Assembly: GCA_905178155.1 (NCBI GenBank) | Contig: CAJINV010000006.1 | Span: 1,365,876-1,429,875, forward strand | Origin: Amoebophrya sp. A120 | Lineage: Eukaryota > Protista > Dinoflagellata | Reading direction: 5' to 3' | Length of the DNA: 64,000 bases | Shown here: positions 1 to 64,000 of the stretch, in pieces | How the letters are laid out: every line of letters begins with the position of its first letter | Position numbering within the stretch: the stretch's first letter is position 1 | Position numbers and translations under genes: made by a program | Notes under the pieces: model-generated | What the model was told of the DNA's origin: nothing | Database searches by the model: none | Seen by the model: only the letters and a program-made list of their open reading frames with translations

Positions 1-3000
1 AGAACTCTACTGCAGGCGATGTTCAGAGCAGAGGAACCAACCAGGCCGCGACCATCCAGCCGGGGCGCTCCAACATTCTGCGGCACTTCTTCTCGGACGG
101 CAAAAGTAGTATTCCAAGCTCTGCTGGCGCGAAGACCACGTGGCAGGGGAAACTACTAACCAAAGCGGGTACAACTTCGACCACAAACATGAGTGGCGAT
201 AGTACAAGTCACTTCGCGTCCTCTCTGTTACGAGAACCAACCCGACCGTCTTCAATAAACTCTGGCCCAGGAGGGCAAATCCAATTCGTGAACAACGAGG
301 AATTTGTCCACCCCGGATCAATATCAAATGTAAAAGTGTCTGGGTCTGGAAGGATGCAAACTTGTGATGCTGTCTTTGGATTCTAAAGAAAAATGTATTG
401 CATGACCAGCAAGAGGAATCCAGTTTGTACTACGTGGGGAAGACATTTCTCATGCGCAACAGGCATCAGGAAGTCCTCTAAAAATCTGTGATGCTGGACC
501 ATGCATTACAGGCATCAGGGGTCATGCAAAATATGCATGACAAGCCTCTCACTCTTCCAGACCCAGACATTTTTGCACTCGATAATCAAGAGGCCAGAAG
601 GTCGAATTTCTCGAGCAGGAGCATATGAATTTTCCGGCGTATCAAATGTAAAAATGTCTGGATCTGGAAGGTTGGAACTTGTGATGCTAACTTTGGACTC
701 TAAAAAAATCTGTATTGCATGACCAGCAATAGGAGCCCAGTTTGTGCTACGCGGGGAGGCAATTTGTCATGCGGGATAGGCATCAGGAAGGCCTCTAAAA
801 ATATGTGATGCCAGATCATGCATTACAGACATCCTGAGTCATGTAGAATATGCATGACAAACCTGGCAACCTTCCAGACCCAGACATTTTTGCATTTGAT
901 ACGGCCCAACAAGAAATAACAAGACAAAACTTTCGCACCAGGCCCCCCACGACCACATACGGAGTAGTTCATCCGCCCACGAACAAGTCTATTATGCACC
1001 ACCGCTGCTCCCTCGCCGCCCTCGTGTACGGCCTGGGGCAGCAGATGCGGCAACAAAATTCCGGTCCCGGGGCCGGCACGGTGGTTGGCGTCGGCGACTA
1101 CTTGGCGCTAGATGCGGAGGAACGGCGGGGCATCTGGTTGCGGTCGCAGACCATGAGCGACGCGGAGCTATCAACTGCAAAAATGTCTGGGTCTGGAAGA
1201 TTCCTACATTTGTCATGCGTGTCTGACATGACTCAAGAAACTGTGATGCATGGACCCGAAGCGGTCCTCTTACCTGTCATGCAAAAACGCAGTTTGCCAT
1301 GCGGAACACGCAACAGATAGGAGCCCAAAAAATTTGTCATGCTCTGCTCCGTATTGCAGTGGAACCCTCATTGTTCACTTTTAGCATTACAAGTTTCCAG
1401 AGGACCCAGACATATTTGCAATGCATAGAAGCGGGCGCAGTACGAAAGTTACGGCGACGGCGGGTTAATCCAAAGGATTAAACCCTTGTTATCGAACCAA
1501 TTGTTAATTCTGTCTCTCCGCGCTCTGTGCCAGTTCCGGGTCCCGCTGTTCATCTCCAACATCGTGCTGGCGACGGTGGCGGGAATGCTGACCGGGATTT
1601 TCACGGGCGGGGGGGAGGAGCTGTTCTACACGCCCTGGCCAACGATGATGATTGGCCCGGTGCTACCCTGTGTAAAAACGTCCCCAACCCAGAGTTGTCA
1701 TGCAAATCTGCATGCTCAAAATGTTTGTCATGCGGAACCCCATGCGAAGCATTTTGTGGCTGTGTTTTGGAATTTGTAATGCGCCATTTTTTTAGCATGA
1801 TATACTAGATCTGTGATGCTGCTGAACTACCTCCAACAGCACTACACTGCCACTCCAAATTTGTCATGCAAAACAACCAAAACTCGTGGACTTCTCTAGC
1901 TGAATCCCCATCTTGACGTATGGGGTGGGGACGTTTTTTCATAGGATAGGTGCTGCTGTTTCAACTGTTAGTTTCCGCCGCCTCGCTGGAAGTCTTTTGC
2001 TACGAGAAAACGCCGGTCGCGCGGGAAATTCCGCAGATTTCAGCGTTAGCCTACGCGCTCGCCCGGATGGGGATCCCCTGTGTTCCGCTGCTGTGGAGCT
2101 ATATCCTGTGCAAAAACTATTGGGCCCACACGACTCCAGAGTTGTCATGCAGATTTGCAATTACAGGAAAACTTGCGAGCATGCGCTTCCCCATGAGAGG
2201 CATTTTTGTTTTTCAGCGTGTTTTGGCATTTGTCATTAAAGTTATGCTGATGTAAACAGCAGAAGAAGATATTAAAGATTGTGGCGCAGTTTTCCCTTTC
2301 CTTGAGCTAACCAGCACTACAATGCAGATGAGCGATGAAACTTGTCATGCGCGACTCCCAACTGGAGTTGGGGATTTGTGTTGCTGTTAATTTACCATCT
2401 TCACTCTGGGGTGCTGTGGGCCCCGTTTTTATTACACAGGATAAGCCACCCCTTCGCGTTTGCCTGCATGTATTGGGGCTTTGCGGTCTGTGACATCTTT
2501 GTCACGGACGCCATTCTTGTGTTTGCCGTCTTTTCGTACTACGTAACCGGCCTTGCCATGTGGATGACATTGTGCTTCGAAAACCACCAGATTGGGACCA
2601 TGATGGGCATTGTCTTCCCCGCGTTTTTGTCGGTCATGCTCGGCGGCACGGCCGGTTTACTCTACCCCGACATGACGCCCGCGTTACAAGCTGTCGCGTT
2701 CTTCGCCCCCTCCCGCTGGGCGACGATGAGTTGGATTATCGCAAGAAAAAACTGCTTCACTGTAAAGCTGTGATGCATAGAATGCAATACGGAAGTCTTT
2801 GTCTTGCTACACATACATGGCAACGGATTTTTAGGTTTGATGTTCCCTTAGGAGTCTCGCATGGCAAATTTTCTTTGTCATGTGGAGCAAACTTGTGATG
2901 CAAAAGTTGCAAAACCCTTCCAGTGAAACACTTTTTTCATACGATATGGATCGCCGCGAGTGTGAAGAATTTTCCGGCAAATTGGCAGCGGATTGCCCCC

Positions 3001-3851
3001 CTAACCGTCATATCAAACTGAAAAAAGCCCCCACGACCCCATACTCAAAAGACAACTTGTGTTGCTGGATTTGTGTACACAAATGAACTTTGTATTGCAG
3101 CGAGAGCTTTTCGGCGTATTGTAAACGCATTTGGGTACTACGCAGCCGGCTAGCAGCTGAGCATGAGAAAGAAGTCCGACATAGGCGAAAACGCATGACA
3201 GACTGGCTGTACAGTGCGCCACATGGGTGCCCTTTGCCTTGTGCGCAAGACAAAGCTGGTTTGTGGCCACAACTTAGCATCACAAATGTCCTTTTCGATA
3301 TGGGGAGGGGAGAGCTTTCCTCACAATACGTCATGCTGAAGGTTTATGGGTACGAGGAGGATTTTCAACACCGAACGCCCGAGGAAGTGTTTCACCGGAA
3401 CCTGTTGATTCAATTCTGCTATCGAATGCAAATATGACTGGGTCTCCTGGAAACTTGTGATGCAAGTCAGTGAACAATAAGTGCTCTGTAATGCGCCGCC
3501 ATGCATGACAAGTTTTTCCGTGCTTCTGTGCTGCGTATTTCGCATGAGAAACTTCTGCGCTTTTGCATGACAGGCAAGCGGGCCTCTTGGTGGCCATGCA
3601 ATACAGAGTGCAGAGTCATGCCAGACTAGCATGACAAATCTCGTCGGAACCTTCCAGGAGACCAAGACATGTTTGCAATCCATATCTGCCTCGGGACCGC
3701 GTGCCGAGTGTTCTGCTACTTGTGTCTACTGATGTTGAAGAACCAGGTAAACACGTTGCAGTGCTTGAAAATGGGCTGGAAATACGCAAAGCATTTGTTG
3801 ATCAGCGGCCACGTGCAAGCGGCCCGGCGGGCTAGCACGCCATCGATTTGA
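1..3851 (+). CDS. ABCG/ABC-2-type transporter, C-terminal part with membrane domain (5' end probably outside window), 8 introner introns
   Basis: Removing 8 elements plus one DR each gives an open frame of 473 codons from 189 to TGA 3851. Motifs QLLILSLRAL, EKTPVARE..SALAYALAR, six hydrophobic segments, PSRWA and RVFCYLCL resemble an ABCG TMD. Confidence 0.8.
322..584. mobile_element. Introner family F1 (TIR TATCAAATGCAAAAATGTCTGGGTCTGGAAG)
   Basis: TIR; DR ATCAA/ATCAA; removal restores frame. Confidence 0.9.
640..901. mobile_element. Introner F1
   Basis: TIR; DR CGGCG/CGGCC; frame restored. Confidence 0.9.
1169..1427. mobile_element. Introner F1
   Basis: TIR; DR GGAGC/GAAGC; frame restored. 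Confidence 0.88.
1664..1948. mobile_element. Introner family F3 (TIR TATCCTGTGTAAAAACGTCCCCA)
   Basis: TIR; DR GGTGC/GGTGC; frame restored. Confidence 0.9.
2102..2443. mobile_element. Introner F3-like
   Basis: TIR; DR AGCTA/AGCCA; frame restored. Confidence 0.85.
2737..2946. mobile_element. Introner family F4 (TIR TATCGCAAGAAAAAACTGYTTCACTG)
   Basis: TIR; DR TGGAT/TGGAT; frame restored. Confidence 0.9.
3011..3328. mobile_element. Introner family F5 (TIR with CCCCATAT/ACTCRAAA)
   Basis: TIR; DR CGTCA/CGTCA; frame restored. Confidence 0.88.
3420..3684. mobile_element. Introner F1
   Basis: TIR; DR TCTGC/TCTGC; frame restored. Confidence 0.9.
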
Positions 3852-5780
3852 GGTCATGTTGTTGAGAAGTAGAACATGATCGAAAGTGTAAGATGAATTG
3901 GCATATCGTAGTTGTCAAGAAGTACTTACTTGTTCGACTCTGTAGTCTATCGAAAATGAATCGTAGTTTTATTTTTCCATTTTTCCACTGTTTTAGGTGA
4001 TGTAATTGTAGTCCAACCAGTTTCCAAATCTGCGATTATACTGCGATGATCTCTTCATGATCTTCTCATTCCCATTTTCGTACTTCTTGGATCAAATCAA
4101 GCTTATTTCTAGAGTCGTAAAAATCGCACGTTTATTTGCGCATTGATTTTTGTTTTTGAAGCATCATCAAAGAACCTCCAGAAGATTGTGGAAGAAGTAC
4201 AAGAGAAGCAACTGAAAAACACTCTGTCTCTTGAAACAGTACATTAGTTTATTTGCAGCCGGTGCCGGCTGCACAAAGTCAAAGAGGAGACTTTCTTGTC
4301 CTCAATAAAGTTGTCACAACTACATCGAAGGCATGTAGCATGCAGTTGTCGACTGCAAAAATGCTCTTGAAGCTGCAAAGCTTTTCAAATTCAAACGGCG
4401 AGTTGGATCAATCAAGCGATGGCACATGTTACTTGAAATTCCTTTCCTTCCCAAAAGCTGTCTACACGCGCCGAGAGACGTTGACAAACAATGCTTCTTC
4501 AAAAAAGTGCCACGGTACTAGTTTTCTATGCGAATCGAATGCGATTGGGACGATGGTGGTGTGGGTGTCACTGTCATGTAAGGAGGTAGAGAACCTTTTC
4601 TAATAGGCAAAACTTTCCGGCGGTAGCGGTTGTACTCGAAGAATTCGTTGCGGTTGTAATTGTAAAGTAGTACTATCAATAATTGAACAATTACGCGACC
4701 ACTTTTTTCCACCGGCGTGTAGTAAATATGATTTACAAAAGCAGGCGTCTTCAATTTGTTTCACCAGAGCGACAAAAGCAAAACTTCGTGAATAGACAAT
4801 AAATGCTACAACGAAGAACAAATGGTTAACTCTAAAGAGAACGACGCTAAAATTAATTCAAATCAAATTCAAACCAATTTCAAATCTGCAAAGTTTTGTT
4901 GTTTTAGTGGCTTGAGGGATAATAAGAGGGTAATAAAAATCGAACTCTCGGCTGTCGCAAATCGGCCATCGAGAGAGTGAAAAAAAGCGCTGCATCAGAA
5001 AGAGTGTCTCCTCGTCTCGCAAAATTGCAAAGCGCAACTCGATTCGGTATTATTCGGGCGAGTCGTCGCGCGCAGTCATCAAGGCCCAGTGCGCGCCAAA
5101 CTAACACGTTCGCGACTCTCTGCGGAGGCGTGTTCTGTAGAAATTGGGTAGGCGTTCTCGCGTCTGCCCGACTTCTGGCAATAATTTTTGCCGTGTAAAA
5201 CTAAAAGTCAATGCGAAAATCCCGCTAAGCGGGCGCCAGACTCTACTAAGAGCCTGGCGCCCCTTTCTCGGGAAACAAAGATTGTGGCTGATGGTCTCTG
5301 CAAACGTTGCTGACAAAGAAAATGGCTTTCGAACACGCCCAAGTCGCCTGTCGCTCGGGCTGTCGGCTTTGCAGGAAAACAGTCTGTCACGCGCGGCCAT
5401 TGTTGGCGCGGTAGCTATAGCTCTTCTCGCGAAGCCGACATCACCGAGCCACCTCTTCATCAAGAGCGACCACCATGTGTGTCCGCGCTTCTCCCGAAAG
5501 TGCGCCGCGGATGAGAAAACGGGTGGGGTCGCCCGATGGGGCGCCCCTAGCTCGTAGCGCGCAGGTTCTGGCCCAACAAATGCCCCCTCAGTGTTGAGCG
5601 TGAAACTTTTGCACATCAAAGAAAGTCCGTGTCCCGATAGATGCGCCTCCTAATGCTTTTTGTTGTTCAATGATGATAAGTCGACTCCGCACCTCCAAAT
5701 CGATGTAGGATTGGTGCCGTTTTGTATCGCTCGCACTGAATGCTAGTAATGGAATTTTTTGATTTTTGCGATGCCGGTCA

Positions 5781-6128
5781 TCATGTTCTGTTGCATGACC
5801 GTGGTCGTGCGTAGCTTCGCATGACAAACGAAAATACGAATACTATCGCAGAAGTAGCAAGGTTTTTTTTTTGTGAAGGGGCACAAGAAATCAAAAAGTA
5901 AAGTCGATGGCATTGGCGGTCGTCGATGGCATTGGCGGTCGTGTCCTTCGCAGCCTCGGTGCACAGGGTCAGGTCGTGCTCGAAGGTGCAGCTCGGGTCC
6001 AAACACGCCCCGAAATCACGCTTCTTGAAACAGATCGGCTTCGGGCGCGGCGCGCCGTACTTGCCATAGCCCTTTCCACCACCCTTCATGTCTTCGAAGT
6101 AGTTGTAACGGGCCGGGTAGTGCGACAT
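5781..6128 (-). CDS. Small CCCH zinc-finger protein inside the retroelement
   Basis: CFKKRDFGACLDPSCTFEH = C-x8-C-x4-C-x3-H, preceded by KGGGKGYGK. Confidence 0.5.
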   Translation of the reverse strand: MSHYPARYNYFEDMKGGGKGYGKYGAPRPKPICFKKRDFGACLDPSCTFEHDLTLCTEAAKDTTANAIDDRQCHRLYFLISCAPSQKKNLATSAIVFVFSFVMRSYARPRSCNRT

Positions 6129-7227
6129 CCTTGTTTTTCGCAAAAATAGGTCTTCGCGATCTGGGTCAGGTTAGCGATCTGGTTCTGTCGTTGTTCTGCT
6201 AGTATTCTGCTGCACTTCAACAATTATTCAATTCGGTTTATTGTTCACGTCGTCTCCTTCATCGTCGCTGCAGGATCAACTTCTTTATTATCTGTTACTG
6301 GATTTCGGAATGAGGATGATCAAAAACACTTTGTTACTGTTGGCAGGAACACAGGACTACTCTTCACGTTTTACCGTTGTATGTAGTGAGGTCACCGAAC
6401 GGCTCTAACCAGGGAGTTTTTTTGACAGCTACCCTGAAAAACGACCGGCAGTTTTCAAGCGGCCGGAAGCGTTTTTTGACAAAAAATATTTTCAATTATC
6501 AAGCGGCTTTGGCTGTGTCGGCACCGAATCGCCAGCGGATTCTATCGATCGCCGCTGGGTAAAACGACGCAGGGGAGCCGGCAAAAGGGGCGCCCTTCTG
6601 AGGCGCCCACCGCCTTAGTTTCTGGCGGTTTGGGGCGCCCAAAAAGGGGCGCGCAAAAAACGCGCCCAAGATCAGAACAGCGAAACAGCACGGCACGGCG
6701 GCGATTTCGGAGCATTTTGGGCGGCCGCGAAAGCGGCCGCCCTTTCGGCGGTTTTAGAGCCTGGGAAGCTTTGCAAAAAGCGCCGGCGTGAAAAATAAAA
6801 ACGCGAAAAATAAAAAGTGCGCCAGATGCACAAAGCCAATCCGCATGCTATGGACCCGGTTTTTCTTCGCTTTTTGGGCGCCCCCCGTGGCACCCGGATC
6901 GGCCCCATAGCATCGGGGCTGGCTTTCGGAAAGGAATTTTGGAAATGTGCCAAAATTTGCGACGTTCCCCAAGTGGCCGCCATACCGTGCGGCATAACGT
7001 TACTCACGGCGGTATGGCGAGCCCATAAAAAGCAAAGCCGCGGCCAAGGCTATGGTCGGCAAAAAAACGCCCACGACCTCACTACCCCCGCCCCGGCGGC
7101 TATATTTGGTACTATTTTTATCTTCCGGTCGGGAAACGTCACAGCTCTTCACACGTATTACTCGTACTATTAATTCCGACTTACTACTGGCTTCGTGTCG
7201 TGCTACAACTTCAAAACTCACTACTGC

Positions 7228-9140
7228 TCAAAGAGAGTGCTTCACTCGCATGCTGTGTCGAGCCTCCTTGACAGCACTACTCTTGTACGAAATCGACTGC
7301 AAAACTTCAGCGACTCGATCCATCTGCTCCGCTGGATTGATGACGTCGGGACTGGAAATGCTATCGATCGCTCTGCATAAGTGTCCGATAGCTATTCCCT
7401 TCATCTGTTTTCGAGTCAGGAACGACGTTCCTTCCATCAGAAGTTCTGGCCGCATAGGTCGCGCTTCAGATACTAGTACTCCGCTCCTAAACGTCAAAAC
7501 AAGACCACAATAAGTGATGCTCTTTGTCGATGGAAATTCAAACTCTTGCTCACACCCCGGCACGTCAAAGGCCAGGAGTTTTTTGATGATAGTCGGGAAC
7601 CGGATGTCAACTACTAGTCCCACGTCATCGACGAATCGCACCCGGATGAAGTGTCTGCGACGTTCTTCCTTTTCTTGGTCGGTCAACGTTTCAAACAAGC
7701 GCCGCTCTTGTTCGTAAGCCACCATATTTGCTAAAGGTGGCGCTTCCGGTGTGCCCATGGGGATTCCTCGTTTTTGTAGGTATGCCCCAAGCGGCGACGT
7801 AGCCAGCATGTTCTCGATGTTGAGCAGAATCATGTCCACCAGTCCAATTTGATGCATTTGCGTCCTCTTTCGGTAGCGTTTTTGGTCAAAAAACCGTATT
7901 TCTTCTTTGTTCTCTTTCTCGTGATTACTTTCCGCGGTAAACGTCGGGGCTGGTGGTACAACGCCACCGCCACAGAGCCTTCGTCTTTTAACTTCTGCGC
8001 ATTCCGCTCGAGGATTTTTACTGTTTCTGACTGGTCTACTTCCCCATAGAAATTCTTTATGTCCGAAGACAAAACTGCTTTGCTGTTCTCGTCGGTCAGG
8101 CCCTTCGTGTGGATTTCTTCCACGATGTCACTAGCGTCGTTGTAGATGAGGTCCGAGTAGAGATGTTTGTTGACAACGTTCAACGCCTTCGCCACTCGTC
8201 TCAGCTCCGGCCGGTAAACATGTTTATGATACCCCGACAATGGCCTAATTTTGAAGTTCGCAATTGTTCGGTCCTTTTGCTTCCATGCTTTCTGTTTGAT
8301 CATTAATCTGCAGCGAGGAAACTGGTGCTTTGTTCTCTTCGTGTATCGGAAAAAACCCGTCTTCTTGCCGTGCTCCTTGATGCAATCATGCCCCTTCAGA
8401 GGCTGGAAGGCATCAGAATTCATGTGCTCCTTGATTCTTTCCCCATAAGCATGAGGGCAGATCAAGGCCAAATCTGCTTCGTCCGGCTTGTCAATTTCGG
8501 TACAAACTACTTCTGCATATGGCCGCAAACTTGTTCTCACTTCATCCAACTGCTGCTGCTCCTCTTTTTCTCGGATGGCCGGCACTGCTCTGCTTGCTAT
8601 TGTTGTAAAAATGTCTCCCAGTTTTTCTGCGCCAATCGGTCCCACTTTCTTCACTAAGTCCTTCACATTCTTCTGCCTGTCCACTGTAGTGTTTGGCGTT
8701 ATTCGGTTCTTGATGTTCACTACTGGTCGCTGAAGTCTGGCTAATGTGCGGCTTACCGTGGTGAAAAGATGTCCCTCTACTAGGTCCTCCGGCCCCAGGC
8801 CTGTTGTGAGGCTCTTGCAGTTGCACAGGAATTTGCTTCGGTCATCAAACTTGCGCACATTCTCCAACACGTCAAGGAGTCGCCTCCCCGCGTACTTTCG
8901 AACTTCTAGCAAGACTCTGCACTTGTTCTCATCCGCAATTTGTTTGACTGCTACTCGTAGCGCGGTTTTTTCTTCTTCCAGGAGCGACCCGCGCGGGATG
9001 TTCAGCTTAGCCCGGATGGGCTTCTTCTTCTTCTTTTGCTCCGCTTCTGTTTCTCCCCGCCTACTGGTCTTGTCTGCTGCTGTTTTGCGCACGTCTTCCG
9101 CTACTGCGACGGCGCTGCCTATTCCTAATTTCTTCCACAT
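7228..9140 (-). CDS. Penelope-like reverse transcriptase split across two frames near 7860-7980
   Basis: CxC..GH N-terminal motif, IRPL, motif A SSDIKNFY, motif B QKRGIPMGTPEAPPLAN, motif C RFVDD, PLE-type thumb (HLCRAIDSIS...LQSISY); no GIY-YIG domain. Confidence 0.8.
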
Positions 9141-9587
9141 CTTCTTCCATTTTTCAAATTTTTCAAAACTGCACAAAAGTGAATAGACAATAAATGCTAC
9201 AACGAAGAACAAATGGCCAATATTGACTATAGAACCATACATCATAATTTCTTGATTGCAAGGTATCAGTTGAGAACAGCAAACTAAAGTAAGGAAAAAT
9301 AGAGACCAATTTATAATTACTAGTCCGATCTCACGACGAGTTGTATATGTGAAAACAAAAACTATGCCTACGTGCGTGTTTTTGACTATAGAATAGAACC
9401 GACATCACTGAGTAAGATGAGTAAATTTGGCTTTCTACTACTTCGCGCATTCGAAATTCTTTGATGGTAGTCTAGCCAGTTTTTTTTATACTCAAACACA
9501 AATAAGATCTATTTCAATACGAAAAAGAACGAAATCTCTAAGCAGGAGCTTGAGCTTTGCCTCTCTAAACCGAAAATAAAACTCAAG

Positions 9588-12500
9588 ATGGTATACGAAA
9601 ATTTTAACGCTCCGCCTAAGCAGATGCACCCCACTCCTGTGCATCCCGGATCACCGGCGCAGCCCCAGCAGCCACTTTTTCATCCGGGCTATGGAAATCA
9701 TGTTGGGCCCTACGGGCCGCCGCCACCGCAACAGCACTACCCAGGGGCAGTTGCGCAACAGCGCCCAGCGTATCAACCGCAGCCGCCGCACCATCCCGTC
9801 GGGACAAACACGCAGTATGCAGGCCGGAGCATGATGGATATCAGTTTTCAACAGCAGTATTTTGGGCATCAACCTTCTGTAGTAGTTCACTCCGGTTACG
9901 GTCCCATAAAAAGCAACTATTCGTCAACATCGCTGCAACACCCAGTTGGAACCAACACGCAACCTCCGGGTCAGAGTATGATGGTCCCTGCCCCGGGAGG
10001 TGGTGCAGTACCAGTAGGAGTGCCTGCGCCACCACAGCCTGGAATATATCAACATCATGGCGGGTACTTCTTTCAACATCATCACAGTCTTGCCTGGCAA
10101 CATTCATCAGAAGTCCCACAAAATTATTGCCCAGGCGGGCCGACGACCCCGACGTCAACGTCGCAACCAGGAACGATACCGATTCAGGAAACGATACTGA
10201 CCCCACGAGGTGCACAAACAACATCAGGGGGACAAAAATCTACTGCACAACAAGGGGGCACAGGAACTACAGGAGCTACAGTCGGTGTCGGTCCACCAAC
10301 AGTGCCTAGTAGAAGTGCTGGTGAAGGCGCAGCAGCAGGACCAGCAGCACCCCCTCCGTCAAGTTCTTCGGCCAACAACCCCTTCGCGTTACCAAGCCGG
10401 TTCCCGCTGGTGCCACCGCCGGGTGAACTTGTAGATCAGGCAACAACTTCCAAGAAGAAACATGCTGCGAAGAGCAAGATCACCACTCCTGGACATGATC
10501 AACTATCGGGCAGTGGTAGGCGTAAGAGTACAAAAAAGGGTGGCGAGGACTCAACCTGTCAGACCCGGATTCGAACCTCCTCGACCTCCTCATCCGATTC
10601 TAGTAGCTCCTCATCAAGTTCCTCTTCCTCATCTTCCAGCTCTTCCAGCTCTTCATCGTCCAAGCAGAAAAAAACGGAAGATGTTGTTCCGGAAGCTGCC
10701 GTTCAGCGGTCTAATTTTCCGTCTCTCGCAGCAGCGAACCCGTTTTTAACGACTGATCCTGATCAAGAAGAGGAGAAGGAGCAGAGTGCCGAGAAGGACG
10801 CCGAAGGAATGAACGAGGAAAAGATCATCGACGCGCGTTCCTCGTCCACGTCAGCGGCCTCGGCTTCAGGAGCAGACGATGATACGACCAGTAAGAATTA
10901 TTGCAGAAGTGTGGGCAGCACGAAGTCGAAGAGTGCAGGAGCTCCTGGTGCTGGTGCAGAAATAACGAATCAAGAATCCGGTAATTTTTACCAGAAATTT
11001 TCTCTCACGACGACGTTAATGCCAACAAATGTTGACGAAGGTGGTGTTCTGCAAATGCCATTGCCAGCTTTGAATCTTATCCCGCCGGAGCAGGGACACC
11101 AGCCGCAGGCACAGCAGACACAACAACAGCCCGCATTTAGTTTACAACCTCCGTTAATACCGGGGGGAAAGGGGAGTTTCGGGTTTCATTTTTACCAGCA
11201 ACAGCAGAAACGGCTACAAGAGCAGCAGAACTCCAACAAGAATTTTCCGCTGCCCCAGCCGCCCGTCATAATTGGTCCACCACAGGAGACACACAATGCT
11301 CATCACTCTGCCACGATGCAGCAGCACAATATGCAGCAGCACGCCTTCTACTGGCCAGCAGCAGCACCATTCGTGGCCGCGGTGAGTCGCGGGGGCACGC
11401 ATCGCTGGAAGCAACAAACCGGGACGACGCATCGGGTGTTTGCTGATACGTCTGCGTTTGCGAAAGTAACACCGTATCAGCCCAGCATCCAGCACAATTT
11501 GCCCGCTGTGACGTTTGAGGACCTGCAAAATAATGAAGCTGCACAACCCAGTAATATCGCAAGAAAAAACTGTTTCACTGTGAACTTGTGATGCAGAAAC
11601 TGGAACACAGAACTCTCTGTCTTGCTACACCTGCAAGGCATTGGATTTTCAAGCGTGTTTTCCCTTGGGAAGCGCGCATGACAAATTTTCAGTGTCATGT
11701 GTAAGCAAACTTGTGATGCAGATCCTGCAAAGTCATCACAGTGAAGCAGTTTTTTCGTGGGATAAATAAAGTCGAACGCGTTCCGCGTCAGAGGGTTGAA
11801 CTCGTGCCACGAAGTGAAGTATCCTGTGCAAAAGTATCGTACTCGTATTGCAATCATGCATTACAAATTTTTTTCTCAAGGTAAAACAGCATTACAAATT
11901 TTATTTCTCATGCTGAGGGAATTTGTCATGCATTTATACGAATACGATACAATACTTTTGCAGTTCATATGAAGTTGTGGTCAACAACAACCCCAATCCA
12001 CCAATCCAACCACCGCCCATGCTAGCTTGTCCGGGCGCCGTCATTCAGCCACCTCCATTTGTCGCAATATCACGAAATAATGCGCTACCTGATCCGTTAC
12101 TCCAACCACCGGGTCTAAATAAGATGAATTCTGTGTCGACATTTTTGAAAAAGAATAAAAAAAAAAAGCTTGCGCTTGATGGAACTCACGTAGGTGCACA
12201 CGTCGTTTTTGTGTCGTCGGAAGACGATCAGCAGGAACAGAATCCAACTTTGATGCATCCGAGTACCGCTTCAACAACAAATCCCTCAACCGCTACTTCG
12301 TCCAACAAGCGAAAGCGGTGGGGGGAGATGAAAGTCGTGGACATTCTTTCGGACAACGACGGCCAGGATGAAGCAGACCGACGTCCTGGTCATGGTGAAG
12401 ATGCTGACCACCTATTACAAAAAGATCTCGCTCCTGCTGCATCAACTGCTGTAGCTACTAGTACCAAGAACGGCGGCTCCACCTCATCGCACCAAGCGTC

Positions 12501-15500
12501 GACCGCCGCAATAAACGCGAAAAAGAACAAAACCGGTATCAGGATTGACCGCCTATTGATCGAGTGCACGGCCTCGGACCCGGAGAATCCGCGATTTCTG
12601 GAATTTCCGGAGTTTCGGGAAATCGAAATTTCGTTCGACAGGGAAGAGAACACTACAACTGCGGCGGTACTAGTACAACTTACACCGCCAAATAAAAGCG
12701 GCGGTACTAGTACAACTTACACCCCGTTGCAGCTCTTGATTATCAAAAGAAAAAAGTTCGTCACGATCACTCATGGGCACTTTTGCAAGACAAAATTGTC
12801 CGTCATGCGTAAAAATGCATCACAGCCACACTTCATAAGGGATTTTTCTAGTGTTTGTGCAATGCAAGGAGAAGTTGTGATGCAAAAAAAATTTGTAATG
12901 CCAACCCTGCAACTTAGTGACTGTGACAAACTTTTTTCTCTCCATATTGATTCTCCAGAGTTTAGAAAAAAATATCTTCGCCGGCTATCCCACGAGGAGT
13001 CAAGCGCGGAAGATGGGGATCCACCTGCAGAAATTGAAAAAAAAGCAGAAGATATCAATTACAACTTCTGGAGGATCATGTGGAGAACAAGCTGCACAAG
13101 AGATTCTACCCGCAAGCTGCAACGATAACGAAGTAGAGCAACAACGTTTACAAGCTCTTCCGATCCTGACCACAAAGGAGAAGGAGATTTTCGAGAGTCT
13201 GACCATGATTTTCAAGGAAGACGAGATGAACAACAACATCTTCGCAACAAGTCGTGACCTAAGTAAAAGTTCCGTATCTGTTCTGCTGGACGATGAACAC
13301 GATTTTCATTCTTTCACGGAGCTGCCAGACGGGGGCACGAATGTTTTGCAAAATCCCTTCCGAACAACAGAAGGGACTACTATGAAACAAGAATCGGAAG
13401 TGGTAGTGCCGGACGCAGCAGGGACCGCAGAAGCATCAAAGCGGGGAAAAATAAATCACGAGCAGGACAAAATCAATATCCCAACTGCTGCAACGACAGA
13501 AAATGAAAATCTGAACGAAGGCAGCTCTCTCTGTGTAGTACCAACGAAGATCAACTTCTGGACTAACCAGCGAGCGCTGGAAGCATTTCTGAAAGAGCTT
13601 TCCTTCCGCCGAACGCAAGCGGTGGACCAGATGCGGACGAGAGCTAGTCAGAACGTGCAAACCACCGGAGACCGGAAAGTAGGAATTGAGAAGGTCAGCT
13701 TGTGGGACATTGGTAAAAACCGAGGCATATGCTGTGCAAAAGTATTGTACTCGTAATGCAATCATGCGTCACAAATCTTTTTCTTAAGGTCAATCAGCAT
13801 TACAAATTTTATTTCTCATGCTGAGGAAATTTGTAATGCATTTATACGAGTACGATACTTCGGCAATCCATAAGGCAATCGTGATGAGGACTTCTTGATG
13901 CAACACATCAAACAGGAAATGTCGCGGAATCCAAATTCCAATTGGGGAGCGGTCGTGATCCCGGATTTGAGCGAGTTGTGGCGAAACAAGTACCCCGGGC
14001 TGCTAATGGTGGGAAGAAGTGCTGACCACACGACAGAGACTCGAGGTGGTGAAAACAATCCCTTCGCGGACCACGTCGAAAGTTCTACCTCTTTGTCATT
14101 CGAAGAAACAGCGTCTACCCTTTTGGAACTGCAGCAAATTGGTTCTTCCACAACTGGCGCCATCAACCTCTTCGGCGGTGATTTTTCAACATCTTCCTTG
14201 CTCAACAAGCCGGATTTGACGCAACTAGATTTTCAAATCCGCAAATTGATCGGGGAATACGGACATTTGATCGAAAACCGACACGAGCACGTCACGGACG
14301 AACAAATCTTTGCCGCACTAAATCGCTGGTGGGACGAGGATTACGTCGATGTTAATAGCACAATAAAAACTACATCTACTTCTTCAGAAAAGGGTAAAAA
14401 GGATGTTGACCACGACATCGAAAGTGAAAATGTCGAAACTATTGACCGGGAACGCCAGTACTCGCAAAGAGGATACGACTGTCTGCAGATGCTGAAGGCG
14501 CACGAGGACTTGTGGGTGTACTTGTCATATGCATTGCAAAAGTACTATCGTGGTGCTACGTAAGAATTGAATGACAAATTTCCTCAGCATTAGAAATGAA
14601 ATTTGGGATGCGGATGTAGCTTGACACAACAATTTGTAATGCAAAAATGCCATTGCCATTAGTAAACGAGTGCGATACTTTTGCAATGCATATTTCAAAA
14701 GCGGAGAAATTGTGGAATAAAGTTCAGGAATTAAACATTCTGAAAAGGGAAATCACGATTATGCCCGAGTTTCCGAAAGAAATGAGGGATGACTACGTGG
14801 AGGAAGAGAGCCAAGATTTTTGTTTTGAGGAACAGGAAGACGGGGGAGGTGTAATTCTTGGCGACAGTATTCTTGCAAGCACTTCCAGCAGCATCGCAGG
14901 CGATACTAGCATGATCACCGGTGAAGAGCTAAATACAACAGGCCAGCAGGCCGAAGCGCACCAGGCCAGAGCGACAACCGACACAACCATGACCACAGAT
15001 AGTACTAAACCCGTTCGAGATAATGATAAGATCAAACTTTTCCCGCAACCGAACTCCAAGTACTCCCACTCCCAACGACTCCGGCAGAACCGCAGGGCCG
15101 CGAACAATATGCATTCAGCAAAAGCATCGTAATCGTACTTCTAATTGCAGATATGCATGACGAACCTCCTTCCTATAGTTGAAACAGCATCACAAATCAC
15201 ATTTGGCACGCTAGGGAGCTACAACTACTTTGTATTGCAGTTACTACACCTACTAGTTGTGCGATACTAACTTTTGCAATTCATAAACAAACGCCCCGAC
15301 GCGTACGAGTCCTTTGAATTGAAGGAGAAGCTCTACTACCCCATGCTCTGGGCAGCGCGCTGGAAAGACGCGGAAGTTACAGCGACGAAGAAATTTAAAA
15401 GAGATTTCAAACAAATCGAAGACTGTTTACTCCCGAGAAGGGACGGATTCGGCAACTGGACCATTTTCGGCCGGTCGCCGTTTTTTGAAAACACAACTAA

Positions 15501-16177
15501 CACGGTTGACGAAAGTGCTGAAGGATTTAAAGACCTAACGGAACAGCAACGCGCAAACCCGCCGATGAGCCACTGGTCGAGACAATTTCCGGTGTGGGTA
15601 CCCTGTGCAAAAGTATCGTACTCGTAGTAATTGCAGTCATGCACTGCAAGTCTTTTTATTAAGGTAAATCCGCATTACAAATTCCATATCTAATGCTGAG
15701 AAAATTTGTAATGCGATTCCATTATTACTAGTACGATGCTTTTGCATTTCATAGTGGGACGCTTTGCACAACTTTTCTTTCGAGCTGAACAAGTGGTGCT
15801 TCGTCCGGGGTGTGCATGTCTCCGATAACATCATGGAATTAACGAAATCTCTGTTGTGGTATGAGAGTGCACAATTCCCCCTCTCCCTCATTTGTATAGC
15901 ATGGACAGCAATATAAACACTAGCACACGTGGAGCCTACGCATGACAAATTTGCGCACCCAATGCAGTATTGTTTGGGCTTCCGGATGAATTTCTCATGC
16001 AAACAGTGCCACAAAACAGCGACTAGATATGGGATTTTGCATGGCAAATGAGGGTGACGGGGAGTTGTGCACTTTCACATGCGGCTGGGCGGGAAGAAGA
16101 CAAGGGACGCCTTTCAACAGATTCGGGATGAGAGAAAGAAAGTTTTAACCTTAACGGGAGGGAGGAAGAAAAAATAA
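9588..16177 (+). CDS. Large unknown protein (~1706 aa): Q/P/S-rich N-terminus, C-terminal domain shared with 17179-32350; 8 introners
   Basis: Removing 8 elements plus DR gives 5121 nt of open frame from ATG 9588 to TAA 16177. Confidence 0.8.
11555..11764. mobile_element. Introner F4
   Basis: TIR; DR AGTAA/AATAA. Confidence 0.88.
11820..11969. mobile_element. Introner family F2 (TIR TATCCTGTGCAAAAGTATCGTACTCGTA)
   Basis: TIR; DR TGAAG/TGAAG. Confidence 0.9.
12741..12946. mobile_element. Introner F4-like
   Basis: TIR; DR TTGAT/TTGAT. Confidence 0.87.
13728..13872. mobile_element. Introner F2
   Basis: TIR; DR AGGCA/AGGCA. Confidence 0.9.
14528..14692. mobile_element. Introner F2 (reverse orientation)
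   Basis: TIR; DR TGTCA/TTTCA. Confidence 0.87.
15108..15285. mobile_element. Introner F2
   Basis: TIR; DR AACAA/AACAA. Confidence 0.87.
15599..15753. mobile_element. Introner F2
   Basis: TIR; DR GTGGG/GTGGG. Confidence 0.9.
15860..16079. mobile_element. Introner family F6 (TIR TATGASAGTGCACAACTCCCCCTCCCCCTCATTTG)
   Basis: TIR; DR TGTGG/TGCGG; right end CACA. Confidence 0.85.
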
Positions 16178-17178
16178 AAATGAAAATCATCTGATGCGGT
16201 TCCTCTCATGCCAAAGAGGACAGCTGGTTTCTATATACTTTTTTGGTGGAGAGAAAGAATATACAAAAGTTAAAGTTGTCAGTGCAAAAAAAATCCGATT
16301 TATTTGCTCTATCTTGTACTCTACGACGCAACGGTTTGATTTTGAATTTTGATGTAAGTGTACAAAACGCATCGTTTGAAACAATGGCGCAACTACAATG
16401 GTTCCCTCTAACTACCGAGAGAGTTAGTTGACTATTCTGCCATGCCCGAACTGCGGGTGCCTTTGACGCGACAATTGTGCGTGCAAAGTTTTTTTGTTCT
16501 TTCCGAGTCGGACGACTAGTACCGTCTCAGCTACAGGTTCACATTTGTCTTCCTCGCACTTCTTGCCAAAAGCCAAGCGACGACAGAGTTATGAAAAGCG
16601 GCTTTCATCTCATCGATTTCCACAAAAATAGTGCGGCCTTCCTCGATCTGGTTGATGTCTTTTGTGTTGCTGTATGAGATGATCAAAGTTGTGAGGATCG
16701 TGAATTTGGACGGAGCAGTTCAACTTGCGAGCATCCCATCGAAAGTACGCAAATTTGTCTTCGTCACCGCAACGAAGAAGTGGTCCCATATTTGGGTTGT
16801 TGACTAACGGTAACGCAGCTCTATATACAACTTCTGGTGCCCCGAGGTAGCATCTCGTGGAACTACTAACTCGGGTAGTTTTTCACAATGTGAATGTTGC
16901 GTTACTTATTGATTCTACCCCCGCTGTTTTGATGATGTGTTAGTGTTTTGAAGATCGTGTCCCGCCCTCCCCGGTTTTTACAGCGAGCCAAATGGTATAC
17001 CTTCACACTCATAGTATCGATAAAGAGCGTGCTTTACTAGTCTTCACATAAAAAAAAGAAGAAGAACTACAACTGAAAACTACACATGATGAGAGCATGT
17101 CGTTTTGCTGTGATTCGTAATTGCTAGTGCAAAAGCTGTCCGTGGTCTAGTAAAGTTTTTTATCGCCCAAGAATTATT

Positions 17179-20100
17179 ATGCCGTCATCCTCTCCCGCCA
17201 AGCCCAGTACCGCGACAACAGCAAATAAAGGCGCAAACAAAATGGGTGGACAAGAACAACCAGAGGACGAGAAGTCCTACCGCGAAAAGATGGTCGCTAA
17301 GATCAGCGGAGGGGGAACTTGGAGGGCGGTAGAAGTTAGTGATCAACAGGTGGAACCTGCTGCCGCGGAAGTTGTACAACCCGTTACAACAGCTGCAACC
17401 AAGTACTACCCGGAACCTGCCCCTGCCGTGCTCGTACCCGTTACAGTACGTGCAACAACATCAACAACCAAGCACCCGCCCAACAAGTACCAGCCTATTA
17501 CTTTCGATCATTTGCTACAAGCCCAACAGGGTACTACTGGTACTACTACTAGTTTCGGTCAGGAGATGAACACCATCGGGTCCTTCGTGCCCCAAAACAC
17601 CGCGACTGCGGGTGCGGATACGAACAAGGCCGGCTCCTCCTCATCTTCTACCGCGAATACGAAATCCGCCGCGGCTAGTACTACAGTTCCTCCGCCCGCC
17701 GCAGCATCTTCCTTAATAAATACGACAGCTGCGCAGACAAGCTACCCAGCCACTTACCTGGCAAATTACAACCCAGCCTACTACAACAACTACATGATAT
17801 CCCAGGCAATCATGCAGCAGCATATCAACCTCGGTTCCGGGAGTGTACTGGGCACCGACAATCCCCAAGTTTACCACCCAAACCACTTCGCGGCTGCTGG
17901 GTTCAACAACAACAGCAACACAGGGGGTTCGTTTCATATGCCGCAGCAGCACATCCCATTGCCAGGTGCAGCAGTAGCTACTGCAACCTGGTTGCAGCAG
18001 GGGGATGCAGCAACGTTGGTTACCAACGTGAACGTCCCCTGGTGGATGCAGGGGATGACGCCATCCAACGGATACGGAGCGGGAGGTGCAGCGCAGATAT
18101 TTAACCCGTATGGAGGAGGGGGTGGTGCTGTTGCTGCAGCAACATCGTCCGCAGCAGCCCCGATGCAACAGCCATCTGCGTCTTCAAGTAGTTCTGCTGC
18201 GCCACCAGGAGCAGCAGGAGCTGCCACTGGTCCTAGTTCATCTTCAAGTGCAATTGTGGAACCCCACCCGGGGTTGCAACCCGAATCCCGTGAGTTGTTG
18301 AAGATGAAGCCCGAATCTTCTTCTTCTTCAAACTGGCCCCTTTCTGCCTACGCTGAACTTGTTGTAGAGAACGCAACGCCAACAGAAAACGCTGCTTCCG
18401 GTTCTGCGGCGAACAGTATCGAAAGAAAAAGTCCCCCCTCCCCATATCGAAACGGAATTTCTGGTGCTGGATTTGTGTACACAAATCAGCTTTGAATTGC
18501 AGAGAGGCATTGCGGCCAGGCCCCCAGGCTAGGTAGGGGCGTATGGGTATAGTTGTTCAGCATGGCAAACGGCTTCCCTTTAGGCGCAGTAGCATGACAA
18601 ATCGCTTCCATAAGGGGGCGGAAGCTTCTGCCCGTGTCTTCTTGCAATACAAATGTGATTTGTGACCCCAAATCAGCAACGCAAATTTTCGGAAACATAC
18701 CTGTTCAATATGGGGAGGGGGGATTTTTCCTTCTGATAAACAGACTGAAAAAGGACAAGGGCTCCGGACGGAAAGTCCCGCAAATCCAGTTTTCTGATTT
18801 CGTTGGCCAACTGGAGCAGAAGAAAAGTGTTGACAAAGCCGGGGGAGTCCTCGTGAGCGAATCTGTCTTGAACGAGGCCGCAAATAAGCCGAAGAAAAAG
18901 AACTTCTTCTTTCTTCTCGGCAACCCGGAGGGCGGTAGGGAGCAGGAGCAAGACGGTGGAAATGCGAGTGGTGCTGAGATTGATGAGGACAATCAAAATC
19001 TTCAGCCAGATGAAGTAGTAGATGAAAAAGAAGATAGTCCTGTTCCAGGTTCGCCTGCTGCTGTTCTCCTCGACGAGAAAGAGGGTGGTGGTCAACAAGA
19101 ACAACAACACGAAGACCTCCGCGAAGCAGATGAACCGAGTCAGAGCAAAGAGCACCTTGTCGAAGCCGTTGGCGACAACCCGTTTCTGGCTCAGTCCGGC
19201 GAAAACGCGTTCTTTTTGCAGAACGATAATCCATCTGGTGTTCTACTTTCGGGACAATTTGACGTCGACGAACAAGACAATCAGTATCAGGATGAAGATG
19301 TGGACAATAAAAGCAAAGAGGATTTTCTGAATTTTGGCAGGGAACTAGAGCTGAAAAAAGAAGCAGAGCGGGAGAAGAAGAGGAAGCTGCTGCAACAGGA
19401 GAAATTTTTGCAAGAGGACCACTTGCGGCAACAAAAGTTGGAAAAGCAACTGAATTTGAATGAAGACAATGCAGGAGCTTCTCCGGAACAAGACCTGTTG
19501 CTCTCTCCTGAAAAAGACGATCTTTTCCTCGACCAGATCCACAACGGAAAAAGCGAAGAACTTTTCCTCGACGAGACACATGATCAAGCTGAACAAGAAT
19601 CGTTGGGACAACCAGTAGAAAAAGCTTTCAGCAACAAAAAAAACCACGAGTTGCAACTGCAAGGCGGACGAGAAACGAGCGCGGAGCAAAATGTTATTGA
19701 GGAAAACAACAAAGGGTTTCTGTCGCCGATTCTTTCCGCGGAGGAAAAAGCAAAATTGTCGGAGGAAGAGTTACAACACTACTTGGACTTGGAACAAGAG
19801 TTAGAACAGGAGGTCAGGGAGGCTTCGGCGGCTTCTGCATCCTCTGCATGTAGTTCGGGACGAGATGTTGCACCTGCGGCGGCGGTCGGTTGTGCAGCAG
19901 GACTAAAACCGACAGAAGGTGGCGCAGCTCTTCCGGCGTCTTCTGCGGTGCCTGAAGAAGAAAACCAGCAACAGACGAGTGCGGTTGCAGCTCCTAGCGC
20001 GAAGGACAAAAGTGTTGAACAAGAAGGAAACAAGAATGACACAAGCCCGGACATGAGCAAATACAGCTGCACGCTAGATTGGTTCAAGGAAATGCAGGAG

Positions 20101-23100
20101 CGGCACAGGCAAAAAGGAGTGACCCGCGCCGAGGCGGTGAAAAAGAAACCGGCTGGCGTCTTGCCCGGCAGTCTGGTGGCCAGTAGTGGTAGTAGTACAA
20201 CAAAAACTACCGGAAAAGTATCATCTTCAGCGAAGTTAATCGTACCGGCCGGAAAGGCCGCGAAGTTAATAGTCCCGGTACGGAAAGTGCCGCCCCTGAC
20301 CCAGTATCCTGTGCAAAAGTATCGCACTCGTACTAATTGCATTTATGCATTACAAATCTAATTCCTAAGGCACATCCGCATTACAAATTCTAATTCAATT
20401 TGTAATGCTGAGGCAATTTGTATTGCAGTTACTACTAGTTGTACGATGCTTTTGCAGTTCATACCCAGTTCCCAGTGGCGAAGGTGAAGGAAGTCACAGC
20501 TTTCGCGATAAAGAAAAAACCCTGGATGAATGTGTGTCCAGTTTTGCCGGAACAAGGGAAGAAAGGTAGTACTGCGGCCGCGGGTGCGGTGGAGAAAAAC
20601 CAAAAGGCTCTTAAAGCCGCGTCGTCTAGCAGTCTGGCGACGTCGTCGTCCGGGCTGCAGCTGCCGGGCAACAAGAAAAACGAAGCAGGAAAGGCCACTG
20701 TTGCTAGCGCCGAAAATGTGGAATCAAACAAGCAAAGCGCCCGAGGAACAAGACGGAGTTCGTCTTCCCGCAGTAGAAGTAGCAGCCGTAGTTCATCACG
20801 TGGCCGGGGGAAAAGAACAAACGCCAGTCGGCCCCGCAGGAGAAGATCTGCACGGGACGAGGACCACAGTAGAAGCAGAGACAGGACCGGCCGTAGTAGA
20901 AGAGACCACAGTAGAAGCCCCCGACGACGCGACAGCCGGCGAAGACGTAGGGATAGCAGGCGCAGAAGGCGTGGCAGGTCTCGGGGCCGGGATAGGGATA
21001 GTCGGAGAAGATCTGGCCGTAGATCGCGCAGGAGAAGGTCGTATCAAATGCAAAACTATCGTACTCGTACAAATGCGGGCTTTGCATTACAAATCTTCGT
21101 TTCCATTGCAAATCTGGATTACAAATTTTATTTGTCATGCTGAGGAAATTTGTAATGCATTTATACGAGTGCGATACTTTTGCAATGCATAGGTCGACGT
21201 CTAGTAGAAGAAGAGACCGCGCGAGGAGTCCGGATAGGCGGAGAAGTCGAACGCCGACGCCACGCAGTAGACGGGAGAGACGCGGCGGTGGCGTCACCAG
21301 TCCAAGTGCCGGCGCGGAAGATGAATTGGTGATGCAGGTGCAGGAATATGGTGGGGAACCAATCATCACAAGAACATCGAGTAGCGGCGACAAGAAACAA
21401 GAGAAGGTTAAAAATGGTGCACCACCTTCTACTTCTGCCGTGAATTATGCTGCTTTCAGCCTGCCGAAAGGTGGCCCTGAACTAACTGCTCCAGGCGGGG
21501 TTCATCATCTGGATGCGCTAGTACAACCACAAGAAGTCGCTGCTAAGACGGAGGAAAATAAAGCACAACCATCAGGTGATCAAGTAGGCGTTAAGAACAA
21601 TAACAGCATCAACGATACTGCAGAAAAACGAATGAAAAGGATGCTGAGGACGGAGGAAGAGAAACAAGAAGGTAGGAAGGCACTGCTAAAAGCTTTGGAG
21701 AACGATATCATGTCAGAGGAAAATAAAGAGGAAGAAGTAGAAGAAGATGGTGGTCCACATATGGCAGGCGACGTCCAGGATCGAGAGGAACAGGGAATAA
21801 GTCCAGATCAGCAAGAGGAAAACGACGCGATGAACGTGAACCCCGAGGGAGAGGAGAAGGGAAATTCCAATTCGAATGGTGATCTTCAAGATGTCGAGGT
21901 TGAACCTCCGCAGGCTGAAGATGATCCTTTTGACGAAGAGTTTCTGCAGCCCGTCGCGGACAACAACCCCTTCGCAATGGCGTCGAGCTGTGATATTTTT
22001 AACGAGGACACGCTCTTCGGGCAGAAGAAAGAAGACGCGGCTCCTGAGGATAACCAGAATGAGGACGACAGCGGACACTTGTTTAATCAAAGCGACCCCT
22101 TTACAGCAGGAGCTCCACAAGTAGAACCGCTGCACTTTGACCTGGCAGACATCTACGGCGCAGAAGGTACTAGTAGAGATGTTGAGGAGCCTGGCGCGAT
22201 AGAAGATGAAAGCGACGGGGAGCAGGACATGGAAGTAGCAGACGGCGACCATCATGTAGTGGTCCTGGAAGAAAATGCCGACTTGGATTTGGCTTTCAAC
22301 ACTTTCCCACCGACAGAAGAGGCAGTACAGGCTGCTGAAGATGAAGAAGCTGCTGCTCATCATGTTCCTCCGGATGACCAAGGTGAAAGTGATGGCGAAC
22401 ATGTTGACCAGGATCTACTTCGGGCAGAGGTTGGTGAAGATCCACCTGCGCTCCAAATAGACAAAGAAGCAGATGATCCACGACCTCCGGCAACAAGAAC
22501 CGGCGAAGACATAGACAACGCTCTCACAACTACAGGAACTGCACGCCCAACATCCCCTCCCCCGGCAGAGCAGAGTTTCTCGGACTGGCTCAAGGACTAC
22601 GACAATATCAAATGCAAAAATGTCTGGGTCTGGAAGATTCTGAGACTTGTCATGCATATGTTGCATGATCCATGATGCCTCTAATGCATGATCTAGCGTC
22701 ACAGATTTTTAGAGGGCTTCCTTATGCCTATTCCGCATCACACATGCCCTCTCGTCCGCGTAGCAAAAATTAGATTCCTTTTGCTGCTCATGCAACACAA
22801 ATTTTTTAGACATCCAAATGCAGCATCGCAAGTTGCATTCTTCCAGACCCAGACATTTTTGCATTTGATAGACAAACAAGTTGAACAAGTTTGTCCAACG
22901 GAGAAGAATATCCTGTGCAAAAGTAGCGTACTCGTATTGCAGTCATGCATTACAAATCTTTTTGTTAAAGGTAAATCCGCATGACAAATTTTATTTCTCA
23001 TGCTGAGGAAATTTGTAATGCATTGATACGAGTGCGATACTTTTGCAATTCATAAAGAACAAAGTAGACCCTAAATGCCGTAGCAGTTTTTCTACCTTCA

Positions 23101-26100
23101 CGAGCAAGAAAGGCAAGGTAATAACGGAATTCTTATGCAGGTGCACAACTTGTTCCCCTCCCCCTCATTTGTGATGCAAAATGCTTAATTTACACTGTCT
23201 CTGGGCACCCACTGTTAGCATGACAAGTTCTGGGCCCAAAGAGCACTACACTCCAGTGGTCCAAATTTGTGATGCAAAACCTGTATTCTTGCTGACGCTT
23301 GTATTGCTGTTCATGCAATACAAATGAAGGGGAGGGGGAGTTGTGGATTGTCATAATTCTTCGTTGACCCGCAGAAGATGCCGCAACCTGTTAAGGAAGT
23401 CGCGGACACGAAAACGACGCACATAATGGACATGATCGCGCAGGAACGCTTATGCATTGCAAAAGTATCGTATTCGTAGTATTGCAATACAAATTAGCTC
23501 AGCATGATGGCAAATGGAATTTCTCGTGCTAATTTAGCTTGAAAAAGAAATTGCTGGTCTTGCATATTTGCAACTACTACGAGTACGATACTTTTGCACA
23601 GGATAACGCTCTCGGCAGAAGAAACGGGAAGAGGAAAAGAGCAGGAACAAGGGGAAAACTGTGCTTACAATGGACAACTTGAACGCGGACGGCGCAGCTG
23701 GAAAAAAGAAAAACGCATCAGCTGCAACATCGTCAAGTAGTAAACACCAGCTGCCTCTGGATCGGTCCAAACCACCACCGCCACCGGCGCCCAAGGCAGC
23801 GCCACCGCCCCCGAGGAAGCGGACAAATTATTTCGTATTTAATACGAAACCAGCCGTGGATGAGGACACAGGTGCGCATGAGTCCGCGGAAAAAAAAACA
23901 ATGACTGGCGGTGCAGCAGGATATTCTGCCTCTTCATCCGGAATAAACAAGGATGTTGTTTTTCCGCCTGCTTCAGAGAAAGATGACGATTCCGTCGGGC
24001 CTGAAGACGGACCAGACGAGGACGAGGACGAAATTCTCCCTTTGGACAACATAACGGAAGATGAAGAAGGTTTTACCCTATCTGAGTTAGTTGATTCCGG
24101 GCTGGAGGGGAGTAAGAACATTCTGCAGCAGGAATTAGAAGCGGACGAACCAGTAGAGGAAGCAGACGAAGATGAGGACGCCGACGACGACGCTGATAGT
24201 GGATCATCCGGAGACGGCAGTGAGGACGAAGACGACGCTGAAGACGACGACAGCTCCGCCAGTTCTTCTGAAAGTGAGGAGGAGAAGCAGTACGTTGACG
24301 ACATCACCTTGGCCAACGAATTACTGCAGCAAGAGATGGACAAATTTGATGCGGAGGAAAAGCAGCGGCAGGAGTACATACAAAAACTCTTCGGCGAGGA
24401 CCACGCAAAGAAATTCACTGCAGCAGGGGCCGGAAGTGGTACTGCTAGTCGTGCTCCTGTTGCTGCTACTGCCTCTTCCTCGTCGGCTTCGAGCAGTAGC
24501 AAGATTATCACAGGAGGTCCTGCGCCAGGGGCTCTGGCAGAGGATACAACATTCCTCAACATCGCCGGCTCCGTCGACCCGTTCTTTTCACAGCTAGAAC
24601 CCATGGATTTCGAAACGGCTTTTGGCGAGATCGAGAACGAAAAATTCAAAGTTCAAATGACCATATGCATTGCAAATATCCCTGGATGTCTAGAAGGTTG
24701 CAACTTGTGATGCTGTCTCTCGATTCTGAAAAAATCTTTATTGCATGACCAGCAACAGGAACCCAGTTTGCGCTACGCGGACAGGGTGTTTCTCATGCGG
24801 GATAGGCATTAAGAAGCCCTCAAAAAACCTGTGATCCTGGGGCATACATCACAGACATCATGGGTCATGTCAAACTTGCATGACAACAAACCTGGCGATC
24901 TTCCAGACCTCCAGGGATATTTGCAGTGAATAAACCAGAACAAGCCACAACAAGAACCAAGGCACAGCAGGAGTAGCTTTTCGTGACGATAATAATGTTG
25001 CTGGTCATCCTTCGGCTGGATTGTCGCTGTCGGGAAATAATATGGAAGCAGGAGGAGCTTCCGGGTTCATGATGAACCCCTTCGCGACAGAGGACACTGT
25101 CGATGTGAACATGAACGATGGGGAAGATGCTGTTCTGGGCGGGCTGAAGAAGAATACAAAAAATGCTACTCCGGAAGAACTTGATGGTTTAGCCAGCGAT
25201 CTGGATTTGTTCTCGGATTCAGAGCTCGACGATGGCCACGAAAATAATGGAGCCCAACTACAGGAGGACGAGAGCACAGGCCCGGCAGCGAAAAAGCGAA
25301 AGGTTGTACTATCTGCAGGAAATGACACCGCCGAAGCTGCTGCAACAGAAGCTGCTGGTTCTGCTTCCGCCTCAGCATCTGCAAGTGGAGCGCAACCAGT
25401 ACTACCCAACAAGCCCAAGCCTCGCCCGATAGAGAAAAAATACATCCACCCACTGGCCCACCTGAAGCCCATCCGGTTCCAACTCCCCACCAACAGTGAG
25501 CCAACGCACCTGCAGCAGCTGATTCTGAAAAAGCTGCGACACTTGCAGCCGCCGGTGAACCAAAAGGAGGTTTTAGGAAAAGTGCGGCAGAAGGAGAAAA
25601 TGCTGATACGGAAAATGGAGGAGATTCAAAAGGAGATTGCGTACGGAAGTGCGATATGAACTGCAAAAGTACCGTACTAGTAGTAATTGCAATACAAATT
25701 TCCTCAGCATGAGAAACAAGATTTGTAATGCGGATTTACCTTAACTAAAGGATTTGTAATGCATGAGTGCAATACTTTTGCACAGGATATGCGAATTTCG
25801 ACCGGCAGAAAATGGACCAGCTCATCGATCTATGAGAGTGCACAACAACTCCCCCGCCCCTCATTTGTAATGCAAAATACCAACTCCACCACCTGCGTTG
25901 AAGCACTGTTTACATGACAAATTTATTCGGGAGAGGGGGACGAGTTGTGCATTGTCATACGACCAGCTGTCGAGATACCAGCAGGATGAAGAAAGGTTGA
26001 AGAAGGTGGAACAATTCGTGAAGTCCAAAGCGAGTGAGAGGACCCTGTACAAGCAGGACTTGCTGAAGTTCATAAAAAACAGTGGAACTACAAACGGGTC

Positions 26101-29100
26101 AAAGAAGACTGCACCACTACCCTCGGTTGTAGCACCAGGTGCAGCTGATGGTCCCACCGGCGCGAACACAACTCCTCTCACGGAAGACCCGTTTAACGGA
26201 TTGATCGGAACGATCTCCCGGAAAACCGGAGAGGTTATTGGGGGGCAGAACAATGCTTTTCCGAATTTGGAAGAACTCTGGAACAACCGCTACCCCACTC
26301 CGGTTTTCGGTTCCCGAAGAGCGCAGCTGGAAAAGGCCGGGTTGCAGGTGACGGAACTGAATTTCCAAATTTTGGACGCGATCCACAAATACGGGGAATT
26401 TGTGGAAACCCGAAACAACGTCATCCCGGATCAGCGATTGTTGCAGGTGCTGGATTTTTATGCAGTGCAAAAGTATCCGATACTTGTATAAAGTGCATTA
26501 CAAATTTCCTCAGCATGAGAAATAAAATTTGTAATGCTGGTTTACCTTGAGAAGAAGATCTGTAATGCATGATTCCACAATACGAGTACGATACTTTTGC
26601 ACAGGATAATTTTTGGTACGGCAGCCATAAAACGGAACTGAACAAGTTGCACCCGTATCAACGAGGCATGCGGTGTTTGAAATACTTGAAAAACCACACG
26701 GTGGTGGGGCCGTGGCTAACGAATATCCTGTGTAAAAACGTCCCCACCTCCCCATAGTCAAGATGGAAGACCTGCTAGGCAAATCGACACGCTTTGGCTG
26801 TTGCGCATGACAAATTTTGCCTCGTAGTGTACTCCTTTCAAGCTAGTTCAGCAGCATTACAGATCTAGCCTATTATGCCGAGTGGAGGATCACAAATTCC
26901 GACACACGACTAGAGAATGCGTCTCATGGGGCTCCGCAGGAGAAACATTCTCAGCATGCAGATTTGCATTCCAGTCATAAGGAGGGGACGTTTTCACTTT
27001 GGATAACGAAAGCGGAGGAACTGTGGAACGAGGCACAGAAATATACCATGTTTTCTGTGGCGAGAAAGTCTCCTGGGGGGATATGACAGTGCACAACTTC
27101 CCCTCCCCCTCATTTGTCATGCAAAATACCAAAGCTACCCTGTGCCTCTTGATGGCGCTGTTTGCATGACAAGCTCTGGCATCCCAAACAGCACTACCAT
27201 CCTGTGCAAATTTCTCATGCAAAACTTGCACTCTTGCTGATGCTTCTATTGCTGTTCATGCCATACAAATGAGGAGGAGGTGTAGTTGTGCACTCTCATA
27301 AGCGATTAAAAGCAACCTCAGCCAAGAAACTGTGAAAGCGGGAAAGAATGTAAGAAAGATTGCTCCGCCCGTCGAGGTGAAGTTGCTGGTTTCCGAGGGG
27401 AACGTGGTGGTGAAGAAAGACAAAAACGCCGCCAGTGTACAACTAGAGAAGGAAAAGAAGAACTTCTACTTCAATCCACCACCTAAAGTCGGGGCCGTGA
27501 CTACAGGAGGCGGAGCAGGTGCTGCCTCTTCGGCCGCGACATCATCCTCCGCGAAAGCAGTTGCTAGCGAAGAAACGCCGGCTGTGACCGATAAAACCAG
27601 ACACGCGGCAGGGCAGCCGTCCGCTGTAAAAGGAGAAGCAGATGAACCGCCGGCAGATAGTTGTACTACAGTATATCAACCCGGAAAAGCAAAAGAACAA
27701 CCTGGACCATCTCCAGATCCTTCGTCAAAACCGCCGAAAAACAAGCCTACCATTATCTCCGAAACCGCGCTGCTCGAAAGGCAAAAGGAGGAGCAATTTT
27801 TCATGAAGCACCCGAGCCAGAATAACCTCGCACAGGAGCGGCAAACCTTCGCGCCTGAGAGGAAGAACATCGCGCGGCCGCACTTTCCCGGGGTAGACCA
27901 GTTTGTGTTTTTTCCGCCGGTCGTGGAAATGAAGGCGATCAACGTGCTGAAACACAAAGATTTTTTAGGCGGATGCCCGAAGGTCACACTCCCGCCATAC
28001 GAGGAAATTTGTGACCGACTGTTGCCCCGCATGCACGGATTTGGAAATCTCATCATATGCAATGCAAAAGCATCGTACTAGTATAAACCAGCCATGCTCC
28101 GGCTGCCGCCGGAGCGCAGGGCTGTTGGGCCGGGGCAAGACTGTTTGCCGATCGGACCACAACGCCACGGGCCTAATATGCACAACGAAACATACTGGAG
28201 TCCCGCTCCTTCCGCCTGTTTGCGCCGCGCCAACCCGCAGGACCACTTGCGCGCTTCCCGCGCCTGTGGGCGCTCTGCGCAGGGAGCAGCTGCAAAGAAC
28301 ACCGGGGGCGAACAGAAGCCGCCAGGCGCGAGAGGGTAGCGCGAGAGGGTGGCGCGGGAGGGTGGTGCGGGAGGGTGGCGCGAGAGGGTTGCGCGAGAGG
28401 GTGCGCGAGAGGGTGGCGCGAGAGGGTGGCGCGGAAAGGCGCCGAACAAAACAAGTCCACGACTGGCCTGCAGTGCCAAATATGGGGACTACCATGCGGA
28501 TTCGCGCCCGCCACTTTGTGTTTTTACCCTCTCGCAGACCTCTCGCAGACCCTCTTTTTGACCTCTTTTGGGGGTCCCCGCTAATAATCCGGCTATACTC
28601 GCGGGTAGAGGTCGACAGAGGTGGCCGAGAGGTGGCCAAGAGGGTCCGCGAGAGGTCGCCCCTTATTCGCGCCACCTCTCTCCACCTCTGTCGACCTCTC
28701 GTGCCCCCTCTTTTTGACCTCTCTGCACCCTCTGAGGCACTTAGGCGCCGCCTTAAGGTGGGGCCTTCGGCGGGCTATACTCGCGCACCCTCTCGCCGAC
28801 CCTCTCGAAAGGGGTCCCGCGCCACCTCTCCACCTCTGTCGACCTCTTTTTTACCTCTTTTGACCTCTTTTTGACCTCTCGGCCACCTCTCGTTTACCCT
28901 CTGTCTACCTCTTTTTTCGCATGAATATAGTATATAGTAATTGCATCACAAATTAGCCCAGCATTACAAATTAAGTTTGTAATGCAGCTTTACCTGGACA
29001 AAAAGATTTTTGTAATGCATAAATGTAATTAAGTAGTACGAGTACGATACTTTTGCAGTTCATACATCATCGACATTGACGAAATTGTGGAAGCGATTGA

Positions 29101-32100
29101 CGCCGGGGTGATTAGCATTATGACAGGGCACAACTCCCCCTGCCCCTCATTTGTACTGGTGCATGAACAGCAATACAAATACCAGCACACGTGGAGCCTG
29201 TGCATGACAAGTTCATGCGCCTAGTGTAAGTAGTACTGTTCTTTAGACTTCCGATATCTCTCATGCATACAGTGCCACAGGGAAGCACGCGGATTTAGGC
29301 CTTTGCATTACAAATGAGGGGGAGGGGGGCGAGTTGTGCAGTCTCATAAGCATCCGCTTGAAGCCAGAGGCGGTGAAGGAGGCGGGCGGACTTGAGCCAT
29401 CGCGGAAGAAGCAGCTATCAAATGAAAAAATGTCTGGGTCTGGAATGTTGCCGGGTTTGTCATGCACATTTTGCATGACCCAGCATGTCTGTCATGCACG
29501 ACCTAGCATCACAGATTTTTAGAGGGGTTCCTGATCCCTACTCCGCATGACAAATGCCCTCCTCGCGTAGCACATATATCTAGACTCCTCTTGCTGGTCA
29601 TGCAATACAAATTTTTTTACAGTCCAAAAACAGCATGACAGACAAGTCGCAATCTTCCAGACCCAGACATTTTTGCATTTGATAGCAGCTAATCGAGTAC
29701 AAACGGGAACGCGGGTTTTTCGACACAAACGACAAGATGCCACAACACCCGACCAGGCGGTTTCCAGTCTGGGACGCCTTGCAGAACTTCTCGATCCCCG
29801 TTAATGAATGGGCCTACACCAGGCACATTCTTGTCACCCCCGCTTTGGAAAAGCTAGCCGAAGCGTGCTGCCATTTGCGGCCCTTCAACATCAGCAGAGC
29901 TAGAGAACGCGAGCGGCTTATTGCAGCAGCTGCGGGGCTGAAAGATAAAAAGTTCATTGCGGTTGCCACCGGACCACGACCCGGAGATGAAAAAAACGAC
30001 ACCGATATGGAAGCGTCAGGATTGAAATCGTGAAAGTTGGAATATTTTTTGTGATGCATAAAATGCTAGGCGCAAAGTGCCTGTCTTGCCGAGCAGGCAA
30101 CTGAGGCCGAGTAAAAATCTTGTTTGGGGTGATGTGAGATAGAGCTGCTAAAATAGCATGACAAAAGCAGTCTTCTCTATCTCTGCTCAAACAGCATGAC
30201 AAATTGGATATCCATGCTGCCAAAATTTGTGGTCATGCGCCACTCCCAAACTGGGCTCCAGCTGGTATCGCTTTTTTGCATTACAGATTATTTCAACTTT
30301 GACGATTTCGATCCTGGCACTCCCATAACCGACACGACAACGACGAACGTGGTGAGAGAAAACCTGCAGAACCTGCGCAACGACATCCTCCAACACGAAA
30401 ATAAGAACAGCAAGCATCCTGTTATCCTGTGCAAAAGCATCGTAGTCGTAGTAATTGCAAGCATGCATTACAAATCTGCATCCCAAGGTAAAACAGCATG
30501 ACAAACTCCAATTGTCATGCTGACCGAATTTGTGATGCGATTTCTACTAGTACGATGCTTTTGCAATGCATACCTGTACACGCTTTTCTGGAAAATAACG
30601 TTAAAAATAATAAGGCTGCAAATAACAAGATCGTGGAGCATCAGGAGAAGTCCAAGTCCTCGAAAGTTCCGAAGCCGAATTTAAGCTTTTTCGGCTACGG
30701 AAAGATACCGAATCATCCGAATCCCTACGAAATGCAAATATGTCTGGGTCTGGAAACCTGTCATGCTGAATTGCGCAACATGATTGCAACGCTTTCGATG
30801 GCAGCGAAGCATGACAAAAGCTCCCGAAGCCGCGCCCAATGATGCCTAACACGCATTACAAACTGCGTTTTATTTGCACGACAAGGGAAGCAGCCCATTT
30901 GCTGCTCATGCAGCACAGATTTTCCAGGCATGCATGTTGACACGCATTACAACCTTTCCGGACCGGGACCCAGTCATATTTGCATTTGATAATCCCGGCG
31001 GGGGCACGAGTTCCAACCGGATTCCGCTAGGCGGGGGCGGGATGATGCCGCCGCAAGACTTCTTTGTGCCAGATCATAGTGCTCCTGCAGTTTCACAGCC
31101 GACAACCGACTACGACCTGTTTTTGCGAAGCCTGAACGACCCTACGCGCACAACCTGGGACCACGAGACTTTTAGACCGCCAGCTCCAGATGTTGTACTA
31201 CCAGCGGTCGCACAACCAGCACCACGACCGCCGAAGGCCGGGGCGCCGAAAAGACCTCCGCATCCGAACGACCCCTGTCCGGATATTCCCGATGTAGACG
31301 AGTTGGTGGACTGGAAGGAATATCCTGTGCAAAAGCTTCGTACTCGTAATAATTCTTGCATTTATGCATTACAAATCTCTTTCTCAAGCTGAATCCGCTT
31401 GACAAATTCCATTTGTCATCATGCTGCGCTAATTTGTATTGCAATACTACTAACGAGTACGATGCTTTTGCAATTCATAAGGAAATGTCCAAACTGAGCA
31501 AAGCGGAGCGCAAAATCGCCCGGGCGGCAGCACAAGATGCCGCCGCTGGGTTTGTGCTGACGTCTGCGCAGCGCAAGGCGCTGACAAAGAAAAAAATAAA
31601 GGCGGAGAAAGCCGCGGCCGACGCGAAGAAAAAAGCGAAGGGAAATATGCATTGCAAAAGTATCGCACTCGTATGAATGCATTACAAATCTCCTCAGCAT
31701 GAGAAATAAAATTTGTAATGCGGATTTAGCTTAGGAACTAGATTTGTAATGCATGTGTGCAATACTACGACTATGATACTTTTGCAGTTCATAGGAAAAA
31801 CCGCCGCGCAAATCGAAGCCGACCGGGAACGGGGGAAGGCGGAGCGGCGCGCGAATGCGCAGGCGGCCGCGGATCTGGCGGCCGCGGATCTGACGCGCAG
31901 GGAGAGAAAGGAGAAAAGGTGGGAGGAAAACGAGAACAGGAGACGGGAAGTGCTGCTTTCCAGCGCACCCCCTGCCTTCGCGCCGGCGGGTTCTTCCGCG
32001 GCTCAGCAGGCCGCTCCCCCGGTCAAAGAGGGAAAAAACGCGAAGAAGCGGAGACTGCGAGCCGAGGCCGCCGCGGCCGTGCAGAAAAATCAGCAGCCGA

Positions 32101-32350
32101 TGAAAAAGATGAAAATGAAGTATGAATTGCAAAAGTACTATCGTACTCGTATTCCTGCAGTACAAATCTTGTTCCCAAGGTAAAGGTATTCAAGCAGCAT
32201 TACAAATTCCAATTGTCATGCTGAGGAAATTTGGCATACGACAGCTCCTACTAGTACGATAGTTTTGCACTGCATAGGAAGATGAAAAAAGCGAAAGTTC
32301 CGGCGCCGAAACCTGCACCGCCACCACCACCACCGGCGAACCCGTTTTGA
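17179..32350 (+). CDS. Giant low-complexity protein (~3249 aa) with RS-rich, acidic and K/R-rich regions and a domain paralogous to 9588-16177; 22 introners
   Basis: Removing 22 elements plus DR gives 9750 nt of open frame from ATG 17179 to TGA 32350; each junction checked. Confidence 0.8.
18417..18738. mobile_element. Introner F5
   Basis: TIR; DR AACAG/AACAG. Confidence 0.9.
20305..20463. mobile_element. Introner F2
   Basis: TIR; DR CCCAG/CCCAG. Confidence 0.9.
21042..21191. mobile_element. Introner F2
   Basis: TIR; DR GGTCG/GGTCG. Confidence 0.9.
22606..22870. mobile_element. Introner F1 (reverse orientation)
   Basis: TIR; DR GACAA/GACAA. Confidence 0.9.
22909..23054. mobile_element. 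Introner F2
   Basis: TIR; DR AAGAA/AAGAA. Confidence 0.9.
23134..23355. mobile_element. Introner F6
   Basis: TIR; DR ATTCT/ATTCT. Confidence 0.9.
23451..23605. mobile_element. Introner F2 (reverse orientation)
   Basis: TIR; DR ACGCT/ACGCT. Confidence 0.9.
24664..24932. mobile_element. Introner F1
   Basis: TIR; DR GACCA/AACCA. Confidence 0.88.
25655..25789. mobile_element. Introner F2 (reverse orientation)
   Basis: TIR; DR TGCGA/TGCGA. Confidence 0.9.
25831..25959. mobile_element. Introner F6 (internally deleted, 129 bp)
   Basis: TIR; DR CGATC/CGACC. Confidence 0.87.
26459..26608. mobile_element. Introner F2 (reverse orientation)
   Basis: TIR; DR ATTTT/ATTTT. Confidence 0.9.
26724..27005. 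mobile_element. Introner F3
   Basis: TIR; DR ACGAA/ACGAA. Confidence 0.9.
27082..27300. mobile_element. Introner F6
   Basis: TIR; DR GGGGA/AGCGA (2 mismatches); frame restored. Confidence 0.85.
28056..29064. mobile_element. Introner F2 carrying a nested ~840-bp insertion
   Basis: TIR; DR CATCA/CATCA; frame restored. Confidence 0.88.
28086..28927. repeat. Nested GC-rich insertion with GAGAGGGTGGCGC and CTTTTTGACCT tandem repeats
   Basis: Interrupts the F2 element; flanked by TAGTATA at 28079-28085 and 28928-28934 (possible 7-bp TSD). Confidence 0.7.
29119..29348. mobile_element. Introner F6
   Basis: TIR; DR AGCAT/AGCAT. Confidence 0.9.
29416..29684. mobile_element. Introner F1
   Basis: TIR; DR GCAGC/GCAGC. 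Confidence 0.9.
30006..30327. mobile_element. Introner family F7 (TIR TATGGRAGYGTCAGGATTGAAATCG)
   Basis: TIR; DR ACCGA/ACCGA. Confidence 0.9.
30423..30572. mobile_element. Introner F2
   Basis: TIR; DR CCTGT/CCTGT. Confidence 0.9.
30726..30991. mobile_element. Introner F1
   Basis: TIR; DR ATCCC/ATCCC. Confidence 0.9.
31321..31479. mobile_element. Introner F2
   Basis: TIR; DR AGGAA/AGGAA. Confidence 0.9.
31646..31793. mobile_element. Introner F2 (reverse orientation)
   Basis: TIR; DR GGAAA/GGAAA. Confidence 0.9.
32121..32276. mobile_element. Introner F2
   Basis: TIR; DR TGAAG/GGAAG. Confidence 0.87.
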
Positions 32351-33531
32351 TCATTACAGTGCTCGTATGTTGTAAGTACCGGACGAACAAGCACTAGCTC
32401 ATTTTCTAACAACATTTCGTACTCATTTGGATTTATTGTTCATCAGCGACAATTTTTACTGAGTTTGGCTTTGATATTTTACTTGAAGAAACTCGTCCCA
32501 GGAAGATGAGTCAAGCTTTTTGATGATGACAGAAAAAGAAAAGCAGCTTGTGATTCTTGAACCATGGCCCTGATAGAACCAACGTCTGAAGCAGTAGCAG
32601 CTGAAGCAGAAGCAGCGGTTTTCTGACAGAAAGAAATGCTTTTAAATGTGATACAAGATAAGACTCTATTCAGCGACAGTTTTCAAAAAGAAAATATAAG
32701 GCGGAAGTAGAAACAATCGCTGGCCCAGGCTGCGCCTTTCCAATCAAGGTCTTAGTCTTTCACTGACCGCTTGGATAGCAGTACTACCTGTTCTTACTAG
32801 AAGTATTAACTCGCAGCAACAGTTCTGCGCCGACTGTCTGTCGGTCTTTTCATGTCGTCGCTCATAAGATGATAAGTGCATTGTCGCTGCGCCTATTCTT
32901 GCAAAAGCTCTGCGCTTCTGCGTCTCTAACTGTATCGCTCTTTTCGGTTCATGCCAGGTTTATTTCGATGACGCATGGGTTTTCATTTTTCGAAAAAAGC
33001 TCGGTTGTTTCCTTTCGTAAGTAGTCGTGTCTGTGTGTACTTGGCCGCGTCAAGGTCATCAAGCGGCTTTTCGGTATTTCAGAGAAAATTGTTCACCGTG
33101 TGAATCAATTTCGGTCGTAGAAGTTCATCTGCATCGCTAGGACAAGCGAGTCTGGTTCTCGGTTTTTTTTACCACGACATTAATTTCGGAAACTGCCTGT
33201 AGAATCGGTTTCATTTTCAGTACTTTCTGACAACATCGATAAGCCAGCGCCATAGCGGCAGCGCGTTTTTGCATAGGTTGCATCTTAATCTTCTATTGCC
33301 TTCTATGAGCCAACAGTTCTCTCTACTCGTTGAGTTTTTGTTGTAAGTACCAAACTTTCGCGCAGGAATTAGGACAGTGTTTCATCTCACAACATCTTCG
33401 TCACATCCTCAGTTCTTTGTGCCAGTACTGCAGCAGGCCCAGTTGCACTGGCACTGCTCTTAATACATTTACATCCACCGCTCCACCCTCTAGTCAAACG
33501 ACCATTATCTAAAAGCCGTCGTGGCGCGACC

Positions 33532-36500
33532 ATGGGCAATCAGCAAGCCTGTTGTTCGGGGCGGCAGAAGGAGGATGGGACGACCGGGTATTACTCCACC
33601 GAAACCGACCTGCCGCCGTCCTACCGCCGGTCCTCCGCCGCGCAGATGGGCGCGAGCAACCAGTCCTACCAATTTAGCTCCATGGCCGGTACTATCCACT
33701 GCGTGCAAAAGTATCGTACTCGTATGAATTGCAGGCATGCATGACAAATCTGGTTTCCTACCCAAATCTGCATTACAGATTCCAATTTTCTTCCTGATAA
33801 AATTTGTCATGCGATTTATACTAGTACGATAGTACTTTTGCAATGCATAGGTACTGCTATGCCAAAAACTCCCGACCAGAAGCCCGCGAACGTGAAAAAA
33901 CTGCGGGATCTGTACACCCCGGACCCGCCGAAGCCGAAGGAGAAAAAGATCATTCCCGGCGTGCCCGCCGGGCCCACGAACAATGCGGAGAAGAAGCAAC
34001 AAGATCATGCGCAGAAAAACGCGGCGGCTGCCGGGCTGATGGCCATGCAGATGCAAAAGGGGGGAAAGGGAAACGGGATGGTAAAGAACATCCAAGTGGT
34101 CCAGCAGCCGCAATACGATGTATCCATAGTACTCATCATTTCCTGTAGTACAGCAAACAGAGACAGACAAATGCAGATCCTGCAAGACAAGAAATTTCTC
34201 CAACCTTACTCAACACGACAAGCTTTATGCGCTAGTACGTGGTAAAATAAATTTCGAAATTTGTCAACATGCTTTCTGCACATTGTGATCGTGCTACTGG
34301 AAAATAAATAGATTTGTGTTGCATATCACGATCACAACGTCTACGCGAGTCCGGACGACGAACCTGGGTCCCCGAACCCGCGACAGAACTACGCGCTATC
34401 CAAGAAAAAAACTTCGTTAGTGTGAGTTTGTGATGCGCAACTACGTGCAAGATGATTGCGTCTGTCATGCTGGGATGAATGCGTTGTAGGGCCCATTCAG
34501 CCGCGTTTTGCGATGCTATCTGCGCTGTTGACAGGTTTTGCTCTCATCATGCCACACAGATTTGTATATGCTGTTCCTCCAAAAAAGGCACACCTACAGT
34601 CTTTTTTTCGTGGATACGCGCGGCCGCGGGAACAGTTGCAGAAGTACGAAATGAACTACGACACCATGCTATCAAATGTGAAAATGTCTGGGTCTGGAAC
34701 ATTCTAAACTTGTGATGCTGTCTCTGGATTCTGAAAAAGTTTGTATCGCATGACCAGCAAGAGGACTCCAGTTTGTGCTACGCGGAGAGGTCATCTCTTA
34801 TGCTGTAGAGGCATCACAAAGCGCTCTAAAACTAAAAATATGTGATGCTACGGCATGCATCACAGACATCATGGGTCATGGAAAATATGCATGACAAATC
34901 TAGAAATCTTCCAGACCCAGACATTTTTACATTTGATACATGCAGAGCATGAAGATGGGCGCCGCGCAGTTGCGGGATTCCGGGAACAGGAAATCTGGAA
35001 CCAATGTTCCGGACGTGGGCAACCGCCTTCCCTTATGACAGTGCACAACTCCCCCTCCCCCTCATTTGTCATGCAAAGTACCCATTTCACTCTTTGCCTC
35101 TTGGCACTGTTTGCATGACAAGTTCAAGTTCTGGTAGCCTAAATAGCACTTTACTCGAGTGCAAATTTGTCATGCAAAACCGGCGCTGTTGCTGATGCTT
35201 GTATTGTCGTTCATGCTATACAAAATGAGGGGGAGGGGGAGTTGGGGACTGTTATATCTCTCCGGCTACGGCCAGACTCACACGGTGGCCGCGCAGCAAG
35301 CCCAGATGCACAGCGGAATCGCGAACGGAGGCGGGATATGAACTGCAAATATGTCTAGGTCAGGAAAGATCCAAGGTTTGTCATGCTTGTCGGACATGAC
35401 TCGCAAGTCTGTCATGCACATTACTCAAAAGCCCCACTCGTCTGTCATGCAGAAGCTCACTTTGTCGTGCAGAAAAGGCAAGACTGTAGCACCTCCAAAA
35501 CTTGTCATGCTTGCCAGTCAATTGAGGCGTCCACGTCTTTCGCAACCAGCATCACAAGTTTCCAGAGCCAGACATATTTGCATTTGATACGGGAACAAGA
35601 AATTTCAGCCGCAGGGCATGCCGGCGCCCGGAGGCATGGGAGCCATGGTGCAGGGAATGGGGGTATAGGATTTTGGAAAGGTTTTTCCAATTACATATGT
35701 GGAAAAAACGCAGTGTCAGTGTCAATGTATGTGGAGAGAAACTACTTTAATATTTTCAAATAGCAGATTATTGCCGACCAGCATCGTTTGTAAGTTTACG
35801 CGCCACGACAGTGTGAACACTGTAAAAGAATTTGCTCAACAGCGGCTCTCCACCATGACATCGAGCGTAAGTTTACGCACGATAGTGTCGTTGATGTGCA
35901 TAGAAAACGTAGCACGCCCGAATCTTCCTCACCATCCTGGATAACTTTACGCACGAGAGTATCAGGACACCAAAAGAAACCGGCTAAACTTACATCGCTT
36001 CATACCATGCAGTGTAACGCTACGCACCATGGTGTTGTCGAAGTGTAATCTTTGCGCAACAAACAGCATTCAGATGTACGAACCAATCATTTCGATTTTA
36101 ATCAGGGCGTTCTCGCGGCCCGTCGCCAGCAGGCCCAAGAAACGGAGCAGCATTTCTCGGGTATAACCCGCTCAGGTGTTACAATCTCAAACGTTACAAT
36201 AGAATCTGGAATTTGTGTTGCAAAATGCGCAACATCTGGCCTACTCCAAAAGGAGCGCGCATGACAAGTTTCGGAGCTCCAAACTCCATCAGACTCTGAC
36301 GAAATTTGTATTGCGAAAAGCCCAAGTCTCTTTATGGTACTCATGTTGTTCATGCAAGACAAATTCCAAAGTCTATTGTAACGTTTGAGATTGTAACATC
36401 TGAGCAAGCCATATCGGGCGCAGGTGAGCTGACCAGCTCCGCTAGGATGCGCAAGCAGAACGAGCAGCAATACGAGCAGCAGCAGCGATATGGAACTGTC

Positions 36501-37478
36501 AGGATCGAAATCGAGAAAGTAGTTGAGAAGATTTGTAATGCATAAAATTGATACCAGTTGGAAGCCCAATTTCCAAGCGGCGCATGACAAATTTTTGGAC
36601 CGCCGGCATCCTATTTGTCATGCTGTTTGGGCACAGAAGACTGCTTTTGTCATGCTCCTTTAGCAGCTCTATCCCAAACCCTAAATAGGCTCGCAATCTG
36701 CCTCACTTGCCATCCCGGCAAGACAGGCACTTCGTGCCTTGCATTTCATGCATGACAAATCATTTGCATTTCAACTTTGTCGATTTCAATCCTGACTCAT
36801 CCATAAGCGACAGCAGGAGACGGCGGCGGAACGGGTGAAACGCATGGCGGAGAAGCAGGCGAAGGGCTATGGGTATCAAATGCAAAACTGTCTGGGTCTG
36901 GAAGATTGCGCGACTTGTCATGCAGATTTTTGATGACCCATGAGGTCTGGAATGCAGGAACTAGCACGACAGATTCTGTGAGATCTCTATCATGCCTGTT
37001 CTGCATGAGAAATAACTCCCTCTCAACTTGGTGAAAAGTGGACAACTTTTGGTAAGCATGCAACGCAGATTTTCACAGGATGCAGACTTAGCATGACAAG
37101 TTGCAACCTTCCAGACCCAGACGTATTTGCCGTGCATTATGGGCACGCGGGGGCGATGGCCATGCCGGTCATGGGGATGGACATGGGATATGCATCGCAA
37201 ATATGTCTCGGTCTGGAAACTTGTGATGCTTTGTGGCGTATCATGAGGAGGCCACAAGTGCTGGCTCAGCATGACAAGTTTCTGAGCTTCTAGGTGTTGC
37301 CTATTCTGCATGACAAACTGCGTCTCTGCATGACAGAAAAATGGGGCTATTAGGTACGGCGCATGACAGATTTAAGAGTCATGCCAGACAAGCATGACAG
37401 ACATGCATTCTTCCAGACCCAGACATTTTTGCATTTGATATGGGAGCGGTGAAACTGAAAACCGTGCCGAGGAACTAG
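33532..37478 (+). CDS. Unknown ~344-aa protein with N-terminal MGNQQACC (possible myristoylation/palmitoylation); 11 introns
   Basis: Open frame after removing 9 clean introners and 2 degenerate or canonical-like introns; ends AVKLKTVPRN*. Confidence 0.7.
33693..33849. mobile_element. Introner F2
   Basis: TIR; DR GGTAC/GGTAC. Confidence 0.9.
34121..34328. other. Degenerate introner or GT-AG intron (alternative 34120-34311)
   Basis: Weak TIR, DR CGATG/CGATC; both readings keep the frame. Confidence 0.55.
34397..34616. mobile_element. Introner F4-like
   Basis: TIR; DR CGCGC/CGCGC. Confidence 0.85.
34670..34938. mobile_element. Introner F1
   Basis: TIR; DR CATGC/CATGC. Confidence 0.9.
35034..35256. 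mobile_element. Introner F6
   Basis: TIR; DR TCCCT/TCTCT. Confidence 0.88.
35337..35589. mobile_element. Introner F1
   Basis: TIR; DR CGGGA/CGGGA. Confidence 0.9.
35663..36105 (+). other. Probable canonical GT-AG intron with DR-like flanks GGGGG/GGGCG
   Basis: GTATAG...ATCAG, no TIR, removal keeps the frame (MG|GVLAARR). Confidence 0.65.
36162..36413. mobile_element. Introner family F8 (TIR with CTCAAACGTTACA)
   Basis: ~34-bp near-perfect TIR; DR TCGGG/TCGGG. Confidence 0.9.
36489..36805. mobile_element. Introner F7
   Basis: TIR; DR AGCGA/AGCGA. Confidence 0.9.
36874..37138. mobile_element. Introner F1
   Basis: TIR; DR ATGGG/ATGGG; right end CATT. Confidence 0.88.
37189..37440. mobile_element. 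Introner F1
   Basis: TIR; DR TGGGA/TGGGA. Confidence 0.9.
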
Positions 37479-38656
37479 ATCTTTTCGTAGTTTTGTTCTG
37501 CAAGAACCGCATGACAAAAATCCGCTTGAGGTTTGTTCTGCAAGAACTTGTTGCAAGAACCGCATGACAAAAATGATAGCGAAGTCACCTCAACCGCTGC
37601 ACTACATGTTTTTGGTTTTCATACTTACTCACATGCTCAGGCGAGTTTTTCCTATTTTTTTTACGTTTTTCATCTAACGACAGGAGCGAATGCGAACAAT
37701 TCATGACTAATACTTGATGGACTTCTTCCAGACCAATAGTTGAACAAGTCTCATCTTGCTAATTATATAATTCCAGACCTGTACTAGGGACAGGTTCAGG
37801 TAGCAAAGTTTTATTGTTCTTCACATGAGATGAAGAACCGGGCAACTACATACAAGCAGTAGTTTGTCACCCTTTTTTTACTACGACGTTTTCCTGGTTT
37901 ATTTATTAGGCGCATTTTTATCTGCTCTTTGCTTTCGGTAGCTATTTTTCAAACGCATTAGCTTCAGCAGATCTTGGACTTGTTGTAGTTTCGAGAAATT
38001 CTGTTTCTGGCTGCTTGAGCAGGTGCCAGGACGTCGTGGCCACCAATTTTATTCTCAAGCGGATGAAAGTTGCGGCCTCAGAGGATTCATTGTCTCCGCG
38101 CTCCACAAGTTGTTGAGTTTTGCACGAGGACCTCGGGTTATTTTCGCTCGAAGTATTTATTTTTATGGGCTGACCGAAGCGCACGGTTAATTGTTCACCG
38201 ATGTCGTGTCTGATAACCAGAACAAACGAAGTCGTAGATTGTTCTCTCACTTGGTATTTTCTTCTCGTAATCGCTTCATTGTCGTAGATAAAATTATCGT
38301 CGCTTCATCGATTTCGTGGTAAGTAATATCGTCGCGCTTCGTAGTTGTCCTCTTGCTTAGTAGGGAAAGAGAGAGATTAGAGAGAGAGCTACATATGTGA
38401 ATACTAGGTGCGAGTAGATTAAGATTTCGCAGAAGGTAAAAAAGAATAGTGACCGCGAAGGTATTTCTATTTTCGTTTTTACTGAACTTTCGTTCCGAGA
38501 AGCTGTTGTGATCTTGTGCGGGTGTCGTCATGCGAGCTGCATCCTACGAAAAAAAATTCTTTCAGAGCCATCTGCTCATTCTAGGAGTGAGCTAGTCTTC
38601 AGGCGCAGGGGCATTTTTGAGTGTCAACACCTGTTCAGAGCAAAAATAAATCCACC

Positions 38657-41600
38657 ATGTCGTCGAGAACCTTCCCTACGAGCGGTCCCTCCGCTCCCAG
38701 CAAGGTGAAAACGACGCGGAACTACCCCAGCAATAGGCAACATCAACCCGAACCAGCAAGTCCTTCCCAACATGTACAAACCGAACAACTGAACGGAAGA
38801 CAACTGGAGCAGAAGCGGACCGAATTGCTGCAGAGATCGCTAGAGATCCGCGCGTATGGATTGCAAAAATGTCTGGGTCTGGATAGATTCGAATTTGTGA
38901 TGCAAATTCTACACTATGACAAAATCTGTCATGCATGGTCAGCAAAAGGCCCCATTTCCTGTTACAGAAAGGAGGCATTTGTCATGCCGATTAGGCATTG
39001 GGATACCTGCTCGGAATCTGTGATGCTAGGGCTTGCATGCCTGACAATCTGGGCTAAGCAAAAACTGCATCACAAATGTCTGCACTCTTTCAGACCCAGA
39101 CGTATTTGCATTTGATAGCGCGCAGTTGGATGCGGAACTCGCGGCCGCGGAGGAGGCGACGCTGAATATGGAATGCAAATATGTCTGGGCCTGGAAGGTT
39201 GCAACTTGTGATGCTGTCTTTGGAAGCTAAAAAAAATCTGTATTGCATGACCAGCAAGAAAGGTTCAGTTTGTGCTACGCGGAGTGGGCATTTCTCATGC
39301 GGAATACGCATCAGAAAGTCCTCGCAAAATCTTTGATGCTAGGGCATGCAGCACAGCCTCATGATGAGTCATGCAAAATCTGCATGACAAACTCCCGCAT
39401 TCTTCCAGACCCAGACATATTTGCATTTGATACTGAAGATCAAGGAGCTAAATCCCATCGGCACACCTGCCTTGACTACGACAACTCCAAACGTAAAAAA
39501 ACAAAAAGCAACATCTTCAAACAATGACAACGACGAAGAGGGCGGGGCTGAAGACGACGAGAACATGGGCGACATCGCGCTGCTATCCTGTGCAAAAGTA
39601 TCGTATTCGTATGAATGCAAGTCTTGCATTACAAAAATTTTTCTTAAGGTAAATCAGCATGACAAATTTTATTTCTCATGCTGAGGAGATTTGTAATGCA
39701 TTTATACGAGTGCGATACTTTTGCAGTTCATAGCTACACTTGGAAGACGAATCCGTGATCGACCGATATTTTCGGTCCAAAATCCTAAATATGGATTGCA
39801 AAAATGTCTGGGTCTGGAAGATTCTAAACTTGTAATGCTGTCTCTGGATTCTAAAAGAAATTGTATTGCATGACCAGCAAGAGGACTCCAGTTTGTGCTA
39901 CGCGGAAAGGGCATTTCTCATGCGGTAGAGGCATCAGAAAGTCCTCTAAAAATCTGTGACGCTAGTTCGTGCATTACAGACATCCTGGGTCATGCAAAAC
40001 ATGCATGAGAAATCTCAGAATCTTCCAGACCCACACATTTTTGCATTTGATACTAAAACACTGGCTCACCTCGGCGCACCAGATCCAGTCCTGGCGGAAG
40101 CGGGCGCTTTATCCAGTGCAAGAGTATCGTACCCGTACTAATCGCAGTCATGCAAGACAACTCTCATTTTCAAGCTAAATTAGCATGACAAATTCCCTTT
40201 GTCATGCTGAGCTAATTTGTGTTGCAATACTACGACAGTACGGTACTCTTGCAATTCATACGCTTGTTGCGGAGACGAAATTGGAACAGTTGAACGAAAG
40301 GAACTTAGTGACGAAAATGAAGTTATCCCGTGCAGAAGTATCGTACTGCTACTCGTAGTAATTGCAATCATGCATTACAAATTTTTTTCTGAAGGTAAAT
40401 CCGCATCAGAAATTTTATCTCTAATGCTGAGGGAATTTGTCATGCATTTATACGAGTGCGATACTTTTGCATAGGATAGAAGTCGTTGCACATGAAACCG
40501 AGCGATTACGGGGTCGGGGTCCACCTCGGAGCTGCTGGTAGCAGCTCTTCTCCAGTTGTTCCAATATCCTGTGGAAAAGTATCGTACTCCTATTGCAATC
40601 ATGCATTACAGATCCTTTTCTTAAGGTAAATCTGCATTACAAATTTTATTTCTCATGCTGAGGAAATTTGTAAATGAATTTATACGAGTACGATTATACT
40701 TTTGCAGTTCATATCCAAGAACATCAAGCAATTCGCCGCATAAAAATAAACCCTCCTCGTCTTCTACCACCTCCTTGGTCCGACCCAGCACCGCCGCAGC
40801 CACCGCCGGAGGTTCTTCTTCCAGTTTATTTTTCCCGGACAGCCGACACACCTCAGTAGCTGCTGCAGCTGATGTGTTTGACCATCACCAGGTGCAGAAC
40901 CCCCCGGTTCCGAGCAGACTATCAAGCAATAATTCTACAACTGTTCTTGTCCCGAACCCGATCAAATCTGAAGAATTCCTGACGCACCTCCACCACTCCG
41001 CCGAGTTGAATTTTCCGAACACGGACGCGCTTCCGTCCGCAGAGGTTTTGAAGTTTCAACCAGTAGGTGAACAGTTGCAAATGCTTTTTCACGATGACCA
41101 CAACGGGCACACGGTGAATAGCAAGATGCTGATGTTGGTGAAGAAAGCGAAGGAGGAGTTGATGAAATCTCTACAAGTTTCGGAGGAAGAGGAAAAGATC
41201 AAAAACGCAACTTCAGCCGGTGGTGGGACAAGAACTTCCTCTAGTATTAAAGCAGCAACTTCATCAGCAGGTACAACTAGTAGAAACGTCAACCCTTCCG
41301 ACATGACGAAACTGATTCAGCAATTGGAGCACAAGCTGGATAGCTATCCTGTGCAAAAGTATTGTACTCGTAGTAATTGCATTTATGCATCACAGTTCAG
41401 CATTACAAATTTAATTTGTAATGCTGGGCTAATTTGTAATGCAATTTATACTAGTACGATGCTTTCGCAATGTATAATAGCTGCAGAACGGCGATGTCCA
41501 AATTGATCAAGCAAGTGGACTATGGCGTGCAAATATCTCTGGGTCTGGAAACCTGTGATGCTGAATCCTGCACATGACTGCAACGCTTGCAATGGCAGCC

Positions 41601-44600
41601 AAGCATGACAAACTTTCGGAACGCTTTTTGCTGCGTGACGCGGATGACAAATTATTGCCGTTTTACATAACAAGGAAAGCTCCTGCTCACTTGCTCCTCA
41701 TGCAACACAGATTTATTTCCAGGAATGCAAGATACGCATAACAAGTTCTTGCAACCTTCCAGACATCCAGCGATATTTGCAATGCATATGGAACAGGACC
41801 GAGTTCTGCTCGACCTCCGGAGGCAGCAGGCGCTGCTTTGTCAACAGGTGATACAATCCACCAAGGCGGGGAAGGCGGGGGTTGAGAAAGTCGTATGACA
41901 GCCTCAGAATGGAAATCCTCAAAGTGGAAATGATTTGTAATGCAAAAAAACGATTCCAGTTGAAGTGCCATTTCTAATCGGCGCATGACAAATTTCCCGG
42001 GCACTCAAAACATGTCTGTCATGCTAGTTAGGGCAAAGGTGTGCCCTTCTCTCGTGCCAATCAGCAGCCCAATTCTGAGCCCGTAGAAGCACAATAGTCG
42101 GCCTCCATTGCGTCCTCTGCAATACAGTCTTTTTGGTGTCGCATTTCATGCATCACAAATTATTTCCACTTTGAGAATTTCCATTCTCAGGCTTTCATAA
42201 GTCGAAAAGGAGAAATCTGGGGTGGAAAAGAAGGAAAAACACGTCAAGCTTGTGCTGGAGAAAGTGGTAATATGTAATTTGGAATATAAGCGAATATGTG
42301 TGATTTGTACTACAGATGGGTCGTGTTTTGATTGCTGCAACGAAGTAATAAAAAACTTTTGCTTGCAGAATCATGTAGCCACAAGATCATGTTGGTCGTG
42401 CAGTTCTGTCCTGAGTGGGACACGAGAAAAGTTAAACTACTTCGAAGAGATCGATGACAGTTGACTGCGAGAAAATTAATAATTAGTCAAACTAAACATC
42501 CCATCCCAGGTCGCCACCCTTGGCCAGCTTTCCGAGAAGGCGAAGGGCTTTGTGAAACGTACAACCGGCGCTACTAACCCAGCAGGGATCGGACAAGATC
42601 CGTCGGTAAGACTGCTACTCGGCGGGGGCGCAGAGGACGATGACGCCAACCTCCAAGGCGACGCCTCGATATCCGCACTGGGTGACACCACTACCACCTC
42701 GAACCAAGCCGATAGCGGAGCTGTGGTAGAAGCAGGAAATGAATCAGCATTGACATCATCTTCATCGTCGCGAATGAATAACCTGGCCGCGAATGCTATG
42801 GCGTTCTCAAACGTTACATTCTCAACTGTTGCTTGAATTTGTGATGCAAGAATGGCAAAAGTGAAAGGAAGGACCTTGCGCGTCTTGCGTGACAGATTTG
42901 GCGCAGATTCGCAGCCTGTTTGGCCGTCTGAGAATTTGTCATGCGAAGCAGCTTGATGGCGTTGATAGTCAAGGCAATTTTGCATGACAAATCATGCAAC
43001 AGCTGAGAATGTAACAATTGAGAGCGCCATAAATGCTAGGATGTCGGTGTTCGATCGGATGGCGAAAGAGTTTATGAACTGCAAAAGTATCGTACTCGTA
43101 TTGCAAGCATGCATTGCAAATCTTTTCCTTAAGGTAAATCCGCATCACAAATTTTATTTGTCATGCTGAGGAAGTTTGTAATGCATTTATACGCGTGCGA
43201 TACTTTTGCAGAGCATAGAGCTGGATAAACCGCAGAAGATCATATGAGAGTTGTGCACAACTTGAGCTTCGACTCCCCCCTTTGTTTGTCATGCAAAATA
43301 GTACCAAAGCACTTGCACTAGCACTCTTTATTTTCCTCTTCCTTTTGTCAGTGTTTGCATGACCACAGATTTGGGCAGCAGCCCACAGAACAGCACGACA
43401 ATCCTGAGAAGTTGTAGATTTGTCATGCAAAAAATCCTGTACTCTTGCCGAGGCTTCTATTTTTGCTGTTCCTGCCCTACAAAAGACAAAGAGGAGATAA
43501 CTGGGGACGAGTTGTGCACAACTCTCATAACACGGGAAGTTTGTCGTGGAGAATTTGGTCGAGGAGCTACAGACCATGTGCGAGACGATCATGGTATAGA
43601 ACTCGTACTCAACATCGCAGTCATGCAAGACAAATCTTTGTTCTGAGCTAAATCAGCATAAGAAATTATTCCATCTGCCATGCTGAGCTAGTTTGTTTCT
43701 ATTGCAAGAATTTTTACCAGTAGTGCCAGTGCGATACTTTTGATTCTTGAAGTCTGACAACTTATTTGTTGGAGTTGAAGATGCACTCGATTCTCATTCT
43801 TCTGCATGAAATAAAAACTCCAAGCATATAGCATCATTTTTTTTTATTTTTTCCATTTGCCTGGAAAACCAAAACGAGAAGCATGGTTTATTTGTTCATT
43901 CCGAAAAGTCCGATCTTAATGCAAGGAAAACGTCTTCTGGTTCTACCACTGCAGGTCGCTCTCGATTCGGTGGCCAGTAGTGGCTTCGAAAGTGGTCCCA
44001 ACTTCTACACTGCCGCAGCAGCTAGTTCAGGGACGACGAACAATCTGGGCATTACGTTAGGTGGCTCTCTCCCGGCGCAGCTGCAGGGGGTTGGGAACTT
44101 AAACGGTAGCAGTTATCAAATGCAAAAATGTCTGGGTCCTCTGGAAGATTCTAAACTTGTAATGTTGTCTCTGGATTCTAAAAAAATGTGTATTGCATGA
44201 CCAGCAAGAGGACTCCAGTTCGTGCTACGCGGCGAGGGCATTTCTCATGCGGTAGAGGCATCACAAAGTCCTCTAAAAATCTGTGATGCTCGGGCATGCA
44301 TCACAGACATCATGGGTCATGCAAAATATGCATGACAAACCTGGCAATCTTCCAGACCCAGACATTTTTGCATTTGATAGCAGTCTTTTTCCTCCAAGAA
44401 CTTCCAGATATTAAGAGGAAAAATTTCCCTCCCCATACTCAAAGGGAGATTTGTCTAGCATGATTTGTGATCACAAATCACGTTGTCATGCGTAGAACGG
44501 AAGAGATGCGGACTGTAGTGCTGGCCAGCGTGGGAACTACGCCTTGCGTCTGCAGCATGACAGGAAGCAGCTGGAAACGGGAAACAGCATGACAAATTGC

Positions 44601-46050
44601 CTGCAAACGGAGGAGCAGCTGCGTGCTTTTACCTTCTAGCAATACAGATCGATTTGTGGTCACAAATCAGCATCGCAAATTTTCTCTTCGATACGGGGAG
44701 GGGGGATTTTTCCTTTTGAGACCAGAAGTGCTGCCGCTGCTGCGACTGCGAACTACGCGTATTTGCAGTATTACTATCCTGTGCAAAAGTATCGTACTCG
44801 TACTGTAATTATGCATTACAAATTTTTTTCTCGAGGTAAATCCGCATTACAAATTTTATTTCCCATGCTGAGGGACTTTGTCATGCATTTATACGAGTAC
44901 GATTTACTTTTGCAGTTCATAATTACCCTCCGGTAGCACTAGAGCGGGAGCAACACCAGCAGGAGGCGGCATCGTATCAAATGCAATAAATATGTCTGGG
45001 TCATCTGGGAGAGTGCGACGAGGTCGAGGTTTGTCGTGCTAGTCCGGCATGACTCTGGACTCTGTATTGCGTGGCCGCAAACAAGAGCTCTTCTTGCTTG
45101 TCGTGCAAAAACGCAGTTTGTCATGCGGAGTACGCATGAACTCAGAACCACGAAAAAACTTGTCATGCTTGGCAGCGCATAATTACACCAGTGTGCTCGC
45201 TATTCCCTTCCTTGCATCACAAGTTTCCAGACATCCAGGGATATTTGCAATGCATACATCGCTACAAGAAACGATCGATCGGACGAGCACCACGGCGCAT
45301 GAAGCGTACCGGCAGATATCAAATGCAAATACGTCTGGGTCTGGAAGAATGCATGCTTGTCATGCTTGTCTGGCATGACTCTTGCTTCTGTCATGCACGT
45401 TACCCAAGGGTCGCATTTTTCTGTCATGCAGAAACGCAGTTTGTCATGCAGAACAGGCAATATTACCTAAAAGCTCAGAAACTTGTCATGCTGTTCAAGT
45501 ATTTGTGGCCCTCATGATACGCCACCCAGCATTACAAGTTTCCTGACCCAGACATATTTGCACTCAATAGCAGATTATGGTGGGCAAAAACGTCTCCACC
45601 CCAGAGTCAAGATGGGAAATCTCTGCAGCTGGCTGTTGCGCATGACAACTTTGGGTTCGCTATGTAATCGTCTTTCGCTAGTGCAGCAGCGTCACAGATC
45701 TAGCATAACATGGGGATTTGAACTTCACAAATCGCAAAACACCAGTAGAAATAACCGCTTCTCATGGGTCTGCGCATGAGAAACATCTTCAGCATGCAGA
45801 TTCGCATTACAACTCTGGGATGGGGACGTTTTCACAAATGATACAGATGGTGAATAAGTACTCGAAAGGTGGTATCCTGTGCAAAAGCATCGTACTCGTA
45901 TTGCAATCATGCATTACAAATTTTTTTCTCAAGGTAAATCCGCATTACAAATTTCATTTCTCATGCTGCAGGAATTTGTAATGCATTTATACGAGTACGA
46001 GACTTTTGCAGTTCATACGTGGGGATAGTGTTGTCTTGGGCAGAAGCTGA
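38657..46050 (+). CDS. Unknown ~748-aa protein with coiled-coil-like segments; 20 introners plus 2 probable GT-AG introns
   Basis: 2247 nt of open frame after removing the elements plus DR and introns 42267-42509 and 43594-43954. Confidence 0.7.
38855..39117. mobile_element. Introner F1
   Basis: TIR; DR GCGCG/GCGCG. Confidence 0.9.
39167..39432. mobile_element. Introner F1
   Basis: TIR; DR CTGAA/CTGAA. Confidence 0.9.
39584..39732. mobile_element. Introner F2
   Basis: TIR; DR GCTGC/GCTAC. Confidence 0.9.
39790..40052. mobile_element. Introner F1
   Basis: TIR; DR CTAAA/CTAAA. Confidence 0.9.
40110..40260. mobile_element. Introner F2
   Basis: TIR; DR CGCTT/CGCTT. Confidence 0.9.
40324..40478. 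mobile_element. Introner F2
   Basis: TIR; DR GAAGT/GAAGT. Confidence 0.9.
40565..40713. mobile_element. Introner F2
   Basis: TIR; DR TCCAA/TCCAA. Confidence 0.9.
41345..41476. mobile_element. Introner F2
   Basis: TIR; DR ATAGC/ATAGC. Confidence 0.9.
41521..41788. mobile_element. Introner F1
   Basis: TIR; DR TGGAC/TGGAA. Confidence 0.88.
41894..42199. mobile_element. Introner F7-like
   Basis: TIR; DR AGTCG/AGTCG. Confidence 0.88.
42267..42509 (+). other. Probable canonical GT-AG intron
   Basis: GTAATA...ACTAAAC...CCCAG; joins EKV|VATLGQL in frame. Confidence 0.55.
42797..43031. mobile_element. Introner F8
   Basis: TIR; DR AATGC/AATGC. Confidence 0.9.
43073..43217. mobile_element. Introner F2
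   Basis: TIR; DR GAGTT/GAGCT. Confidence 0.9.
43243..43529. mobile_element. Introner F6 with decayed DR
   Basis: TIR; flanks GATCA/ACACG; removing element+5 nt still restores the frame. Confidence 0.8.
43594..43954 (+). other. Probable GT-AG intron whose 5' half is a decayed F2 introner
   Basis: GTATAG...CTGCAG joins TIM|VALDS; F2-like sequence at 43595-43745. Confidence 0.55.
44114..44379. mobile_element. Introner F1
   Basis: TIR; DR GCAGT/GCAGT. Confidence 0.9.
44409..44721. mobile_element. Introner F5
   Basis: TIR; DR CCAGA/CCAGA; right end GAGA. Confidence 0.88.
44775..44921. mobile_element. Introner F2
   Basis: TIR; DR ATTAC/ATTAC. Confidence 0.9.
44975..45256. mobile_element. Introner F1
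   Basis: TIR; DR CATCG/CATCG. Confidence 0.88.
45317..45569. mobile_element. Introner F1
   Basis: TIR; DR GCAGA/GCAGA. Confidence 0.9.
45576..45843. mobile_element. Introner F3
   Basis: TIR; DR CAGAT/CAGAT overlapping the previous DR. Confidence 0.88.
45873..46017. mobile_element. Introner F2
   Basis: TIR; DR GGTGG/CGTGG. Confidence 0.9.
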
Positions 46051-46304
46051 GGCTCGGGCGGTGGGGCATTGTCAGGGAGCGTTGCTAGTCGAGCTCCTCC
46101 TAGTCTGAGATACTGAGGTTTGCTTCGAGTCCGACAAGCCTGTCCAGATTATAGAATTCAGCACGGAATGTATATGTACATTTAGGTGCCAAAGCAAAAG
46201 GAAATAAGGCACGCAAGAACCGCAAGAACGACCCAGTTGTTGTATTGTATAGAAGTTTAGTCAGGCCGAGGCCCTATATTTTTCTGAACGTGTAAAATTA
46301 GATT

Positions 46305-48240
46305 TTCATTTTGAAAATGAGCAGTAGAGCAGCTAGAGAATTTACAATTAGAATTACACCGAAATTTTTAATAAGTGCGGCTAGAGAGGACGAACACGAA
46401 CAAGGTTGGCGACACCATCGATCTTCGGAACAACAACAATTTTATACTAGAAACAAAAAATGTATGATGCATGACGCGGACCACTCCTGGTCCTGACCAC
46501 ACTACTAGGCAAGAACTACGAGTTTTACTACCCACGTCGTGGAAAATTATGCAGAGACAGAAAACTGTGTAAGTGTAAATTTGTGTTGCAGAGAATGCAA
46601 GACACCTATCCTTGTCATGCTGGACATGCATCAGAGGTTCTTTCCATGTGTGTTTTCCCTTACAAGCCACGCATGGCAGGTTTGCTCAGTCATGTAGAAC
46701 AAATTTGTGATGCTGTCAGCCACAGACAGTTGCACTAGCGCAGTTTTTTCTTGGATAAAGAAGATGAGGATGAGTCTTTCAACGCAGAGATTGGAGAGGA
46801 GGACGAGCAGTTGGGGGAGATGAAAAACAGCCGCGCAACTACAAGAAATCGTGAACATCATGCTGGTGCAGCTTCTTATCAAGCTCGTCGTGGCGCTGCA
46901 AATGCGAACCAGCTGCTCCACCAGGTGAGCACCTCGGTGCACAAAAACTAACCTCGGTGCACAAAAACTCTCACCCCGGTCCTGACCACACTAGGCAAGA
47001 ACTACGAGTTTTACTATCCACGTCGTGGAACAAAATGCTGAATTCAACTATCGATAGCGCCTTGAGCTGGAAAATCAACAAAGTTTTCGCCTTTGTTTCC
47101 GGAAGTTGGTCCAGAAATGTTGAACACGAACAACTTCCAATTTTCAATTTGAAAATGAGTAGTAGAGCAGCTAGAGAATTTACAATTACAACACCGAAAT
47201 TTTTAATAAGTGCGGCTAGAGAGGACGAACACGAACAAGGTTGGCGACACCATCGATCTTCGGAACAATTTTCATTTTATACTAGAAACAATAAATGTAT
47301 GATGCATGACGCGGACCACTCCTGGTCCTGACCACACTACTAGGCAAGAACTACGAGTTTTACTACCCACGTAGCAGCTTGATGGCGTTGATAGTCAAGG
47401 CAATTTTGCATGACAAATCCTGTAACAGTTGAGAATGTAACAGTTGAGAGCGCCATAAATGCCAGGATGTCGGTGTTCGATCGGATGGCGAAAGAGTTTA
47501 TGAACTGCAAAAGTATCGTACTCGTATTCTTGCAAGCATGCATTGCAAATCTTTTTCTTCAGGTAAATAAGCATTGCAAATTTTATTTCTCATGCTGAGG
47601 AAATTTGTATAATGCATTTATACGAGTGCGATACTTTTGCAGAGCATAGAGCTAGACAAACCGCAGAAGATCGTATGAGAGTGCACAACTTCGACTTCCC
47701 CCTTGTTTGTCGTGCCACATACTTAAGTAAGTACCCCAAGGAAGCATTCTTTGCCCTTTCCCTTTGTCAGTGTTTGCATGACAGCATGTGGCAGCCGCCC
47801 AATAAAAATAGCACTGCAGGAGCACTACTTCTGGGTAAATTTGTCATTCAAAACCAGCACTCTTGCCGACGCTTGTATTTTTGCTGTTCATGCCCTACAA
47901 AAGAGGAGATAACTGGGGACGAGTTGTGCACAACTCTCATAACACGGGAAGTTTGTCGTGGAGAATTTAGTCGAGGAGCTACAGACCATGTGCGAGACGA
48001 TCATGGTATGCTCGTACTCAACATCGAAGTCATGCAAGACAAATCTTTGTTCTGAGCTAAATCAGCATAAGAAATTATTACATCCGCCAGGTCCTGACCA
48101 CACTAGGCAAGAACTACGAGTTTTACTACCCACGTCGTGGAAAATGCTGAATTCAACTATCGATAGCGCCTTGAGTTGGAAAATCAACAAAGTTTTCGCT
48201 TTTGTTTCCGGAAGGTGCTGGTCCGGAAATTGAAATGTTG
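46305..48240 (+). pseudogene. Mosaic of duplicated gene fragments
   Basis: 46760-46950 matches 54845-55043; 47373-48088 matches 42947-43678 (with introners 47499-47648 and 47674-47941); 46305-46545 matches 47145-47372; ~55-bp GGTCCTGACCACACTAGGCAAGAACTACGAG unit occurs 4 times. Confidence 0.7.
46548..46757. mobile_element. Introner F4-like in the mosaic region
   Basis: TIR similar to 55360-55569; flanking DRs do not match. Confidence 0.7.
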
Positions 48241-49954
48241 AACAACTTAAAAACCGATCCAGAAATTCTCCAAATAATCGCAAAGATCCTTCTACCTGGT
48301 ACTTTTTCTGAGAGCAACATCATGTCGGTGGTATCTATTCGAAATGGTTTTGTCAATAGAAGGATATTGAAGCGCCGTCGGTACTATGAAGAGTGTAGTT
48401 GATGTGCCTTTTTGGTACGTATATGATATCATGATGTGCTTTGGACAAAACCGATGTTCAGTCGTAAACAGATTTGTGTTGCATAAATGAGCTTTCTCGC
48501 ACGTTCACTTACAAATTTGTATTGCAAAAATCTTGGTTCTCGCATGATCCGGTTTTGTTCTTGGATAAATGCCAATTCTCGAAAGCAGCATCACAGACGT
48601 GCATTACAAGTTGCGCTTTCTTATGCTGAGTTCTTCCCCATGCAAAATCATAATAAGGTCCTCAGATCGGAAGATCCAAAGGATGAAAGTTCAAAAAGGA
48701 AATTATAATCAGGCTCTTTCTTCATGCCTTTCATTATTCATGCTTTTTCATTATATTTTTGAGGTGACTAACCAGAAATAACTAGCTATCTAGCATAGGC
48801 TCTAACGTATTTGTTAGGTTTAGGATTAGGATGTGGTATACGCTAGCTGCGCAAGTCGGTTAACAGTGAACCGGTACCCACGGGTGTTGACCGATCGACC
48901 TATTGCCAGCTAGGGGAGCACCCATGCGGTGGCGGGATCCAGCGCCCCTAGGTCGGGGGCGCTCCTGCCTTTGCCGTATGGGACCCCGTGGGCTGAAGTA
49001 TCCACTCGCGCGCCGCGCCCATTCTAGTTAGGGTCTATTTTTGCTTTCTTCTTCTCTTCATCCCATTTCGACAGGTCAAGCAATTCTACTCTCGCAGTTC
49101 GCTCCGGCTACAGTGATCTACTTAAACTTCTATTTTGATTTTACATTGCAATATATGATATCATGAAGCCGCGTGCACCTCTAGAGAGAAGAAGATCAAC
49201 AGGAAGAAGAGGCAGCTGCTGCAACTCTAGTGCAGTAAAAGTGCGTAGGATCTGCAACATCGAGGATCCTGCTAGAAGATAGAAGTATTTCTACACCTCG
49301 TCGAAGGTGATTCGACTGACGACACGTCGAAATAAACCCAAACAACAGGCCCCTGATCCATTGTTCAAGTCTTGAGCTTTACAACGATTTAACGAAAACT
49401 GAGCCCGTGGTTGTTCTGAGCTTCCTTTTTGGGTGCTGGACCACAACTCGTATATCAATATCTAAGAACGATCATATTAGCGAACTTTAAACTGACTCTA
49501 GTCCGACTCTTCGCCCCCTCTACTAAATACCGCGACCTTTACAAGTGTTTGCTCTGGTGTTGGCCGTCAAAGATAGTTGAAAACTGTTGGCGCTCGCGTG
49601 CGTCCAAAAAAAAGTACAATTATCGAAGGTCCAACGAACACGTCTAAGTATTTGTCGCTCCCTACTTGCAAAAAAATCCCCACCGCATTGCTACTCTAGA
49701 TTATTTGTGCTATTCATATAAAGTCGCTCTTTGCCCATCAAGTATACAAGCCACACTCAGGGGCACAACTTCTCCGAAGCAGCTTCTACTTCCAGGAACT
49801 CCATTATTCGGATAAAGACACTACAGCCGTCCTCGTGTAATTACAAAATAAACGAACAAGATGACGTGGTCCCTCCTGCGCTCTATTGCAAAAACCGGGT
49901 CTGCCGTCTACGTTCTCGCGCACCAAACGAATTGCGCTGTGCTCGTTGCAGCGA

Positions 49955-51680
49955 TGTACCTGGGTTCTTCATCATCTTCTCATCCTGCCGAACAGCCTGG
50001 GCAGCGTGAGATGTTCGCAGCGCAGGATGAGCGTTGGATTGTTCCAGGTGGGTACACAGGCACCGTCCCCGCTGTTCCTATTTAGAGCAGATATCCCCCT
50101 CCTGTGCCTGCCTCTTCTTATAGCGTGAAAAAGCGTCGCGATTTGTGTAGTACTACTTCGCAAGGACACCAGAGCGCATAGATATTTGCTCTTTGCATTG
50201 TGCATACCGATCCACCATGATGTTGTTTTTGGACTGCTAGGACTACTTTCGCTCGCCTACAGGAGAGGATTTGCATTGCTGTTTGGGCCACTACAGCAGA
50301 ACGGAATATGAAAGAACGCCTAGGATTCTACGGCACTGGTGCCCGCTTTTGAGTAGGCTCAGTATCCGCCCAAAATTCTGCTCACGTGGATACTCTTACC
50401 TTGTTGCAGTAAGTCAAAACGATGCGCGTACTAAACTACGCAAAAGGCGCTGCACAAACTTAAGTATAAGTTTCGTGAGTGTTGTACGGGGCAGGGGTGG
50501 GGATTTTCATTTTGATAAGCCCTGGGGATCACCACGACTCGTCGGATTTCACCGTGCGTCGTCGCATGGTCAAGGTCAAGGTCCAGCTCGCAGCCGGTAC
50601 CAAGGTGCGGATGGTGATAGGCGAAAATGGTCGTTATCCGCAATATGGAAAATCAAAAAGACAATTCAAATTGGTGCAATTGGACAAGCCACAGCAGTAT
50701 GAAATTGAAGGGGGAGCAGGCTTTATGTCAACATCGCGCTTGTGGTTGCCTCGATCTGCCATTGCACGGGAGAAGCCTGGTGCGCCGATGCCGGATGCCC
50801 CGGGTTCTTCATCTTCTCATCCTGCAGAGAAGCCGGTTGCGCGCCGCTCGGACGAGAAGAGGAGCGCCGGCGGCCATGCTGCTCTCGCCGACCCGGACGA
50901 ACGGCGGATTCGTCCAGGTGGGTTCCAAGGCTTCGCCATGGCTGTTCCTATTTACAGCAAATATAATCCCCATGCCCATGCGCCTGCCTCTTCTTTATCG
51001 TTTGTTAGAGAGCGTCGCGATTTTTATTGTGTACTCCCTCGCAAAAACACGATAGCGCATATTTCTTTGCATTGTGGATAGCTATCTATACTGTGGACTG
51101 CTAGTAGGACTTTCGGGCGCCTACACCAGTGAGGAGGAGATTTGCATTGTTGTTTGGGCTACTACAGCAGAACGGAATATCAACAAAGAACGCCTAGGAT
51201 TCTACGGCATTGGTGCCCGCCGCTTTTCAGTAGGCTCAGTATCCGCCCAAAATAATACTGCTCACGTTGATGCTCTTGCCTTGTTGCAGCAATTTTACTA
51301 GCCGATGGGCGGCGTACTAAACTACGCAAACGGCGCGTCACAAACTTCACTTTCGTGAGTGTTGTACGGGGGGGCAGGGGTGGGGATTTTCATTTTGATA
51401 AGCCCAGAGGATCACCACAACGAGGACCAACACGACTCGTCGGATGTCCGCTCGCAGCATACGAGGGTCAAGGTCGAGCTCGCAGAGGGTACCAAGGTGC
51501 GGATGGTGGGAGATCAACATGGTCATTTTCCGCAAACTGGTGATTGTCGCGGTGGTTCTCGCAGACGCGAGCGTGATTGGTTGACATTGGTACAATTGGA
51601 CCAGCCACAGCGGTATGAAAATGCTACTGGGGGAGGCTGGATGTCAACATCGCGCTTGTGGCTGCGTGAATCTGCTTTCT
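49955..51680 (+). repeat. Two diverged tandem copies (~850 bp) of a unit encoding VKV.LA.GTKVRMV...LVQLD.PQ.YE...MSTSRLWL
   Basis: DNA and peptide similarity between 49955-50795 and 50795-51680; exon structure unresolved. Confidence 0.65.
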
Positions 51681-52360
51681 CTTCGATGCCGGAAATCCCT
51701 TCGACGCCGGATGGTGAAGACTCACCAGGCGGGGCTGAAGTCCGCGAGGCATTGTTACGAGCAGAGCTGACGCGCCTCCGCAGCGAGCAAGTAAAATTCT
51801 ATGAATCTTCCGGCGAGGGGTGGATGCGCGGGTTGCCGGCACCTGATCCTAAAAGATGAAGACGATATAATTGCACTGCGCCTTCTCTTTATCACGTGCA
51901 AATATTATTCCCTCTGCGTCCACCTCTTCAGTCAAGAAACTTCAGTCAAGAGGATGAAGAGCAACATAATGGTGCAGGTGCAAGACCACCTTCCGTCTCG
52001 TCTTCTTCACCCAGCAACAGCATGCTGAAACAGGATCGAGTGTTAAAGAAAACAACGGACGATCAAGATGAAATAAATGCGGCGCCAAGAGAGGACTCCG
52101 CGGAGGAAGCGGCTGCGCGACCAGAAAGAACTCCTCGTCGCCGGTCCAAAAATCGAGGCAGTACCTCTAGCACCTCTTCATTCCTGCGCGGAGGTGGACA
52201 ACGCAGGAAAGAACCCACGAAAAAGTCGAAGGATAGTGTTGACAGCACAAACAGCGATGCGGAAACAGAAAAGCTACCAAAGAAGCGCAAAAAGAAAAGT
52301 AGTTTTCTCGCCGGTTCAACATCTTCACAAGAGGAAGAAGACTTGCACGAAAACCATGGC

Positions 52361-52530
52361 TATGCATTTCAAATATGTCTGGGTCTGGAAACTTGTGATG
52401 CTAATTTATGAATTGTGGGGACACTGCAATAGGCAGCCACGCATGACAAGTTTCTGGGCTCCTATGTGTTCCGCTTTCCGCATGACAAACTACATTTTTG
52501 CATGACAGGCAAGAGGGTCTTTTCCTGCTC
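52361..52530. mobile_element. Truncated F1 introner (left half only)
   Basis: Left TIR and internal motifs present, no right TIR; follows ORF 51896-52360. Confidence 0.65.
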
Positions 52531-54545
52531 ACGCATTCTTTGTGTTGGTTGCTTGTTCTGTTTGTTCTTCCCAATCTGTAATGCGCCCCGTCTTCTCTGC
52601 AATAAATTCTAATCATCGGTCCGTGTCGGTTTTGATTCTGTCATTCCTGTACCTCATTCTTTGGTATTCCTCTTTCGGTTCTTTCTTTCCCTGCTCTGCA
52701 TTCATGAGAGAGCTCGAGTTTTCGATTTTGACATCGGTTTTCTATTTTTCGAACTTCTATTTACCTTGCATTGTATCGTCCTCGATTTCTCGTAGCTGCA
52801 TTACAAATATTTTCTAGCTCATTCTCATCGATCTCGACGTCAGTCTCGGTTTTTTGTTTTATTTTTAGCATTTCAAATGATCCATAAAGTTAAAGCTATA
52901 ACATCGATCTCGACGCCATCGGTTTTTTGTTTGTTCCAGCATTACAAATGATCATTAGCTCGCATTTTTCGATCTCGACGTTCTTTGCTCGACATTATTG
53001 CTTAACTATAGGATTTGCTAGACCTACCATATCGATCATGCTCGATTTCAATCTCGATCTCGATCCTTGTATGTCGATATCGATCTCGTCTTTCGTGCCC
53101 CGAGTGAGTTTCACCTTGCCTTTTCCCTCCTATTCCCATTTTCCTTTCTTTAAGCACGTTGTTTTCGTGGTTTTATGGTCGGTGAACCGGTACCCCTGTC
53201 CGTCATAGCGGCGGTTGTAGTAAGAGAGCTGCACACGACGGAAAAATCTAGTCGTTCCGTTTCGTTTTCTCGGGTTCCACGTAGTGCTGGCCCGCAAGTT
53301 TCCGCTTCTCCTCGTTGTCGTCTAATTCTTCTTTGGTTATGTATTTCGAAACCTTTTGCAACGCCAACTGCCGCTTCTTCTCCGTTAAAAGCCGCTGGAT
53401 CTCTTCGTCCGTCGGCGTACATCAAATATTTTTATTCCCTCTGCGTCCACCTCTTCAGTCAGGAAACTTCGGGCGCGGAAGCGTGAATGACTGGCACAGA
53501 TAGAGCCTGCCGGAAGGTGAATAAATACGGTTCAGGATCAGGACGAGGCATTTTTATTTTTTTGCTGCAGCGAGTTACAGTTTGCTATTTCTTCGAGAAG
53601 CATTCCCTAAGTTGTACGAGTAACTATGCGAAGATCTTCTCTCAACGTCAGTTGCACTCCCCAATGTCTGGTAAAGAGACAGAAACATTCCCGGACGATA
53701 CATACTTTCTTTATTGAAAACATTGGTATATAATCGGAGAAGTAAGAGTAAGTAGAAACTACGTGCGCCTGAGGTCGGACATGTTGCTGCGCCAACATGA
53801 AAACCACTCTTGAGAAGTTGTACTAAATTCCTTCACAGGAGCGCGATTTCTGCTCGTCACATCTCCGATATGAAAACGAATGCACTGAAAACATTAACTC
53901 GCAACAGAACAAGAAGCTGCGAAGCTAAAGTGCTGAGTGGGCTGCACGCCGGGGACCAAAGTTGCTGCAGCTCGTGTTCCAATAGATGCGCTTTCGTTTA
54001 TTTCTAATATTCTTCGTTAGACCTATTGAAGCCACTACAACGTGTCGGTATCTAGTTCTTCAAGAAGGTTCCTCGTCAGTAGAACATATCTTCAGTAGAA
54101 GATGAAATCGCATTTGTTCGTGTGGCCCTCCTTCGTGAAGATTCTGAGGAACTGGTTTCTTGCAAAAAAATTTTCGGTCGTCCCAGGTGGGGGTTTCGTC
54201 TCGTAGGATATAGCTGCATGATCATCTATCAGCAGGAACTTTTACAATTACAATTAGTTAGACTTTTATGGGGTCGTCGTCCGTCTTCGTATCGTCGTGG
54301 TTGTTGGTTTTGGATTTGGATTGTCTCCGCCTCCAGCTCGCTGGAAGTGCGAGAATTTGGCACAAAATAGAACCTAAAGAAACTGTCTTTTTGTATAATT
54401 CCAATTTTCAAAGATACAAGAAATTGAATGGCGGTTTTTTTTTCGAAATTGTACTACAATTTTATATGCAATTACGAAAGACCATCACCGGAAAATTAAG
54501 AAGCACCTACTGCAGTTGTAGTTGTTATTCGTGATTTCTTCAAAA

Positions 54546-57413
54546 ATGAACGGCGCCATCGATAGCCATTGGATGGACTCCTTGCAAAACAACGTCGAAG
54601 AGCTTTACGAAACTGGTTTGACAGCGTTCGCGCGCCAATTCGCAGGAGGCAGTGACGATGATGTTGTTGATGGGAAACAAGAAAGGCGGTTGTATACTGG
54701 TGGAAGTGCCAGCACGACCTCCGAGCGGCTGCATGAGAGGAAACAAGAAGAACGGGGCGGAGGTATTATACCGGAGGGAGGCGGGGGAGGAAGAACCTCG
54801 CCCACCACAAAGATCCGCCCGGCGAGCTTCTACTACGTGAACGAAGAGGATGAGGATGAGTCTTTCAACGCAGAGATTGGAGAGGACGAGCAGCTAGGTG
54901 GGGAGAAAAACAAAAACAGCCGCGCAACTACAAGAAATCGTGAACATCATCATGCTGGTGCAGCTTCTTATCAAGCGCGTCGTGGCGCTGCAAATGGTGC
55001 GAACCAGCTTCTCCACCAGGTGAGCACCTCGGTGCACCAAAACTTCAAGTACGCGAGAAAAAATTTCAAGAGATTCGAGCACAACCACGTGCCCAACCTG
55101 CGGCCCGTGGTGAGTAGGCTGTGGACGGAAAATTTCTATGAACTGCAAAAGTATCGTACTCGTATAATGGCATTACAAATTTTCCCAGTATGAGAAATAA
55201 AATTTGTAATGCTGATTTACCTCAACAAAAAGATTTGTAATGCATGATTGCAATAGATACGAGTACGATACTTTTGCACAGGATAATTTCTTGCCTGTGG
55301 TGCAGCAGCTTGGAGAGTTGGCGACGAATACTAGGGGTGGGCGAGGAAACGCGACCACGTATCCAGGAAAAAAACTGTGTAAGTGTAAGTTTCTTGGAGG
55401 AATAGCATCACAAGTTTGCTCTGCATGACACAGAAAACCTGTCATGCGTACCTAGTACGTGAAAACACGCACGAAAATTGCCTCTGATGCATGTCCAGCA
55501 TGACAAGTTTAACAGTTTTGCATTTTCTGCAACACAAAGTGACACTTACACAGTTTTTTTCTTTTGATACCACGACGGACGGCTCCAGTAGAAGTTGTAC
55601 TCCTGGTCGTACGCAGCCGCAGGTGCCGCACAAGAGCACAAGTACAAGAAACAAAAGCAACAATATTAAACACCCTCAAATTATGAATGGCGTTGTGCAA
55701 CAAGAAGCGGACGACTTTTCAAAGCACCAGAATGTTGATGTCTTCAACGCTGCTAGTTGTAGTTCTTCTAGTACTTCGCCATCAAAGATATTAGAGAGCA
55801 GCCCGGGAAGTCATCTGCAGCAGCTCTATGGCGCTCTCAAACGTTCTTACATTCTCAACTGTTACATGAATTTGCGATGCAAGAGCCTTAACAGTCACAG
55901 GTGCAAGCTTGCTGCTATCGCATCACAGATTTGGCACGGACTTAGATTCTGTGTAGCTCTTCGGAGATTAGTCACGCGAAGCAGCTTGATCATCTACCGG
56001 TGCCGGCTCAAGGTCGTACTTTTGCACGACAAATTCATGCAAGAACTACAGTTGAGAGTGTAACGCTTGACCACGCCACAACCTCCCCACCTTCCGTATA
56101 GACCCTGGGGAAATTCCGATGCAGATGGAGAATTTTCGGGGTTTCGAGGTGCCCACCTTCCTTTCGAGCACAAGAACAACGAGTAGCAGAAAGCGGAACG
56201 AGAGGGCGCAAGATAACTTTCATTTCGATTTCAGCACAACCAGGAATGAAAATGAAATATTAAACTACGCAAGAACTAGAACTACTACTTCTACTGCTCC
56301 GCAGCACTATGTTTCGTCTCCGCAGGTGGCACACGACGGTGGGTTCGTGCACGACGAGCAGCACCTTGTGGCCCTACAGCACGATCGACGCGAGGCTGCT
56401 GGTTGTGGTCCACCTGGTGCGCAGTTGTTTTCGCGCACGAGTAAGGGAAGCAGCATTTTCTTGCGAGAGCAGGATCTAGATCAGGATATTGCAGCACACG
56501 AGGAGCGGCAGTTGCGGGGGACGATGTTGACATCAGCAAGAATGTCAAAGGATTACGAGATAAATCCGTTGTTCTCGCGGACCAGCTATGCATTGCAAAA
56601 GTATCGTACTAGTACTATAAATCGCATGACAAATTAGCCCAGCATGACAAACGGAATTTGTCATGCTGATTTGGCTTGGAAGCGAGATTTGTAATGCATG
56701 ACTGCGATTAGTACGACTACGAGTACGATACTTTTGCACAGGATACGAGCAAGGGAAGCTCGCTCGCGGAGGAGGTCCAAGAACTGTACAGCTACACGAG
56801 GACGTATGGGAGTGTCAGGTTTGAAATCGACAAAGTTGAAATAAAACTTGTAATGCATAAAATCGATAGCAGTTGGAAGCTGAATTTTCAATCGGCGCAT
56901 GACAAATTTGGGCCACGTCTAAATCCAGTTTGTCATGCTGTTTTGGGACAGAAGGCGTCTTTTGTCGTGCTACTTCAGCAGCTCTACCGCAGACCCCAAA
57001 CAGGCTGACAGTCGGCCTCACTTGCCGTCCCTGCAAGAGAGGCGCTTCATGCCTTGCAATTTTTGCATGACAAATTATTTCGGTGCCAGCCCTTACAGGT
57101 TGTGTAGTGGTTTCGGCAGGTTTAGCATGAGAAATTATTTCAACTTTGACGATTTCAATCCTGACGCCTCCATAGGACGTCGGGGGCTGGAGCCGCAGAC
57201 GGAGAGAACCCAAGTCTTGGTGCGCCGCCGATTCACTTCAACATCGCTTCTTCGGTCGACGAAGAAGTCGTGTGCAACCACGAGCAAAAAGAAAAACCGA
57301 AAAGACTTGGCCGTCCGGCCGCGGAAGTTGATGCTGAGGCTGTTGTAGATCTTGGCGGTGAAGAACAAGAATCTTCCAGTAAAGATTCCTCCTGGTTGAA
57401 ATTGAAAATGTAA
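54546..57413 (+). CDS. Unknown ~566-aa low-complexity protein; 5 introners
   Basis: 1701 nt of open frame after removing the elements plus DR. Confidence 0.72.
55137..55285. mobile_element. Introner F2 (reverse orientation)
   Basis: TIR; DR ATTTC/ATTTC. Confidence 0.9.
55360..55569. mobile_element. Introner F4-like
   Basis: TIR; DR CCACG/CCACG. Confidence 0.9.
55827..56080. mobile_element. Introner F8
   Basis: TIR; DR AGCTC/ACCTC; right end CACA. Confidence 0.85.
56587..56745. mobile_element. Introner F2 (reverse orientation)
   Basis: TIR; DR CCAGC/CGAGC. Confidence 0.9.
56805..57174. mobile_element. Introner F7
   Basis: TIR; DR GGACG/GGACG. Confidence 0.9.
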
Positions 57414-58640
57414 GTTAAAGTTTGAATCAAAAGATTTTTCCAGATTCCTGATCCGAAAGAGAAGAGGTAGAGGAACAGCAGCTCTTTTGGATTGCCTAGT
57501 TGAACTACTTTCTTGGTTCGCGGCTCTGCGAAGTTGTTCTTGCAACACCTCCACCACGCGGAGAAAAAACAAAAAGTAAAACAGAAAATAATGCAAACCT
57601 CTGCAGCTGCAAGTAGATGTAGAACTTGTTCATGCGCAAAGTAGTAGCTAGCCATGTTAGATTCAAATGAGCCCGTTGTGGTGCTCGTGCCCCTAGCCCT
57701 AGCTTCAATGATTTTTCTTTTGTACCACCTGCTTGCTAAAAACGCTAAGTAATACGCTTTAGCATACGTTTTTGTTCGACACGGCCGGTGTGAAGATTTT
57801 TTCATCTAAAAAAACGCAGATCATCCATCTTCGCACTATAGTCCACCTGATTTTCATGATGAACGACCAGGATCCCTTGCTACTCCTGCTCCCAAAATTA
57901 TCGTATGGACTAAGAAAGCAACGCCGATCCAGTTCAAGTTCAAGTTCAAGACTCGGTAAAAAAAATGTGAAGATCCCGAGGAGTGAATAAGCATTTAGCC
58001 ATCCTGTGAACAACAACTCCTAAGTACTCTATCGCGTCGTGCAAGCTCCGGATGAAGATTCGGTGCTAGTTGTATCTGTAGGTGTAGTGCATGGTTACAA
58101 GAAAAAAAAAAATGTGAAAGTAGATCCACTCCAGAGAGGACGAAAAAGATCCAGAGCAAATCAAAATTGCGAAAAAGAAGAGCATCTCCAATAAGCGGAT
58201 CAAAAGTCGCGAAGATACTATCAAAAGTTGTCGGTTGCACCGGTTAGAATTTATTTTGAGCTAAAACGCATCTTATTGCTATGCTCCGCTTACATTTGAG
58301 ATAGCAGAAGCATCCTCTTCCTCTTGGAACCAGCAGCAGTTCCTCTTTAGGAAAATCTATAAACAACTCGCAACCCACTTCTCTGGTCTGCTAAAACTTT
58401 CCACCTCTACAACAACTTCTCCTTCTGTTACATGTGCTTTTGAGTACAAACAACATCTATACAAAACAATCCTCGCAAGCATCAGCTAAACGTAAAAGTA
58501 GACGTATAATACTTGTTCATACTTGTTCTTACCTGCTGTTTTTTTGTTTGAGCCTATATTCTCTCTACTCGATCGGTCGAGCTTCTAGCTAAGGACGAAT
58601 TAGTTGGAGAAGTGTTTGTTCTCGATACTGCTATTGAAAA

Positions 58641-61556
58641 ATGACTTTTGCAAAGTCTCTCGTCGCTGGGGCTGCTAGCCTCGTAATGCAGCGCGCATTG
58701 CTTCTCGTTGCCATGGATAATTATGTTGCTAGTCCGGCTGGTGCTGGGCTGATTGTCCCGGCGCACGCGGCTCTCGTTGGCGGCCGGAGTGCTGGAAGAA
58801 AGCTCACAAATCGGGCTATGTCACGGGCCGAGGTATCCGCAAGTTCTGGATCTCCGCCGGCCCAGGTAGTGCCGGACACGAGCACCACCAGCTTTCGTTC
58901 CCTAAACGCACTGAATCGACGAGATGCCCCTGGAGCAAGCAAATCGTCCGGGTTGGTGCGTCGATCTCCGCTGGGAAGCGCCTCGGCGCCCGGCCGCGCT
59001 CGTCAAAGTACCATTATGGGCGGAGCACGTGGTAGTTTTTTACCACCTATTAAAGAAGATGATTTGTACGAGGACCAACTCGACACTAGTCCCTTCGCAG
59101 GAGGTCCGGGAACAACCGTCGAGGAGGAGTATGGATTGCAAATATGTCTGGGTCTGGATGGATGCGCGATTTGTCATGCAGCTTTTCCGTGCCCCATGGG
59201 GTCTGGAATGCAGGACCTAGCATGACAGAGTCTGCGAGGTCTCTGCCATGCCTATCCCGCATGAGAAACTTCCTCCCAACTTGGTCGAAAGTGGACAGCT
59301 TTTGGCACTCATGCAACACAGATTTTTGCATTATTCGGATTTAGCATGACAAGTTTTAATCTACTTCCAGACCCAGACACTTTTGCACTTGATAAGGAGC
59401 GTCCTGTTGCAACTCGTCCGGGACGAGAGGATTATATCGGAGCTGCTCGGGGGCCCCTATCAAATGCAAATATCGATCTGGGTCTGGAAGGATCCAAGGT
59501 TTCTTGTCATGCACATTTTGCATGACTCCTGATCGATCTGTGATGCATGCCCTAGCATCACAGATCATTTTATGAGGGCTTCCTGGTGATGCCTATAGAT
59601 TTAGATACCGCGTAACAAATTCCCTTTCCGTGTAGCAAAAATTGCACTCTCTTTGCTGCTCATGCAATGCAGATTTTTTTAGAATCCAAATGCAGCATCA
59701 CAAGTTCCAACTTTCCAGACGCAGACATTTTTGCAATCCATAGCCCCCTTGCCCCAGCAACTCCTCGGCTCCTTCTTCTACAACGGGAAGCCAATCGCCC
59801 GGGCTGTTGATGCCTCGATCTTCTCCGCCGGGGGCCCAGGTGCAGCCGGGGGCCCCGAGCACCAGTGCCGCGTCGTCCGACCGCGGGGCAAAATCCCCCC
59901 AGTTCCTCCGCAACCAAGACTTGCTCAAGGGCCACCTCCCCAGCCAAGACTTGGAACAGGCTCGGCAAATCTTGGTTGAGTGTCGGGAACTATCGCGGGA
60001 AAATCAATTGCATTTGCAATTCCGCCCTCAAGACTTGGTCGAGCTTCGGGAAATCTTGGTCAAGAAAAGGGAATCAATTCCCCAAGAAGATTATCAAATG
60101 CAAAAATGTCTGGGTCTGGAAACTTGTGATGCTGGGTGTCGTCTCATGATGAGGCCACAAATGCTGGCTCGGCATGACAAGTCTCTCAGCTTCTAGGTGT
60201 TGCCTATCCTGCATGACAAACTGCGTTTCTGCATCGCAGAAAAATGGAGCTCTTGGGTAACGTGCATGACAGATTTGAGAGTCATCATGCCAGACAAGCA
60301 TGACAAACATGCACTCTTCCAGACCCAGACATTTTTACATTTGATAAAGATTCTCAGCCGGCGCAGATATTCCGTGTAAAAACGTTCCCACGACCTCCCT
60401 AGAGTCAAGATGGGACGAAGAAAGCTGCTACGTACACAAATCAACAAGATGAAGATTTGCATTTGGCTTTTGCACGTAACAAGTTGGATGGGCTCGCAGT
60501 GTAGTAATGCTCGATTTATTAGCTGGTACTACAGCAGTTGCAGTATCGCAAAAAACCTCTTTCGAGCATCGCAAATTTTTCCAAAACAGGACTTAGAAAA
60601 TGCTTCTCATGGGGCCCCGCATGAGAAACGTTTTCAGCACGCAGCTTCGCATGACAACTCTGGTGATGTGGGAACGTTTTTCCTCTTGATAGCAGATGGT
60701 TGACCTACCGGAACGTCCTCCCTTCCGTTTCCCCGGTGAGGGCGACAATGTGGGCAAGAACGCCATTTTATCCTCAGCAAAAAAGTCTTCACTTCATAGC
60801 CAAGATGGGAAATCTGCTAGACAAATCAGCCAGGTCTGGTTGTTGCGCGTGACAGGTTTGGTCTCGTAGTGTAGTCCTCTTTAGCTTGTTCAGCGGCGTC
60901 ACAGATCCAGCACATTATGCTGGTTGGAGCGCTGCAAATCCAAACTCCAAAGCACCACCACAAGAAAATACGTCTCATGGGACTCCGCATAAGAAAGATT
61001 TTGAGCACGCAAAATTGCATGACAGCTATGGGATGGGGACGTTTTTACATAGGATACATTTGCGGCAGTCGTGCAAAAGCACTTATCGCTCCAAAGGAAC
61101 CAAAGCATCCAAAAGGGATAAAGGCCCCGATGGATATCGGCTACTTGGGAACGCTCAATGGTAGCACGGTTTCCCTTGCCTACCAAAAACAAGGAGCTGT
61201 ATGCATTGCAAATATCTCTGGATCATGTCTGGAAGGATGCAAACTTGTGTATGCAGATTCTGGAACAGGCAAAAATCTGTGTTACACGGTCAGTAAAAGG
61301 CGGGCGATTTTTGTCTCAGGGCGAGAGTATTTCTCGATCTCCATCTCGTGCAGTAGAGAACTACGCACCATGAAAAAGCCTCCTGCCATGACTTTGTCAT
61401 GCTCTGCGGGCACTCCAGGTGGCCTCTTTGCAGATGCAAAAGCTGCGTGACATCTCTCCCAGACGACCCAGAGGACATGTTTGCATTTGATAACATGTCC
61501 CGGTCACCAACTGGTTTGCACGGGGGCGCCCTGCCAATATCTTTCGACGTGACTGA
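58641..61556 (+). CDS. Unknown ~391-aa protein with hydrophobic N-terminus; 6 introners
   Basis: 1176 nt of open frame after removing the elements plus DR. Confidence 0.68.
59130..59394. mobile_element. Introner F1
   Basis: TIR; DR AGGAG/AGGAG. Confidence 0.9.
59458..59742. mobile_element. Introner F1
   Basis: TIR; DR GCCCC/GCCCC. Confidence 0.9.
60092..60346. mobile_element. Introner F1
   Basis: TIR; DR AAGAT/AAGAT. Confidence 0.9.
60368..60691. mobile_element. Introner F3
   Basis: TIR; DR GCAGA/GCAGA. Confidence 0.88.
60769..61056. mobile_element. Introner F3
   Basis: TIR; DR CATTT/CATTT. Confidence 0.88.
61200..61492. mobile_element. Introner F1 (diverged)
   Basis: TIR; DR AGCTG/ACATG. 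Confidence 0.78.
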
Positions 61557-62448
61557 CATCTGCAGTAGATGGTCGGGCTCTGGACGTGTAAGTAGAAAGT
61601 ACCACGGCTGCAGTGCTGGTGCAACGCCTGCTAGGGAGAAGAAAGAACGAAGAAATAAGTACAAATAGTATACACAAAGTAAGTATTTTTTATCCGGGCA
61701 AGAACCGGCGGGGCGCGGCGCAGACGAAGAAAGTTTCTTCGTTGGCTGCACTTGTAGTGAATTTCAATGATTTTATCATATGGTCTTTATGCCGCTTGAT
61801 CTTGATGATGTTTGATCGGACCGCCGATAAACAGACTTGTGTCTGGGTGGATTGGATTTCTTTTTGTGCCAGTAGCCAGACAAACGCAATTGGAATTAAA
61901 AGAAAAAGAACAACAGAAGTAGCCGTACTATCTCTAGTTGTACGATCATTACTTGAAAGAATTACTTCGATTTGCTGCAGCGCGCTTCCGCGAAGATCCG
62001 GTCGTTTCTTGAGCGGTGGGCCAGCCTGCATCTGCTGTTTTGCTTCCTGATCATGAAGAAGAAAGTTTCTTCACAACAACTACTTACCTGTAGAAGTTTT
62101 AAACTATTAAATGAGATAAATTTCACAACCAGCACGTGTTGTGCGTATTTGTAGTGGAAGAAGAGAAACTGAAACTACGCTTACTTAATGACTCTTCTAG
62201 CGTTCCGCTTCCGCCATGAAAAATCGCATTGCGTATGCTGGTAGATGTAGAAGGAAATTTTTTGTATTTCAGTTCTCTTCCACATCTACAGTGTGCGGAC
62301 TGTCTGGGATTGGAACTGATCCTCATCCCGGACTACTTAATAGAAGATTTTTTGAAATTGGCACAGAAGTACCTACTAGAAGAATTTTTGAAATTAGAAG
62401 TGTGCTTAGTTGGCACAGAAGTACCTACTAGGAAGGTCACGTCATTTT

Positions 62449-62618
62449 TATGTTGAGACATGCATTACAAAAGAAGTACCGTACTAGTAGAAATCGCATG
62501 ACAAATAATTTTCTCGTTGTGAGAATTGCAATTTGGAATGCGGATTCGTCTTCAGGTACAGTTTTGTCTTGCATGATTGCGATTGGTACGAGTATACGAT
62601 GCTTTTACATAATGCATA
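62449..62618. mobile_element. Decayed F2 introner
   Basis: AAGTACCGTACTAGTA...TACGATGCTTTT..GCATA and internal motifs; DR unclear. Confidence 0.55.
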
Positions 62619-64000
62619 TTTATGAGAAACGTTGCACGTATTGTCGTGGTGGTCCACGACTTGATGTGCCGAAAAAAAGCGGAAGGAAGGACACCGGTTT
62701 CGTTACCAGGTGCAGATAAACCCTTACCCTACTTCCCATTAATACAAAGGTGTTTGGCTGCAGAAAAGATGAAACTTGCGTCTGTCGGGCGCCAGCGAAG
62801 GAGGTGAACACCGTTCGATTTCTACGTCATCTGTCGGGCAGGACTTTTGGGTAGAAGATGAGAAGAAGTACCGTGTTCATGTGCTCCTCGTCAAAGATTT
62901 GGCTTTACGCACACACTTTATGCCCCCGTCGGTATTTTGTGCTATTCCTATTTCTCGATCTAGGTCAGGTCGAGATCAGTAAATGCAGTGGAAGATGAGA
63001 GAGGCTCTCCTCCGCTAGCGATATTATGTAAATGCAAAGATCTTCGATACAGCGTCTCAGTCTAGTAGCTCGAGTTCCGAAGGTGCGGTAAAAACAAAAT
63101 CCCTGCTCTCGATTCAAATGAAGATCGGCCGTCCTCGTGTCGCAGCTCAAAAATTGCGATATACCAAGCCTCGTCGGTTGAAACAAATTTGAGCTCTGTG
63201 GAGGTGCAACGAACTGCATTTTTCGCAAAATATTAAATCATCGAAAAATAGATCGCGATCTGTCGAAATCATAACGATCGAGACCGTCTGTGATCACGAA
63301 GATCAGGAAGTTTCGCATCTTCGTTGCAGTCGTGAACCTCAAAAGTAACGTAAAAAACCCCAGTGGCTGTAAACAAGATAAAAAAGTCGACGTGTAGCGT
63401 ATTCCCTATTTCTTCATCCTTGCTTATTTGTATCAGTTTTACGAAGCCCTGCATTCACCCTTCCTGTGTTCTTGCGTAGATCGAAGCACTTTGGACGGCA
63501 TTCGTACTCTTTTAAGAGCACCAGCTGCACACTGGTCGCTTGATATTTTCCACTTATAAATTTCGCAGCTCTTGATTATTTTTCGTTGTGTGATATTTAT
63601 GAAGTAGTATGGTTTATTGCGCACCAGTTGTTGTAACTGTACTAGCTCTAGCTGTTACGTACCCATTTTAGAATTTTTTTTTGGCCTTTGAGTATTACAG
63701 CGACATAAGAAGTGACAACATAGAATCAATTCTTTTTCTCCTCTTCAAAATTTATCGAGCTTCTTTCTCGATTCATCACAAGTCAGTTTGCACCACTATT
63801 AAAGAGCGGCGCTTTATTTCATCAAGTAACTCTCGAATAAACGAAAAAAGTGCATCGGTACGGAAAATCTCAACAGCATAAAACTTGCTCATGTTCAGCT
63901 TCAGCATAGGGAAGTACATGTAAGAAAACCGAATTTAAGGATACGGTTTCAGTTTCTGTAAAAGCATCCTTATCCTTCTCACACACAGGACGACGTCGAG

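What the first reader, a model, noticed from the sequence alone, without database searches (positions are those of the whole stretch)
322..61492. Genes are interrupted by ~78 MITE-like introns removed by a non-GT-AG rule (TA...TA ends, TIR, 5-bp DR)
Seen: every long gene is interrupted by elements with TIRs, TA(T)...(A)TA ends and a 5-bp direct repeat. 59 of 78 DRs are perfect, 16 have one mismatch and 3 have more. Removing element plus one DR restores an uninterrupted frame in all seven genes, including 22 consecutive junctions in a 3249-aa gene. Most junctions cannot be read as GT-AG. Established: invasive non-canonical introners with inverted and direct repeats are known from Amoebophrya; I am not aware that their excision mechanism has been resolved. 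Inference: precise excision is guided by the TIR stem and DR, either by an unusual RNA splicing pathway or by IES-like DNA excision.
Basis: partly seen in the sequence, partly recalled or inferred. Interest (0 to 1): 0.85.

Follow-up and report, generated by a model that had tools for sequence, protein, structure and literature searches.

The report
Transposon introns cut at fixed register
Seven genes of a protist, likely the marine parasite Amoebophrya, are split by dozens of small transposon-derived inserts that are missing from transcript-like assemblies although they lack normal intron ends; this intron class is already published, but here the cut falls one base before and four bases after the insert wherever it could be placed, which likely reflects a spliceosome that has relaxed its GT-AG rule.

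Summary
Observation confirmed: 81 elements (TAT...ATA ends, terminal inverted repeats, 5-bp direct repeat; 59 perfect, 17 one mismatch, 5 more); 79 sit in seven + strand genes whose frames open on removing element plus 5 bases. They match the published Amoebophrya A120 introner elements (PMC7789003), so the class is already known; the scan also noted similar introns in other genomes. Added here: transcript-like contigs skip exactly element+5 at 22 of 42 elements in the laid stretches (tables capped), a DNA-like run shows none of these joints, and mismatched repeats place the cut after base 4 of the repeat: intron = N-TAT...ATA-NNNN. Removal stays exact where the direct repeat is 3-4/5 mismatched, so the repeat is not the guide. 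Intron +2 U and +3 A are invariant (81/81), and in 266 outside copies end variants follow gene direction (14/17 as predicted, p about 0.01). Best reading: RNA splicing by a relaxed U2-type spliceosome using an N-U-A donor and a position-set acceptor; machinery untested. IES-like DNA excision is not supported.

The parts
322..3684 (+). Gene 1 (3-3848, 534 aa, 5' end off window): 8 elements at 322-584, 640-901, 1169-1427, 1664-1948, 2102-2443, 2737-2946, 3011-3328, 3420-3684
11555..16079 (+). Gene 2 (9471-16174, 1745 aa stop to stop): 8 elements at 11555, 11820, 12741, 13728, 14528, 15108, 15599, 15860
18417..32276 (+). Gene 3 (17128-32347, 3266 aa stop to stop): 22 elements from 18417-18738 to 32121-32276
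   Evidence: a 7622-nt contig of X3 covers 23605-28050 in 3232 nt, exactly the length with 6 elements removed
33693..37440 (+). Gene 4 (33532-37480, 346 aa): 10 elements plus one GT-AG intron (35663-36105)
   Evidence: all 10 element joints and the GT-AG intron seen in X3 at depth 570-660; frame
34120..34329 (+). Decayed element removed as a GT..AC intron (TAT at +2..+4, ATA at -7..-5; DR CGATG/TCACG; no family match, no end-to-end stem predicted)
   Evidence: joint 34119>34330 in X3; folding and blast
35034..35256 (+). Element with DR mismatch at position 3; upstream copy kept
   Evidence: joint 35031>35260, both=2
38855..46017 (+). Gene 5 (38657-46115, 748 aa): 20 elements plus GT-AG introns 42267-42509 and 43594-43954
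   Evidence: joints for 41345, 41521, 41894, 42797, 43073, 43243 and intron 42267
41521..41788 (+). Element with DR mismatch at position 5 (TGGAC/TGGAA); downstream copy kept, so the cut is at or before base 4
   Evidence: joint 41515>41789, both=4, in X3, X4 and X6
43073..43217 (+). Element with DR mismatch at position 4 (GAGTT/GAGCT); upstream copy kept, so the cut is at or after base 4
   Evidence: X4 record 43072>43533 with the intervening exon letters (table 5c)
43243..43529 (+). Element with a 4/5-mismatched DR (GATCA/ACACG); upstream bases 1-3 and downstream base 5 kept
   Evidence: same X4 record; coordinates
47499..47941 (+). Two elements (47499-47648, 47674-47941) in a duplicated fragment of gene 5
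   Evidence: an X6 contig and an X3 loose end carry this copy's letters, spliced
55137..57174 (+). Gene 6 (54522-57410, 574 aa): 5 elements at 55137, 55360, 55827, 56587, 56805
59130..61492 (+). Gene 7 (58638-61553, 392 aa): 6 elements at 59130, 59458, 60092, 60368, 60769, 61200

Best explanation
These are MITE-derived inserts with 5-bp target-site duplications that are absent from transcript-like contigs at a fixed register (one base before the 5' TAT, four bases after the 3' ATA), and they are likely removed from pre-mRNA by a relaxed U2-type spliceosome. Shown: the element plus 5 bases is skipped; the upstream repeat supplies bases 1-4 and the downstream repeat base 5 at every informative site; the intron reads N-TAT...ATA-NNNN. 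Inferred: the element's terminal TAT supplies U+2 and A+3 of a spliceosomal donor with G+1 no longer needed; the 3' splice site is set by distance from the terminal ATA instead of by AG, with A-7 a candidate branch point or docking base; the TIR hairpin helps juxtapose the ends but is not always required; the direct repeat only makes a new insertion scarless.
For: Joints equal element+5 in all 15 cases checked. Cut range: k>=4 from 43073 (X4), its paralog 47499 (X6) and 34121 (X3); k<=4 from 41521 (X3, X4, X6) and 43243 (X4); 24664, 27082, 35034 agree. In that register +2 T 81/81, +3 A 81/81, -7 A 81/81, while +1, -2, -1 are free. Family members are inserted in both orientations and spliced in both, yet end variants are polar: in the window 0 at +2/+3 and 4 at -6/-5, 3 at +4 and 0 at -7 (Fisher p 0.029, post hoc); tested on 266 copies from 140 outside loci, 14 of 17 end variants lay on the predicted gene strand (p about 0.01), and +2 T was 235/235 in copies with a confident strand. 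All nine top A120 classes in Table S4 of PMC7789003 have T at +2, and all nine A25 classes begin TT with IRs starting TTA. The same genes hold GT-AG introns with GTAT/GTAA donors, one of them a relic of the commonest family. Precedent: U2 spliceosome needed for MITE-derived non-canonical introns in Fritillaria (PMC13326754 Introduction).
Against: No test of the machinery: no lariat, branch or snRNP data. The register rests on few sites (two independent elements for k<=4; one bona fide element, its paralog and one decayed element for k>=4), all on + strand genes, from contigs that show only majority forms; X3, X4, X6 are RNA by guess and X1 has no kind on record. 3 of 17 outside variants went against the prediction, one with a strong strand call (L080, -7 A to C), so A-7 is not absolute (233/235); the strand caller is a codon model checked only in-sample (79/81). 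A-7 is very close to the 3' end for a branch point and is predicted to be paired in the hairpin (TAT:ATA pair probability >0.5 in 50 of 80). [quoted passage not shown] Table S4 classes may partly reflect aligner preference. Euglenid hairpin introns with fixed spacing are excised as circles by unknown machinery (PMC11282704).
Confidence: 0.6

Rival explanations
1. RNA-level removal at the same register but by a non-spliceosomal structure-guided endonuclease plus ligase (tRNA-splicing or IRE1/RtcB-like), as suspected for euglenid nonconventional introns: the hairpin is cut in a staggered way, 1 base 5' and 4 bases 3' of the stem.
For: Inner TIR stem predicted in 68 of 80 elements; 3-bp terminal helix next to a poorly paired 4-base stretch (self-match 78-80/81 at TIR positions 1-3, 29-47/81 at 4-7); no G+1 or AG preference (AG at the registered end 13/235); U1 not detected; euglenid signature also uses fixed spacers (PMC12501133 abstract).
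Against: 34121 is removed exactly with no predicted end-to-end stem; the most constrained bases are U+2 and A+3, the positions of a spliceosomal donor; wobble or mismatch at -6/-5 is tolerated; a relic of the main family is spliced as a GT-AG intron.
Confidence: 0.27
2. IES-like precise DNA excision in a somatic copy or life stage, transcripts being made from the element-free DNA.
For: TA-bounded ends with TIRs resemble ciliate TA-IESs (recalled); contigs drop rare variants, and only one DNA-like run was laid.
Against: X1 covers introns and elements at even depth about 40-48, spans exon-element borders and has 0 at every displayed spliced joint; variants are polar with transcription although elements lie in both orientations; both TAs are removed rather than one kept; GT-AG introns are missing from the same contigs.
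Confidence: 0.04
3. The joints are reverse-transcriptase template-switch artefacts at hairpins flanked by direct repeats, or the cut position is in fact variable within the repeat.
For: Hairpin plus DR is the known substrate for RT skipping (recalled); PMC7789003 Fig. 3 legend calls the splice sites variable relative to the hairpin.
Against: Retention shortens the frame in 73 of 79 cases, so removal must occur in vivo; exact removal where the DR is largely lost (34121, 43243); the same register at all informative sites; ordinary GT-AG introns are removed in the same contigs.
Confidence: 0.09

Closest known systems
Introner elements (IEs) among the non-canonical introns of Amoebophrya sp. A120 (Farhat et al. 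2021, PMC7789003)
   Same: IRs starting TAT, seven variable bases, then AAA; 3-5 nt DRs at the borders (5-bp example in Fig. S19 legend); repeated families; about 240 nt; RNA-supported non-GT-AG ends; co-oriented, poorly annotated genes. Almost certainly the same elements.
   Different: The text I read leaves the border open (Fig. [quoted passage not shown] Here one register (N-TAT...ATA-NNNN), dispensability of the DR and strand-polar end constraint are found. I could not see the figures, whose logos may show part of this.
Non-canonical MITE-derived introns of Fritillaria borealis (PMC13326754; review PMC11282704)
   Same: TIR/TSD transposon origin, non-GT-AG ends, coexistence with canonical introns, no minor spliceosome.
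   Different: Fixed AG-AC/AG-AT ends and U1 conserved there; here first and last bases are free and the fixed bases are +2, +3 and -7.
Euglenid nonconventional introns (PMC12501133; PMC11282704)
   Same: Ends paired by short inverted motifs at fixed spacing from the cut, TSD-like repeats, free terminal bases.
   Different: Signature N3CDG...CH'GN5-6|R versus N-TAT...ATA-N4; excised as circles in euglenids, unknown here.
Introners of Aureococcus and Micromonas; MITEs
   Same: Non-autonomous TIR elements whose TSD gives scarless removal.
   Different: Those carry or co-opt canonical splice sites (as described in PMC7789003 Discussion); these do not.

Membership tests
Amoebophrya A120 introner elements | 8-20 nt inverted repeats at intron ends | tested here: met
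   median 16 of the first 20 bases self-complementary
Amoebophrya A120 introner elements | IR begins TAT, seven variable bases, at least three As | tested here: met
   TAT in 78/81 left ends; A at IR positions 11-13 in 62, 67, 68 of 78; definition
Amoebophrya A120 introner elements | 3-5 nt direct repeat overlapping the borders | tested here: met
   5-bp DR, 76/81 with at most one mismatch
Amoebophrya A120 introner elements | Repeated in families; removed from RNA at non-GT-AG sites | tested here: met
   families of 28, 20, 8, 4, 4, 3, 2, 2 plus 10 singletons; joints; 0/81 GT-AG in register
Amoebophrya A120 introner elements | Located in the A120 genome itself | not testable with these tools
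   no genome held; organism names are coded; identity inferred from the signature only
MITE (non-autonomous TIR DNA transposon) | TIRs, TSD, short, many copies, either orientation | tested here: met
MITE (non-autonomous TIR DNA transposon) | Cognate autonomous element / transposase | not tested
   not searched; PMC12130899 describes TIR-flanked A120 introners with Copia/Gypsy-like ORFs (passages)
U2-type spliceosomal intron | GT (GC) donor and AG acceptor | tested here: not met
   0/81 GT-AG in register; 3/235 in outside copies
U2-type spliceosomal intron | Donor U+2 (and purine +3) | tested here: met
   81/81 and 81/81; 235/235 and 234/235
U2-type spliceosomal intron | Branch adenosine, lariat, snRNP dependence | not testable with these tools
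   A-7 conserved (81/81; 233/235) is only a candidate
Euglenid nonconventional intron | N3CDG...CH'GN5-6|R signature | tested here: not met
   end matrices versus abstract
Euglenid nonconventional intron | Excision as full-length circle | not testable with these tools
   no raw reads covering the genes
Ciliate TA-IES (DNA excision) | Joined form exists as DNA; one TA retained | tested here: not met
   0 joined forms in DNA-like X1 among displayed joints (rare variants not visible); both TAs removed
Fritillaria non-canonical introns | AG-AC / AG-AT ends | tested here: not met
   dinucleotide classes

The most novel reading that the evidence does not exclude
The apparent diversity of Amoebophrya splice sites hides one code: N-U-A at the donor and a 3' cut counted four bases past a terminal AUA, with A-7 as branch point, read by a U1-less spliceosome that ignores both G+1 and the 3' AG. 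It would cover fresh introners, decayed 'singleton' non-canonical introns and, through the shared U+2/A+3, the TTA introns of strain A25.
Probability: 0.35. Interest if true: 0.85.

Novelty: already known. Interest (0 to 1): 0.5.

Why it matters
The elements are published, but how tens of thousands of introns without GT-AG ends are removed in Amoebophrya is open. A single register turns the question into direct tests: re-anchoring all A120 junctions, looking for lariats at A-7, and mutating U+2, A+3, A-7 and the spacer. If a spliceosome does this, it works without the G+1/G-1 docking thought to be near universal, and explains why any TAT-ended MITE can land in any exon, either way round, without harm. 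The rule also allows correct gene annotation in these genomes.

Tried and rejected
No whole genome is held. No RNA holder was listed on record as RNA. Raw RNA runs X9-X11 laid 324, 6 and 1 reads, nearly all partial matches to element ends, and told nothing about these genes. A search for annotated full-length proteins with one exon of gene 5 found nothing, so annotated proteins could not be used to read the mismatches. Frame alone cannot place the cut: all six registers keep the frames open. Pfam on 9 exon translations gave only two sub-threshold hits. Rfam: 0 matches. Viral contigs: 0 matches to the main TIR. Both lays capped the joint table at 15 rows (42 and 8 more not shown), so 20 of 42 elements in the laid stretches are neither confirmed nor contradicted, and mismatches at 640, 1169, 2102, 11555, 14528, 15860, 25831, 32121, 39584, 45873, 55827, 56587, 61200 were not read. 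Rejected: the idea that the GT-AG intron at 43594 starts at the element's terminal TAT; it starts at element position 15. Earlier-findings search by place was empty.
Full report
Observation. A scan for TA...TA segments with terminal inverted repeats and flanking repeats, completed by hand and by a search that did not require the first three bases, gives 81 elements, 129-1009 bp, 19,071 bp in all. Direct repeats of 5 bp are perfect in 59, have one mismatch in 17 and two or more in 5. A strict version of the rule finds 66 in the window and 0-4 in each of 20 Markov controls. Removing element plus 5 bases opens seven frames, all on the + strand (534, 1745, 3266, 346, 748, 574, 392 aa; 8, 8, 22, 10, 20, 5, 6 elements); two further elements lie in a duplicated fragment. 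Removed lengths are 3n in only 28 of 81. The elements fall into families of 28, 20, 8, 4, 4, 3, 2, 2 and 10 singletons, at most 91% identical, inserted in both orientations.

What it is. Farhat et al. 2021 (PMC7789003; I read the abstract, passages, sections 11, 12 and 16, and passages and Table S4 rows of the supplement; figures not seen) describe A120 introner elements with IRs starting TAT, seven variable bases and at least three As, and 3-5 nt DRs. The window's ends fit this. The organism is inferred from that signature; no genome is held. The class is therefore already known. The scan's own notes list similar hairpin-bounded introns in other genomes (unchecked).

RNA evidence. Contigs of X3, X4 and X6 (RNA by the tool's guess; they lack GT-AG introns too) were laid on 22401-42300 and 40714-43600. 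Of the 42 elements in these stretches, 16 appear as joints and 6 more through a contig whose length matches the spliced form exactly (3232 nt); the tables were capped, so the other 20 were not displayed. All 15 joints checked skip element+5. X1, of unrecorded kind, covers introns and elements evenly at depth about 40-48, has records spanning exon-element borders, and shows depth 0 at every displayed spliced joint; contigs cannot show rare variants.

Where the cut lies. With k the number of bases kept from the upstream repeat: 24664 gives k>=1, 35034 and 27082 k>=3, 43073, its paralog 47499 and 34121 k>=4; 41521 (three runs) and 43243 give k<=4. Only k=4 fits all: the intron is N-TAT...ATA-NNNN. 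In this register +2 T, +3 A and -7 A are each 81/81, +1, -2 and -1 are free, 38 dinucleotide classes occur and none is GT-AG. Elements 34121 and 43243 have lost most of the repeat and are still removed exactly, so the DR is a relic of insertion and not the guide. 34121 also has no family match and no predicted end-to-end stem, yet keeps TAT at +2 and ATA at -7.

Polarity. A symmetric DNA-level process should constrain both ends alike. In the window, deviations fall at +4 (3) and at -6/-5 (4), never at +2, +3 or -7 (Fisher p 0.029, noticed after the fact). Gene strand was called by a codon model (79/81 right in-sample; 236 of 266 called with margin). Of 17 copies with a variant end, 14 lay on the predicted strand (one with a weak margin) and 3 did not (L021 and L074 weak calls, L080 strong); p about 0.01. 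In 235 oriented copies +2 T was 235, +3 A 234, -7 A 233, -6 T 231, -5 A 230. Copies with DR below 4/5 were excluded by the detection rule. Table S4 of PMC7789003 agrees: nine of nine top A120 classes have T at +2, nine of nine A25 classes begin TT, though aligner preference may contribute.

Mechanism. Shown: removal at RNA level is the only reading that fits both run types; fixed register; DR dispensable; polar constraint. Inferred: the terminal TAT gives U+2/A+3 of a spliceosomal donor (the window's three GT-AG introns start GTAT, GTAA, GTAT; one is a relic of the largest family, 77% identical over 103 bp), and the acceptor is set by distance from ATA. The hairpin (inner stem predicted in 68 of 80) probably helps. 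A U2-type spliceosome handles MITE-derived non-canonical introns in Fritillaria (PMC13326754, abstract and Introduction read), which supports this reading (0.6). An endonuclease-ligase route like that suspected for euglenids (PMC12501133 abstract; PMC11282704 section 6) remains a serious rival (0.27). RT artefact or variable cut 0.09; DNA excision 0.04. The insertion enzyme was not sought; PMC12130899 (passages) reports TIR-flanked A120 introners with Copia/Gypsy-like ORFs, and integrase-type enzymes make 5-bp duplications (recalled).

Novelty. Six paper searches found no later work resolving the A120 splice register or excision product; PMC12005148 and PMC11453091 (passages) repeat the 2021 description. 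Subscription papers such as Roy et al. 2023 and Henriet et al. 2019 were not read, bioRxiv supplements are closed, and the logos of Farhat Fig. 3 and S19-S25, which I could not see, may already show part of the register. Verdict: already known class, with a sharper and testable splicing rule resting on a few informative junctions. Interest 0.5.

Noticed in passing
window 45570-45575: Elements 45317 and 45576 are 6 bases apart; in the k=4 register the exon between them is a single base (45574), and the 748-aa frame needs it. Not covered by reads.
   Followed up: partly
window 28056-29064: A 1009-bp member of the 150-bp family with a GC-rich, internally repetitive insert of about 850 bp; X3 holds variant copies of the insert.
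   Followed up: no
window 43594-43954: GT-AG intron that is a truncated relic of the largest element family, donor inside the former TIR; splicing seen as loose ends in X4 and X6.
   Followed up: partly
window 46270-48240: Rearranged, duplicated segment with a copy of gene 5 exons (43032-43670), solo element ends at 46757 and 47457; spliced contigs carry this copy's letters.
   Followed up: partly
window 52361 and 62459-62618: Element relics outside the seven genes: a solo left end, and a copy starting CAT without a direct repeat.
   Followed up: no
all elements, TIR positions 4-7: Poor self-complementarity (29-47 of 81) between well paired positions 1-3 and 8-20, giving a 3-bp cap over an internal loop.
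   Followed up: partly
DR position 4 (intron -1): T is scarce: 6 of 81 (p 0.004 uncorrected); 33 of 235 in outside copies against 42-51 at other positions.
   Followed up: partly
window 42086 (X9 loose end): 65 raw RNA reads start inside a copy of the 41894 family with letters resembling a template-switch adaptor (recalled), suggesting a transcript 5' end within a copy elsewhere.
   Followed up: no
window 7833-9404 (-), 50200-51900 (+): A 524-codon minus-strand frame without elements, and two tandem similar ORFs; no Pfam match.
   Followed up: no
L080:1598-1850: Outside copy on a confidently called minus-strand gene with C instead of A at -7, an exception to the rule.
   Followed up: partly

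Follow-up and report, generated by a model that had tools for sequence, protein, structure and literature searches.

A nine-base motif with preferred spacings in the TAT…ATA introners of Amoebophrya A120: putative protein-binding sites on DNA

Described introners and other elements with internal repeats

The introners of Amoebophrya A120 have been reported as roughly 30,000 elements in 1,954 "families", in a genome where U1 was not detected and where the putative transposases found in A25 were not found; in the accessible part of that account, the mode of movement and splicing without U1 or GT-AG ends are stated as open (Farhat et al. 2021, PMC7789003). An integrase-like ORF is reported for A120 family 38, which the available sections of a later survey list as "Ginger, 5-bp TSD, TA/TA termini" (Gozashti et al. 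2025, PMC12130899). The elements of the window, by which we mean the whole stretch of 64,000 nucleotides analysed here, match the introners of these two accounts in the parts available: they share the inverted ends composed of TAT, 7 variable nt and an A-run of at least 3 nt, the direct repeats, here of 5 bp and in the A120 description of 3-5 nt, the non-canonical spliced ends and the lengths near 150, 210, 255-265, 280 and 320 nt, their end pattern agrees with that of A120 and not with the TTA ends of A25 introners, and family 38 has the same ends and 5-bp TSD. One protein from the sister assembly (JACKZZ01) finds its best named match, at 53%, in Amoebophrya sp. A25. Different from the available text of both papers, where they have no counterpart, an internal motif and a spacing rule are present here, and the intron border, left undefined in the accessible part of Farhat et al., is fixed at -1/+4.

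Short repeats inside the TIRs, both direct and inverted, are described for the Emigrant MITE, whose subterminal repeats are bound by Lemi1 (PMC1636448), and for the hAT element Hermes (PMC10368747); according to the available sections of both papers, several repeat copies are bound by the transposase, and their arrangement affects binding. The introners likewise carry a short motif inside the TIRs, in both orientations and conserved like the TIR. However, its sites are spread over the whole 150-320-nt interior instead of being confined to the end regions (a weak distinction for elements this short), are common to some 20-30 diverged families, follow a 30-33/16/48-bp grammar and are not copies of a TIR half; moreover, the elements are introns, and their binding sites are putative. 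TA…TA termini are shared with IS3EU and GingerRoot (PMC10045372, PMC6839031), whose usual 6-bp TSD and TIRs of 100-150 bp differ from the 5-bp TSD and the TIRs of ~30 bp found here; the text of the GingerRoot paper does not mention "subterminal". A further parallel is offered, in the part of the preprint available, by the m1m2 pairs of C. elegans CERP2/CELE2, where one motif recurs across related MITE families, its orientation and spacing varying from family to family, and the motif pairs are read on DNA by one protein, HIM-17 (bioRxiv 2022.01.21.477252). There, however, two different motifs stand in inverted repeats co-opted as promoters, whereas here one motif occurs in intronic elements.

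The elements, the motif and its conservation

Bounded by TAT…ATA ends and flanked by 5-bp target duplications, the elements originated as insertions of DNA. In the window, we delineated 81 of them in 19 clusters (18,241 bp in total), with TAT at 78 of the 81 left ends, T, A and T at right-end positions 1-3 in 80, 78 and 81 elements, respectively, and A at positions 11-14 in 61-71; the 5-bp TSD is perfect in 59 elements and mismatched in 22. Comparison of one gene with a homologous locus was informative about their origin.

54894..57467, + strand: gene homologous to locus L022, with three insertions in common and private insertions on both sides

The empty sites in this comparison carry one single 5-mer, which indicates insertion at the DNA level. 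TAT…ATA ends and a 5-bp TSD recur in all families, most of which also have an A-run beyond position 10, and collinear alignments at 63-73% were obtained between several consensus interiors, for instance G5-G6 over 160 nt at 63%, G1-G4 over 124 nt at 63% and G2-G3 over 76 nt at 67%. The families are thus distant relatives, and the original prediction was wrong in regarding them as otherwise unrelated. The motif array and representative elements, none with an assigned strand, are as follows.

322..62504: motif array of 191 sites, 179 of them within the 81 TAT…ATA introners (motif scan and element list)
322..584: ~265-nt family, 13 copies in the window; strict sites, both inward, at +40 and at 41 nt from the right end
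11820..11969: ~150-nt family, 26 copies not counting that at 28056; outward-pointing outermost sites; direct site pair 11858/11889, 31 bp apart
1664..1948: ~280-nt family, in genes in both orientations; lopsided consensus array, 6 vs 1
45317..45569: ~253-nt family; lopsided array, 5:1
11555..11764: ~210-nt family; sites at 31, 121 and 156
23134..23355: ~220-nt family; five sites, at 35, 84, 133, 165 and 181
36489..36805: ~317-nt family; five strict sites; spliced, joint 36483>36806
42797..43031: ~235-nt family; sites at 42, 139 and 185

The motif TTGTNATGC, that is TTGT[C/A/G]ATGC, has 191 matches on both strands of the 64-kb window, against a shuffle mean of 3.08 and a maximum of 8, and the family-weighted profile reads aaa-T-TTGT-V-ATGC-D, with TGC invariant and, within elements, C 89, A 57, G 32 and T 1 at the N position. 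It is found in all 19 families and leads the gapped 9-mers by family spread (the runners-up reach 13 of 19). As the original prediction had held, it is common to all introner families and scarce elsewhere: 179 of the 191 copies lie inside elements (9.8/kb), the 22,532 exonic bases hold none, and the 45,759 bp outside elements hold 12 (0.26/kb). By reading the sequence, seven of these 12 could be placed within truncated or decayed elements (47408, 48601, 52393, 52441, 52480, 62462 and 62496) and two within one GT-AG intron (37509 and 37562); the other three are at 5819, 52798 and 52939. The motif was not found in the published literature searched. It resembles the Oct4-Sox2 composite site, a likeness that we presume to be coincidence and set aside.

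Each element carries about 2-7 sites, in both orientations. The individual sites quoted in the original prediction at 361, 11858, 11889 and 11922 are correct, whereas GCATGACAAG starts at 535 and not at 536; similarly, the copy described as lying just inside the TIR usually starts ~31-48 nt from the element end, and the polarity of this outermost copy depends on the family, being inward in most families and outward in the 150-nt family.

Over 206 non-ascertained elements of eight families, column identity amounts to 93.8% in strict and 88.2% in variant motif sites, 89.9% in the TIR and 76.7% in the other interior columns; the N position, at 76.1%, is conserved like the background. The suggestion of a conserved cis-code present in all families, which one trans factor would explain best, is thereby upheld (motif 94% vs 77% for neighbouring intron bases), although not its premise of unrelated families. 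These figures also bear on the possibility that the motif has no function and was simply inherited from one recent ancestor of all families. The partial alignment of the consensus interiors (63-67%) would fit such descent, but no alignment between family spacers is left once sites and TIRs are masked (a low-power test). Moreover, conservation of the motif columns, with the exception of N, far exceeds that of adjacent columns, and this largely refutes the reading as a remnant; we regard it as extremely improbable.

Spacing of the sites and splicing of the elements

When spacing and orientation were measured in 24 family units, preferred spacings emerged, with end polarity differing between families. 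They are 30-33 bp for direct pairs (23 of 80 pairs; 16 of the 24 units have such a pair) and about 16 or 48 bp for inverted pairs (27 of 75 at 15-17 or 46-51 bp), and they are kept although 3-nt insertions are the commonest indel. At a period of 10.5, phase was detected for direct pairs (R=0.37; 0 and 2 of 3000 nulls), for inverted pairs at half a turn (R=0.27; 14 and 34 of 3000 nulls) and for inward sites relative to the element end (R=0.32; 23 and 33 of 3000 nulls), p-values that are optimistic because the family units have common ancestry. Outward sites showed no phase relative to the element end (859 of 3000 nulls), and with strict sites only the phase in the window was not significant (146 of 400). 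Nor is 10.5 bp the sole period, since for direct pairs the periodogram has an equal peak at 12.5-13; a strict 16-bp lattice gave a weak signal, and families present only in a second assembly (JACKZZ01) replicated the spacing period weakly.

All 48 elements examined are removed from mRNA without GT-AG ends, 24 according to joint rows and 24 according to record arithmetic. The records were judged to be RNA by inference, and the same records also skip GT-AG introns; two raw RNA runs (X9 and X10) gave 88 and 2 reads over the stretch, nearly all partial. In the splice register, the intron begins 1 nt ahead of TAT and ends 4 nt past ATA (N-UAU…AUA-NNNN), also where sites are lost, as the following cases illustrate.

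23451..23605, + strand: no strict site and one interior site with 1 mismatch; exact splicing (RNA record)
25831..25959, + strand: element shortened to 129 nt by an internal deletion, one strict site remaining; exact splicing (RNA record)
28056..29064, + strand: element of the 150-nt family into which ~850 bp of GC-rich DNA are inserted; splicing deduced from the length of the RNA record, whose predicted end at 32706 agrees with the depth drop
39583..39736, + strand: intron from element 39584-39732 (joint 39582>39737)
41520..41792, + strand: intron from element 41521-41788 (RNA piece 41789-41887)
43242..43533, + strand: intron from element 43243-43529; -1/+4 register kept with the TSD decayed at 4 of 5 bases
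34120..34329, + strand: old decayed introner with GT…AC ends and no strict site; same register (joint 34119>34330)

A TSD mismatch at position 4 shows that left TSD bases 1-4 remain in the mRNA around intron 39583..39736, and one at position 5 that right TSD base 5 remains around intron 41520..41792. The register is kept despite a decayed TSD, and the splice points are set by distance from TAT and ATA. Elements 45317..45569 and 45576-45843 flank a 1-nt exon at 45574 (joint 45312>45844, 531 nt).

The original prediction had proposed that the motif might replace U1 or branch-point recognition, or pair with a guide RNA. Such an RNA-level signal, whether for a guide RNA or for a splicing protein, could draw on the U-N-A-C core of the motif, which we take to be loosely like the yUnAy branch consensus. 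A GCAUNACAA-type site within 1 mismatch is present in 47 of the 48 spliced elements, the last one lying 35-50 nt before the 3' splice site in 24 of 47, and U1 was not found in A120 as far as the available text goes (PMC7789003). However, over all 47 elements this distance ranges from 35 to 139 nt and is not narrow, end polarity flips between families, and polarity on the mRNA strand is not fixed, with 149 TTGT against 145 GCAT on the sense strand. Lopsided families (5-6 sites in one direction against a single opposite one) stand in genes in both orientations (4:5 and 5:4), with no orientation filter, and elements whose strict sites have one polarity only (6 and 9 of the 48), as well as one without strict sites, are spliced. 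Moreover, the junction is set by TAT/ATA even with a decayed TSD, and a fixed 30-33-nt spacing is hard to account for on single-stranded RNA; an Rfam search of the window gave no match. Neither the replacement of U1 or the branch point nor guide-RNA pairing is therefore supported, and we consider an RNA-level signal improbable.

Mutual pairing of the motif copies, folding the intron RNA into a compact structure, is in our opinion very improbable. In 15 of 16 folded consensuses, pairing is more frequent at motif bases than at the rest of the interior bases, and motif-motif pairing is 0.28-0.88, but in five comparisons of mirror sites no co-variation was seen at the N position, Watson-Crick counts being 29/51, 16/50, 2/22, 3/8 and 1/5 where 29.2, 16.4, 1.7, 3.0 and 0.6 were expected, and a mismatch (G·G or C·C) is the commonest state in several families. 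Furthermore, a structure needs no single fixed sequence across families, and lopsided and one-polarity elements splice.

Candidate readers of the motif

Strand neutrality, the presence of the families in both gene orientations and splicing despite zero to one strict sites lead us to read the 9-mer at the DNA level. The motif arrays are, with moderate probability, binding sites on double-stranded DNA for a mobilising protein, likely an integrase-type transposase or a partner subunit; among the three trans factors proposed in the original prediction, a transposase fits best. It is possible to hypothesize that several copies of one protein would occupy sites that face approximately the same side of the helix, direct pairs lying three turns apart and inverted pairs 1.5 or 4.5 turns apart, and would help to pair both ends of the element. 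Amplification would be limited to copies with a good array, so that sites and spacing would stay constant and the spacers would drift apart, giving rise to separate families; the signal for splicing would be the element ends (the N-UAU donor and an end hairpin) and not the 9-mer. Against this reading stand the distribution of sites throughout the element, the sparing of motifs still seen on terminal branches and the lack of a mobilising protein among the searched ORFs, a Pfam search having found no transposase in 69 of the 87 ORFs of at least 230 aa. The TIR of the 265-nt family had no match in viral contigs. Among 148 metagenome loci, 36 came from other assemblies, where eight candidate elements were called; 12 of these loci, on inspection, resembled tandem, coding or chance repeats.

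The sparing of motifs is best discussed together with the alternative that a host DNA-binding protein, possibly transposase-derived, is bound to the arrays in chromatin, flagging introners to be spliced co-transcriptionally or silenced, with redundancy masking the loss of single sites. This alternative draws on the same strand neutrality and spacing, on the retention of at least one site within 1 mismatch in all 48 spliced elements, on the failure to detect U1 in A120 reported in the accessible part of PMC7789003 and on the precedent of transposase-related HIM-17, which binds the MITE motif pairs of CERP2/CELE2 in the available part of bioRxiv 2022.01.21.477252. Singleton counts being confounded, we used a nearest-relative test, in which substitutions on terminal branches continue to avoid motifs (324/7292 substitutions vs 1575/15595), and 3-nt insertions break motifs less often than expected (5/76 vs 20%, p=0.002), the inner TIR not being spared. 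Same-insertion pairs show a similar tendency that is not significant (motif 8/161 vs 53/663 changes, p=0.24). However, private motif substitutions (4.4%) lie inside the TSD-based post-insertion rate of 2.6-5.3%, and depletion ratios of 0.3-0.47 would arise as well if insertion fell about midway along each terminal branch. Insertions of 1 nt show no depletion in sites (9/40 vs 24% expected), and the slope ratio of an age regression, 0.72, has a 95% interval of 0.33-1.37 that includes 1. In addition, splicing is exact with decayed, deleted or re-spaced arrays (23451, 25831 and 41345) and in the old intron at 34120, which has no strict site. We thus consider a host protein of this kind rather unlikely.

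Mobilisation and marking might also be the work of a single protein, probably a transposase that has been domesticated. Seated on helically phased TTGTNATGC arrays, it would copy the elements and also pass them on to a spliceosome lacking U1, which would cut at a fixed distance from TAT/ATA. This would amount to DNA-guided intron definition, and we hold it to be unlikely.

If the common site and spacing rule is true, it unites many "families" under one mobilising machine, and the motif array represents a defined bait for the missing mobilising protein. The exact register N-UAU…AUA-NNNN provides a splicing rule that is directly testable and would correct gene models, and sites under host selection, if true, would represent a new way of defining introns.

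A 9-mer shared by the introner families

Matches to TTGTNATGC occur 191 times in the window, with 3.08 expected and a maximum of 8 among 100 shuffles. Elements were sought by their TAT…ATA ends and 5-bp direct repeats and supplemented by hand, which gave 81 in 19 clusters. These contain 179 of the 191 sites, at 9.8/kb versus 0.26/kb elsewhere in the window; no site falls in the 22,532 exonic bases. The motif ranked first among gapped 9-mers by cluster spread (19 of 19). These counts confirm the original prediction of a 9-mer present in every introner family and scarce outside them; the positions it quoted are also right, except for 536, which is really 535. Weighted by family, the motif profile reads aaa-T-TTGT-V-ATGC-D with an invariant TGC, and CTGT, TTCT, TTGC and TTGTnTTGC are frequent variants.

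In their ends, repeats and lengths, the elements agree with the Amoebophrya A120 introners already described by Farhat et al. 2021 (PMC7789003, in the parts compared) and with the A120 entries of Gozashti et al. 2025 (PMC12130899; 38 of the 58 A120 rows in supplement 8 compared); our literature search found no other A120 introner study. A family-agnostic three-site pattern gave at least 151 matching stretches, and 112 of the 148 loci among the matches listed come from JACKZZ01, a second assembly carrying the same introner families, one protein of which has Amoebophrya sp. A25 as its best named match (53%). JACKZZ01 contributed 245 further elements, 79 of which, caught by the search pattern itself, were left out of the conservation tests. 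The window gene at 54.9-57.5 kb has a JACKZZ01 homologue; each has private insertions, and empty sites carry single 5-mers. Between 55827-57174 and its counterpart locus L022, shared introners differ by about 3%, less, as judged by eye, than the adjoining exons of this fast-evolving gene.

Conservation and change of the elements

The motif is under selection. Consensus identity, taken over 206 elements from 8 families, was 93.8% at strict (exactly matching) sites, 88.2% at variant sites and 89.9% at TIR positions 11-30; the remaining interior columns reached 76.7%, and the N position of the motif 76.1%. The families had been thought otherwise unrelated; however, their consensus interiors partially align at 63-73%, and with sites and TIRs masked no alignment is left, in a comparison of low power. 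All the families are distantly related, and the site skeleton has outlived the spacers. A functionless remnant fits worse and is extremely improbable.

The private substitution rate is 4.4% for motifs and 5.7% for TIRs, compared with 10.1% for the rest. The motif rate falls within the 2.6-5.3% per copy since insertion given by TSD mismatches, and thus fits free decay of the motif after insertion. Insertions of 3 nt that break the motif are depleted (4/63, p=0.027; in a second count 5/76, p=0.002) and those in the inner TIR enriched (30 versus 16), while 1-nt insertions in the motif show no depletion (9/40). Since nearest relatives among the elements are just 81-88% identical, terminal branches contain pre-insertion history, and the 3-nt depletion does not date the selection. 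The age-regression slope ratio was 0.72 (0.33-1.37), and same-insertion pairs gave 8/161 versus 53/663 (p=0.24).

A 3-nt insertion, XY-N-XY, made up of a 2-nt duplication and one further base, is the most frequent indel both in the element alignments and between 54894-57467 and L022; 47 of the 74 cleanly flanked 3-nt insertions duplicate two letters. Occurring in exons as well as introns, they resemble a mutational signature, for which repair after a 2-nt staggered cut is a possible origin. At positions 4-10 of the element ends, a few variants are common to several families and often unlike at the two ends of one element, which suggests end swapping or conversion.

Other mobile sequences were observed. 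A GC-rich element of about 850 bp (window 28087-28942; 776-1573 in loci L019-L021) sits within two different families of introners, with 79% identity between the copies; this makes it a second mobile element, housed inside introners. Overlapping ORFs on the minus strand at 7231-9404 carry GIPMG and FVDD motifs, which we take to be reverse-transcriptase-like, and have no Pfam match; they are flanked by GC-rich repeats (6375-7112) that recur in loci L068/L069 at 91%, the whole being probably a divergent retroelement. The region 46100-48300 is a patchwork of gene and introner fragments that have been duplicated, with 42944-43680 copied at 47370-48089 (85%).

Splicing register and polarity of the sites

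Splicing was read from contigs of runs that we guess to be RNA; the contigs also skip GT-AG introns and indicate the presence of the spliced form rather than its efficiency. What they omit is each element together with one copy of the TSD. Of the 48 elements located from 22606 to 46017, every one appears spliced: joint rows indicate this for 24, exact record checkpoints on either side for 10, a predicted record end (32706) that coincides with a depth drop for 9, and arithmetic for 5. Mismatched TSDs pin the register: left base 4 is retained in mRNA at elements 39584 and 43073, and right base 5 at 41521. It follows that the intron is N-TAT…ATA-NNNN. The register is unchanged at element 43243, with its TSD decayed at 4 of 5 bases, and in the old intron 34120-34329. 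The host strand could be assigned for 143 of 325 elements; their introns begin with G in 41 cases, A in 46, T in 29 and C in 27, and just 13 finish in AG.

At 45574, a 1-nt exon between two adjoining introners is kept in a 531-nt joint in four runs, which implies sequential splicing. The introns 35663-36105 and 43594-43954 are GT-AG introns starting G-TAT; the latter can still be recognised as a decayed copy from the 150-nt family and now splices at an AG lying downstream, likely an introner-to-canonical transition.

If the sites acted as an RNA-level signal, the transcript strand should matter; however, the two polarities are balanced on it (149 versus 145), and families with lopsided polarity, 6:1 and 5:1, sit in genes in both orientations (4:5 and 5:4). 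One balanced family is oriented 20:8 (p=0.036, uncorrected across 8 families). Among the 48 spliced elements, strict sites comprise UUGUNAUGC only in 6, GCAUNACAA only in 9 and neither in 1 (1, 4 and 0 when one mismatch is allowed). In these elements, the distance between the last GCAUNACAA-type site and the 3' splice site is 35-139 nt. An RNA-level signal fits worse and appears improbable; RNA folding, for which N should co-vary between mirror sites and does not, is more improbable still.

Spacing of the sites and a putative mobilising protein

Measuring spacing and orientation, as had been proposed, revealed preferred distances in 24 family units: direct pairs favour 30-33 bp (23/80), inverted pairs favour 15-17 or 46-51 bp (27/75), and inward sites are mostly 31-35 and 39-47 from the element end. 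In most families the outermost sites face inward, but in the 150-nt family they face outward. A period of 10.5 beats both nulls (direct 0-2, inverted 14-34, inward-end 23-33 of 3000), but not for outward sites, and the direct-pair periodogram has an equally high peak at 12.5-13; with strict sites alone, periodicity in the window was not significant (146/400). The period replicates weakly in families unique to the second assembly, and the family units are related to each other. Preferred spacing is a robust fact, and it may reflect helical phasing.

As to the single trans factor postulated to read this cis-code, the likeliest candidate, somewhat favored overall, is a mobilising protein, several copies of which would bind the sites on double-stranded DNA and assist pairing of the element ends. 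Precedents, in the parts of the sources consulted, are the Emigrant MITE, whose repeats are bound by Lemi1 (PMC1636448), and Hermes, which binds its own subterminal repeats (PMC10368747). In A120, family 38 has an integrase-like ORF that is a candidate for this protein, and the family is reported with a 5-bp TSD and TA/TA termini (PMC12130899, in part); no transposase was found among the 69 of 87 long ORFs examined. IS3EU/GingerRoot elements share the TA…TA ends (PMC10045372 and PMC6839031, in part), but the window elements were not assigned to them because their TSD is usually 6-bp, unlike the 5-bp TSD here. Alternatively, a host DNA-binding protein could link the arrays to splicing, which we consider rather unlikely.

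In the introner and dinoflagellate papers among the matches listed by a full-text search, none of the three forms of the 9-mer occurs, and 'motif' never denotes it in the accessible parts of PMC7789003, PMC12130899, the review PMC11282704 and the Karlodinium-strain genome paper PMC12005148. Thus, while the introners of Amoebophrya are known, their shared cis-code is real and apparently undescribed.
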